A program made the translations under genes and the position numbers. Of a DNA stretch of 64,000 nucleotides, positions 1-64,000 are shown one piece after another (within the stretch, counting starts at the first letter, position 1; each line of letters begins with the position of its first letter). The stretch lies in assembly GCA_976226885.1 (NCBI GenBank), contig OZ320316.1:109306001-109370000 (forward strand), written 5' to 3'. Source of the stretch: Iphione sp. A-MEVVRFRX5 (Eukaryota). A model generated the notes under the pieces. That model was given only the letters and a program-made list of their open reading frames with translations, was not told where the DNA came from and searched no databases.

Positions 1-308
1 CTCGTGGACTAATGAATGATGAATGTAGCAGAACCCCTTAATGCCTACAGCTGACCAGCCTACAACCAGATAAACAAGATGGGCGTACTATGAAATCCCA
101 TCTACACCATCACAATATTGGCAGCACCACCTATACTCAACAATGACTACCATGTACTCACTAAAGAGCTAATAATATCTATGGCTTAACATTCGATTAA
201 CTCATCCTCGTCTATCAGAAAGGCACTGCCGTTTCAACCCAGTTACCTGTATACCACTGTGTTTGTATTCCGGTAAATAAAAAATGTTTTTAAAAAATCT
301 CCTTCCAG

Positions 309-490
309 AGCGGGTGGACCTGAGTGCTGTCCACCTGCAACTTGATAATCCTGTGGTCCATGTGGGCTCCTACACACATGTTCGGCTGCGCACGAGGGTG
401 CAGATTGACAATGGTGGCATCTTAAATGACTATGGCATCACTATGTACCTTTCTACAGACACCTACATTGACATCAGAAATGACAAACAG
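309..490 (+). CDS. Exon 1 in window (module 1)
   Basis: ccttccAG|..|GTcagt; phase 1->0; RVDLSAVHLQLDNP...YLSTDTYIDIRNDKQ. Confidence 0.85.
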
Positions 491-3400
491 GTCAGTCAAC
501 CATACGTTAACCCTTTCAGCCCGAACAATGCCTTGATCAAGGCTTTCAATATCGTTTTCCTTAAAACCATTTAGGCAAAAAATAGGTGTGTTTCTGGTAA
601 CCCATCCCTACCTAGTAAAACCTCACCCTACCTAAAAATGTTTGGGCCCCAAAGAGTTTCCAAGGCTAAATTTCCTTAGATATTCATTTTCACAACACGT
701 TTTTGGTTAACTCAGTAGAAAAACAACAAAATCCATGGAAATTCACCAAAAAACTGTAAAACTCATACAGATTGGTCAAAATTCTTGATAATGTCTTTAT
801 TATTATTGAAAACCAGAGGAAGAAACTGGAAAAAAATCTAAATAAAAAAAGATACCCCTCCCTACCTAGGTTTTTGCTGGTTGTTACCAGAAACACACCT
901 ATTTTTTGCCTTATGTTTTACCTACACATCCAATGGTTGATACCTCATGTCTATCATATTTATATGATAATTCGATTTCAAATGAGGAGGTGCGTTTATT
1001 GGTGGTTGTGGGAGCTTTGAGAGAATTGACCATTTCCAGAGAACTGCTCTTAAATGTAGAAATGGGATTTTTTGTGATACAGGCCACATTTGAAACGTGT
1101 TGACATTACTGATAAATAGGTTGGTGCATGAACTTTACAGTTGTCTAATATTCAATAAAAATATTTTACCCCTGAAAGATGTTGGTCGGATTGTTCCAGG
1201 AAGCTGAGAAAGTTGTGCAGTTTTACAGGACGTTTTCTTTCTTTTTCGATAAACACTGCACCTTTATCGCCGAATATAGACCGCCAAAACAACCTTAAGG
1301 TGGCTGTGACTTTACTGTGGTCGAATATTATTATGGAAAGTCCCATTCTGTACCTTTTTTTAATAAAAGGGAGGGTACTAGTACCACAGATCTAGTATAT
1401 ATGGATTGGACAACCAAGTCATGCATACCAGTGTAATTACACAAGGAATGGCAAATTGTTTTAACCCAGTTATGAGATAGGGGGTCAAACCTCATGAGTC
1501 AGGAACTATTTTCACAAGCCCCTCAACTGGGACATGGGTCAGAGGTGTGTAGGCTGTATTCAAGGGCAGGAACACCCCATGACAGAGTTTGTGCGGTCTC
1601 ACCAGGGTTCTACACTATCTTTGCGATGTACACAACCACATTTTGTGTTTTTGTTCATTAACTAATTTCTATACAGGAAAAATACCATTGCAGCAATACC
1701 TTTTTCCGTTTATTTTACTATGCTGCAAAATAAGATATTATCAACAGAAAACGCCTTTTATGATGTCAGAAAAGGTAAACGATTTGGCTGTAGCTTGGGT
1801 GGTTGACACTGTAGTGGTCGGTGGATTGTCCTGAGGGTGATCTTGCCTACATTATGGCCTGTCTGTAGGTGATCTGACTGTAACATGGGGGATAACTCAT
1901 GTTGTGTATTTCTAAATAGGCCTACAAGTTACAATAGCCCTCTGGTGCCCTGTTTTAAAATCATTTAAATGTACTGTGGTTTGAGTCAACTAAATTCCCC
2001 TAGAAAGGTTGTCTATTGTCTGCTATTGTTTTCGTAAGGTGACCATCTTGCCGCCCCACTTTGAGCGCGTCTCGCCCGTCTCCACGACTTCCGGTTACCT
2101 TGACCTCAGCGGTACCGGCCTCAAACTGCCGGACGTGGAAACGAATTCTGCCGACCACAAGTACTGTGGCGCCATCTATATTGGCGTCATGGTTGACGGG
2201 GCGACCCCCCGAGACGCCGCCCCGTGTGAGTCAGACTCACTGAAAAACAACCCAAAATAAGAGTTTTCTTATGTGTGATGGACAGGAATTTTATTCTGCT
2301 TTTTTCTCTCTTTCTTCTTAAATTGTTTCCTTTTCTCACATTAAAAAGAAATGATTTTGACAGTGATAGAAAAATAGTTCCTTATAAAAATGCAAAATAT
2401 CTTGTCAAAATTATCCGCCCAGAACTAAGATGTATTGGAAAGAATCGCCCTTATTATAAGATTGTCTCGATTTTAAAAATATTACAAAATTTGACTTTAT
2501 TTCTTCGTGTGGCAAAGAAAATAATTTTTTAGTTGTTAATAGCCTGATTTCACATTTTTTTGTGTATATTGAGGGATTCGTTCTAAAAGTGGCTACCCGA
2601 TTGAAGGTCAAATCACATGGGTGACCAAACCAGAGGAGAGACCGATAATTTATAAAAACCACCGAAGGGACATAATAAATTCTTTAGGCTTAGCGTGAGC
2701 AAATTGTACATCTCTGTCTCCTACGTGGGATTCAACTCTACATTACTGTAGTGCATAGAAACCTACAGAGAGTGTACATCTCGTGATTTCTCGTTGCAGA
2801 TCACGGAGAGGTTAGCGAGCCTGATGAGTGGAATAACTTCATGGTCACACCCATCACTGTCATATGCAGCGGAGGTACGTAGAATAATTAATATTCATGC
2901 TGTCATATGCCACAGATGTACATAGAATTACTAATATTCATGCTGTCATATACAGTAGAGGTATGTAGAATGTGTAATATTCATGATGTCATAAGCAGTG
3001 GAGGTATGCAGAATGAGTAATATGTGTGCTGTCATATACCACAGAGGTTCATAGAATGAGTTTTATTCATGCTGTCATCTACAGAGAAAGTATATAGAAT
3101 GAGTATAATTCATGCTGTCATATACGGTGGAGGTAATTAGAATGTGTAATATTCATGCTGTCATAAGCAGTGGAGGAGTGTAGAATGAGTAATATTTGTG
3201 CTGTCATATACCACAGAGGTACATAGAATGAGCTTTATTCATGCTGTCATCTACAGAGAGAGTATATAGAATGAGTAAAATTCATGCTGTCATATACGGT
3301 GGAGGTTATTAGAATGAGTAATATTCAAGCTGTCATGTACAGTGGAGGTACATAGAATGAGTAATATTCACACGGTCATAATCAGTGAAGGTACGTAGAT

Positions 3401-6400
3401 GGGGTGATAGTCACACTGTCATAATATGCAGGGGAGCTACATAGAATTCACACTTGTCAGCCATTTGGGGAATGATGTCGAGTGAGAGAAAGGGTTGTCA
3501 GACAGTGAGAGGAGAAATCAGTGTGTTTGTGCGCTCGCGCTTGTGTGTGTGTGTAAAACAGTTCTACAGGAAATCTATGAGGCAGCGAATGAGCCCTATT
3601 CAAGATCGCAATGTCACTCTTTTAATGGCGGCCAGGTTGCGTTAATGAATGTGGCACCTAAATGAATACCATTATCAAGGCATCTGGTAACAAAACGCTT
3701 TCAGAATGAAGGATGCATTACATATTATATACGTTTTTGTGGCCCAAGGCCACTTTCTTTATGGATCATTTAAAAGGAATTACCTAAAAAGGCACACCAA
3801 AACAAATAAAGATGTATTCATCAACAAGGCAAAATGGTTTATTGGTAATAATAAAGCCAAAACCATGATGTTATAATCAGTTTGGCTCTGAGAACAAAGT
3901 CTCCCTTAGCGAAGTTACTTAACAGCATTAAACACATCTTCTTCTTTAAGAGAAGTGCAGATTGACTTCACGTTGTCAGATCACCTTGAAGTCACATCCC
4001 AAACTCCCAAGGTCTCCCACATACCTTCACATGGTTTAGTTCTGTTATGATGTGTGATTTTCGTCTAATAATATTCTCTAATGAAGGAAACATATTTCTA
4101 TGAACGAGTGTATATTGTATAAATTAGACACCGTGGATTTATCCATTATTGATTCTATTTTTCTCACTTTCGACGTGTAAATCAAGCTTCCGTCAGAGTG
4201 AACTCACATATGCACAGGGTCCAATGAATAGTTAACCGCACGCTAGGAACTGTAACCATCGATAATACCGCTGCGGCACTGTCATGCGCAGTAGTTGACT
4301 TCCGTCTCATCACCAAGCAGTGATCGATTCCTCATTCCCGACCCGCCATTAAATATGAAGATGTTGTTCAGATGGATGTCACTCGTTCATCAGCATAGCC
4401 CGTGGTCTCCATGAGTCTCCTCCTCTGTCAATGATAGATGAGCGTTTCACTTGACGACGGGAATACATGGATCTTCAGGAAGTAGAATATATCAACTTAG
4501 GAATTTTTTTGGTAGAAGAGAAAAAAGTTAATGTGGTCCATTAGAATCTGAGTATCAGATTTATGTGTATAAATATTCATCATTGATATATACATGTGCA
4601 TTTGTAATATGTATCATTATGACCCCGGTCTGGGACCTCCCTGCAATTAGGACAGCCCACATAATGGGCATACAATGAGCTGATCGCTGATCGCTGAAGT
4701 ATCGGGTAATGCGGACTTCAATTTTACGTAATTGCGACATCGTCTCAATTTTAAGCGATCTGATTGGTCAATTTGCACCATGACATAATAATTTGTAAAA
4801 AAAATTATGTCCACACTACCCGTTTATTCCATCGCTGGCAATCGGTCGATTAGCCTATCACATGTATCACAGTGATGTTCTGTTATCAGCATCATAACAC
4901 AAAAATAATGGTGTACATGTATTTTTACATTGCCCTATGGCTATTACATTAGGTAAAGTGTAAAGGATATGTAATTGATGGTAATTTCCCTGATTGTCGT
5001 ATTGATACAGGTCATCCGTGCATTTAGGAGGCTGCACATGGTATTTTCCTGAAATATTTCAAGTAAACAAGCACCTTTGGCACAATCTGCAGAAGTTTTG
5101 TGGTATTTCCTTCATGTGAAGTATCTCGATAATCCCACAATCACACTGGCCAATGGAACAATAACATCAATGCAGTGGACAGATCCCCCCCTCCTTGTTG
5201 TCTCGTAGAGAGGTTTTCTATTTTATCTATGTTAATTGTTGGAACCCTTCTTCGGAATTGTAGTGGGCAGTCTTTCCATGTTGACAGCCTTCCCACATAG
5301 TGCATTACATTTAGATATGCTTTTTGGACGTTGGCTATGTTCCCACCTCTGTGTGCTACCGAGTATATGGCCAGCCCAGCTGTCTGCCTCCCTTATAAAG
5401 CTCTTACTTTGTTATGTTGCCATGACTCCTGTTTTAGGTCTGACTCTGTTGTTTTTATTGGTAATGGGAGGTGATATGTCTTTTCTGTGGCTATATATGC
5501 CCATGATATTACACAGTTTTGACTATGTCTCTTCAGGCACATGATGTCGAATGTTTTGTTCTTTTTATTATGAGGAAGACACTGTAGATAGTTTATATAT
5601 AGTATGTGTATTACATTCAATCTCCCCTCCTGGTTTTTCTGGAGGGTTGAATGAATTTTTACGACGAGGTTAGTGTTTCCTGATGGTTAATTGTGTTCTC
5701 CATCTAGTAGATTCATTCCATTAGGGGAAATTGTTCTTAGTCTGTGGATCCATTTGTTCTCTAAGTTTAATCTGATGAGTTACATTTAGATTGGACTTCC
5801 TATCAATGTGTCCGAGAATGTGTATTACACCTGAATATTACGTCACCAAATCGCTCCAAACGTGATTTTTTTATGCGGCATATTACTTCGCACATGGACA
5901 GACTGCCTTAGAAGGCCCATAAGGATGGGCCAGGTAGAGTCATTATGTGTCTCCATTAGGTTTGATAAACATATCGAGGTTATGCACTAGTCATGTCTTT
6001 CCTGCGAGGCAGAGGCAACACTATATACATGTATACATGTTTGCATGTGTTTCTGTGTGAATTCAATATATGCAACAGGGTTACCGAACGAATGACCTTA
6101 TGAACACCTACCCCAATGTATCTTTTACATAATCAAAAATAAATGCGATCAACAAGAATTTTTTTTATATATTTGGATGTGGGAGGGACGAATGTAAACC
6201 TTTCGCATTCACACATGCACACACGTGTATACTAATACAGCACAGTATCATGAAATTAGATTTTAAAAAAAAATTCACGCAATTTTCAGCCAGTGCCCTT
6301 TGGTTAGAACATCTTTGACCCGGCTTTTAGATTGAATATCGCAATATCAAAATTCCCTTTTTCTTACAGATTTTTTGGCGCTGACAGATTTCAGCTATTC

Positions 6401-9400
6401 GCTCTTTTACGGCCAGGGTCCCATCACCAATGAATACTCGATTCCAGCCACCTTGACCGCACAGGTTCACGTGCTTCGCCCTCCTAGTGAGAAAAACGTT
6501 GGAGTCTCCCAGTTTGATCTCCGGCTCTACATTAATAATTCCAACACAATAGAGATGGGTGAGTACAAAATCAAGTAGGTATATGCAGTAGATCTGGTTA
6601 ATAAGGTCTGGGTAAGTATATTATAGATCTGGACAAGTGTATAATGGATCTGGGTAAGTATATACAGTGGAGTCTCTACTTACGACCACCACTCTGTTCC
6701 AAGCTTAAATGGTCGTAATGGCAAATTTGGTTGTAAATAGAGTATCAAATGTATAGAAATTAGCATTTTGGTACCCATCTCAGATGGTCTGAAATAGAGA
6801 ATGGTCAGAAATTGATGCGGTCAGAAATAGAGACTCCACTGCAATATATTTATACACTAAAAACATCTATATCTATATCTAAAAGAACATTTAGGTTTGA
6901 AATGTCCTTATTAGGACATTAGAACGTCCACATATAAGGCCTTAAAAAAATTCTGTCTTTCCGGTAACAAGCTGAAAAATTACAGGGTCGGTCGGTAGGT
7001 CACATTTTTTTTATTTTTCTATTTTTTTCAAGGCTAAAGGATCCTGAATTAAACAAATGTCAATGGTAATGTCCCTTATACTGGTTAGATATTAATATCA
7101 TATGAAAGCTAGTAACATGAGGAGCAATTTGATGTATAGAACATGTCTCTATCATTATTCCTTCTGAAGTTATTCAAAAAAAAAATAATAAAAATTTACA
7201 AATGGTTCTAATGTAGGGTCGGTTGGGTTACCGGAAACACAGAACTGTTTTCTATTAGGCCTAATGTAAAACTGCCGTTTACATTGAAGACTACCTCCAC
7301 CACGCCTCACCCCCTTACCCGTTACCCCCCCCCCCCCCCCCCCCCCACTTACATTTGAAGCCTTTCGCTTGAATTATCAGACGCTGCGCCAATGCTAGTG
7401 GACATCCTGAGACTTGGTAAGACTTACCAGTCTACGGACCAGGTCCTTAACGTCAGGGCCACAGGGGAGACCGTGTACCTGACGAAGGTGGAAGTCTGGC
7501 TTGACGCAGACAACTTCCCACCATTGAACATAGAGAAGGAGTGGTGGCTCCATCTGATGGTCGTCGAGGCGTCGACGAGTGACCGACAAGAAGTGGTTGT
7601 AGCGAACAACTATAGGGCTGCACCGGTGAAGGCACAGGCGAAACAAGTCGGTAGAGGTAAGCTCGACAGGTTGGGTGTAAGTTGTTCAGTCTTCCTACAA
7701 TCACCTTGGGTACTTGCCGCCTCTCCCCTTTGTAGCATCTTAAAACCATTGGTTCTGCTTGACTGCACATACAAAGGCATAGCAATACATCGTAAATCGC
7801 AAGGCCAGTGTAATTAATGTGTTGTACTAAACATTTATATAATATACTGCATATTCCATGCTGCACTTACCATTTATACTACACCATTTAGGCTACTTCA
7901 CCGGGTGTACTGATTTGATGTTTTAAATTATATGTATTTACGACAGTCTGTAGACTATTTTGAATACATTTGTTTGAAAACTAATTCTAATCCACCTTTC
8001 AGCTACCAGTGCCAACTGGGACACAGTGACCGACTTTCCGGATCGACTTGTCATAAATGGTAAGATTCACTCAATGGTAGGATTTAAGAAATGGTAGGGC
8101 TCAATTTATAATGGTAAGATTCAATCAACCAAAACCACAAGTAGTTTCTATGTACAACAAAGGTTTGATTCTTCTGTCATTAACTTGAATGGTTCAGAAT
8201 ACCTACCTGGGGTCCTCTCAGAATGAGTCATGGGATCACGTGACCCATTCTACTCCAACAAGAGCTGGCATTCACCAGAGATATAAACCCTTCAGAGAAA
8301 TCACAGAGTTATACAGAACGTGGTTTCTTAGAATGAACTGTTGAAGGTGTTCAAGGCTTTTACAACATCAGATTTAATTTTCATGTTAAACAGCAGTCTA
8401 GTATAATGTCAGCAATGTTATGATACTAAAGCAGGGGGGGTCTTTATCATTTTGCACTGCAATCTAAATATGAGTTCCAGGGATGACCTAGTGACCTAAA
8501 TTGATACAAATCTGCATGTGTAGCTTACAGTGGAGAAAGGACTCCTAGTAGATCCTTGGTAACCCTCTCAAAAATGACAGCATGGCCCAAGTTTGGGTCG
8601 TGACCCTAGGGTTAATAGACCCTGTGCTACAGTAAAGAAATTCATTTGACTACTAAACCAAGCTGATGATTGAGGTCAGGTTGCTAAACTGTTAAACCCC
8701 GCCTTGCAACTCAGGAAATTAAAAGTTATTTGTGTTTCTGGTAACTCAACCAACACAGATTTTGGTGCCAATGGAAGGTTTTATTTGATTATTGATTTGT
8801 AAACATCTTGGCCATGAAATAGATTACATACAATACACCGTTTTGGTGCTTAGGCCATTAGCTGTCATTTTGATATGTATATGTTTAAGCAGGGAAGGGA
8901 TTCTTCCAAGCTTAGAAAATACTCTCAAGCATCATTTTGACATTTGTTTGCACCGAACCAAAAATCCATCGACATAGAGGCCCTATCCATTGTTTTAACG
9001 TGTTACCAACAACACGTTCTGTTTGTCGCCTTATGTCTCTAATCGGACAATAAACAAATATCTTCTCTTAATCTTAATATCGGGCGTATCTCTCTACTTC
9101 AGACACGCTGGAGGAGGACACTTTCACCGCTAGTTTCACTCAGGGCAGCGCTTTCGAGGATATCTTCTGGTCTATCGATAACATGTAAGCAATTATAACA
9201 CTTTGGCCCCCCCTATTCGTTTATAATTATCGAGTTTATTAACATGCGGCTTTATACGGTGCATTTCAACTTGATTTATCTTTATGGCCTTTGTTTGACC
9301 TTACCATCTTATATGAATCTGTGCAATTTTGTTTTTGATTTTACTGAACCAGTTAAGTAAACTGAAAAGATGAAAAACAGTTATAATTTGATGGTTTGTT

Positions 9401-12400
9401 TCAACCGCAGGCTTGACTCGTCGGACGTTGTTTCTGGTATAAAATTAAAAACGACGCCTGACAATATAAATAATCTGGTTGTGGACACCGATACAGAACC
9501 GAACGTCCCTACAGTCCCGGACAAATACTGCGGCGCCGTGTATGGCATCCTGAAGCTGCAGGCGGGACCGAACTTCGATGACAACACTGCCCATGATAAC
9601 CAAGATGTTCGACCAATCGTGCTGGAATGCGACTCAACAGGTGGAAATTCTCACCACTTTCTTTATATAGACATTGTATATATGTATACGTTTATTTATG
9701 GATACATGTACTCGTAAATCTGTATGTGTGCTTGCTATTTGCTCAGTCAAGGGGTTATTTCTCCATCATTCAGATGGTTGGGACATGTGTTAGGGTAAGG
9801 ATTAGGATTAGGCTAGGGTATGTGTTAGCGTCCAGGTTAGGTTAGGGTATTTGTTAGGATTAGGGTTAGGTTGCGGCAAGTGTTAGGGTTAGGATTAGGC
9901 TAGGGCATATGTTAGGGTTAGTATTAGGTTAGGGCATGGGTTAGGGTTAGGTTAGGGCAAGTGTTAGGGTTAGGATTAGGCTAGGGCATGTGTTAGGGTT
10001 AGGGTTAGGTTAGGGCATGTGTTAGGGTTAGGGTTAGGTTAGGGCATGTGTTAGGGTTAGGTTAGGGCAAGTGTTAGGGTTAGGGTTAGGGACAGCCAAC
10101 CAATAATATTTCCCTTAATTTCCATCTATCCCAAGAGTTGGCAGGCCACTTGGTGCTTCTGATATGTCGCCGCCATCATGGATTCCATTATGACGGGGTT
10201 AGGCCACTGATATGCATTTGCTCGCATCATTCAATTTTATCATACTGTTATGAGTCTTTGTGTGTAAGTGTGTGTGTATATCATTTGTCAAGGCTATAAA
10301 GCACAAATCTGTGATTTAGTTCCCTAAGGCCCAAAAAATAGGTGTGTTTCTGGTTACCCACCCCTACCTAGTAAAACCTCACCCTACCTAAACATTTTTT
10401 GGCCCAAAAGAGTTTCCAAGGCTGAATTTCCTTCGATACATGTTTTCATGACATTTTTTTGCTAAATTCAATAGAAAAACAACAAAATCCATTGAAATTC
10501 AGCAAAAAAACTTTAAACTCATACAAATTGGTCAACATTCTTCATATTGTCCTTATCATTCTTGAAAACCATAGGAAGAAAGTGGATTTTTTTTTGGGGG
10601 GGGGGCATCATGCTAGTGTTTCTATGATCAGATCTAAATTCTGGATAAAGTGAGATAAATTTCCTTTTCATAATACATACAAGTGCTTTTGGCACAGTTT
10701 ACACAGGCAAATGTGATTCTGTATCACATGAAATATCACAATATTTCTGCCAGTACACTGACCGGTACTACTTTTGGACAACAAAGTATATAATCAGCGT
10801 AATGTAAATACATGTTTGGCATGAAGGCTGAGCCTGCATGATTCCAGAGTCGTGTTGAGCAAACATGGAATTCCACTATTGCACAAATCCTCCGGAATTG
10901 TCCGGATTCCACAGGGGGCAATTCCCGAATCAGTAGTTCTGTATATTCTGTATTCAGTATTCTGTAATGGCCCAGTGCTACTCCTGCGTTTTCAAGGAAC
11001 TTAAGTTGTTTTTATAGCTTCATTGTCACTGGAATTTACATACACTTCGGTATTTACGTCCAGTTTTGTGCAGATTCTGTCTTCAAACAGATCAATTATG
11101 AAATATAATGAGGGTGAGAAGTAGAATGAAGTAATTTGGGCCCGATTTCAGAATTGTGCAAGCAGTGGGAGCTAGGGCCAAAAAAAACAATAGGTGTGTT
11201 TCTGGTAATGACCACCCAAAAACCTAGGTAGGGAGGGGGAGGCACCTTTTTGTTTTTTTTTAAATTTTCTTTCCACTTTCTTCCTCCAGTCTTCAATAAT
11301 AATAAAGATAATATGAAGAATTTTGACCAACTTGCAGTTTTTTGCTAAATTTCCATGGATTTTACTGTTTTTCTACTGAATTTACAAAAAACATGTACTG
11401 CGAAAATTCAGCCTTGGAAACTCTTTGAGGCCAAACAATTTTTAGGTAGGCTGAGGTTTTACTAGGTAGGGGTGGGTTACCAGAAATACTGCTTTTTTGG
11501 CCTAGTTGCCTTATGCAGCCCTCTGTAGCAACAACTTTAGTTGCAGCTAATATTTTCCGGAGCTCCAGTCTCCAGAGACATACCTGCACACTTTGATTTA
11601 AATAAGGTATTTGGAAATATTATATGAAAATGAAGATGTGACCCCAGATGAATTTAGGAACAAAGGTTAGCAAAGGAAGCGTCATCTGAAAGTCACTGCT
11701 GAATAATCCACATGTCACTGAAATCATATTGTACATTTCCTATATGTTTTTTATTTCTTTATTTCTCCTGAAACACTTGTACATTCAGTAACACTTTGTA
11801 AAGTAAATAATATAGGAAATCATATAGTATTACTATAGTATGTATTACAACATGTACTTTATGTTATATACCTTATCATTCAAATTCTACATGGAATTCG
11901 TTTGTCAGATACGATTTCCCTGTCGGACCTTCAAGTAGACAACCCACCGGTGTTTTGGAAAGACGTGTCTACAGACATCACGTTCACTTTCCTCGTTACA
12001 TGCACGAAAGCCGCCTGTGATGCATCGGTAGGTACACTAATACATGCATACTAGGGTAAACTTATCGAAAAGTGATGTATAATACATTACAAATGGAAAG
12101 CTCATGTTACCACTTGTGGGACAATGAAAAGTGAATCAAAATATTGTAGTTAGGATTTAAATTTAAAAATATATCCGATACGATTGTGAATGTTTTATTT
12201 CTTACTTGAACTTATAGTTTATACCAAATTTATTAGATTCTACTCTTTTTTGAGAGAGTTTGAAAAAAAATAAAGCGCCAAAGGGTTAGTTAATATGCAT
12301 TGAACATTTAATTAGGTGCTAATATTGACCCATATACGAAACGGGTTTTTACATTACTTCAAGTTGAAACTCAACAACAAAGAATATCCCTGAAATAGAA

Positions 12401-15400
12401 AGTGTTATTCTTCAAGGGAAATGCTTCCCCATAGGATGTTATTCTAGAGAGTTGCGTGCTGATGATACTTTGTATTCATCCTTTTCAACATTCTCTTCTA
12501 TTCCCATCGATTAGGTAACAATAAATGTTGTTGCAAAACTGACTAATGAGGCAGCAACTCAGACCTTCTCGGAGACCCTTGGTAAGAGCAACCCCCCCTT
12601 CTAAGATTAAGATTTGTGTAGTTAGATCTCATCAAACTTACCAAAGCTTGTCAGTCAGATCTAACAGCACTGACAGAGCAGTGCCAATCCAATCTGTCCA
12701 GACTGACAGAGCACTGTCAATCAGATCAAACCAGTCTGACAGAACACTGTCAATGAGATCTGGCAGGACTGAGAGAGCACTGTCAATCAGATCAGACCAG
12801 ACCGACAGAGCACTGTTAATCAGATCTGACAAGACTGACCGAGCACTGTCAATCCGATCTGACCAGATAGATAGAGGACTGTCAATCAGAAAGTATAGTA
12901 GTTTAGGCTTGGTGTGGTCGCTAGATTTCCTCATTACCATGCTGGTCAAGAGTCAGTTCTCATACATGAATCGACCTTGTATATTTGTATAACTGTGTAA
13001 ATTTCCCATCAGCGTCCTACTTATTCTTCGCCTCCATCAATATGTCATACCTTAATAGTAGCTTCTGTGCCCTATTCAACCATGGGTAATATGTTCCTTC
13101 TAAGGAGGTTTGGGTATCCATTGTAGATTTCTCCTCCGTGAGAAGAAGAACCATTACCAAGACCCGGGCCTTTACAGCTACCTCAGCCTCCTGTGCTGGA
13201 GCTGAGTCTTTAACCGTCACCATAACTGATGCTGCCTCTGCTGACTGGTCTGATAACAATGAACTGGATGTTGCCTTACCTGCCTTCCAATGTGACCATA
13301 CCGGTAAGCAAGAGCCTCACACTCATAAACTCAACATTACCTTTACCCACCTTCCAATGTGACCATACAGGTAAGCAAGAGCCTCATACTCGTAAACTCA
13401 ACATGACCTTTACTCACCTTCCAATGGGACCATACAAGTAAGCAAGAGCCTCATACTCGTAAACTCAACATGACCTTTACTCACCTTCCAATGGGACCAT
13501 ACAGGTAAGCAAGAGCCTCATACTCGTAAACTCAACATGACCTTTACTCACCTTCCAATGGGACCATACAAGTAAGCAAGAGCCTCATACTCGTAAACTC
13601 AACATGACCTTTACTCACCTTCCAATGGGACCATACAGGTAAGCAAAAGCCTCATACTCATAAACTCAACATGACCTTTACCCACCTTCCAATGTGACCA
13701 CACAGGTAAGCAAAAGCCTCATACTCATAAACTCAACAATACCTTTACCCACCTTCCAATGTGACCATACAGGTAAGCATCAGAGTAATACTGATAAACT
13801 AATAAAAAGGTAGGTCAAGGTATCATTTATCAACTTCTTATGACAGACTACACCCAATTGTTTTCTTTTTAAAGACGGACATGAGTGAAATGAAGGGTTG
13901 GTCATAAGTGTAAGAGTATATCAAGGCTGTGAAAGATGCTCATGACTGTGGGAGTTAATAGCTGAGAGAGGCAATCATGACTGTGAGAACCGACCATAAC
14001 TGTGACAGCTAACCATGAACGTGAGAGCTAATCATGACTGTGAGAACTGACCATAACTGTGACAGCTAACCATGAACGTGAGAGCTAACCATGACTGTGA
14101 GAACTGACCATAACTGTGACAGCTAACCATGACTGTAAAAGATGACCATGACTGAGACAGTTGGCCATGACTGTGATAGCTAACCATGACTGTAAGAGGT
14201 GACAATGACTGTAAAAGCTGATAATGACTATGAGAACTGACCATAACTGTGAGAACTGATCATAACGGTGACAGCCGATGATGACTGTAACAGCTGACTA
14301 GGCCTGAACATGAGGTATAATTCAACTCCTGCTTTGGCCGACTCCAGAGAAAATCAACATTGAAGCCACCTCGCTGACGTTGGACGTTACGCCGGTGGAG
14401 CTCGGCCAGAATATTCCCTTCACACTGAGCGCCACGATTCACACTGACAGCTCCTCCTACGGGCAGGAAACATGGCCACACTTTCTCTACTCCATCTACA
14501 TCTCGGCCGACGAAACGATCGACCAGAACGACTACAAGGTCCCCTACGTCATCAACGACTGTCAACGTGACGTGCTCAGCGGCGAGCTGACGGACAGCCT
14601 CGTTCTGACACTGTCCGATGATGGTAAGTCAGAACGGCTCCAACCGGTCACGAACGAAGTAGTAGAGGTGATATAACCATATACATTCCTTCCTGTCAGC
14701 CTGAATTAACATTGAAAAAAAAGGAAAAAATAGTGCCTACCGACTAACTCTCTCTTTTTTGGCTCGTTACCGGAAACAAAGAGCTTTATTTATAGCCTAA
14801 TAGACTTTAATTGAATTGAGTTGAAAATGATTTTTTCCAACATATCACGAAAGCGGGCGTTTTTCTAGTTTAAAATGAACACGATATGACAATTCAGTGT
14901 TTCTGACAACACTTACACAGAGTTTTGTGTAAGGTAATGGCGATTTTAGCACAGGCCCATAGCCAGGAAGTTTTGTCGGGGGCATCGGACGATGCCCCCC
15001 CCCCCCCAGTACCCAAGAGGTGGGACTCCTGGCATCCATCTCTATGCATACCTGTAGAACAAATGTATTCCCCTGTGGAAATGTAATGATTGCTCTTTTG
15101 GATAGTAGTTTGGGTAGAAGGTACATTCAAAATTTTAGTTTTACGGGTATTTAATAACAGGCTGTTGCTCCTGCACCGTAGATCTATGTTGTTACAGATA
15201 GTCAAAGTATTAGCCTGCAATGTAGTGCCTACGTAACATATAGATTCTTCAGTAGACTATCATTTGCTACTCTGTATCGGTGAGTGAAACGTCGAAGACC
15301 AGCTATAAAACATTGAAGATCATTGCACATGTAGCTACAATTATTATATTTCTTAATATCACTGCATTAAGACCATGTAACTGCTAAATCCATCGTAGGG

Positions 15401-18400
15401 ACTCGTGTGTGTAGGGGGGATAATTCGGGGGTGGGGTCAAACCTTGTTTTGTACAATATAATGTGTTTTTTGTCTTGTAAATCATCTTGTTTAGTGGGTT
15501 TTATCCTGCCGTCCGATCTTGTTTAGTGGGTTTTACCCTGCCGTCCGCTGGGCTAGAGCGTTTCTGTGCGTCGGGGAAAATGGTGTATGTATGCGTCCGT
15601 CTGGACAGCTTCGATAATACCCCCTCCGACGCCATCATGGGTGAACTTCACGAGACGAAGGAGTACGACAACGACGTCTGCAGCACGGCCGTTGCCATGG
15701 ATGACCAGGACGTCATCACCTGCGATGACGTCGTCATAGCAACCGAACAGAAACGTGAGTTAAGAGTGTTCTTCTCTTGATAGAACATGCCTTCTGTCAC
15801 ATCACAAAAATGTTTTACATACTTAAGGCACCCCCTCCCCCGAAAAAAATAGATGTGTTTCTAGTTACGACCAGATAAAACCTAAGTTTTTTTAAATTTT
15901 TTTCCACTTTCTTTCTCTGGTTTTCAATAATAGTAAAGGCAATATGAAGAATTCTGACTAATTTGCATGAGTTTTACAGTTTTATTTCTGAATTTCCATG
16001 GATTCTATTGTTTTTCTACTGAATTTAACAAAAACATGCTGTGAAAACATGTATCTAAGGAAAGTCAGCCTTGGATGCTCTTTGGGGCCAAAAGATTTTT
16101 AGGTAGGGTGGGTAACCAAAAACACACCTATTTCTTTTTTGGCCTTATCTTGTCATCAGTAACCTTGCTGTTTTTCCTCCGACATAATTTTGTATGTGGC
16201 AGCATTTGTACATGAATGTTAGTGTGTGTCTGTGTGTGGGTGAGTATGTTTGAGGTCCGTGGAGATACAGCAGTAATCAGGTGAATATAAATGCCACCAA
16301 CAACAGCTTGAAAGGTCAGGCTCTTATCAATGTTATTATATATTACTTAATATCCATATGAAATGCTGAAAGGTATCACTTTAGGTTATTTTATGCCCAG
16401 TAGTTGTGCAGCGGCTTGTGTGAAGCCCAGATATTTAACTTCCTGCCTCTTCTGTGCCCTGGTGGGAGCGAGGGTGCATTTCATTTCATTGTATCTTTAA
16501 CCAGGAATATATTCACCTTTCATCAGGACAGGATTCTTCCATACTCCTGGGGTAGCATACTGCCATCTATTATTGAAAATTGAGAGACCAGAATACCCAA
16601 GGTTGTCCACTACCCATATTTCAAATAAGTTTCTGGGGTCTTTTGTTACATAGGAGACAGAATCTTATACACCCACAGCCTTTTTATGAGTTGTGGACCA
16701 GTCTGGGTTGGGGCTACAGTAAATCTGTCTGGTCATGATTAAGAATCACAGGCCTGCTATTGAACCTGTAACCTCACCCTAACCATTGAATACCACTTTG
16801 AACAGTAGTTTCTCTTCTATTACCCTCATGCTAGGACTGTTGATTCACTTTTGAATGAAGGAGAGATTCTAATTTACAGTTGATGTGCTGATCCTGGGAG
16901 ATGTCGTAATAAGGGCTGGTCCACAGAACCGGCAAGTCAAAGGCATCTTCACAAACTACGCCATGGAACTGGAATTTGACGTACGTAGAAACATATGCAT
17001 ATATATATATGTCTGTACCACAGGATGTAATTAACAGTATTATTTATATATATGTGTGTATATATCTCCATTGCAAAGATACAGGTCTTATAAAAGTTGA
17101 CTAAATCATGTACAGTGGAAGACTAAATACGGAGGAGACTCGGATGGGAGACCAAGCTTGGGACAGGCAATTTTGGTCTCTCCCACAATTTGATCTCTTT
17201 AGAAATACCCTATAATTATAGAATGAATGGATGAATTGGCCTTAGAACTCTCAGGCACTGTCCTGGTTTGATCTCCCCTCTGACCTGATCTGGTCTTTAT
17301 CCATGTCTCCACTGTAGTTGTGAAAGGCATGAACACTTCTTAAACAACTATATTGGTAGCTGTGGCCGCCTGAGGAGAATACTTTGCAGCAAGCTTTACT
17401 TGAAATTTTTGTAAGAAAGTTTATATAGGATGTATTCTCAACCAATCTCCGTAGATGACTTGATAAAGCCTAGCAATATAGTCTAAAAACCATGGAGTCA
17501 TTACAGCCTTCAGGAGCATGACACTTTAAGATCATAAAAAATTATTAATTAATAGTGCCTAGATTTAGTATGCAAACTCAACTAGGATCTCCAAACCCTT
17601 GGTGGCAGGTCACTAACCGTAAACTCAGGCAGCCAGTCATTGTTTGCAAACTCAATTTATTCTAACTAAGGTGCTACACGTTAGTCCAGGTCATAAGCTC
17701 CAGCAATGTACCTGACCACAGCATGATTATAACAAAGATGTCTGTTAAGACCTTTCTTTAATCTACTCCAGCTTAATGTGGCAATACATAATAACTATAG
17801 GCAGTTTGTAGATACCCATGACCATTTAAGAGATTACTATATACACACAAGTATACAGACAAGGATATTAAATAAGACCTTTCTTACATCTACTGCATCT
17901 TATTATGGGAGTACAAAATAACTATGAATAGTTTGTAGAGTTCTATATACTATAATAACAATGATCAGTTTGTAAATTACTGTGTGTATAGATATGACAT
18001 GCTTATAACAATGATCTATAATATGACCTGTCTTTAATGTACTCCTCCTTTGGTAAGGGAATACATAATAACCATGAAGAGTTTGTGGACTGTGCAATCC
18101 AACCATGACTATTCGGTAGACTACTATGAACATGAAAGAATAGCATGATTTGGAACAGGGATATTTAATCAGACCTTTCCTAATATCTACTCCAGCTTGG
18201 TGCTAGATACTTCCACTCAGAGTGGCTCGCACCTGAGGCTACTGACCCTGGCAGTTTTTGAGCTGGGTTTAAAGTTTGCCAAACTTTTTGACACTGCTTC
18301 AGTTGTTCTTGAGCATATAAATAACAGAACTTTTCCTTTAGGCCTAGTAAAAAAAGTTTTGTGTTTCTGGTAACGCGACCAACACTTCATTAGAGCTAAT

Positions 18401-21400
18401 TGTAACTTTTTATTTTTTCTTGTTTTTTTATAACTTCAGAATGAATCATGATAGAGACATGTTCTATACACCAAATTTTCCATAGATTAACCAGTATAAA
18501 GGTAAAATCTAACCAGTATAAATGGCATTGCCTTACACATCTGTTGCTTTCAGGATTTTTTAGCATAAAAAAAAGGGAGGAAAATGTTACCTACCAACTG
18601 ACCCTGTATTTTTTCAGGTTCTTACCGGAAACACAAAACTGTTTTAGGCTTTTTCTACTTTAGCTTGGTGTGAAAAACTTACACTCGGTTGTTAGAACTG
18701 CTGGTGATTGCACTACAGTTGTTCTTGAGGGTATTTAATAAGACTTATTCTTTATTTACTCCAGCTTGGTGTGAGAAACTTACACTCAGAGCAGCTCCAG
18801 CCTGAGCCTACTGCTCCGGGCAATTTTGAGCCTGGCTTGAAGCTTGTTAAACCTGATGGTACCACAGTTGATCTCAACTATCCAAGCTTAGTCAGCAACA
18901 TGCAAACCCTGGGAATAGACGCAGGACAGACGCTCAGATACACAGTTACAGGTACAGGTTTCCTTTCAGCCACTCAAGGTTATACTAGTTATCAACTATC
19001 AGGACTAACTTCTCTAACCTGTGAGTATCTATGAGTAGTACAATTCCAGATTACTTATACATGTATAAGGTTTCCCCTATACACGTACTATAAAATGTCA
19101 TTATTAAAGGTCATGTGTGAACGGCAGGTCTGTATATCGGAGAGAGATATTGCGAAATTAAATGATTGTTAGGACTATATGCCTTGTATGAACACAGTGA
19201 AGTCAATACCGACAACACACACACACACACACTCCACCCATACACAACTTGTGGCCTAGATCTCTAACCCAAAACCTTTCTCTAGCGCTACAGCCCCTAC
19301 TAAAGTACAACTCTCTTCTTTAGACTCTGTTGTGGCAGGTGAACCTGATAGTGGCACACACACTACACACACAACACACATATCACACATGGCCTTCACC
19401 TGTAACTCAGCTGGAACCCTTTGTCTGGACTCCAGCCCATACTAAAGTATGACTTCCTTCTCCATTCTCAAGTGACCTTAACAGTTGCACACACACAAAA
19501 CAAAACATAAATAACATGCAGCCTAGACTTCTAACTCATATAGAGTCCTTCACTAGGGCCTACACTACAGGGTGACCCTCTTCTTCAGTCTCTGTGCTGG
19601 TCGGTGACCTTAACAGCAGCACGCACACATGCACACATGACATACACACAAGACCCACATCACATATGGCCTAGACCTCTAACATAGATCAAGCCCTAGA
19701 GCTCTAGCCCATACTTCCCTCTTCAGTCTCCGTGGTCGGGAGTAACCTTAACAGTAGCACACACACATACACACATCACACAGTCACAAAACATGCACCA
19801 CATGCTGCCAAGACTCCTAACTCAGATGGATCCCTTCTCTAGAACTCTAGCCCAAACTAAAGTATGACTTACTTCTTCAGTCTCCATGGTGTGGGGTGAC
19901 CTTAACCGTAGCACACACACATACACACGCCACACACACACAAAACAAAACATAAACCACATGCAGCCTAGACTTCTTACTCACAGTCCTTCACTAGGGT
20001 TCTGGAGCCTATACTAAAGTGCAACCATCTTCTTCAGTCTCCGTGGTGGCAGGGGGACCTGAACAGCTGCACACACATACATGCACACATGACATACACA
20101 CAAGACCCACATCTCATATGGCCTAGACCTCAGATCAAGCCCTTCTCTAGAGCTCCAGTTTATATTAAAGTACAACTTTCCTCTCCAGTCTCCGTGGCGG
20201 CCGGTGACCTGAGCAGCCTCTGCACAGAGTACGAACCAGCCGGAGTGAAGCTTGTTGCTGAGCTAACAGATGTCCACGCCAGTGATTACTCTCAGGGCCA
20301 GGATGCGGAACGACTGCTGACGTTGGCATGCCTGCCGAGCGGTGAGTATTCAACAATATTTAGTCTCCCAAGTGATAGTTGGCATTTCACCCATGGGAAA
20401 ATGGCCGATGGGGCAGACATATCATTGCCGTTTTGATAGTCATGGTCATTATTAAGTGGGAGAGAAATCATAAGGCTGGTTTGCAGAATATTGGACAAGG
20501 ACAATTTCACTCTTTGTTGACAGTGTTGACTCTTTGGTGTGTCTTTGTTGACTCTTTCTTGTATCCATCCAGAGGTAAAGGGGAAGTACATGGAACAGGG
20601 ACTGTTTTTCATTCCTTGCTGCCAGTGTTTATCATTTATCGGTGTGTCCACCCGTTTAATACATAAAGTTGTATCTCTATTTACGACCACACCTTGGGGC
20701 CAAGCTCAACTGGTCCTAATGGCAAATTTGGTCGTAAATAGATTATTGTTAACTATTAAAATCAGTAATATTTGTTCCCATCCCAAATGGTTGTAATAGC
20801 AAGAATGGTCATAAATTGATGTGGTTGTAAATTCTTTTGTATTTAATTATATGTAAAGATTATTACTTCAGGCCTATATAGGATACATGCGCTTTAATTG
20901 TCTACTTTGCAGAAAGAGTGCAGGGAGGAGATTTGAGAATGAGTTCATGTTCTTATTCAGATGTGTTTTTTTGTTGTTGTGCTCCAGCGGCGCCGGAGCT
21001 TCACTCCAGCCTGCAAGCTGACCTCACCTTTTACCCCGACATCAATTACGATGTGCCCTTTGATGCGACCGTCGTGAACCACGGCATAAACACCCTGGCC
21101 GGCTACGCTTTGACATTCCTCCTGGTCGGCCTGTCATCAACGCCCGGAAGTGTCGACGACTCCGAGGTACGCGACGCTCTGTCGTCGGCCGCCGTCGTCG
21201 AGGCCAGCACCCCCAGCGTCTCCCTGGAACCACCCATCTCTCCAGGGAGGAGCCACAGGATGAAAGGGACAGGTAACGTCGCAACATTTGCCATCCTTTA
21301 CCCTAGAACATCCACAAGGAGAAAAAAAAGTCGCAAAGATTTGCCCCAAATACATGTACAGTGAACTACTCACTTAGGAGGACACTTCTGGTAGTGGAGA

Positions 21401-24400
21401 AATCTGGCCTCAGTTACAGGTCTGGTAACCCCATGGTAATAATACTTTTGGTTCTGCAAAAGCTGGTGTCCCCCATGGTCTGGTCTCCTCTGTGATGTAA
21501 TCTTTAAGTAAGAGTTGGCTGTATTTCGATACAGAATGAGACCACAGAGAAAACTGGACCACAGCAGATACCAAATGTTGCCTACCGGGGGTCTCCTGAG
21601 TGAGAGTCGACTATATTATCAGCTACTGGTTTATAATCGCTGGAATGGTACTAGACTGGTACGTCTTATATACATTGTATTGGTAATATATTTTTATAGC
21701 AACTTGTACTTTCAATTTTAAATATTTCTACAGGGGAAAGTACCGGTCTCTCAGCTAATAAATAAAAACCTGTCTTTCTAATATGTTACGATTCCCCAGG
21801 GTTAATTAAATGCTTTTATGAAATTACCTATTTGCTAATTTGATAGGGCAGGATACTTAGTGTAATCCAAGTATAGAACAATAAAACATCATTGGCTTCA
21901 AGCCCTGATCTTTCACTAAAATAAAGGATATGCATGTACAGTTATAATCAAGATTAAGAAGCTTACTGTTTAAATGTGTCAAGCAGAATACCTTAGTAAT
22001 CTGTGTGTTTTCTTTATTGTCCTGAGGAGTGCAAACAGTACTATAGTATGAATTACAATAATCTTAGCAATTTGTTGTCAGTCTTAAAGCGCTCAAACAG
22101 TACCCTAATAACAACAATACTAGTAAACTGAGAGACCCATTGTCAGTCCTTAGGACATCAAACAGAACCCTAGTAACAACAATACCAGTACACTGAGAGA
22201 CCTATTGTCAATCATCACAACATAAAATGGCACCCTAGTCACAAAAATACCGGTAAACTGAGAGACCCATTGTCAGTCCTGAGGACATCAAACAGTATCC
22301 TAGTAACAACAATATCAGTAAACTGAGAGACCCATTGTCAATCCTGAGGACATCAAACAGTACACTAGTAACAACAATACCAGTAAACTGAGAGACCCAT
22401 TGTCAATCCTGAGGACATCAAACAGTACACTAGTAACAACAATACCAGTAAACTGAAAGACTAATTGTCAGTCCTGAGGACATCAAACAGTACACTAGTA
22501 ACAACAATACCAGTAAACTGAGAGACCCATTGTCAGTCCTGAGGACATCAAACAATATCCTAGTAACAACAATACCAGTAAACTGAGAGACTCATTGTCA
22601 ATCCTGAAGAAATCAAATGGTACCCTAGTAACAACAATACTAATAATCAGTGTGATGTATTGCCAGTCCTAAGGAGCTCAAACAGTACTGTAGTAATAAT
22701 GACAGTAACCCAAAACATTCACTGCCTGTCCTTGCTCAAAGAGTACCCTAGTAACAACAATCATAGTAAACTAAATGATTCATTTCTAGTCCTGAAGAGC
22801 TCAAGCAGTATGATTGGCACAACATAAACTGATAATCAGAGTGATTCATTGACAGTCCTGTTGACTTTACACAGTACCCTAGATACAACACTACCAGTAA
22901 TATGAGAGATTCATTGTCAGTCAGTAATTGTCAGTAATTAGAGTGATTTCTTGCCAGTCCTGAAGGGTGTACATCACATCCCAGTCACAACAACAGTCAT
23001 CTGAGTAATTCATTGCCATTCCTGAGGAGTACAACAGTTATCTAGAAACAACAATAATAGTTACCGGAGTAATTCATTGCCATTCCTGAGGAGTGCAAAC
23101 AGTTATCTAGAAACAACAATTATAGTTACCGGAGTAATTCATTGCCATTCCTGAGGAGTGCAAACAGTTATCTAGAAACAACAATTATAGTTACCGGAGT
23201 AATTCATTGCCAGTCCCGATGAGTGCAGACAGTTATCTAGAAACAACAATTATAGTAATCTGCATAATTCATTGCCAGTCCTGAGGTGCTCAAAGCAGTA
23301 CTCTAGAAACTATAACCATAATCTCAGTACTTCATTGAGTGTCCTGCTGAGCTGTTTGGATTACTTTGATTACAGACTACCATATTCTGCTATTAACCAA
23401 ATGTACGTGTATTTATCCTTGAATTCTTACACCATTGACTTAAACCTATATTCGTACTGCTATTTCGACATTCATAAATCGCCTTTAAAAAGCTCTAGCA
23501 CTGTGGAGACGGCTGAATAGAGATTCAATCGATCAATCAATCAAACCTAATTAAATACCCCTAATTCTCTCTCTTTCAGTCCAGCTAACGCTAAGTTCTG
23601 CTGAGTGTACTGCTATGACCAGTGCTACCCATGTACTGTTTGGCGTGAAGACCACAGCTACACAATACCAGGATGCTTCATATTTCCTCAGTGATAATTT
23701 TATGTCAAAATTTACATGTAAGTTACCAATTATTTAAAAAAGCGATTATCAGAGGTCAACAGGTCAGAATATGTATTGAGTGGCAATTTCGTTCTTCAGT
23801 GATGGTTAGATTTTCTCTGTAAATGAGCAAATATTTTATCACCAATGAATACATATTGACAATAGTCTCTACGTATCAAATAATTTCATCAAATATGACC
23901 AAAGATAAAAATTTGGTGCCTAAGTGACAACTGATAATTACACTGTAAAATTGTTTATGAATTTCTATTTTAATGACCAATACTGAATAACATTTTTCAA
24001 CAAATTCTGTCAAGATCAAAATTTGTTTGTGAATGATGATTGAAAAAATACTATTTGATTTATTTGTAAGTGATCATCAATTTTACCACTGTCAAATTCA
24101 GGTTTACAATAGTTTTTCAGTGAAGAAACAACTTCACCGTTGATAACCAGAGGTCAAATAATACCAATAAGTGACCATCAATGTCATCGGTTATAAATAC
24201 AAGTTGAAATGTGCTTTTAGGTAACCATTGCTAAGGAGAATCCCTCCTTTTACTTCATTCATTAATATTTATGGTGGAGACTCTCTTAACGACCGCCTCT
24301 CTGCAACGGTCACCTTCTATAAACACCAGTGCACAGAGGGTGCAAGTTTAGTTTAATAAAGTAAACATGTTGTCTCGCCGCTAATAAAGATCCGGAGAGG

Positions 24401-27400
24401 TCTGGACAGTGTTTACTGAGTATGAAATGCCTTCATTAATGATATTTCACTAATCTAACAGATCCGTTGCTGCTGGTATTTATACAGGTGCTCAGCCTGC
24501 TTCATACACAGATCTCTCCGTAACTGGCACAGCCGGAGACACCCTTACCCTGGATGCGACCCTGGATGTAAGCTCTCTAGTCGTCAATCTGGACCCTACC
24601 ACTCCACAACACAACTTTAAACTGGGATTCTGGTTTTCGAATGATGGCCAGCTGGGTGCTAGTGACCAGGAACTGGACGAATTCGCTGGGAACACAGACG
24701 GGTTTGCGGCTTCCTCGGCCGTGGCTCTCACGTCGAATGCTGCAGGGATGTTCTGTCAGATGTCCAGTGTTTATCTACTGGCTAATGTCGAGAGCACGGT
24801 GCCTGTCACAGATCGCAACGTTCTCGACGATGTCTGGGCACAGCAAGTCACTTTCTCATGTCCAGGGAGTAAGTTATACAAAATAAACCTGTGGGTTGTT
24901 CTTTCATAGATATGTGCTATGTGCTACATAACATTATGTTCAGGGAGTAAGTTACCTAAGATAAACCTGTGGGTTATTCTTTCATAATTATTGTGCTACA
25001 TAAGCTTCTCACATCAAGGGAGTAAGTTAAACCTACTCGTCATTATTCCATAAATATGTGCTTCATTAGCTTCTCACATCAAGGGAGTAAGTTACGTAAG
25101 ATAAACCTGTCAGTCATTCTTCCATAAATAGGTGCTACATTAGCTTCTCACTTCAAGGGGGTAACTTACGTATGATAAACCCTGTGGGCTATTCCCTTGT
25201 AAATATGTGCTACATAAGCTTCTAATGTCGAAGGAGTGAGTTGCACAAGATAGATCTAATGATTACACTACCTATATAAAACGTTGCCCGAAAGTAGTCC
25301 GGTCATGGGGAGTTCTCATACAGATGTGAGTTAATACAGGGAGGATACTTGTTATTGTTACTGATGTATTAAGTGAAGGTATTATAAAGGAAGACATATT
25401 CTAGCACTATTTCTTGATTATGAGTGCTTAAAGTAGAGATAGAATAGTACAATGTACTATTTTCTCAGTAAAGGGTGTATTAATGCACCCATTTGTAAAC
25501 AACAGGCAGAGATGGATTGTAAAATACTATGGGGAGGGGTCAAAGTACAGCACACAGAGAGCGATTGGGTGGGTGGGGGGGGGGGGGGGAATGCCGCCGA
25601 AGGTGCTAGTTATTCATTAAAAAATATGTGCTACATCACCTTCTCACTTGGAGGGAGTACCTTACATAAGCCCGTTGGTTATTCTTTCATAAATTAGTAC
25701 TAATTGACTCCTTTGAGCCTCTTTGGGTATCCCATCATGTCCAATAGGGAAATGTAGCATATGATAAATATATCTGAGGGTTATTCATTTGTAAAACAAG
25801 TGAAACATGACCCAACAGTACATATGTGATGACTCCTTTAATATCTAATCTTGTACAGAATTTCCAGGGAGAACTCACCTAGTCGGAATGAAGGCAAATG
25901 TTCCTGGTCCTGATATAGCCAGGAATTTTTGTGGGGGGTATCTAAAATTGGAGAGGTAGAACATATTCCTCACATTTCCTCACCTCTTTTGAGTATTTCT
26001 TCCTCTGGGTGGACCTCCTAGGCTTTCTGGGTTACATTTCTTCACATTTCCTCACCTCTTTTGAGCATTTGTTTTTCTAGGTAGACCTCCTGGCCTTTGC
26101 GGGGGGTATCAGCCGATACCCCCGATACTCCCTTGGCAGTTGGCTAGTAAAAGACGATTCTGACACATACTCATATAGGACATACAGGCACTTGAATTGT
26201 TACTTTCCATTGTTTTATGCAGATATATTCCAAATGGTTGAGGTCGTTGACTTGAGCACAACTCTGGTGGCTGGAACTCCAGAAGTTGTTAACAAGTTGT
26301 ACTTCTCTGTCGGCGTCAGAAACGTGGGCGGAGCGGCGCTCTCTCCGGGACATCGTCATCTGTCTAACTTTCATTTTCAAGTACGCGGATTGATATATTT
26401 ATATTCAGCAATTCTGTCTTTTCTTTATTGGGGGCAAAGGACAAGCTTATTTGTGTGGACTGTTCATAAACATGAGTCGTGTACATAGTTACTTGATCCT
26501 CAGGGGGACTACGTCTGCACCAGCCAGCTCATGCATAAACTAGCAGTGCAGAGAGGGTGCAAATTGAGGTCATTAAACTAAATACAGCGTCTCGCCAACA
26601 ACTAGCATCACTAAAGACCAGGTTAGGTATTAACTATGCATAACAACCAAATCCTAACTGATATATGTGTCTAACTTCAATGTCAGCTGGAGCATACCTA
26701 CGATGGCAGTACGTGGTCCTCTTGGCGTAATCTCATGGTCCGCCAGATGTCGACAAGTATGCTAGATGACGGCCTACCGGCAGGGGGCAGCACGATGTAC
26801 TCTCTCCGGGCCTCCCAACCAATCAGCAGCGCGCTGTGCACCGATCTAAGCAGTAATAATGGGTAAGGGAAGCATATTACACCTAAATCTAACTCTCTTT
26901 GTTCTCATTCCATAATATATCGTATTTACAGACTCATACCTTATACAATTGAACATCATGTGGACGATCGCTGCAATTAGTGCCAATTCACATATTATAC
27001 GTTTGGGATAAATGACTTTAGAGTGACTACAAATATATGCAATCATAAAGCCATATGTACGTGTTTATTTTTTAAATTTCTTCTGCATAGCTGTCATTTA
27101 TGTATATAAATATGTCAAGTAATTAGCTGGAGGGTTAGTAAATTTTCCTGTTGGATTATCGTTGAATTTGAAACCTGTCAACATTTCCGCTACAGTGTTA
27201 TTTGTTCTCTGTGTTGATGAATTTCACATTTCAAAAGTATCGACTTGTCTGTTCTCGTGTCAACTGAAGTTTACTCTAAAAACCTGTTTGCGTTTCCGTT
27301 TTGGGGGTAGTGACTCTAATTGTTGATCATATGACTATCCCTCTGCACAGGCGCGTACGGGTGCGACTCTACCAAGGTCTAGGTCAAGGTGAAAGCACCT

Positions 27401-30400
27401 ATGACCCTGTCCCCTATGATGATTACATTGTTAAGCAGCTTACCTGTACGACAGGTAAGTCGTTTGTTTCTCCATGGTTTGACCTGTCCATTTGAATTTC
27501 AGATTGATAAAAAATATTGCACCATATACTGGAAGAAACGCCCAGTCTTGTATCACGACAACCTCTCTATCATAACCACCTCCTAAAAGGACCAGGGCTA
27601 TGATGATGCAAACTTAGTCAATAAATTAAACCACCTCTGGTCAATATTATATGGTCGTGAAATATGTGCTAGTCGTTTAAGAAAGCTCTCACTGTATCTC
27701 GGCGCACTTAGCATTACCTACCATCAGTCTAAGCCTTAGTCCAATGATCCCGTTTTCAAGGATATTTCCCTTTTTTATGAAAACAACTGCCAAACATTTA
27801 TCTTTTTGTAGATTTTGTCGATCTGTCGGTTACACAGATCGTTTTGGGGAGTGCTTCCACAGTGACAACCCTGCAAGTGCAGGTAGGAATATATTTACAG
27901 TTCATAGTACATCATTTCTGTTTTCACGAATCAAGGGTATACACACATGCTGAACCTCACTAGCATCATCAAGTTTCATGTCATTTCATTTTCATTTAAT
28001 TTCATTGTGTCTAGGTATTAACCTATCATATGACCAGGCCCTTCAATATCCTCCTGGGGTAGCATACTACCATCTATTATTGAGAACTGAGAGACCAGAA
28101 TACCCGGGGTTGTCCTCTACTCTTATTTTGAATAGGTTTCTGTGATCTTTCTGTACTTAGAGGACAGAATCCTATATACCCACAGCCTTTTTATGAGTTG
28201 AGGACCACTCTGGGTTTGGGCTACAGTAAATCTGTTCGGTCTTGATCAAGAGTCCCAAACCCAGGATTGAACCTGCAACCTCTCAATTAGTGGACCAGTG
28301 CTCTACCACTGAGCTAACTGCCCAGCCAAAGTTTATCTGGTTATCCAGATTGATCCAGGAAACTGCTATATTAATAAAGAGCCAAACAAATTTTGCCTTT
28401 CCCATTAGAATGTAATATCGGGCAGGACAATTGGATGTGCTGGATTCCATACTAAATACTATTTGCCTCTGAAATTCTGCAACAATCAATAGAAAAGTAT
28501 TGTTCATTTCAGTACAAATGGGTTGCTTGCTTAATTGTCAACCAACCACTAAAACACTGTTTTCTGAGAGCATAATATAGACATTGGGCCTAAAAAAACG
28601 TTCTGTGTTTCTGGTAACATGCTGAAAAAATGAAAGATCCGTATGTCGGTGGAATATTATATATATTCTTTTCTTCTATGTTAATTCTGGCTCAAAGAAA
28701 CAAATGAACATAGTATCATATGTTAGACTGCTTAGATCTTAATGAAACTCATTTCAAATGAAAGCTAATAATGTAAGGAACAAAATGGGATATTGCATAT
28801 GTCTGTACCATCATTCACTCTAAAGTTATACATAAGCAATAAAAAAATAAAAAGTAGCAAATGGGTAAAATGTACAATCTATCAGAAATCATATTATACT
28901 AGTGTTTTTAACCGTCCAGAGAAGAGTCAATCGTTATTTTAAGCTGGGAAATGAGTGCGAATTTATATTTTAGGTGTATAACTCTTGGTGAAATTTCCTT
29001 TTTTTCAACCAACCCACATCCAACGCCTCTCCCCGGTCCTGTAGGGAATAGCCCATGCATTAGTCGCCTCCTGACTTTCATTGCAGAGTGTTCGGACGGG
29101 CGCTTCAGGGACGATTGGGTACACTCTCGAGGTATACATGTCACGTGACGAGTCCCTGGAGGAGGCACGTGACGTCCGAGTTTATCATGCTACCGGTCTG
29201 ACTGGGACTACCCAAAGTAACTTTAACCTGCAGGTATGTGCACCTAGGGTCCTTCAGGATTGGATAAATTCAGGTGCGTATGTCACATAACCCTTTCTTG
29301 CAGGATACAGACTGATCTTAGAGATCTTTGAGCAACTCTCTGACCGAAGCAAAACTTTAAATAATAATGACGGCCTGTCTTACACACTGTACCTTAAAAA
29401 CGCCCAGAGTTCTTAGAACATCGCTATGTGGCATAAGACTGCACAGTGGAAAAACACCGTAGAGACACGTCTCCAATATGGATGTACCCCTAATGGGGAC
29501 ACTTTCAGGGAGAACAGCTTCTATTTGTTATAAAAGAGAACATGTCTCTAATAGAAACATGTCTCAATTAGGGACAGTGTCAGCAAAGACCAAGGGTGTC
29601 CTGATCAAATACTTTCCACTGTACAGATAATTTCTCAGTGACACTGAAAGTTATCGCATTCATGTTTACAGGTAGACAGTGACGAAATCTACAACTACTG
29701 TGGGAACATGTATTACATCGCAAAGGTGACCCCTAGCGTCTACATCGACCCCGATCCTGACAATAACGTTATGGCCGTCGCTTACCAAATCGACTGCCAG
29801 TTGGCAGGTACATATGCAGTATTTTTTTAAATATTTTATTCTTGAAAATAAAACTGGATCTGTATCTACTCTAGCTGTATCATCATCCACATCCCATGGA
29901 ATCATACCATGAAAGGTACATCCCACAGTTACATTTAAAATCTTATTCTTGAAAATAATAACTAGAACTCTATCTACTCTACCTGCGTCATCATTTTAAT
30001 TCCACAGAAAAATACCAACAATATTGCACCCATACAGGATGTGACAACAACCAGTGTTTCACATCATACACTTCCAATACCTATTATTCTTCTTCACATA
30101 CTTTCCATAGCAGTCATTCTACAAAATACACCTGCAATAACAGTCTGTACATTGTACGTGTTAAATAATAGTCATTGATTGTCAAATAATTACTGTCCAA
30201 AAGATATGGATAACTTCATTATAGGTGAATGAGAATCTCATACCTTTCGGAATGTACCTTTGAGAATTTTCTCTGGTCTGACGAACCTTTGCTGTGGTAT
30301 TCTCACGTATCGTGAGGGAAAAGTTTGAAAATGACGTTCCGGAGTCATGTTTCTAGGCTTGATAAATAAACCCGTTGCAAACTAGAAGGGTGTGGAATAT

Positions 30401-33400
30401 TGATCACAAACTCCGGATATCAGACGTCGATTTGGTCCTTGAAGCTGTATGGTGTGAGTGATGTTCTCTGTGGGGTTTTTCTTTTCAGATATTTACGAAA
30501 TCAAAGATGGCGACATCAAGGTTCAAAAGACGGTCATTGGCGGCCATCAGTTCACCCTGACCTTCTCGGCTGAACTGAACAACATGCTTCCCAGCGAGAT
30601 AGGAGAAAGCTCTTCAATGCAGCACAATCTCATGTGGAAGGTGAGTCTGACCTACATCGCTGCAAGGTCATCTGCAGCTCACGCGTGTCACATACATGTG
30701 AGGCTGATAAGGTGGTTTTCCCCATGTGCCCGCATTCATGGTTATGGCTTGATAACCATAAGATGTGGCACCAACCAGGCAGAGACACTTGCTATGTCCC
30801 TATATACCCGGGTGTCTGGACATAATGCTTATGGATGTGTATTTGGATTGACGATGTGCCGTTCATGGATTTTCCCCTCATTTAAACATGAGGACTTTCA
30901 ACCAATTACTTGGGTAAAAAGATAATTGTATATAAGAATATTCTACAAAAACCATTGCAGACATCACGATATGTTTCTAGGGCCTTAACTACGGGTGTAT
31001 GGTAAAACTGCCTTGCCCTATCAGTCACCTGGCTGGTATATCTCCTGTTTTCTTAATATCTTATTCTTCAAAAATAAAATTTGATCTGTATCTATTCTAG
31101 CTGTATCATCATCCACATCCCATGAAATCATACCATGAGATGTACATCCCACAGTTACATTTAAAATCTTATTCTTGAAAATAAAAACTAGAACTCTATC
31201 TACTCTACCTGCATCATCATATCTCCCATTTACTATATTGCAATCACTTTAGAATCATGTAGAGGAGCACCTCACTGTGAGGGAGAAGCAGCTCTGAGGA
31301 CAACTCAGAGTTAAGCGCTTATTTGGCTGGTTCCAAAATCCAAGACAGCAGAGCGATTCAAAATTAAGGGCAAAAGTGTCTGGTCTTATTTGTAGTCCTA
31401 ATTCTCAGTCGCTTCTGTGTCACCCGCATTGAAGTTGGTCAACCGAGATAGCCATGCACCTGTTGCTTTCATGAAATGACGCTGGGTAGATACATCAATT
31501 CTAGATAGTGGAGCTGCTTTTCAAGGCGTCATCTGTCAGAGCCCAGGCCTGAAAGTGTGTGTGGATGGGGGGTTGGGTTGGGCAGGGGGGGGGGGGGTCG
31601 TCAGAACCCCCTTAAAGAAACTTACCTCCATCTAGATGCAACGGAGTGGACGTCTATAAAAAATACAATTTAGTGTTGTTCTATCTTAAATTGCAAAAAT
31701 CGCCGTTTCCGCCAAAATTGTTCGGTTTGGGGATAATTCGGATTTCGATTTGATTGTAACAAACTTGGGGGTGAGCAACCGGGCTCGCAGTCAGCTCGGC
31801 CGAGGTGCGAGCCCTTCAAACAGTAGCAAAAATCGTCCGAAAATCGGCAAACTTCAGGCAAATTCTGAGTACGATGAAAATGAATAGTGTTCAATAATAC
31901 ACTTAAGTTACTGAGAAGTTCCAACTGAAGGTGCGTGAGTAGCTGCGAATTAATGAGGCACCTTTAAAGGAAAGCTTCTGCTTTGTTGACTATTCAGGAG
32001 GTCGACCTGCATGGGTGGGGGGATGAGGTTTCCTCACCAGATATACCATAATCATGTAAATGTATTTGTTAAACATTAAAACAATGTCAACCATCTGTGA
32101 TAAACCCCAACTAAAGTGGCTCAAACAACTTGTGGCAGTGCGAAATGCACGAGAAAATCACCGTAACGGCGCATTTTGATTGGACAAATAATACATTTGT
32201 GACATTTAAAAAAAATACTGTGTCGTAAGAGTGTCCAGCGAATACGCAAGACGTCTGTTTGGAACTAACATGGACATATCCTTCTCCAGCTTTATGGTAA
32301 GGTGGGCGCCGGGTACGACTTCGACCAGATGGTCGATATCACCCCAACCTGGGCGTACCGCATGGACCAGGAGGACCTGCTGTGGGCCGCCCACCCTGTT
32401 GCCGTCCCCCTCATCTTCCAGGATGTCAAGGCTAATGTCACCGTCCCTGACGCCCTCTGTGCCATGGGGGTTGACCATCTCTTCCTGGGGGCCGAGCTGT
32501 TTGAGAACGATACGGAGTGTGTGTTACATAACAATTACTACTCTGTGCCCTTCAGCTGCCTCCAAACAGGTGAGCCAGTCCCCATACTCTTTAATGCACC
32601 ATGAACAATACTGAGAGTCTTTAATTTAATAAGAAAATTGAACTCATTTCTCTAAAGATTGGACCAATAATACAGTTTTTTGGGGGGAAAGATGAAGGTG
32701 GTCCTGAGACCATTATGCAATCCATCAGCAGTGCATGTAAAACCAATTGAGGGTGTTGTAATCTGGACGAAATAAATTTGCAAAAAGGGATACTAATGGA
32801 CCCATCGATTCTGTGGTTACAACAATGTGTGTTTTACTAAACAGGATGGGGTGTGGCCTATTCCCATAGCAACTAGGTCTCTGCGCATGAGCAGTAACAC
32901 TCCTACCTCAGCAAATATTGAGCACATTGCTTAGCTGAGAGACTAGAAGATATAGGGTGATGATTCTTCTGCCATTTTAAACAAATCTGTAAAAGGTAGG
33001 AGAAAATGGTTTGGCATATATATAGATAAGGTATTAAAGATTATTGGTTCAAATTTTGAGAGATTTCTGTGGAGAAATAACAGAGATGCAGCAGGTCAAT
33101 GTGACACATTTTCCATAGGATTTGGTAGTGGCTGTAAACCCTTGCCGAGGTCTAGCATTTATGGGTCATATTGACTAGCGCCACCTGGTTTGAGTTTTTT
33201 TTTTAATCGACGGGCTCATTTAAGGGCATAAAGACGTAAAGATCTTGCTGTGAACCTTACCACAGGACCAAGCAAACAAAAACAAGGACAACATGTTCGC
33301 TCAAAAACCAAACGTTGACCTTGCAGCCTCCACCGTTGACCTTCATGTCAGGGCAGCTCTTGGCGGTGGCTTCCGGTTCCAGTTTAAACGGAAGTTGGAC

Positions 33401-36400
33401 ATGGTATTGGGCGAGCCGCAGCCCTTCACACTGGAAGTCTACGCTAATATTTCAGGTAAGGTTCTCTTCTCTTTGTAACAAAGGACACCACGAGCAGGTT
33501 CTTCAATCGTCCAGCCTTTATTTCTGAAGCTGCATCACAGGTTACATGGTCGTCTCTGGCGGGTCCCAACAAGGACGCGCAACTCTCTCCTTATATACCA
33601 AACAGTGACGTAAACAACGCTACGAAAGTATGCAAAGCCTGCCGCGCTATCAGCAGCGGAAGTCTCATTTAGACAGCACACGATTGATCACCCATTGTGT
33701 CGACTCCAACTAGCAACAATACCGCGTGCCTCTACTGATAATACCTCGTTAATTGTAATGGTCACTTCGTTAACAAGATAAGGAACAACCTGTTTACAAG
33801 TTTGGCGTCACGTACGCCAAGCGAAAATTTTAACTGCGTCTCCAGTAAAAGGCTCTGCTTTAACACGTATATCTGTACACTATACACAACACAGTATACC
33901 CTTTTCTCATGCATATAGTCTTAACTCAATCTGGTACTGTGTTACATCTTCCTCAGGGTAATCTAAATCCCTTGAACACGGCAACATTCTTATGTTTGAG
34001 GAAATGGAAGATGACATATCCATACAGGCATCTCCGTGTTGCTGATTTCAGAAGAAATATTCACACATTAAAATCATGGTTTTAACGTTACAGACGGCAT
34101 ACGAGGGGCAACGTTAATATGATATTTCCAAGTCGGATCAATATCCTAAATATCGATTTTCTTTCACAATGTAAAAGGTTAAAAAAATGGTTGATGCTCG
34201 TAATAGGGGGAGGGTGGGTAATTTGGACCCCCTAAGAACAGCATGCTCTAAAATTAAAATGTCTAAGCCACTGTACAAAAACTTTGCTTATTTTGAAGCA
34301 TTAGGGTCTGCAGCATATTTTAACAAACTGAGGGAATTTTAGTTATATTAGTCTTTGAGTAAAATGCAATTGAAAATTTTTTATGACTGGTACAGTTTAC
34401 CGAACAGGGAGGGTAAATTGGACCAGGTGCCAAATTCTGAACAGTCAGGTGTAAAATGAATCTAGGTCCTAGATTTGTAAGTCCCATGAACAACAGCATG
34501 GCTTAGAAAGGTTTTGGTCACTATTAGTTGTTATGCCAATTGACTTTGTGACTTCTACCATCAAAATATGTACAACAGAATGGCACCTGCATTCGTGGGG
34601 TATTAGATTCCTTTCATACCTGTTGCTGCAACTTTATAAACTGTGTGTACATGTATATTTATAATGTTTCACCAAACATTTCAAAAACTAGAAAATTCCT
34701 TTGACAAGATAACCTCTCAGGCCTAAAAAGCTCCTTGCACTAGTGACAGGAGCTTTGTTGATGACCTTCTTGAATACCCGGACAAATTACCACACATCTA
34801 TACCAGTTATCTTGTCATTAAAAGTCCAAAATATGTTAAAACCAAAAGTAAATAAATAAAAACCAATAAATGTTTCTCTATTTATTTTCTTAAATGATGT
34901 CTTTCATTTCAATAAAAAAAATACATACAGTAGAAAAGGGTACATCATGGAGTTCCATAAATTTGCACTACATTTACTCTCTTAGTTCAAAATAGATTGT
35001 CTTCATATGATAGCTCAATGTTAAGACCAAATACAGATACCACAAGGTTTCTCCAAAGCCTGCTTAACATATAAAAGAAAAGGTAATGGTTGTGTAGGTA
35101 GATTGGACTGAGTCAGGTAGTTTGACCAGTGGTCCAATTTACCCTCCCTATAGTGGTCCAATTTACACACACACCGATCCCCAGGAAAAATATTTTCTGC
35201 TCATTTTTGTGTAAATGACAGACACTAAACTTGATGTTAGTATTGCTTCTGAGTGAGACAGTATTGATATAAAGTTATGATAGGGGTCTATGTACTTTCT
35301 GCTTGCAACTACATTGCCAAATATAATTGGTAAAATTAGATCAGTGAGACGTAAAACCAATAATGTGTCTCAGCTTGGCACATGTTTTTTTGAAGCCACC
35401 ATTCTTTAGTTCTGAGACATTGTGTAGTCATATTACTTGTTGTTGGGTGGTGCTCATATTCCCTCCTTGCCTGAAAATGAGAGATCTTGATGTGGTCCAA
35501 TTTACCCACTGGTCCAAATTACCCACCTTTCCCCTATACAAATAAAGTGTAGTACCTGAAAATATGGGTGTCTGTATGAGATTCAGCCCTTGGCCTCATG
35601 TGGTACAGCCAAACTTATTCCCAAGCTTAGACCACCGATGCATAGTTGTATTGTGTGAATTCATTTAGACTTCATGAATTCATTTAGTTGTCCATTTGTT
35701 AAAGCTGTGATGAAGACAGGTCCTGTCCTACGGTTAATCTCCCCCTCCTTGCCCTCCCCCCTATACCTTTATTCCATTCTGTTATAATAACAGTATGAAG
35801 AGAGGTCTTCCTCTAACCTTTAATCTTCTTTCCTTTTCTCCAGGAACCGTGGCAGACGTGTGGCCGAGTGTTTCCGCCGATGGGGGCGCCATCTTCGGTT
35901 ATGAATTCATTCTGTCCTCCCCGGAGCCCGATGGACCTCTTCCTATTCGTGTTCCTCATCAGATTAAAACCGCTGAGATTAACAGGCCAATTACCGGATC
36001 GATTCACTTCGACCTCAGTTAGTATGATCTAATCAAGTCCCTGTTCCTCTTCATCAATCGTGACTGGGTCACAGGCCCGTAGCCAATGGGGTATAGAAGG
36101 TATATTTTTGTCCCAACCCCCCCCCCCATAAAAGCCAGAGTTTCACCCAGGTAGCATAATGTCCCAGAAGCAGTGAGAAAAAGTGATGAAATGTGAGGAA
36201 ATGTGAGGAAAAATGATGATTGCTTCCCAGGAGATCCACTTCTCTTGTTTCATATACCCCCCCCCCCAAATTTCCTGGATACTGGCCTGGGTCACCAAAA
36301 ACCTTCTACGAGTCCTTCTTCTATTCTAAGCGACACAGATTTGATATAATTTTCGTCACCAGGGCAACCTTTTAACTCTCATCTGGGTCACAGCTCAAAA

Positions 36401-39400
36401 CAGTTGAGAACGCCTGGTCTGCATTATGACCGGCCAAAAACCTAGGTAGTGAGGCGGGTATCATTTTTTATTTTTTCCCACTTTCTTCCTCTGATTTTTT
36501 ATCAATTTGCCTGAGGTTTATTGTTTTTTTTTGCTGAATTTCCATGGATTTTGCTGTTTTTATACTGAATTTACCAAAAACATGTGCTGTGAAAACACAT
36601 TTCTAAGGAAATTCAGCCTCGGAAACACTTTAGGGCCAAAAAAGGTTAAGGTAGGTGAGGTTTTACTAGGTACGGGTGGGTAACCAGTAACACAACATTT
36701 TTGGCCTAAGTAATCTAAGAATTCATCCAGGGTTACGTATTCAAGCTTTAATTGTATCATTTCGACAGGTGGGGTTCTCCTCTTCCCTGTCGGCGTGTTC
36801 GTACACCTGTGTGGGCAGGACAATCTGACCTTGACAGTCGTCCTAGATCCAAACGATGACGTCACAGAAACAGACGAATCCAACAATGACGCCGCGCTGC
36901 ACGGCATACGCGTTCTGGGACAGGAAGATGATGACCTTTGCGACGGTAAATCCTGTCTTGACCTTCAAATTAGAACTGATTTTTATGAATCGTCTAGACC
37001 AAGGGCTCTTAACGCCTGCTGTGTCACGACACAAACTTATGTCAACCTGTTATGGCATGTGGGAGCCAAGGAGCTTTTGTGGCTTTTTTTTATAATTATT
37101 GGTATCTACAGTGTTTACAGTTAGAAGCCGACGCTGCAACCATATTTCGGATCTCTCGTAAAAAGGGTTATTAGAAACTTCTGGTTTAAATTCCTGAAAT
37201 TTTGATTATTTTCCGATGAAGCTGTTGAATGAGTATCTTCCCTCTCCTCAGCGGACCGCCCGGTCTCGGACTGGGGGGTCGGGAACTTTGCACTTCTCCC
37301 GGAGAATCGCGCGTGGGTATCCTTCGACGACAGCGACCCGGACGTCGCTCCCGTTGACTTCCGGGTGACCGTCGAGCACCGGAAGCGGCCGCCCGGGGGG
37401 TTGCCTACGTCGGTGTGGATGCTCCTCCTGTTGTCAGAGACCATGGGGGACACCCCCTCCATCCCGACCAGCCTCAGCCAGGTAGAGTGGCTGCAGACAG
37501 GGCTATCACTCTCTGCCTCCACCACTGATAGCGAGCTGTACATCGACACAGGTAAACCATCCATATATGTGAATATTTGTAATATAATTAACATGGATTT
37601 AGCTATAAAATGACTCCATATGTCTGTAGTCATCAGGGCGTTAAGAGCATTATAGCAGTAGAATGGCTGCAGACAGGGTTATCACTATCTGCCTCAACCA
37701 TGGATAGCAAGCTGTACATTGACACAGGTAACCCATCCATATAATATGTGAATATTTTAAACATATTTAACATGGGTTAGCTATAATAGTATTCCACATA
37801 TCTGTAGTATGCAGGGCATCATGTTTAGAACACACAGCAGTAGAATTGCAGCAGAATGAGCGTTTTGTGGCAGCTTATCAAGTGGCTGGCTGCTCCTAAG
37901 TTGACATCGCTGACCAATCCACACACAGAGAAGGGTTTTTAAATTTTAATCATTGACATATCTTATCATAATACACAGACTGTCTGTAGCAGGTAACCGT
38001 GTTTAGAGTACATATCCAGTGTGTGTTGGATTCTTGCCCAGAAGTAGTCTTATATAGAAAATAATAATCATTTTGTGTATTGGAGGGCACACTTCGAGGT
38101 TGGACAGTTTGACAGCTCTCTTATCAATGATGAGCCATAGGAGTCAGTTGACTGACAGGAAAGTTTACCCCCACTGTCATCCTGAGCAACCACATCTCTG
38201 CAATTGGTCTATCCTGAACTGATGATCTTATCCGTCTGGGTGAATCTTGCAGTGGAAATCTCGAAGAAGATCGTTGCCAATATGGCTGACGTCCACATAC
38301 ACCGGCTTTGTGGCCGTTTTTGCTACCTTGGCCTTGTCATTAACCCAGACACGGCCAACATGGAGACCGAAACAGACCCGGTCATCCCCAACGTGGCCTG
38401 GGCTCCCATAAGGCTGGACTGTCCCAGTCTCAAAGGTGAGTGAGGGGGAGGGGGAGAGGGAAGGTCGTGATGCAGTACAATATGCCATAGAAAGACCCTC
38501 AAAAAATAATATATATAGATGAAACTCATGTTTACCATTCCATCAGGTGTCGGCTTTGTGTCCTCAGACTTACACCCAACTACTAACACCATTCTGATGG
38601 TCACCATAACACTTATCAACAAGGGCCAAACTCTCACCAAGGGTGCTCCGATTAGAGCTTTTCTACTGTATATTTATATATGTAACTCATGTTTATCATT
38701 CCATCAGGTGTCGGTTTTGTGAAGATTACGGCCATCCATGAGACCTTATACCCAACTACCAATGCCAATCTGATGGTCTCTCACCAAGGGTGTTCCAATA
38801 AGAGGTTTTATACTGTATATTTATATATGTAACTCATGTTTATCATTCCATCAGGTGTCGGTTTTGTGAAGATTACGGCCGCCCCTCAGACCTTACACCC
38901 AACCACCAATGCCAATCCGATGGTCACTGTAACACTTATCAACAAGGGCCAAACTCTCACCAAAGGTGTTGTGATTAGAGCTTTTTCTACTGTATATTTA
39001 TATATGTAACTCATGTTTATCATTCCATCAGGTGTTGGTTTTGTGAAGATTACGGCCGCTCCTCAGACCTTACACCCGACCACCAACACCAATCTGATGG
39101 TCACCATAACACTCATCAACAAAGGCCCAACCCTCAAGGTCGCAGTAGACTCCCCAACCATGACCGTCGGAGTCGAGCTGCGGAGCTCTTCCGGCAGTGA
39201 CGTCATTTCCGGAGTAGTTCCCGACCTCACCATAGACGCGGACTGGCTCCGAGGGGCCCATCGTGTGGAGGATTTCTCAGTGACGCCCATCCCACTGAAT
39301 GCATTCTGTGCTCCTCTGGGTTGTAAGTAGCATTGCTTATCAAGGGCTTTTCATGACCTTTCCATCAGTAGGGCTTCCTTAGTAGAACCTCAGTACTGGA

Positions 39401-54400: not shown

Positions 54401-57400
54401 CCCCCGCATTCATAAAGCCTTTCCCCTTACAGCCCCTCCACGTTTGATTCTTCTCCAGACGTCTTCGCACTCTCACAGCTCCGCATACACCAGGCGGAGC
54501 CAATGTGGCCGGATGCGGAAGTGAGTCTCACCGTCGATGCGCACCTGACTAACGTCGGCACGGAGCGGGTCGTAGCCCGCCTTGGTCCGTCCTTACAGCT
54601 GGCTGCCTATCTATCCAGTGACCCCGTCCTCGATGTGTCCAGTGATAGGTTCCTAGGACGACCACAGATCCCTGAGGGTATGATGATGATTTATGAAATG
54701 GTTGAACAAGGTGGTTGGGGGTTGATGTTCCTCCACATCTGCGTTGATAATTCTCAGGTCACTCCAAGCATCCAGCAATCAGAGTGGAAATATACTTATC
54801 CATGTCAAAGCATACACACAGTAAATGGTAGATTGTATACCTGTCCAAATAGCAAAGTATACAAGTATCAAAGTACACAAGTGTGAGAGTGCAAGTAGCA
54901 AAGTATACAAGTAGCAAAGTGTATACATAGCACAGTATACACATAACAAATGATGGCGTGAAGACCTATCCAACAGCAAAGTATACAAGTATCAAAGTAC
55001 ACAAGTGTTAGAGAGTGCAAGTAGCATAGTATAAAAGGAAAACAGTGTACACATAGCAAAGTATACACATAGCAAGTGATAAATTGTAGACCCATCCAAG
55101 TATCAAAATATACAAGTATCAAGGTATGCAGGTGTTAGAGTATGCAAGTAGCAAAGTGTATACATAGCAAATGAAGCTATTCTTCAACATCTGCATTGAA
55201 AAATAATAGATATAAATTCAGTTGTTCCTGCACTTCTTTTCAGTTGTTAATCATGAAATCCTCTGTAATTGCGGAGATGGTTAATAAAATATTAGAATTT
55301 GAATTTAATTTTTGATTGACCATGAGGCATGAACCTTTTACTCCGTACCGCTGTTAATTTCTCGATTGCCCTCCCCGCCTCTTCAGGGTTAATGGAGGCG
55401 CTGACGGAGGGCCTTGACCCTGGAGAGACGCTCGTCCTCTCTGACCTTCAGGTCAGTAACTTCACCGTCGCTCAGGAGAACTGCTCCGTGGCAAGGTTCC
55501 TCCTCTTAAAAGTGGAGCCCCTCTCTGGGTTCTCCGTCACAGACAGTGAGAGCAGTAACAACTTCAAGGCTATGCCTCTGGTGACTAGGTGCGATGGTAA
55601 GTAGTAAGCTTCACATTATGACAGTCTTGCAATGGTATACAGTAGAAACTCACAAGTGCGGAGACCCTTGGTTCCCAGTGAAAGTGTTTATATTGAGGGG
55701 CTGTCACTAGTCCGTGATAGTTCAATTTATGACCAGATTATAATTTTGCTCTGTTTGATAGTGTCCCCAGCCTCTAGTAACTGGGTGTGAAGGTGAGTGG
55801 TAACCTTCACATTAAGACAATAGTGTACAGTAGGGTGTCACAAGTGGGGAGACCTTCAGTTCTTGGTAAAAGTGTCTGCATTAAGGGTATGTCAGTAGTC
55901 CTGGATAGTTCATTTTATGACCGTATTGTAATAGTGTTCTGTTAAAGAGTGTCCTTAGCCTCTGGCAACAAAGTACAAGGGTAAGTGGTAACCTTCACAT
56001 TGACACAGTCTTGGGATGGAGTACAGTAGAACAGCACAACCGGGGAGACCTTTGGTTCTTGGTGAAAGTGTCTGCATTTATGGGATGTCAGTAGTCCTGG
56101 ATAGTTCAATGTATGACCGTATTGTAATAGTGTTCTGTTAAAGAGTGTCCTTAGCCTCTGGCAACAAAGTACGAGGGTAAGTAGTAACCCTCACATTGAC
56201 ACAGTCTTGGGATGGAGTACAGTAGAACAGCACAACCGGGGAGACCTTTGGTTCTTTGGTGAAAGTGTCTGCATTTATGGGATGTCAGTAGTCCTGGATA
56301 GTTCAATGTATGACCATATTGTAATAGTGTTCTGTTAAAGAGTGTCCTTAGCCTCTGGCAACAAAGTACGAGGGTAAGTAGTAACCCTCACATTGACACA
56401 GTCTTGGGATGGAGTACAGTAGAACAGCACAACCGGGGAGACCTTTGGTTCTTGGTGAAAGTGTCTGCATTTATGGGATGTCAGTAGTCCTGGATAGTTC
56501 GTTTTATGACCGTATTGTAATAGTGTTCTGTTAAAGAGTGTCCTTAGCCTCTGGCAACAAAGTACGAGGGTAAGTAGTAACCCTCACATTGACACAGTCT
56601 TGGGATGGAGTACAGTAGAACAGCACAACCGGGGAGACCTTTGGTTCTTTGGTGAAAGTGTCTGCATTTATGGGATGTCAGTAGTCCTGGATAGTTCAAT
56701 GTATGACCATATTGTAATAGTGTTCTGTTACAGAGTGTCCTTAGCCTCTGGCAACAAAGTACGAGGGTAAGTAGTAACCCTCACATTGACACAGTCTTGG
56801 GATGGAGTACAGTAGAACAGCACAACCGGGGAGACCTTTGGTTCTTGGTGAAAGTGTCTGCATTTATGGGATGTCAGTAGTCCTGGATAGTTCATTTTAT
56901 GACCGTATTGTAATAGTGTTCTGTTAAAGAGTGTCCTTAGCCTCTGGCAACAAAGTACGAGGGTAAGTGGTAACCCTCACATTGACACAGTCTTGGGATG
57001 GAGTACAGTAGAACAGCACAACTGGGGAGACCTTTGGTTCTTTGGTGAAAGTGTCTGCATTTATGGGATGTCAGTAGTCCTGGATAGTTCAATGTATGAC
57101 CATATTGTAATAGTATTCTGTTAAAGAGTGTCCTTAGCCTCTGGCAACAAAGTACGAGGGTAAGTAGTAACCCTCACATTGACACAGTCTTGGGATGGAG
57201 TACAGTAGAACAGCACAACCGGGGAGACCTTTGGTTCTTGGTGAAAGTGTCTGCATTTATGGGATGTCAGTAGTCCTGGATAGTTCGTTTTATGACCGTA
57301 TTGTAATAGTGTTCTGTTAAAGAGTGTCCTTAGCCTCTGGCAACAAAGTACGAGGGTAAGTGGTAACCCTCACATTGACACAGTCTTGGGATGGAGTACA

Positions 57401-60400
57401 GTGGAACAGCATAACCGGGGAGACCTTTGGTTCTTGGTGAAAGTGTCTGCATTTATGGGATGTCAGTAGTCCTGGATAGTTCAATGTATGACCAGGTTGT
57501 TATTCTGTTCTGTTAAAGAGTGTCCTTGGCCTCTGGCAACAAAGTGCGAGGGTAAGTGGTAACCCTCACATTCACACAGTCTTGGGATGGAGTACAGTAG
57601 AACAGCACAACCGGGGCAGACCTTTGGTTCTTTGGTGAAAGTGTCTGCATTTATGGGATGTCAGTAGTCCTGGATAGCTCAATGTATGACCAGGTTGTTA
57701 TTCTGTTCTGTTAAAGAGTGTCCCTAGTCTAAGGGTGCCCCTGTCTTGGATATCTCCAGTTGTGAGATTCTGCTGCATATACAGTGGAAACTTCTTTACG
57801 TGTATACCTCTGCTATGAAAGTCTTCTTTGAGATCACTTCATTGTCAGAAGCTTCACAAGCGGAGTTATAAACAAACAGCCATTAGAACACATTGGTCTT
57901 CTTTATAATCCCATGTATTGGTCTCACTTTTTATATTGATAGTATTATTGATTTTGTTATAAAGGAACTTGGTCTTAGAAGATTGGTAATAGATATGAAG
58001 GTGTTTTATCATAATTTTATGGCATTTCGCCATCCTCATGGATTTTTCTGACATGGTGTTATATTTTGGTTAGGAAATGTCTGTCACTCGCAACCAATGT
58101 CATTTATTTTCAGTATTCTCGGAGATTCAGATGAAGGTCTCATTAGAGTCTCTCTGTAGGCTTCCTAGTTTTGTCTCTGGAGGATATTTTGCTCCTAACT
58201 TTATCCTTATGGTGACATTGCTTTACTGACAAGGCTTAATAAAATAAGTTTGTGTTTCTGGTAATGCGACTGACCGATATTTTAGTCCCAATGGAATGTT
58301 TATTGTTTCTTCTTCTGTGAATATCTTTGGACTGAATAATGATAGAAACATTTACAATACACCATTGTGTTCCTCAGATCACTAAAAATCCAAGCACTCA
58401 AAGCATTATTATCAATTAATTTCTTTGCTATCTGGATGAGTTAATGTTAAAAAAAAAAAATTTACCTACCGACCGACCGACCTTCAATTTTTTCAACATG
58501 TTACTGCAAATACAGACGTTTTTAGGACTAAGCTTGATTTGCTTTGTGTTATTGCAGGTGATGTTGATATTGAAATAACCTCGTTTGATGGAATGACGGG
58601 TCTGTCTGTGAGAATTATGTGGGATGACTTCAATATAAGACCAGGTAAGTCCAATTTCCATCTAACTAAATGATTATGTAACCAAAGAGACAGTAGCGAA
58701 GGAGGGGGATAGACAGCGTGACAGCACCAGCACAGCATTAACAGTAATGGACTGCACCGTTTGACTAATGGTCAGCTGTCAAACTAGACTAATTGTCAGC
58801 TATCAAACTAGACTAGTGGTCAGCTGTCAAACTAGACTAATTGTCAGCTGTCAAACTAGACTAGTTGCCAGCTGGCAAACTAGCCTAATGGACAGCTGTC
58901 AAACTAAACTAATTGTCAGCTGTCAAAATAGACTAGTGGTCCGTTGTCAAACTAGACTAATGGTCAGCTGGCAAAGAAGCCTAATGGTCAGCTGTCAAAC
59001 TAGATAGAAGCTCTGTTTGTATTTTAACGTGTCCCAGTGTGAACGCAAAGTATAGTTGACTTTGTGCACAACTCAGCTAGGAATGCAACTGAGAATTCAG
59101 GGTGCTTTGCTTGGTCCAAATGATTTATTTCTGATAATATAACCAACAAAGAACCTCTCATAGTAAAGGGGAAAGTTTCAGGGCTGGCTCGTCACAGCAC
59201 CAGTAACTCATACTGGGAGGTAAATATCTAAATTTGTTTGTAACTAACAGAACCATCTGAAAATATATATTTGATACAGTATCTAAGATGAAACTCTAAA
59301 TGTTATCTGTAGTGTAATCCTTATATTTCAGAAACTAATATCTTTTAAATACTCAACCAATCTTGAGTAATATTGAGAAGCCAATTTTCACTGAAGTTAA
59401 GTTTTGTCAATCAGAGTAGATTTGAACATCCAGAAACCAATCCCTGGCTCCTGGCCTTCAATTATTATTAAATAGCTGGTCAATACACTATAACAGGACA
59501 GCAAATACTAAAAGTACCATGGTCAGTTTTTGAATTTTCATTCCAGTTATGCTGAAAAGTTTGTTTTTGCACAGAAAAATTATGTGTTTTTTGTGGAGGA
59601 TAGACCTCACTTGGGCCTGTAGACAGCCATGTATGTTATGGAAGGCGCCTTGTATGGATCTCTGTGCAGAAACCAATATGGCAGGTCTGCCCTTTCTTCT
59701 CTCTCCTTTCTAGAGTCGTTCACCTACCGGATGTGGATTTCCCATGATGCCCAGCTGGATCCTGACTTAGATTGGCGCCTTAAATATGGCGGAGAGGTGT
59801 CAGTGGGGTACCAGTCTGGCGCTTCCTACGACGCCCACACAGGCGTCATTGACATTGCCGACGTTCCAGACGCTTACTGCCACAATGCCTTTATTATCGC
59901 CCAGGTGGACTTGAGCAATGGCATAATGGAGCGTAATAAGGGCAACAATATTAAATCAGCCGCAGTTACCAAATCATGTGACACAGGTGCGTTTTACTTG
60001 TTTTTAATTATTTTTGTTTTTTAATTCAGTTGATATATGTCTCACCAGATCAAAGAATTCCAGGCCTCGCTGCTCTGAGTGGTTTTACAATGACATTAAT
60101 AATGCAGTCATAACCTTTAATGAGTTAGCTGGTTCGACCTTTTTGTTTTTTGTTCAACATATGAATGTCAACCCAAATTATAACCCTTTTTCCATGAAAG
60201 TAATTCACAAAAGATGAAATGACAAGAAAAGCATAAGAACATAAGATAACATGACAGGGATACCATGACAACAATATAAATATAAGCTAAAACGATGAGC
60301 ATGAGATAACATGACAGACAGAGATAACAGGAAAAATCTGAGAGCTAGGGATCTTTTCAGCATGAATATGAAAGCAGATGCAGTTGCCTGTGCTTCTGTC

Positions 60401-63400
60401 TTTTTGTTTCTCTAGATATCATGTGGTTCACCATTGAGGCTCCCCCGATGGTAAATCCGACGTACAACAAAGTATTTTCCATGCAAATGGACCTGAGAGT
60501 CGAATGCTACAGACCGGATCCATCACAATGTCCGCCCCTGGATGCTGCCCCGGGTTCGGATTACATCTCTTTTGTTCTACAGGTAAGTCACCTTCCACAG
60601 TCAAGGTCAGCTTCCAGAGTCAATGTCAATTTCCAAAGTCCAGGGCATTTTGCACAGTAAATGTCACCTTCCATAGTCCAGGTCAACTTCCAAAGTCAAG
60701 GTCAACCCCGACCGTCAAGGTCAACTTCCAAAGTCAAGGTCACCCTACCACCTCTTTTCTCGCTTTTATCCCCTTGTATCTTCTACCCAACATTGACGCC
60801 TGTTTCCAGCCTTGTGTCGATCTGTGTGTTTGCTTCGCTCATATGTATTCACCTATAATGTTATAGAAGGAAACTTGCGTGTGAAGGCCTCCACCAGATG
60901 GCCCAGAGTATTTCATCTGCCTTATAATTGTCTGTATATGGGTAACCAGAGGGAAGGACAGGCAATTCAATGGAGTTTTGTTTATTGTACAATAGAGGTG
61001 TGAACGTTACGCTGGGGTTGAGTCACGGCTTCCGACACCCGATGCGGGAATATTTGAATGAACTTTGACATGATGTTTATGTTGCAGTTGTATGATGGAG
61101 ATCTGATCCCTGTGGCAGACCTGGAACCTAATGTCATCGACGGCACTTCTGAGAGGCTGGTGACTCCCGAAATACTAGGCAATCGCTTGGATCAAGGTAA
61201 CCAGCAGATAAGTAATACAATGTTACCAGTCATGGCAAATCAAGGTTGGGGGAGGAAAACCATTGTCGAAGGTTAATGGAAAGTCATTTTAATTTGTCCT
61301 TGCCCAAAAAGTCATAGAATACTCATATTATTACATCCTCAGCTACCAGGTTCGGGTGGTAGGAGGGTCTGTAAGGCGCAGGCTGTAAAGGTAGTGAGGA
61401 GGCTTTTACGAATTCCTTGAAACGCTAACCTTTTCGGGGAGGATAGTCATTGATTTGTGTCTGTAGTGACTAAATTCGAGAATCAGGTAGTTGTAAGAGA
61501 TTATTACTCTTACAAGTCTCTGTACACGGCCTTCTTAAATTCCGTTGTATATATATTTTCTCCTAAAGATGTTGGCGAAGAACTGCCATGGGAAACATTT
61601 ATATCATGGCTATGTTTAGTGAGATTTGTATGACAACCTTTGCATTATTTACTTAAAGCATGTCAGCTTCAGCATCTTTAGCCGTAATTTCCATGTGAGT
61701 CTATTTTAAGATAACACTAACGAAATACTGATAACTTGATAACACGGATAGTAGTACTGATAGCACAGTGATGGTGATACCACTTACAACATTGATAGTA
61801 ATTCTATTTATATTAATGATAAGAGTGATAAATGGGGTAACATCAAAACAGTAATTAAAACTGCTGACTAAAATGACAATGCTACCAGTCATGAAAATAC
61901 CACTGACAAAAATGAAACACGGCTACCAGTAATGGAAATACTAATGACAGTGATGAAATACTGCTTATAGCAATGAAAATATTGCAGAAAATAATGAAAC
62001 AATGAAACACTGAAACACTACCAGTTATGAAAATATCAATGACAGTGTTGAAACACTAATAATAGAAATGAAAATGTTATTTAGAACAATGAAACACTGC
62101 TTACAGTAATAAAAATACTGGTGACAATAACAAAACACTGCAACCAGTAGTGACAATACAGCTGACAATAATGAAACACTGTGATACCATTGACCCGATT
62201 GATTCACCCTTGCAGGACCACTACTTGTAGAGATCAGTGGTGATTTTATAATGAAGAACAGAACACAGTGTGAGGATATCAGGTACATGGAGGTGAAACT
62301 TCAGCGAGGAAATGCACCCGTCGGACCCACCAGCCCTCTGAGCCTGGGACCCCCCGCCAGCAAGACTCGACTGACCCCCTTCACGGTGATCTGTGATGAA
62401 CGTGAGTATCAGGGACACCCAGCACTCCGGGAGAAATGCAGTAGAGACTCGGTTAGCAACCCCCTTTCTGCAACAACCATTGCTTCTTCTATAGAGCCAG
62501 AGCAGAGAAAGTACAAATTTAATATAATGAATATAACCTTACAACCAATCTAACAACCACTTCTTGTAAAGGCCAGAGTAAAAATGTGGTTGCACGAATA
62601 ATGATGCCCAAAATATCATATAATAGTATTCTATATTTTAATTACTATTGTTATATATAAACCTAATATTATAAACATCAAAATGGTGTAACATAGATGA
62701 TAGCATAGCACCTTGTGTACCTTTTATGACTGTGTTCATTATCTCATGGAACATGGTAATCTTACATGTTCATTTGATTACTGATGCACATGGCTGTTTA
62801 CCTCAAAGTATGCATACTGTTGTATGGGTTCCTGTAAATCTTGGTGGCTTAGGCTCTCCTTGCCTACTTCAGAAAGCCTATTCTCTCACCACAGATTCCA
62901 GTAAGAATGAGATCATGAGAATGGAAGGTCCGTATCTTGCTCACTTAGCTGAGGTATATAAATTATGTTTAGCTGTAATGATAAAGCATATAGTAATATA
63001 TCCTAGTATATGTCTCAGGACATCTTAAGTAGCCAATGTCCATGCCACTTCATCCCTTTATGTTTCAGCCTATTTTGTCAGAATCATCTCATACTAGGGC
63101 TGCCTACACTTTTATTTTAAATCATGTTGTCCTCTCTGACAAGCAGACAAATATAATTAAATGAAATAATAGATGGGACGGGAAAATTTAGCAATTTCTC
63201 CTAATGGAAACTTTTTGTTGGACGTGACAGTATGAATATTGTCTGCCATGTATCACAGATTTGAGTGTCCTTTGAATTTTCTTTCACAGGATCTATTGAT
63301 TTGGCTGTGACATCCTTCATGGTGGGGAATGCTGCCTCACCAGTGAACCATTCAACTCAAGCCCTTCCCTTAGTCATAGAAGTGGATGTCACAGCAACCA

Positions 63401-63855
63401 ACTGGCCCCCGGCGGACGACAAGTACAGACCTCCCTTCAACATACGTATTCAAATCACATGTAAGTCTATGTACACCTCTCTTTACCTAAAGGCCTGGTA
63501 CAGTTACTGGCCAAACTATTATTTAATCTAGGTCAGTTTATCTCTCTGTGTAGATAATGAATAGTTTCTTGTTTTAGTGTGTTGAAAATAAATGGAAATG
63601 CCTAGGTACTTTCACAAAATATAAGCACTATTGGTCTATGATCTCCTCAATTTGGGAAAAGTCATGAAGGTCATGAAAGACGCTTTTTTGGCGCGCTCCT
63701 AACGACTTTGGGACAGGTGACATATCCTTACTTTACATGTTTTAGCTGCAGCCATTCCAGATGGAGAAAGCATCAACCTGCGCTATGTCCCTGGTACAAA
63801 CGTGACCTCTGGCATCCCGACTACTTTTATGACAGGCTCTCTCCAACTGACAGAG
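309..63855 (+). CDS. Partial giant multi-exon gene (56 exons, ~3,380 aa in window, 5' and 3' ends outside window) encoding an extracellular protein of ~24 tandem CARDB-like, Cys-stapled beta-sandwich modules
   Basis: Manual splicing: 55 GT-AG introns, all phase-compatible, no in-frame stop over 10,142 nt. Recurrent CARDB (PF07705)-like motifs, e.g. FCGEQYLHLVVDAADEIFESTEANN, LCGQDNLTLTVVLDPNDDVTETDESNND, YLSSDPVLDVSSD. Many NxS/T sequons. Domain name is from motif recognition, not an HMM search. Confidence 0.88.
574..910. mobile_element. PIF/Harbinger-type MITE, family A
   Basis: ~28-bp TIR GGCAAAAAATAGGTGTGTTTCTGGTAAC; 3-bp TSD TTA (571-573 / 911-913); related copies at ~10328-10590, 11176-11502, ~15827-16144, ~36434-36707. 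Confidence 0.8.
2039..2225 (+). CDS. Exon 2 (module 1)
   Basis: cgtaAG|..|GTgagt; phase 0->1; VTILPPHF...KYCGAIYIGVMVDGATPRDAAP. Confidence 0.88.
2800..2874 (+). CDS. Exon 3 (end module 1)
   Basis: ttgcAG|..|GTacgt; phase 1->1; YHGEVSEPDEWNNFMVTPITVICSG. Confidence 0.85.
2857..3440. repeat. ~43-45-nt minisatellite spanning the exon 3 donor
   Basis: ctgtcata..cagtggagGTa..tagaatgagtaatattcatg, ~13 copies. Confidence 0.85.
6370..6558 (+). CDS. Exon 4 (module 2)
   Basis: ttacAG|..|GTgagt; phase 1->1; DFLALTDFSYSL...FDLRLYINNSNTIEM. Confidence 0.88.
6665..6841. mobile_element. Tc1/mariner-type MITE
   Basis: CAGTGGAGTCTCTA...TAGAGACTCCACTG TIR, TA on the left; similar CAGTGG-ended elements at 29443-29621 and near 17113 and 20680. 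Confidence 0.62.
6938..7261. mobile_element. PIF/Harbinger-type MITE, family B (same TIR core, different body)
   Basis: GGCC...TTTCCGGTAAC / GTTACCGGAAAC...GGCC; TSD TAA/TAA; relatives at ~18341-18648, ~28587-28880, ~39540-39742, ~58233-58528. Confidence 0.78.
7381..7656 (+). CDS. Exon 5 (end module 2)
   Basis: tatcAG|..|GTaagc; phase 1->1; DAAPMLVDIL...QEVVVANNYRAAPVKAQAKQVGR. Confidence 0.88.
8003..8059 (+). CDS. Exon 6 (module 3)
   Basis: tttcAG|..|GTaaga; phase 1->1; ATSANWDTVTDFPDRLVIN. Confidence 0.72.
9103..9184 (+). CDS. Exon 7 (module 3)
   Basis: cttcAG|..|GTaagc; phase 1->2; DTLEEDTFTASFTQGSAFEDIFWSIDN. Confidence 0.8.
9411..9640 (+). CDS. Exon 8 (end module 3)
   Basis: ccgcAG|..|GTggaa (weak donor); phase 2->1; LDSSDVV...KYCGAVYGILKLQ...IVLECDST. 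Confidence 0.85.
9787..10091. repeat. Interstitial TTAGGG-variant (telomere-like) array
   Basis: GTGTTAGGGTTAGG(A/G)TTAGG(C/T)TAGGGCAT units. Confidence 0.9.
10328..10590. mobile_element. MITE family A, truncated
   Basis: left TIR and body colinear with 574-910. Confidence 0.7.
11176..11502. mobile_element. MITE family A, opposite orientation to the 574 copy
   Basis: GGCC termini, TSD TAG/TAG, internal sequence is the reverse complement of 574-910. Confidence 0.8.
11909..12027 (+). CDS. Exon 9 (module 4)
   Basis: tgtcAG|..|GTaggt; phase 1->0; DTISLSDLQVDNPP...TCTKAACDAS. Confidence 0.85.
12515..12581 (+). CDS. Exon 10 (module 4)
   Basis: gattAG|..|GTaaga; phase 0->1; VTINVVAKLTNEAATQTFSETL; bridges the phases of exons 9 and 11. 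Confidence 0.72.
12645..12890. repeat. 33-nt minisatellite
   Basis: cagactgacagagcactgtcaatcagatctgac, ~7 copies. Confidence 0.85.
13127..13303 (+). CDS. Exon 11 (end module 4)
   Basis: ttgtAG|..|GTaagc; phase 1->1; DFSSVRRR...SCAGAESLTVTITD...DNNELDVALPAFQCDHT. Confidence 0.85.
13283..13780. repeat. 67-nt tandem array spanning the exon 11 donor
   Basis: GTAAGC at 13304, 13371, 13438, 13505, 13572, 13639, 13706, 13773. Confidence 0.92.
13975..14300. repeat. ~19/58-nt minisatellite
   Basis: ctgtgagaactgaccataa / ctgtgacagctaaccatga. Confidence 0.85.
14348..14623 (+). CDS. Exon 12 (module 5)
   Basis: ctccAG|..|GTaagt; phase 1->1; EKINIEATSL...YISADETIDQNDYK...LTLSDD. Confidence 0.9.
15527..15754 (+). 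CDS. Exon 13 (end module 5)
   Basis: gtttAG|..|GTgagt; phase 1->1; VGFTLPSAGLERFCASGKMVYVCVRLD...ETKEYDNDVC...ITCDDVVIATEQK. Confidence 0.88.
15827..16144. mobile_element. MITE family A
   Basis: TIR-like ends (gtgtttctagttac / gtaaccaaaaacacaccta...ggcc); body matches the 11176 copy. Confidence 0.72.
16540..16776 (-). mobile_element. tRNA-derived SINE, 5'-truncated
   Basis: colinear with 28037-28327; degenerate B box only. Confidence 0.7.
16880..16980 (+). CDS. Exon 14 (module 6)
   Basis: ttacAG|..|GTacgt; phase 1->0; LDVLILGDVVIRAG...YAMELEFD. Confidence 0.82.
18341..18648. mobile_element. MITE family B, reverse orientation, inserted inside a splice-site repeat array
   Basis: TIRs gtgtttctggtaac / ttaccggaaacac; body is the reverse complement of the 6938 copy. 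Confidence 0.72.
18765..18951 (+). CDS. Exon 15 (module 6)
   Basis: ctccAG|..|GTacag; phase 0->1; LGVRNLHSEQL...GIDAGQTLRYTVT. Confidence 0.85.
19200..20225. repeat. ~140-160-nt degenerate tandem array spanning the exon 16 acceptor
   Basis: cttcttcAGtctccgtgg...gacct copies separated by (CA)n-rich segments. Confidence 0.85.
20189..20341 (+). CDS. Exon 16 (end module 6)
   Basis: ctccAG|..|GTgagt; phase 1->1; VSVAAGDLSSLCTEYEPAG...LLTLACLPS. Confidence 0.85.
20988..21272 (+). CDS. Exon 17 (module 7)
   Basis: ctccAG|..|GTaacg; phase 1->1; AAPELHSSLQAD...VVNHG...PISPGRSHRMKGT. Confidence 0.88.
22070..23400. repeat. ~65-nt minisatellite array
   Basis: cccattgtcagtcctgaggacatcaaacagtacactagtaacaacaataccagtaaactgagaga with degenerate flanks. 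Confidence 0.88.
23580..23717 (+). CDS. Exon 18 (end module 7)
   Basis: tttcAG|..|GTaagt; phase 1->1; VQLTLSSAECTAM...SDNFMSKFT; the split codon T|GT gives the terminal Cys. Confidence 0.82.
24488..24868 (+). CDS. Exon 19 (entire module 8)
   Basis: atacAG|..|GTaagt; phase 1->1; AQPASYTDLSV...WFSNDGQLGASD...FCQMSSVYLLANV...TFSCPG. Confidence 0.9.
24850..25260. repeat. ~65-78-nt array spanning the exon 19 donor
   Basis: ggga|GTAAGTt copies at 24869, 24947, 25022, 25087; variants at 25161 and 25236. Confidence 0.82.
26223..26380 (+). CDS. Exon 20 (module 9)
   Basis: atgcAG|..|GTacgc; phase 1->0; NIFQMVEVVDL...VRNVGG...SNFHFQ. Confidence 0.88.
26687..26862 (+). CDS. Exon 21 (module 9)
   Basis: tgtcAG|..|GTaagg; phase 0->2; LEHTYDGSTW...LPAGGST...ALCTDLSSNNG. 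Confidence 0.85.
27351..27454 (+). CDS. Exon 22 (end module 9)
   Basis: gcacAG|..|GTaagt; phase 2->1; RVRVRLYQG...DDYIVKQLTCTT. Confidence 0.85.
27812..27882 (+). CDS. Exon 23 (module 10)
   Basis: ttgtAG|..|GTagga; phase 1->0; DFVDLSVTQIVLGSASTVTTLQVQ. Confidence 0.78.
28037..28327 (-). mobile_element. tRNA-derived SINE (most complete copy)
   Basis: reverse complement: A box TAGCTCAGTGG, B box GGTTCAATCC, body shared with the 44234 and 16540 copies. Confidence 0.8.
29087..29233 (+). CDS. Exon 24 (module 10)
   Basis: ttgcAG|..|GTatgt; phase 0->0; SVRTGASGTIGYTLEVYMSRDESLEEARD...NFNLQ. Confidence 0.87.
29672..29807 (+). CDS. Exon 25 (end module 10)
   Basis: ttacAG|..|GTacat; phase 0->1; VDSDEIYNYCGNMYYIAKV...DPDPDNNVMAVAYQIDCQLA. 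Confidence 0.88.
30489..30640 (+). CDS. Exon 26 (module 11)
   Basis: tttcAG|..|GTgagt; phase 1->0; DIYEIKDGDI...AELNN...NLMWK. Confidence 0.88.
32290..32569 (+). CDS. Exon 27 (end module 11)
   Basis: ctccAG|..|GTgagc; phase 0->1; LYGKVGAGY...ALCAMGVDHLFLGAEL...LHNNYYSVPFSCLQT. Confidence 0.9.
33327..33455 (+). CDS. Exon 28 (module 12)
   Basis: ttgcAG|..|GTaagg; phase 1->1; ASTVDLHVR...LGEPQPFTLEVYANIS; acceptor pyrimidine tract is weak. Confidence 0.72.
33474..33946 (-). mobile_element. Solo LTR (Ty3/Gypsy-like by 4-bp TSD), antisense to the gene
   Basis: TGTAACA...TGTTACA inverted termini; TSD TCTT/TCTT; on the minus strand TATATAAG (~33590) lies upstream of AATAAA (~33520). Confidence 0.75.
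34206..35534. mobile_element. 1.3-kb non-autonomous DNA transposon (TA TSD; Tc1/mariner-pogo type)
   Basis: ~24-bp TIR GGGG(G/A)A(G/A)GGTGGGTAATTTGGACC, TA on both sides; perfect internal 20-bp inverted pair 34406-34425 / 35130-35149; no transposase ORF. Confidence 0.72.
35844..36017 (+). CDS. Exon 29 (module 12)
   Basis: ctccAG|..|GTtagt; phase 1->1; GTVADVWPSV...GYEFILSS...SIHFDL. Confidence 0.85.
36072..36289. mobile_element. CAGGCC-terminated MITE with 5-bp TSD (hAT5-like)
   Basis: CAGGCCCGTAGCCA...ACTGGCCTG; TSD GGTCA/GGTCA. Confidence 0.7.
36434..36707. mobile_element. MITE family A, truncated
   Basis: body and right TIR match the 11176 copy. Confidence 0.68.
36769..36945 (+). CDS. 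Exon 30 (end module 12)
   Basis: cgacAG|..|GTaaat; phase 1->1; HLCGQDNLTLTVVLDPNDDVTETDESNNDAAL...DLCD (canonical CARDB C-terminal motif). Confidence 0.9.
37252..37551 (+). CDS. Exon 31 (module 13)
   Basis: cctcAG|..|GTaaac; phase 1->1; ADRPVSDWGV...SELYIDT. Confidence 0.88.
38253..38435 (+). CDS. Exon 32 (end module 13)
   Basis: ttgcAG|..|GTgagt; phase 1->1; VEISKK...LCGRFCYLGLVINPD...IRLDCPSLK. Confidence 0.85.
38520..39135. repeat. 4-copy tandem duplication spanning the exon 33 acceptor
   Basis: catgtttatcattccatcAG|gtgtcgg; exon-like starts at 38547, 38708, 38855, 39032. Confidence 0.9.
39032..39322 (+). CDS. Exon 33 (module 14)
   Basis: catcAG|..|GTaagt; phase 1->1; GVGFVKITAAP...LINKG...NAFCAPLG. 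Confidence 0.87.
40130..40243 (+). CDS. Exon 34 (end module 14)
   Basis: ttgcAG|..|GTgagg; phase 1->1; SATLLCITI...DEPEDNYMCFS...RFDCPR. Confidence 0.85.
40779..41222 (+). CDS. Exon 35 (entire module 15)
   Basis: ttgcAG|..|GTacgt; phase 1->1; DISLSNLAL...EACSAGSEMFICAHY...DENNVNDCVC...VKCEE. Confidence 0.9.
41809..41987 (+). CDS. Exon 36 (module 16)
   Basis: ttacAG|..|GTtagt; phase 1->0; NIDIEAVFF...FYLSADDQLNIDDVH. Confidence 0.88.
42427..42598 (+). CDS. Exon 37 (module 16)
   Basis: ttgcAG|..|GTgaga; phase 0->1; LPYLWFDYG...ELCGTSYIIYEADS. Confidence 0.85.
43010..43335. repeat. 36-nt minisatellite
   Basis: ggaccactgtgcagtggtcttactattggaatgata, ~9 copies. Confidence 0.88.
43525..43596 (+). 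CDS. Exon 38 (end module 16)
   Basis: ttctAG|..|GTaggt; phase 1->1; GHDFQEKLETNNVFAAPVIVQCDG. Confidence 0.85.
43886..44184 (+). CDS. Exon 39 (module 17)
   Basis: cttcAG|..|GTcagt; phase 1->0; TLPLIMQSRDVLEL...VINVG...HTFRDIR. Confidence 0.85.
44234..44532 (+). mobile_element. tRNA-derived SINE
   Basis: TAGCTCAGTTGG A box, GGTTCAATCC B box, body ending tagatggtagtatgctacccc. Confidence 0.8.
44653..44693 (-). ncRNA. Minimal type I hammerhead ribozyme motif (Penelope-like element type)
   Basis: minus strand uuccu-CUGAAGA-a-guc(aaccuacaa)gac-GAAA-C-GUU-gggag: core, 3-bp stem II, palindromic ACGU stem III, 5-bp stem I. Confidence 0.55.
44879..45026 (+). CDS. Exon 40 (end module 17)
   Basis: atatAG|..|GTaagt; phase 0->1; ATIRGAALSKATCKDLAFVQLCLQ...ENHC...KNCETP. 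Confidence 0.83.
45110..45775. repeat. ~36-nt degenerate minisatellite abutting the exon 41 acceptor
   Basis: atatttacccatcaggttcagtctagtctgaggtgt. Confidence 0.82.
45788..46000 (+). CDS. Exon 41 (module 18)
   Basis: ttgcAG|..|GTaacg; phase 1->1; YHRDLVPLDF...GLYLTHTPEF...FNEA. Confidence 0.87.
46512..46700 (+). CDS. Exon 42 (end module 18)
   Basis: ccacAG|..|GTagga; phase 1->1; FCGEQYLHLVVDAADEIFESTEANNRLTKRVIVKCAG (canonical CARDB motif). Confidence 0.9.
46882..47111. mobile_element. CAGGCC-terminated MITE with 5-bp TSD (hAT5-like)
   Basis: TIR CAGGCCCGTAGCCA / TGGCTACGGGCCTG; TSD GATCT/GATCT; fragments of the same family near 14951-15030 and 25910-26145. Confidence 0.75.
47760..48390. 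mobile_element. PIF/Harbinger-type non-autonomous element, family C
   Basis: TIR GGCCCGGTTTCCAT / ATGGAAACCAGGCC; TSD TTA/TTA. Confidence 0.75.
48509..48776 (+). CDS. Exon 43 (module 19)
   Basis: tactAG|..|GTatct; phase 1->2; DLWSLGIFSF...SVCCVKDDC...AEGFC. Confidence 0.85.
48930..49310. repeat. ~47-nt minisatellite
   Basis: taccattagataatccctc...tctactccctcatgagaggataa. Confidence 0.8.
49347..49504 (+). CDS. Exon 44 (end module 19)
   Basis: gtacAG|..|GTgtgt; phase 2->1; NFTFMG...GACLSDAINLHLAV...LDNNEKVIPFPCSP. Confidence 0.87.
49839..49990 (+). CDS. Exon 45 (module 20)
   Basis: ttgaAG|..|GTaagg; phase 1->0; GRRTQPELRDL...NFRLSFE. Confidence 0.8.
50370..51100. repeat. ~100-nt degenerate tandem array
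   Basis: cattctcatcagcc..ctgtggt...ttttggctggtag..tgtgttatgtgtggcacccatg. Confidence 0.7.
51140..51341 (+). CDS. Exon 46 (module 20)
   Basis: cttcAG|..|GTaagc; phase 0->1; LVGPP...YALFLSMDADLDPSDVKL...TDFTN. Confidence 0.88.
51570..51890. repeat. ~95-nt degenerate tandem array
   Basis: catgactagggacacc...ctttatagctgtacctccatg. Confidence 0.7.
52291..52422 (+). CDS. Exon 47 (end module 20)
   Basis: ccgcAG|..|GTaagc; phase 1->1; GFTAQLGYCGSFILIFYVED...EVATTNNMAALPVYVACLN. Confidence 0.87.
54459..54677 (+). CDS. Exon 48 (module 21)
   Basis: ctccAG|..|GTatga; phase 1->1; DVFALSQL...LTNVG...AYLSSDPVLDVSSDRFLG. Confidence 0.9.
54820..55170. repeat. Low-complexity AGTATACA/AGTAGCAA repeat
   Basis: caaagtatacaagtatcaaagtacacaagtg units. 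Confidence 0.75.
55387..55596 (+). CDS. Exon 49 (end module 21)
   Basis: cttcAG|..|GTaagt; phase 1->1; GLMEALTEGLDPGET...ENCSVARFLLLKV...SESSNNFKAMPLVTRCD. Confidence 0.88.
55575..57730. repeat. 196/197-bp tandem array (11 units) spanning the exon 49 donor
   Basis: GT(A/G)AGT at 55597, 55793, 55981, 56177, 56374, 56570, 56767, 56963, 57160, 57356, 57552. Confidence 0.93.
58233..58528. mobile_element. MITE family B-like
   Basis: ggc..gtgtttctggtaatg left end; acctaccgaccgacc motif; degenerate right end. Confidence 0.55.
58558..58644 (+). CDS. Exon 50 (module 22)
   Basis: ttgcAG|..|GTaagt; phase 1->1; GDVDIEITSFDG...DFNIRP. Confidence 0.8.
58765..59005. repeat. 24-nt minisatellite
   Basis: gtcagctgtcaaactagactaatt. 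Confidence 0.85.
59714..59986 (+). CDS. Exon 51 (end module 22)
   Basis: ttctAG|..|GTgcgt; phase 1->1; ESFTYRMWISHDAQLDPDLD...YCHNAFIIAQVD...ERNKGNN...KSCDT. Confidence 0.9.
60416..60582 (+). CDS. Exon 52 (module 23)
   Basis: ctctAG|..|GTaagt; phase 1->0; DIMWFTIEAP...ECYRPDPSQC...SFVLQ. Confidence 0.87.
61088..61196 (+). CDS. Exon 53 (module 23)
   Basis: ttgcAG|..|GTaacc; phase 0->1; LYDGDLIPVADL...GNRLDQ. Confidence 0.83.
61700..62195. repeat. Degenerate A-rich ~21-nt repeat abutting the exon 54 acceptor
   Basis: aatgaaa(c/a)actgctaccagt-like units. Confidence 0.7.
62216..62401 (+). CDS. Exon 54 (end module 23)
   Basis: ttgcAG|..|GTgagt; phase 1->1; GPLLVEISG...TQCEDIRYMEVKL...FTVICDE. 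Confidence 0.87.
63290..63460 (+). CDS. Exon 55 (module 24)
   Basis: tcacAG|..|GTaagt; phase 1->1; RSIDLAVTSF...PPFNIRIQIT. Confidence 0.87.
63746..63855 (+). CDS. Exon 56 (module 24, gene continues past window)
   Basis: ttttAG|..|GTaggt; phase 1->0; SAAIPDGESINL...GSLQLTE. Confidence 0.8.
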
Positions 63856-64000
63856 GTAGGTACACTCCTAATGCGTCTTTATTACTTTAAAAATTGAAAA
63901 TAAAAACAAATGCATGTCAAGTAAGTATACCCATAGTAAAAAGTCTAAGCGCTGTTTTTGTCATCTCAAACTCTGACAGCCGAGTATAAACAAAAGTCCG

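Follow-up and report, generated by a model that had tools for sequence, protein, structure and literature searches.

The 64,000-nucleotide stretch analysed here (the window; contig OZ320316.1 of Iphione sp., positions 109,306,001 to 109,370,000) holds most of one very large predicted plus-strand animal gene, made of 24 different copies of a module homologous to the prokaryotic CARDB domain. The same gene, module for module, exists unnamed in lancelets (Branchiostoma), in the annelid Owenia fusiformis and in a third animal represented by contig L001. In L001 and Owenia the array continues into the domain cassette typical of mucin-4, and L001 ends in a predicted transmembrane helix. Both ends of the Iphione gene lie outside the window.

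The window is AT-rich animal-type DNA (39-44% GC, no N), in which long stop-free pieces of the plus strand already show the recurring motifs D-L-x-V, YLSxD, C-G-x-x-Y-L, E-x-x-E-x-NN and V-x-C. To obtain a gene model from the genomic sequence alone, we have written a dynamic-programming exon chainer that combines codon log-odds, splice matrices and frame-compatible chaining. Seeded with generic metazoan splice matrices and 14 obvious pieces, it returned 53 plus-strand exons over 309-63855. After self-training, and after one manual correction that a relaxed run then reproduced, the model comprised 54 GT-AG exons, 9,887 nt and 3,295 codons with no stop. The chain scored 788, against 125 for the minus strand and about 10 for shuffled sequence, although this contrast is inflated because the parameters were trained on the plus chain. 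Independent signs agreed with the model. Exon GC was 53.5% against 41% for the whole window, and an HMM built only from four other animals' proteins hit 27 plus-strand exon pieces, with only 1 of all 40 hits on the minus strand. The initial annotation had described a giant protein of at least 24 tandem CARDB-like modules over the same interval, and this observation is confirmed; its count of 56 exons and more than 3,380 aa differs slightly from ours.

The exons grouped into the following modules, all on the plus strand (Cys positions are module residues; "animal HMM" is the animal-only HMM scored on joined exons; P0006 is a Branchiostoma protein and P0011 an Owenia protein, both introduced below):
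309-2874 (+), M1, exons 309-490, 2039-2225 and 2800-2874; 147 aa, Cys pair at 103/145, 38.8 bits on the animal HMM; probably corresponds to the first module after the signal peptide of P0006 (10 bits at residue 59).
6370-7656 (+), M2, exons 6370-6574 and 7361-7656; 166 aa, degenerate, no Cys; reciprocal best match to L001 module 1.
8003-9640 (+), M3, exons 8003-8059, 9103-9184 and 9411-9640; Cys pair present, C-half HMM hit at E 6e-19; reciprocal best match to L001 module 2 and P0006 module 3; the two small exons are less certain.
11909-13303 (+), M4, exons 11909-12027 and 13105-13303; 105 aa with 4 Cys; reciprocal best match to P0006 module 4; its donor at 13303 lies inside a 67-nt tandem array.
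14348-15754 (+), M5, exons 14348-14623 and 15527-15754; 47.5 bits on the animal HMM; reciprocal best match to L001 module 4 (34 bits) and P0006 module 5 (55 bits).
16880-20341 (+), M6, exons 16880-16980, 18765-18951 and 20189-20341; Cys pair at 107/143; the first two exons are weakly supported.
20988-21272 (+), M7, single exon, short and degenerate; 94 aa holding only the N-half, no Cys; no C-half exon was found in 21.2-24.5 kb.
24488-24868 (+), M8, whole module in one exon; Cys pair at 89/124; AlphaFold pLDDT 74.6 and pTM 0.70, predicted 7-strand sandwich.
26223-27454 (+), M9, exons 26223-26323, 26687-26862 and 27351-27454; Cys pair at 84/124; weak HMM support, so the exon model is uncertain.
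27812-29807 (+), M10, exons 27812-27882, 29087-29233 and 29672-29807; Cys pair present, C-half HMM hit at E 2e-12, 21.7 bits on the animal HMM.
30489-32569 (+), M11, exons 30489-30640 and 32290-32569; reciprocal best match to L001 module 9 (51 bits) and P0006 module 9; 32% identity by tblastn to P0001 (described below).
33327-36945 (+), M12, exons 33327-33455, 35844-36017 and 36769-36945, with borders revised during model refinement; Pfam CARDB E 6.9e-4 on the last exon; reciprocal best match to L001 module 10.
37252-38435 (+), M13, exons 37252-37551 and 38187-38435; Cys pair present; reciprocal best match to L001 module 11.
39032-40243 (+), M14, exons 39032-39322 and 40130-40243; Cys pair present; the acceptor and first part of the exon at 39032 are triplicated upstream.
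40779-41222 (+), M15, whole module in one exon; AlphaFold pLDDT 80.3 and pTM 0.75, predicted 7-strand beta sandwich; reciprocal best match to L001 module 13 and P0006 module 13.
41809-43596 (+), M16, exons 41809-41987, 42427-42598 and 43525-43596; 60.3 bits over animal HMM positions 6-141; reciprocal best match to L001 module 14 (52 bits).
43886-45026 (+), M17, exons 43886-44184 and 44951-45026; N-half HMM hit; atypical Cys spacing (109/121), so the C-half exon is uncertain.
45788-46700 (+), M18, exons 45788-46000 and 46512-46700; Pfam CARDB E 5.9e-5 on the second exon alone; reciprocal best match to P0006 module 15.
48548-49504 (+), M19, exons 48548-48776 and 49347-49504; reciprocal best match to L001 module 17 (48 bits).
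49839-52422 (+), M20, exons 49839-49990, 51140-51341 and 52291-52422; 50.9 bits on the animal HMM; reciprocal best match to L001 module 18 and P0011 module 1.
54459-55596 (+), M21, exons 54459-54677 and 55387-55596; 57.6 bits over animal HMM positions 3-141; reciprocal best match to L001 module 19 and Owenia module 2.
58558-59986 (+), M22, exons 58558-58644 and 59714-59986; 39.1 bits on the animal HMM; reciprocal best match to L001 module 20 and best window match of Owenia module 3.
60416-62401 (+), M23, exons 60416-60582, 61088-61196 and 62216-62401; Cys pair at 110/151; reciprocal best match to Owenia module 4.
63290-63855 (+), M24, N-half only, exons 63290-63460 and 63752-63855; N-half HMM hit, on the L001 diagonal at module 22; the last exon ends at a GT donor and the gene runs on past the window end.

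Twenty-three modules were complete and one was cut by the window end, with a median length of 140 aa. All 23 introns at module borders were phase 1 and lay 1-3 residues after a conserved Cys; overall, 38 of 53 introns were phase 1. Two Cys about 33-42 residues apart were kept in 19-20 modules, the start motif (D-L-x-V) was found in 17, NN in 15, a YLSxD-like motif in 11 and N-x-G in 10 of the 24 modules. When the exons of a module were concatenated, the N- and C-half exons added up to complete modules on the independent HMM, which supported the joins. A few small exons, in M6, M9 and M17, plus the short M7, remain uncertain on genomic sequence alone, and a search for a missing C-half of M7 and for extra exons in M2, M4, M6, M9 and M17 found nothing convincing.

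We then investigated if the array could have arisen by recent tandem amplification. Mean pairwise identity between modules was 14.7% (maximum 28%), and neighbouring modules were no more alike (12.8%), which ruled out this reading. An all-against-all BLAST of reading-frame pieces was dominated by intronic tandem repeats and did not link modules. The low identity also spoke against several adjacent smaller genes, a tandem family of few-module proteins, in place of one giant gene. Such an arrangement would be compatible with the absence of transcript evidence and with public annotations that split the locus of the relatives into several models. However, all 53 junctions keep the frame with no stop, no start or terminal exon is needed at any of the 23 phase-1 borders, and L001 carries 21 modules in a single exon in the same order as here. 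We consider this alternative very unlikely. A decaying gene, or an artefact of the exon chainer, is less likely still. M2 and M7 are degenerate, some exons score weakly and the chainer was self-trained, but there is no stop in 9.9 kb, exon GC contrasts with the window average, the independent animal-only HMM hits the predicted exons, and twelve reciprocal-best orthologous modules are conserved across phyla. Bacterial contamination was rejected given the GT-AG introns and the presence of orthologues in animal chromosomes.

We next addressed the identity of the module. The curated Pfam model of CARDB (PF07705) matched two exons searched alone. The exon piece 46472-46765 scored 23.7 bits (E 5.9e-5), above the gathering score of 22.7, and the exon piece 36714-37121 scored 20.2 bits (E 6.9e-4), whereas eighteen other exons tested alone gave no hit. 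MAFFT alignments that mixed N-half and C-half exons misaligned YLSxD with the F strand and were discarded. A profile of 15 window modules, searched against 1.84 billion representative proteins, gave 688 hits, of which the second and third were bacterial proteins carrying 21 and 17 Pfam CARDB repeats (E 1.7e-290 and 9.7e-234). The profile retrieved bacterial CARDB proteins at E 3.7e-46 and 1.2e-40, hitting up to 20 CARDB repeats per bacterial protein, and the top 150 hits were mostly Cys-free prokaryotic CARDB proteins. Alignment of a profile of animal modules with one of bacterial CARDB domains (hhalign) gave 97.2% probability and E 3.5e-11 over 98 of 110 template columns, with YLSxD, the I-P turn, the F strand and the E..E.NN segment in register. 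The signature motifs, present in subsets of the 24 modules as counted above, aligned with the invariant bacterial positions.

AlphaFold models of the two single-exon modules, M15 and M8, were both 7-strand beta sandwiches. Foldseek against PDB gave nothing below E 1e-3, structure searches returned only generic Ig-like folds without singling out CARDB, and a PDB sequence-profile search gave no relevant hit. The predicted fold is thus consistent with CARDB but not diagnostic, and the case for CARDB rests on sequence profiles. The possibility that the module belongs to another Ig-like or E-set family, resembling CARDB only through a common fold and a short NN motif, would fit these structure searches and the lack of Pfam hits for most single exons. 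Nevertheless, the profile-profile match covers almost the whole bacterial domain, and Pfam CARDB is the only domain family that matches the modules of the animal relatives (E 1.9e-25 for P0001), which makes this possibility very unlikely.

The prokaryotic CARDB repeat proteins, such as WP_164891191.1 of Botryobacter ruber and MBI4489401.1, with solved domains 3idu (PF1109) and 2l0d, share with the animal array the homologous module, the YLSxD and D..N.V.E..E.NN motifs and long tandem arrays in very large surface proteins. The animal module is about 140 aa rather than about 110 aa, with a longer middle part, carries a conserved Cys pair absent from the bacterial hits, is bounded by phase-1 spliceosomal introns and, in the orthologues, is fused to EGF, NIDO, AMOP and VWD domains. 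Its modules are only about 15% identical to each other, whereas the sampled repeats of the bacterial proteins are 34-66% identical to the first of them. Some prokaryotic CARDB arrays (P0014, P0062, P0112 and P0114, metagenomic and archaeal proteins) carry a single conserved Cys at the very end of each repeat (V-T-C-x-x-P-D-L), and one cluster includes an Archaeoglobaceae C39 peptidase. This may be a prokaryotic precedent for the second Cys of the animal module.

No close relative was found in the databases searched, with tblastn identity of at most 32-43% over single exons. Word-based protein searches with the exon at 40781-41221 and with P0001 residues 1-3300 found nothing beyond P0001 itself, as the family diverges too fast for shared 5-mers. 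Four animal proteins shared the Cys-pair module: P0001 (3,469 aa, from a Logan contig of SRR23372228), P0005 (XP_078689460.1) and P0006 (KAI8495792.1), both from Branchiostoma, and P0011 (CAH1772454.1) from Owenia fusiformis. All four are unnamed. The Branchiostoma and Owenia proteins, annotated as fragments or split models with no name or function, are only 24-40% identical to the window per module.

We have then compared module order. A global rank correlation of module index against best-hit position was weak, because each homologue covers only part of the array, and diagonal and reciprocal-best tests resolved this. Against the 30 modules of the L001 gene, one diagonal (window module i to L001 module i-2) averaged 15.4 bits over 22 pairs, while other offsets averaged 1.1 +/- 1.3 (z 11), and twelve reciprocal-best pairs were perfectly collinear at 21-35% identity. 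Owenia P0011 modules 1-5 corresponded to M20-M24 (z 16), P0006 covered the M1-M18 region, and P0005 covered M19 onward (z 7.5). Owenia introns fell at the same place and phase after the second Cys. The array is therefore not a recent expansion; it predates the split of these lineages, and each position has kept its own identity.

The orthologues were used to examine the rest of the protein. L001 is genomic DNA (34% GC) with very large exons and short GT-AG gaps, and its exon with 21 modules spans 3,475 codons, so such arrays are read as one protein. On the same strand it then carries EGF and EGF_CA, NIDO (7.4e-23), AMOP (8.8e-6), VWD (0.013) and 14 EGF_CA stretches. Its last reading frame has a hydrophobic, transmembrane-like helix at residues 1395-1422 of 1463, followed by a short tail. 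In Owenia the annotated model ends in EGF and a TSP1-like WSxWS exon, and the next 9 kb on the same strand encode EGF_CA (5.6e-8), NIDO (1.5e-7), AMOP (0.024), VWD (0.0065) and more EGF, so that the NIDO-AMOP-VWD series is supported only weakly at this locus. P0006 begins with a signal-peptide-like segment, has no modules upstream, and its modules continue into the next gene model. The public models of the orthologues are split or truncated (Branchiostoma belcheri contig L003, 45388-55387; Owenia contig L002, 1-10000 and 30781-40780), with modules continuing upstream and downstream of the annotated genes and, in Owenia, the NIDO-AMOP-VWD exons assigned to separate small models.

NIDO-AMOP-VWD-EGF is the cassette used to call proteins mucin4-like, including coral skeletal-matrix proteins that also carry TSP1 (PMC4890752); Drosophila Mesh and SUSD2 are more distant. 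L001 and Owenia carry this cassette in the same order, plus TSP1 in Owenia, L001 has a single predicted transmembrane helix and a short tail, and mucin-4-like proteins likewise have a very large repetitive N-terminal ectodomain. The cassette itself is not inside the window. The N-terminal region here is, however, a chain of modules predicted to be folded, acidic beta sandwiches and not a Pro/Thr/Ser-rich O-glycosylated mucin domain (S 7.8%, T 8.1%, P 6.1%). The resemblance would lie in the cassette only, and the protein is not a mucin. No transmembrane-like segment occurs in the window model.

These data bear on a further alternative, a stand-alone secreted matrix protein made only of CARDB-like modules, in which the gene would end soon after the array. 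In its favour, the annotated P0005 and P0006 models show only CARDB-like modules, and nothing but modules is seen inside the window. On the other hand, the Branchiostoma models are visibly split, with modules continuing for 10 kb downstream of P0006 and P0005 matching the M19-onward region, both orthologues that can be followed to the end of the array run into EGF-NIDO-AMOP-VWD, and collinearity predicts 8-9 further modules beyond the window. We regard this alternative as unlikely, but it is the most plausible of the competing readings.

Our preferred interpretation, held with reasonable though not full confidence, is that the window encodes the N-terminal and central bulk of the rod-like ectodomain of a mucin-4-like type I membrane protein. 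What the analysis establishes is the single open frame of 54 exons and 24 CARDB-homologous modules, the added Cys just before strand F and at the end of strand G, the phase-1 borders, the positional orthologues that place the built array in the bilaterian ancestor and, for L001 and Owenia only, the downstream cassette. The remainder is inferred: by orthology, a signal-peptide exon upstream and, downstream, about 8-9 more modules followed by the same cassette; from sequence and models, a disulfide stapling the F-G hairpin, an extended stalk of the order of 100 nm, and Ca2+ binding. In the strand topology of the models, the N-terminal Asp, the B-C loop N-x-G and the F-G loop E..E.NN would lie at one end of the sandwich, and YLSxD..D and both Cys at the other, such that acidic clusters would face the module junctions. 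The chain is strongly acidic (D+E 451 against K+R 188, pI 4.29, every module net negative), and stiffening by Ca2+ at the module ends, as in cadherins, is a hypothesis resting on this acidity, on conserved acidic motifs and on the title of the 3idu entry, which reports bound metal ions. Like cadherin and Fat-type protocadherin ectodomains, the protein would be a long rod of tandem beta-sandwich modules with acidic junctions on a type I membrane protein, but there is no cadherin sequence signature, and no cadherin family appeared in any Pfam scan of the exons or homologues. The stalk could hold the membrane-proximal signalling or adhesion cassette away from an epithelial surface, or act as a spacer or barrier there, the part that the sugar-coated repeat region plays in vertebrate MUC4.

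The interpretation given in the initial annotation was partly supported. The CARDB homology, the single ancient divergent array and the extracellular location held, the latter through the signal-peptide-like N-terminus, EGF, NIDO, AMOP and VWD domains and transmembrane helix of the orthologues. Its proposal of a glycosylated protein was not supported, as 19 NxS/T sequons were found against 23.8 +/- 4.5 in shuffles, and the calcium rigidification it suggested is only inferred. Its statement that the protein matches no named metazoan giant protein needs amending: the relatives are indeed unnamed, but two orthologues end in the mucin-4-like cassette, so the array is probably the N-terminal part of a protein of that known type and not an orphan architecture.

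CARDB is treated as a prokaryotic surface-protein domain. We found no published description of the animal array: in the literature searched, where the word often has unrelated senses, none of the titles listed concerned an animal protein, and the papers examined on this point, only a small part of those listed, dealt with bacterial CARDB only. Here CARDB is the main building block of one of the largest conserved extracellular proteins of several invertebrate phyla. What is new here is the one-to-one, same-order orthology of the modules; CARDB repeat proteins and mucin-4-like membrane proteins are each already known. Unlike in a typical repeat protein, the modules are not homogenised, and each position has been kept as a distinct orthologue across hundreds of millions of years, which suggests position-specific roles along the rod. 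The link to the NIDO-AMOP-VWD cassette gives a named context to genes that current annotations leave split and unnamed, raises the hypotheses of an apical surface spacer or barrier, a junction component or a matrix component, and of calcium dependence, and bears on how mucin-4-type proteins arose. A more speculative and doubtful possibility is that a rod of about 33 modules, each with its own identity conserved since before the protostome-deuterostome split, is the ancestral ectodomain of the mucin-4, Mesh and SUSD2 type of membrane protein, built from a CARDB domain taken over from prokaryotes and adapted with a disulfide staple. Vertebrate MUC4 would then have replaced this folded, calcium-binding rod with a sugar-coated mucin domain.

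The introns of the window contained several repeats, some of which overlapped splice sites. A 67-nt tandem array at 13276-13779 (7.5 copies, 95% matches) starts 28 nt before the donor of the exon ending at 13303 and repeats CAGGTAAGCAAGAG, so that it provides about seven decoy 5' splice sites just downstream of the real one. A 196/393-nt higher-order tandem array at 55574-57727 (11 copies, 92% matches) has the same layout, beginning 22 nt before the donor of the exon ending at 55596 and again copying the 5' splice site. At 38631-39136, a 147/177-nt triplication includes the acceptor and the first ~45 nt of the exon starting at 39032, so that two decoy 3' splice sites with exon starts lie upstream of the copy used in our model. 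An interstitial array of TTAGGG-like telomeric repeats, interrupted every 29 nt, lies inside an intron at 9798-10090. Finally, a dispersed repeat of a few hundred bases, probably a short non-autonomous transposon, occurs in both orientations within introns, at about 635-917 (-), 10391-10698 (-), 11212-11462 (+), 15879-16212 (+) and 36495-36680 (+).

Follow-up and report, generated by a model that had tools for sequence, protein, structure and literature searches.

What happens to a gene when the borders of its exons are copied again and again into the neighbouring introns? The question is raised by one gene in the window, by which we mean the whole 64,000-nt stretch analysed (Iphione sp. A-MEVVRFRX5, OZ320316.1 positions 109,306,001-109,370,000).

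309-63855, + strand: host gene, ~55 credible coding exons (9.9 kb), 39 of which have collinear matches in an ortholog

The product is built of repeated domains of ~130-150 aa each with a C...YCG...E.NN...C end motif, and the domain borders are mostly in phase 1. CARDB is the sole Pfam match, at a score near or below threshold, and the best protein match to exon 44 among 1.84 billion representatives has 41% identity. Exon boundaries were drawn with a dynamic-programming gene model. The ortholog, from a related animal and with ~40% protein identity (ENA ERZ25767047, contig ctg38266_44x_l, loci L002-L008), confirms nine of the ten junctions on which this study centres. For the remaining one, the donor of exon 3 (2874), no ortholog match was found, and the boundary follows from the gene model and from the exon's resemblance to others that end a domain.

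Ten introns contain tandem arrays whose terminal unit is the real exon junction. Five are donor arrays and five are acceptor arrays, so that arrays occur at 5′ as well as 3′ boundaries, and when read in register the unit of every array comprises exon and intron sequence of a single boundary. When all 110 junctions were scanned blind for a local copy on the intron side matching at least 19 of 28 bases, exactly these ten came back; chance matches at this stringency are negligible (by our estimate ~0.003 expected per junction). The pattern is confirmed as real. The list agrees exactly with a sequence-only reading of this DNA, in which donor arrays were described at exons 3, 11, 19, 31 and 49 and acceptor arrays at exons 13, 15, 16, 33 and 37. 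The same reading called exons 4, 6 and 52 weaker cases, and weak they are (junctions 6558, 8059 and 60582), with 5-8 nt of exon in the repeat or ~70% likeness to the junction.

Donor arrays (junctions 2874, 13303, 24868, 37551 and 55596):
2857-3447, + strand: 43-bp unit, 13 decoys, GT kept in 11; the first unit is 18 nt of exon end (2874), GT and 23 nt of intron
13276-13800, + strand: 67-bp unit, 7.5 copies at 95% identity, 7 decoys, GT kept in 7/7; the first unit is 28 nt of exon end (13303) and GTAAGC; junction conserved in the ortholog
24853-25702, + strand: 74-78-bp unit beginning 5-16 nt within the exon ending at 24868; decoys AGGGA/GTAAGTTA at 24946, 25021, 25086, 25160 and 25235 (plus 25656), + strand; junction conserved in the ortholog
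37482-37855, + strand: 176-bp unit, 2.2 copies, each with 70 nt of exon end (37551), GT and ~105 nt of intron, with a decoy donor at 37727; junction conserved in the ortholog; not detected by TRF and recovered by another repeat search
55574-57730, + strand: 196-bp unit, 11 copies (393-bp higher order) at 92% identity, 10 decoys; the first unit is 23 nt of exon end (55596) and GTAAGT; junction conserved in the ortholog

Acceptor arrays (junctions 15527, 18765, 20189, 39032 and 42427):
15484-15547, + strand: duplication of 32 bp, 2 copies, each with 11 nt of intron, AG and 21 nt of exon
17722-18852, + strand: irregularly spaced local duplicates of an exon start (18765), with decoy acceptors at 17772, 18196 (with 77 nt of exon-derived sequence) and 18664, + strand; junction conserved in the ortholog
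19216-20226, + strand: unit of ~140-155 bp with polypyrimidine tract, AG, ~35 nt of exon start and a CA-rich spacer; 5 decoys upstream of the real acceptor at 20189; junction conserved in the ortholog
38509-39136, + strand: 147-177-bp unit with ~75 nt of intron, AG and ~104 nt of exon; three decoy acceptors (38547, 38708 and 38855, + strand) near-identical to the real site at 39032; junction conserved in the ortholog
42170-42456, + strand: 91-bp unit, 3 copies, ending ~30 nt within the exon that starts at 42427; junction conserved in the ortholog

Weak cases:
6578-6664, + strand: 3-4 units of 21 bp (GATCTGGGTAAGTAT), 20-40 nt past the donor at 6558, ~70% like the junction
8055-8105, + strand: 17-bp unit, 2.6 copies, beginning 5 nt within the exon that ends at 8059
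60587-60744, + strand: 19-bp unit, 8 copies, beginning 5 nt past the donor at 60582; the exon's final 8 nt are similar to the unit (10/13); junction conserved in the ortholog

The ten junctions are accompanied by 51 decoys, 47 of which keep the GT or AG (35/37 donors, 12/14 acceptors); both decoys of the 42427 array have AA in place of AG. By score most fall within the range of real sites (28/37 donors and 11/14 acceptors), with decoys of 10.0-12.7 against a real donor of 10.1 at 13303, and of 9.6-10.6 against 9.5 at 55596. An in-frame stop lies ahead of every decoy donor and the decoy acceptors bring in stop-containing or frame-shifting sequence, which upholds the earlier claim that the exon-proximal copy alone keeps the reading frame. 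For most decoys, no potential partner site within 300 nt scores above the ~10th percentile of real sites. Those adjoining the real exon (e.g. 2917-3089, 13370) share its real partner site, and exon definition alone is insufficient to explain their presumed silence. The sequence would be compatible both with exon definition and with decoy use that feeds nonsense-mediated decay (NMD). The gene model contained ~12 spurious exons or sites, of which five lie within arrays:

15495, + strand: spurious acceptor
19324-19338, 38547-38681, 38855-38965 and 57519-57551, + strand: spurious exons

Gene finders are thus misled by the decoys, and the annotation of the genome at such places needs checking.

Comparison with the ortholog bears on the age of the arrays. 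Nine of the ten array junctions (13303, 15527, 18765, 20189, 24868, 37551, 39032, 42427 and 55596) are found there at identical codon and phase, and no arrays were found in the matching introns. At 15527 the ortholog has a single copy, and the exon-proximal site is therefore the real acceptor. Tandem repeats with a period of at least 10 cover 11.8% of the sequence here and 2.0% of the orthologous stretch. As the junctions are shared and the ortholog's introns are free of arrays, the arrays are recent additions to old introns. The comparison shows that they arose recently, in a lineage-specific manner, and that the exon-attached copy is the ancestral splice site. Across the 39 matched exons no intron has been gained or lost between the two species, and no sliding was seen at the nine matched array junctions. 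There is thus no support here for the suggestion, made in the sequence-only reading, that such arrays are candidate stages on the way to intron gain or sliding. In this gene, introns have been neither moved nor created by the arrays.

How much intron DNA has been added in this way, and is it concentrated at junctions? The gene contains 31 local repeat loci amounting to 14.4 kb, or ~26% of intron bases, with identities from 67% to 95%. The ten junction arrays make up ~7.6 kb of this (sum of locus lengths), and 21 of the 31 loci do not reach any exon. Tandem duplication across junctions has thus added much intron DNA; that the process is centred on junctions is weakly supported. Against shuffled positions, the comparison that had been proposed from the sequence, there was no excess (13.7 ± 2.5 junction-touching arrays expected, 11 observed, P = 0.90), and 9% of junctions lie inside a local repeat versus 19% of ordinary intron points. 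A second, fairer null placed a seed unit uniformly and dropped exon-internal seeds. Under this model 3.5-6.0 junction arrays are expected against 10 observed (1.7-2.9-fold, P 0.001-0.05), the outcome depending on the seed: base periods give 3.5-4.6 (P 0.001-0.008), whereas the largest TRF periods give 6.0 (P = 0.05). The division by period (8/16 arrays with a period of at least 60 bp are junction arrays, and 2/15 below) is as the uniform-seed model predicts. No array encloses a whole exon, against 6.8 expected under random placement. The enrichment at junctions is modest.

Features of this kind are known. Minisatellite-like tandem duplications of exon-intron boundaries, called 'mirages', were first described in amphioxus for Adh3 (Canestro et al. 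2002, as cited in PMC3087553) and later in the globin genes BflGb6 and BflGb9 (PMC3087553) and in PGBD5 and troponin C (PMC3902484). Splicing across them was undisturbed in RT-PCR (PMC3087553, PMC3902484), and length polymorphism has been demonstrated. The arrays described here share with mirages a boundary-spanning unit, occurrence at both 5′ and 3′ boundaries, an exon-attached copy that is the real site, and AG or GT kept in most units. Units are of 10-160 bp in amphioxus versus 32-196 bp here. A homogenised core with diverged edge units is also common to both, although here it is clear in the 55574-57730 array only, in which two exon-proximal units have diverged and the core decoys are near-identical to one another and 71-75% like the exon-attached copy. 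To our knowledge, mirages have been described to date in cephalochordates; the present host is probably not an amphioxus, the 41% identity of the best match to exon 44 speaking against an annotated Branchiostoma genome, and with 10 clear cases in one gene they are far denser than has been reported per gene. A second parallel is intron 7 (IVS7) of human F7, where a 37-bp VNTR begins with an element lying across the exon 7 donor; its pseudo-sites are functional yet silent, and selection of the most upstream site by 5′-to-3′ scanning has been experimentally proven (PMC1557585). The F7 minisatellite likewise sets a real donor before identical or stronger pseudo-donors, and the 13303 and 55596 arrays are its direct analogues by sequence. 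However, F7 is a single locus with experiments, whereas the present arrays are known from sequence and include an acceptor type that lies outside the F7 rule.

Taken together, these data make it probable that the arrays are mirage-type minisatellites, that is, the tolerated share of frequent duplications, with the decoys as neutral passengers. The genome would generate intronic minisatellites at a very high rate, and the first tandem duplication might land at any point of a gene whose short exons lie close together, with one junction per ~580 bp. Duplications inside an exon would be removed by selection, while those within an intron or straddling a junction would be tolerated, the latter because the exon-attached copy retains a complete splice site and the reading frame. 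Unequal exchange or slippage could then expand the unit on the intron side only, leaving a polarised ladder in which decoy donors follow the real donor and decoy acceptors precede the real acceptor. The spliceosome presumably ignores these passengers. A unit has only one of the exon's two splice sites, so a decoy should be unable to pair across an exon; near the exon, the first donor after it would win, as in F7; and any leaky use would give a stop-containing mRNA that NMD may remove.

Uniform seeding under-predicts the number of junction arrays, which means that some junction bias may exist. Exon-intron borders might be favoured starting points of duplication, for instance through breaks or template switches tied to transcription or splicing, a process we consider possible but doubtful. 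Besides the excess over base-period seeds, all four arrays with a period of at least 145 bp are junction arrays, each with a chance of only ~0.28-0.33. However, the excess is marginal when the largest TRF periods serve as seeds and absent from the naive shuffle, the likelihood of falling in a local repeat is half as great for junctions as for intron points, and the data are those of one gene with 31 arrays, a subjective choice of period and no mechanism visible in the sequence. Such a bias can coexist with the mirage explanation, and the confidences placed in the two need not sum to one. That the ladders are functional, either tuning expression through unproductive splicing and NMD or serving as docking sites for U1/U2AF by which recognition of the adjacent exon is reinforced or timed, would fit the strength of the decoys and the premature stop that follows from every decoy donor, but we regard it as unlikely. 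The same introns of the ortholog are without arrays, 21 of the 31 arrays of the gene involve no junction, AG has been lost from the decoys at 42427, and the spread of identities points to a range of array ages, as neutral turnover predicts. Moreover, donor-consensus columns are neither more nor less conserved than other columns of the unit (0.78/0.84, 0.97/0.93, 0.98/0.96 and 0.91/0.81).

Intron gain has been linked to tandem duplication before. In the Rogers model (as cited in PMC3087553) a segment containing AG/GT is duplicated in tandem; Drosophila cases (PMC2891723) and an experimental demonstration (PMC3265369) of Rogers-type gain have been reported. The model was proposed for the amphioxus globin mirages (PMC3087553), and intron gain is an idea common to mirages and to the sequence-only reading. 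In both the model and the present arrays, tandem duplication yields a second, like splice site beside the first. However, the model places the duplication inside an exon, with the new intron between the copies, whereas here it straddles an existing junction, and Rogers-type gain was rejected as the origin of these introns since at nine of the ten junctions an intron of the ortholog interrupts the same codon in the same phase, without duplication. Open-frame pseudo-exons can be drawn in some arrays (e.g. 38547-38681 and 38855-38965, both phase 1-1), as a role in intron gain or sliding that explains the variable internal introns of the domain repeats would have it, but they have no counterpart in the ortholog. 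With identical junctions in both species, the introns are of greater age than the arrays and the variation in intron position dates from before the two species diverged, and this role is very unlikely. Least probable of all is that the arrays are artefacts of assembly, even though mis-assembly of one amphioxus mirage in a draft genome is on record (PMC3087553). The many substitutions among units, the higher-order structure and the diverged edge units have the look of real minisatellites, and the same polarity recurs at ten independent loci. Assemblers, moreover, tend to collapse repeats and not to create them.

The junction arrays are thus a known kind of feature, matching amphioxus mirages and the F7 IVS7 minisatellite. 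More speculative, and in our judgement rather improbable, is that a second, non-amphioxus animal lineage is planting ladders of full-strength decoys at exon borders genome-wide, continually and above the rate of uniform duplication. If true, this would point to a junction-linked mutational mechanism, and would supply natural experiments, in their hundreds, on the spliceosome's choice of the first donor and the last acceptor among identical sites. The arrays at 13276-13800, with seven decoys scoring at or above the real donor, and at 55574-57730, with ten, are ready natural minigenes with which first-donor scanning, exon definition and NMD clean-up could be probed outside mammals. If the host is indeed not a cephalochordate, mirages would not be an oddity of amphioxus but what high minisatellite activity generally leaves behind in genomes rich in introns.

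A large gene on the + strand (309..63855) fills the window and lies in an intron-rich animal genome of ~40% G+C. A simple dynamic-programming gene model, built from codon log-odds, splice-site weight matrices and phase continuity, gave ~55 credible coding exons with a combined length of 9.9 kb; about a dozen extra small connecting exons in the model are spurious. The encoded protein contains repeated domains of ~130-150 residues with mostly phase-1 borders, each with a (V/I)DL-like strand at its start and C...YCG...E.NN...C at its end. Pfam returned CARDB alone, near or below threshold. Protein searches were run exon by exon, without a joined spliced protein. With exon 44 (40781-41221) as query, a word-based protein search found no match, and HMMER against 1.84 billion representative proteins, a library that includes NCBI-sourced proteins among others, found distant relatives only. 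The best of these (41% identity) was an ORF of 195 residues in an ENA assembly, which pointed to the contig carrying the ortholog. A domain HMM built on the distant relatives did not detect the other repeats of the gene because they are too diverged, and an all-against-all blastp of ORF pieces returned tandem and dispersed repeats and nothing else. Two long proteins matched by exon 44 (P0007 and P0003) are of bacterial or bacterial-like type: an Ig-like repeat protein of Tenacibaculum and an unnamed 2195-aa ORF on a 14-kb ENA contig, rich in SprB and bacterial Ig repeats in Pfam. Because these matches are made up of many short stretches, they look like cross-matches of repeat composition rather than a sign of gene transfer.

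Every array was read in register against the exons of this model. Ten junction arrays were found, i.e. local tandem repeats whose terminal unit is a real exon-intron border. Five begin in an exon and extend into the downstream intron (donor type), and five come from the upstream intron and finish inside an exon (acceptor type).

Junction arrays of the host gene (+ strand), with unit length and exon sequence within the unit where recorded.
Exon end 2874, donor array, 43-bp unit, 18 nt of exon
Exon end 13303, donor array, 67-bp unit, 28 nt of exon
Exon end 24868, donor array, 74-78-bp unit, 5-16 nt of exon
Exon end 37551, donor array, 176-bp unit, 70 nt of exon (missed by TRF, found by a separate repeat search)
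Exon end 55596, donor array, 196-bp unit, 23 nt of exon
Exon start 15527, acceptor array, 32-bp unit, two copies
Exon start 18765, acceptor array, three upstream copies
Exon start 20189, acceptor array, ~150-bp unit
Exon start 39032, acceptor array, 147-177-bp unit, ~104 nt of exon
Exon start 42427, acceptor array, 91-bp unit

An unbiased scan of all 110 junctions for an intron-side local copy (at least 19 of 28 bases, both halves matching) returned precisely the ten junctions read in register. They correspond one-to-one with the arrays that the sequence-only reading had placed at its exons 3, 11, 19, 31 and 49 and 13, 15, 16, 33 and 37, its exon 16 being the exon that starts at 20189 in our model. 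The cases it had called weaker (6558, 8059 and 60582) were marginal on inspection. Junction-spanning tandem arrays are confirmed as real, and are striking in density.

TRF gave 51 rows for the window. Pooling TRF, self-blastn and a repeat finder yielded 31 local repeat loci covering 14.4 kb, or ~26% of intron bases, with array ages spread from 67% to 95% identity. Junction-spanning status was rejected for arrays at 9776-10090, 12649-12890, 13903-14307, 20509-20561, 21987-23350, 25961-26098, 29826-30017, 31053-31220, 41272-41429, 43013-43340, 48034-48236, 48917-49304, 50364-51007, 51565-51888, 54797-55171, 58763-59004 and 61848-62181. It was also rejected for 45149-45781, a 36-bp array of 16 copies that stops 7-17 nt before acceptor 45788, without exon sequence. 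Its unit has an acceptor-like TTTACCCATCAG/G (the slash marks the splice border here and below) and a donor-like GAGGTGTAT, giving a ladder of acceptor-like sites across the likely branch-point region upstream of 45788. The array at 9776-10090 consists of interstitial degenerate TTAGGG-type units in an intron (periods 29, 81 and 110). A dispersed repeat, a few hundred bases long, occurs in both orientations at 575-1017, 10328-10650, 11099-11619, 15818-16212 and 36471-36964, with cross-matching ORF pieces, and is probably a short non-autonomous transposon scattered in introns. No repeat was found at acceptor 20988.

Whether such arrays are enriched at junctions depends on the null model, and three nulls were applied. 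The sequence-only reading had proposed a shuffle test; with the 31 arrays placed randomly in the gene, 13.7 +/- 2.5 junction contacts are expected against 11 observed (P = 0.90), and the proposed excess was not borne out. The same shuffle, which takes no account of selection, would have 6.8 arrays engulf a whole exon, against 0 observed. Per site, 9% of junctions lie inside a local repeat versus 19% of intron points; junctions are not preferred places for local repeats. The seed model places the first unit (the array's base period) uniformly, with exon-internal seeds lost, and counts as a junction array any seed that includes 5 nt or more of exon and 2 nt or more of intron. Under this model 3.5 junction arrays are expected for the sequence as it stands and 4.4 once arrays are collapsed, compared with the 10 observed (P = 0.001-0.006); the analytic version expects 4.6 (P = 0.008) and a version with the largest TRF periods 6.0 (P = 0.05). 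The seed model also accounts for the mainly long periods of junction arrays: 8 of the 16 arrays with periods of at least 60 bp span a junction, versus 2 of 15 below. A duplication process centred on junctions, as originally suggested, is weakly supported, being favoured by the excess under the seed model and disfavoured both by the shuffle and by the lower repeat coverage of junctions. In our reading, approximately half of the junction arrays are expected from uniform duplication plus selection. The junction excess is ~1.7-2.9-fold, and its significance in this one gene is uncertain.

The ortholog, the same gene in a related animal, lies on an 849-kb contig (ENA ERZ25767047, ctg38266_44x_l) and was walked via eight loci (L001-L008). 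Thirty nine window exons, between exons 4 and 65 of the model, have collinear tblastn matches at 27-64% identity, and at nine of the ten array junctions (13303, 15527, 18765, 20189, 24868, 37551, 39032, 42427 and 55596) the splice site of the ortholog coincides in codon and phase. For example, a window donor ...LPAFQCDHT(G)/GTAAGC corresponds to ...LPAFRCSVN(S)/GTAAGT, and an acceptor ttgcag/TTGCCATACTTGTGGTTTGACTAC (LPYLWFDY) to ttgcag/CTGCCTTATCCCTGGTTTGACTAT (LPYPWFDY). Exons 1-3 had no ortholog match even with relaxed tblastn, so donor 2874 is without comparative confirmation. At 15495/15527 the ortholog is single-copy and continues like the exon-proximal copy of the window; therefore 15527, not 15495, is the real acceptor. 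This acceptor (phase 2) is incompatible with the modelled donor 14667 (phase 0) of the preceding exon; either the true donor is not 14667 or a small exon was missed between the two. Exon 20988-21272 is strongly coding (codon score 52) and has no detectable match in the ortholog, where 6.6 kb separate the neighbouring exons; its domain may be lineage-specific or fast-evolving.

None of the corresponding ortholog introns contains an array. In the stretch spanning exons 4-49, tandem repeats with periods of at least 10 occupy 11.8% of the window versus 2.0% of the ortholog, whose introns are enlarged instead by retrotransposon and Crypton-like insertions. In the ortholog (L004 5812-20417, L007 5366-17602 and L008 15723-18080) minisatellites are almost absent, and two introns hold transposons instead, marked by an integrase ORF of Crypton-like type, a 1225-aa Pol of an LTR retrotransposon and an RT/endonuclease resembling those of LINEs. 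The same introns have been expanded by different means in the two lineages. Since the borders are conserved in the ortholog and its matching introns lack arrays, the introns and their borders are old and the arrays were added in the lineage of the window; the exon-attached copy is the ancestral splice site. The suggestion that arrays make or move introns, and so explain variable intron positions within domains, is unsupported in this gene, given the nine conserved junctions and the absence of any intron gain or loss between the species among matched exons. The same intron-gain model had earlier been put forward for mirages (PMC3087553, PMC3902484).

In amphioxus, "mirages" is the name given to minisatellite-like tandem duplications of exon-intron boundaries, described at loci that include Adh3, globins, PGBD5 and troponin C (PMC3087553, PMC3902484). 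They hit either boundary, many units keep AG or GT, copy number varies, splicing is undisturbed in RT-PCR, and they undergo concerted evolution from which edge units are excluded (PMC3087553, PMC3902484). The window arrays share every sequence-level feature of mirages and are an instance of this already known kind. The source genome is probably not that of an amphioxus, given that the representative protein library contains nothing closer than 41% to exon 44. The local minisatellite load is very high, and the arrays are polarised, with an old junction as their terminal unit. They probably stem in large part from the abundant minisatellite background in introns. In the 2.1-kb array at exon end 55596 the core is homogenised and the exon-side units are diverged, a pattern that unequal exchange would be expected to give.

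The look-alike sites within units (decoys) lie 3′ of the real site in donor arrays and 5′ in acceptor arrays. Across the ten arrays, GT is kept in 35/37 decoy donors and AG in 12/14 decoy acceptors. With matrices trained on splice sites of this gene, 28 decoy donors and 11 decoy acceptors have scores inside the range spanned by real sites, and in the arrays at 13303 and 55596 every decoy equals or exceeds the real donor or comes within 0.1 bit of it. As had been claimed, only the exon-proximal copy keeps the reading frame: an in-frame stop precedes every decoy donor, and acceptor decoys add stops or frameshifts. Splice-consensus columns of decoys show the same conservation as other columns of the unit, being neither purged nor protected, which suggests that decoys are neutral. 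The spliceosome would probably ignore them: each unit carries a single one of the two splice sites of an exon, and for most decoys no partner within 300 nt scores above approximately the 10th percentile of real sites, so that cross-exon recognition would pass them over. Decoys near the real exon have its partner site in common and would need a position rule, e.g. selection of the first donor in 5′-to-3′ order, as demonstrated for the minisatellite in intron 7 of human F7 (PMC1557585). Leaky decoy use would lead to premature stops and presumably NMD. Two decoy units before exon 39032 (38547-38681 and 38855-38965) make open pseudo-exons (111-135 nt, phase 1-1) whose donors are weak, and have no counterpart in the ortholog. 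If spliced in, these pseudo-exons would repeat the first strand of the domain in frame.
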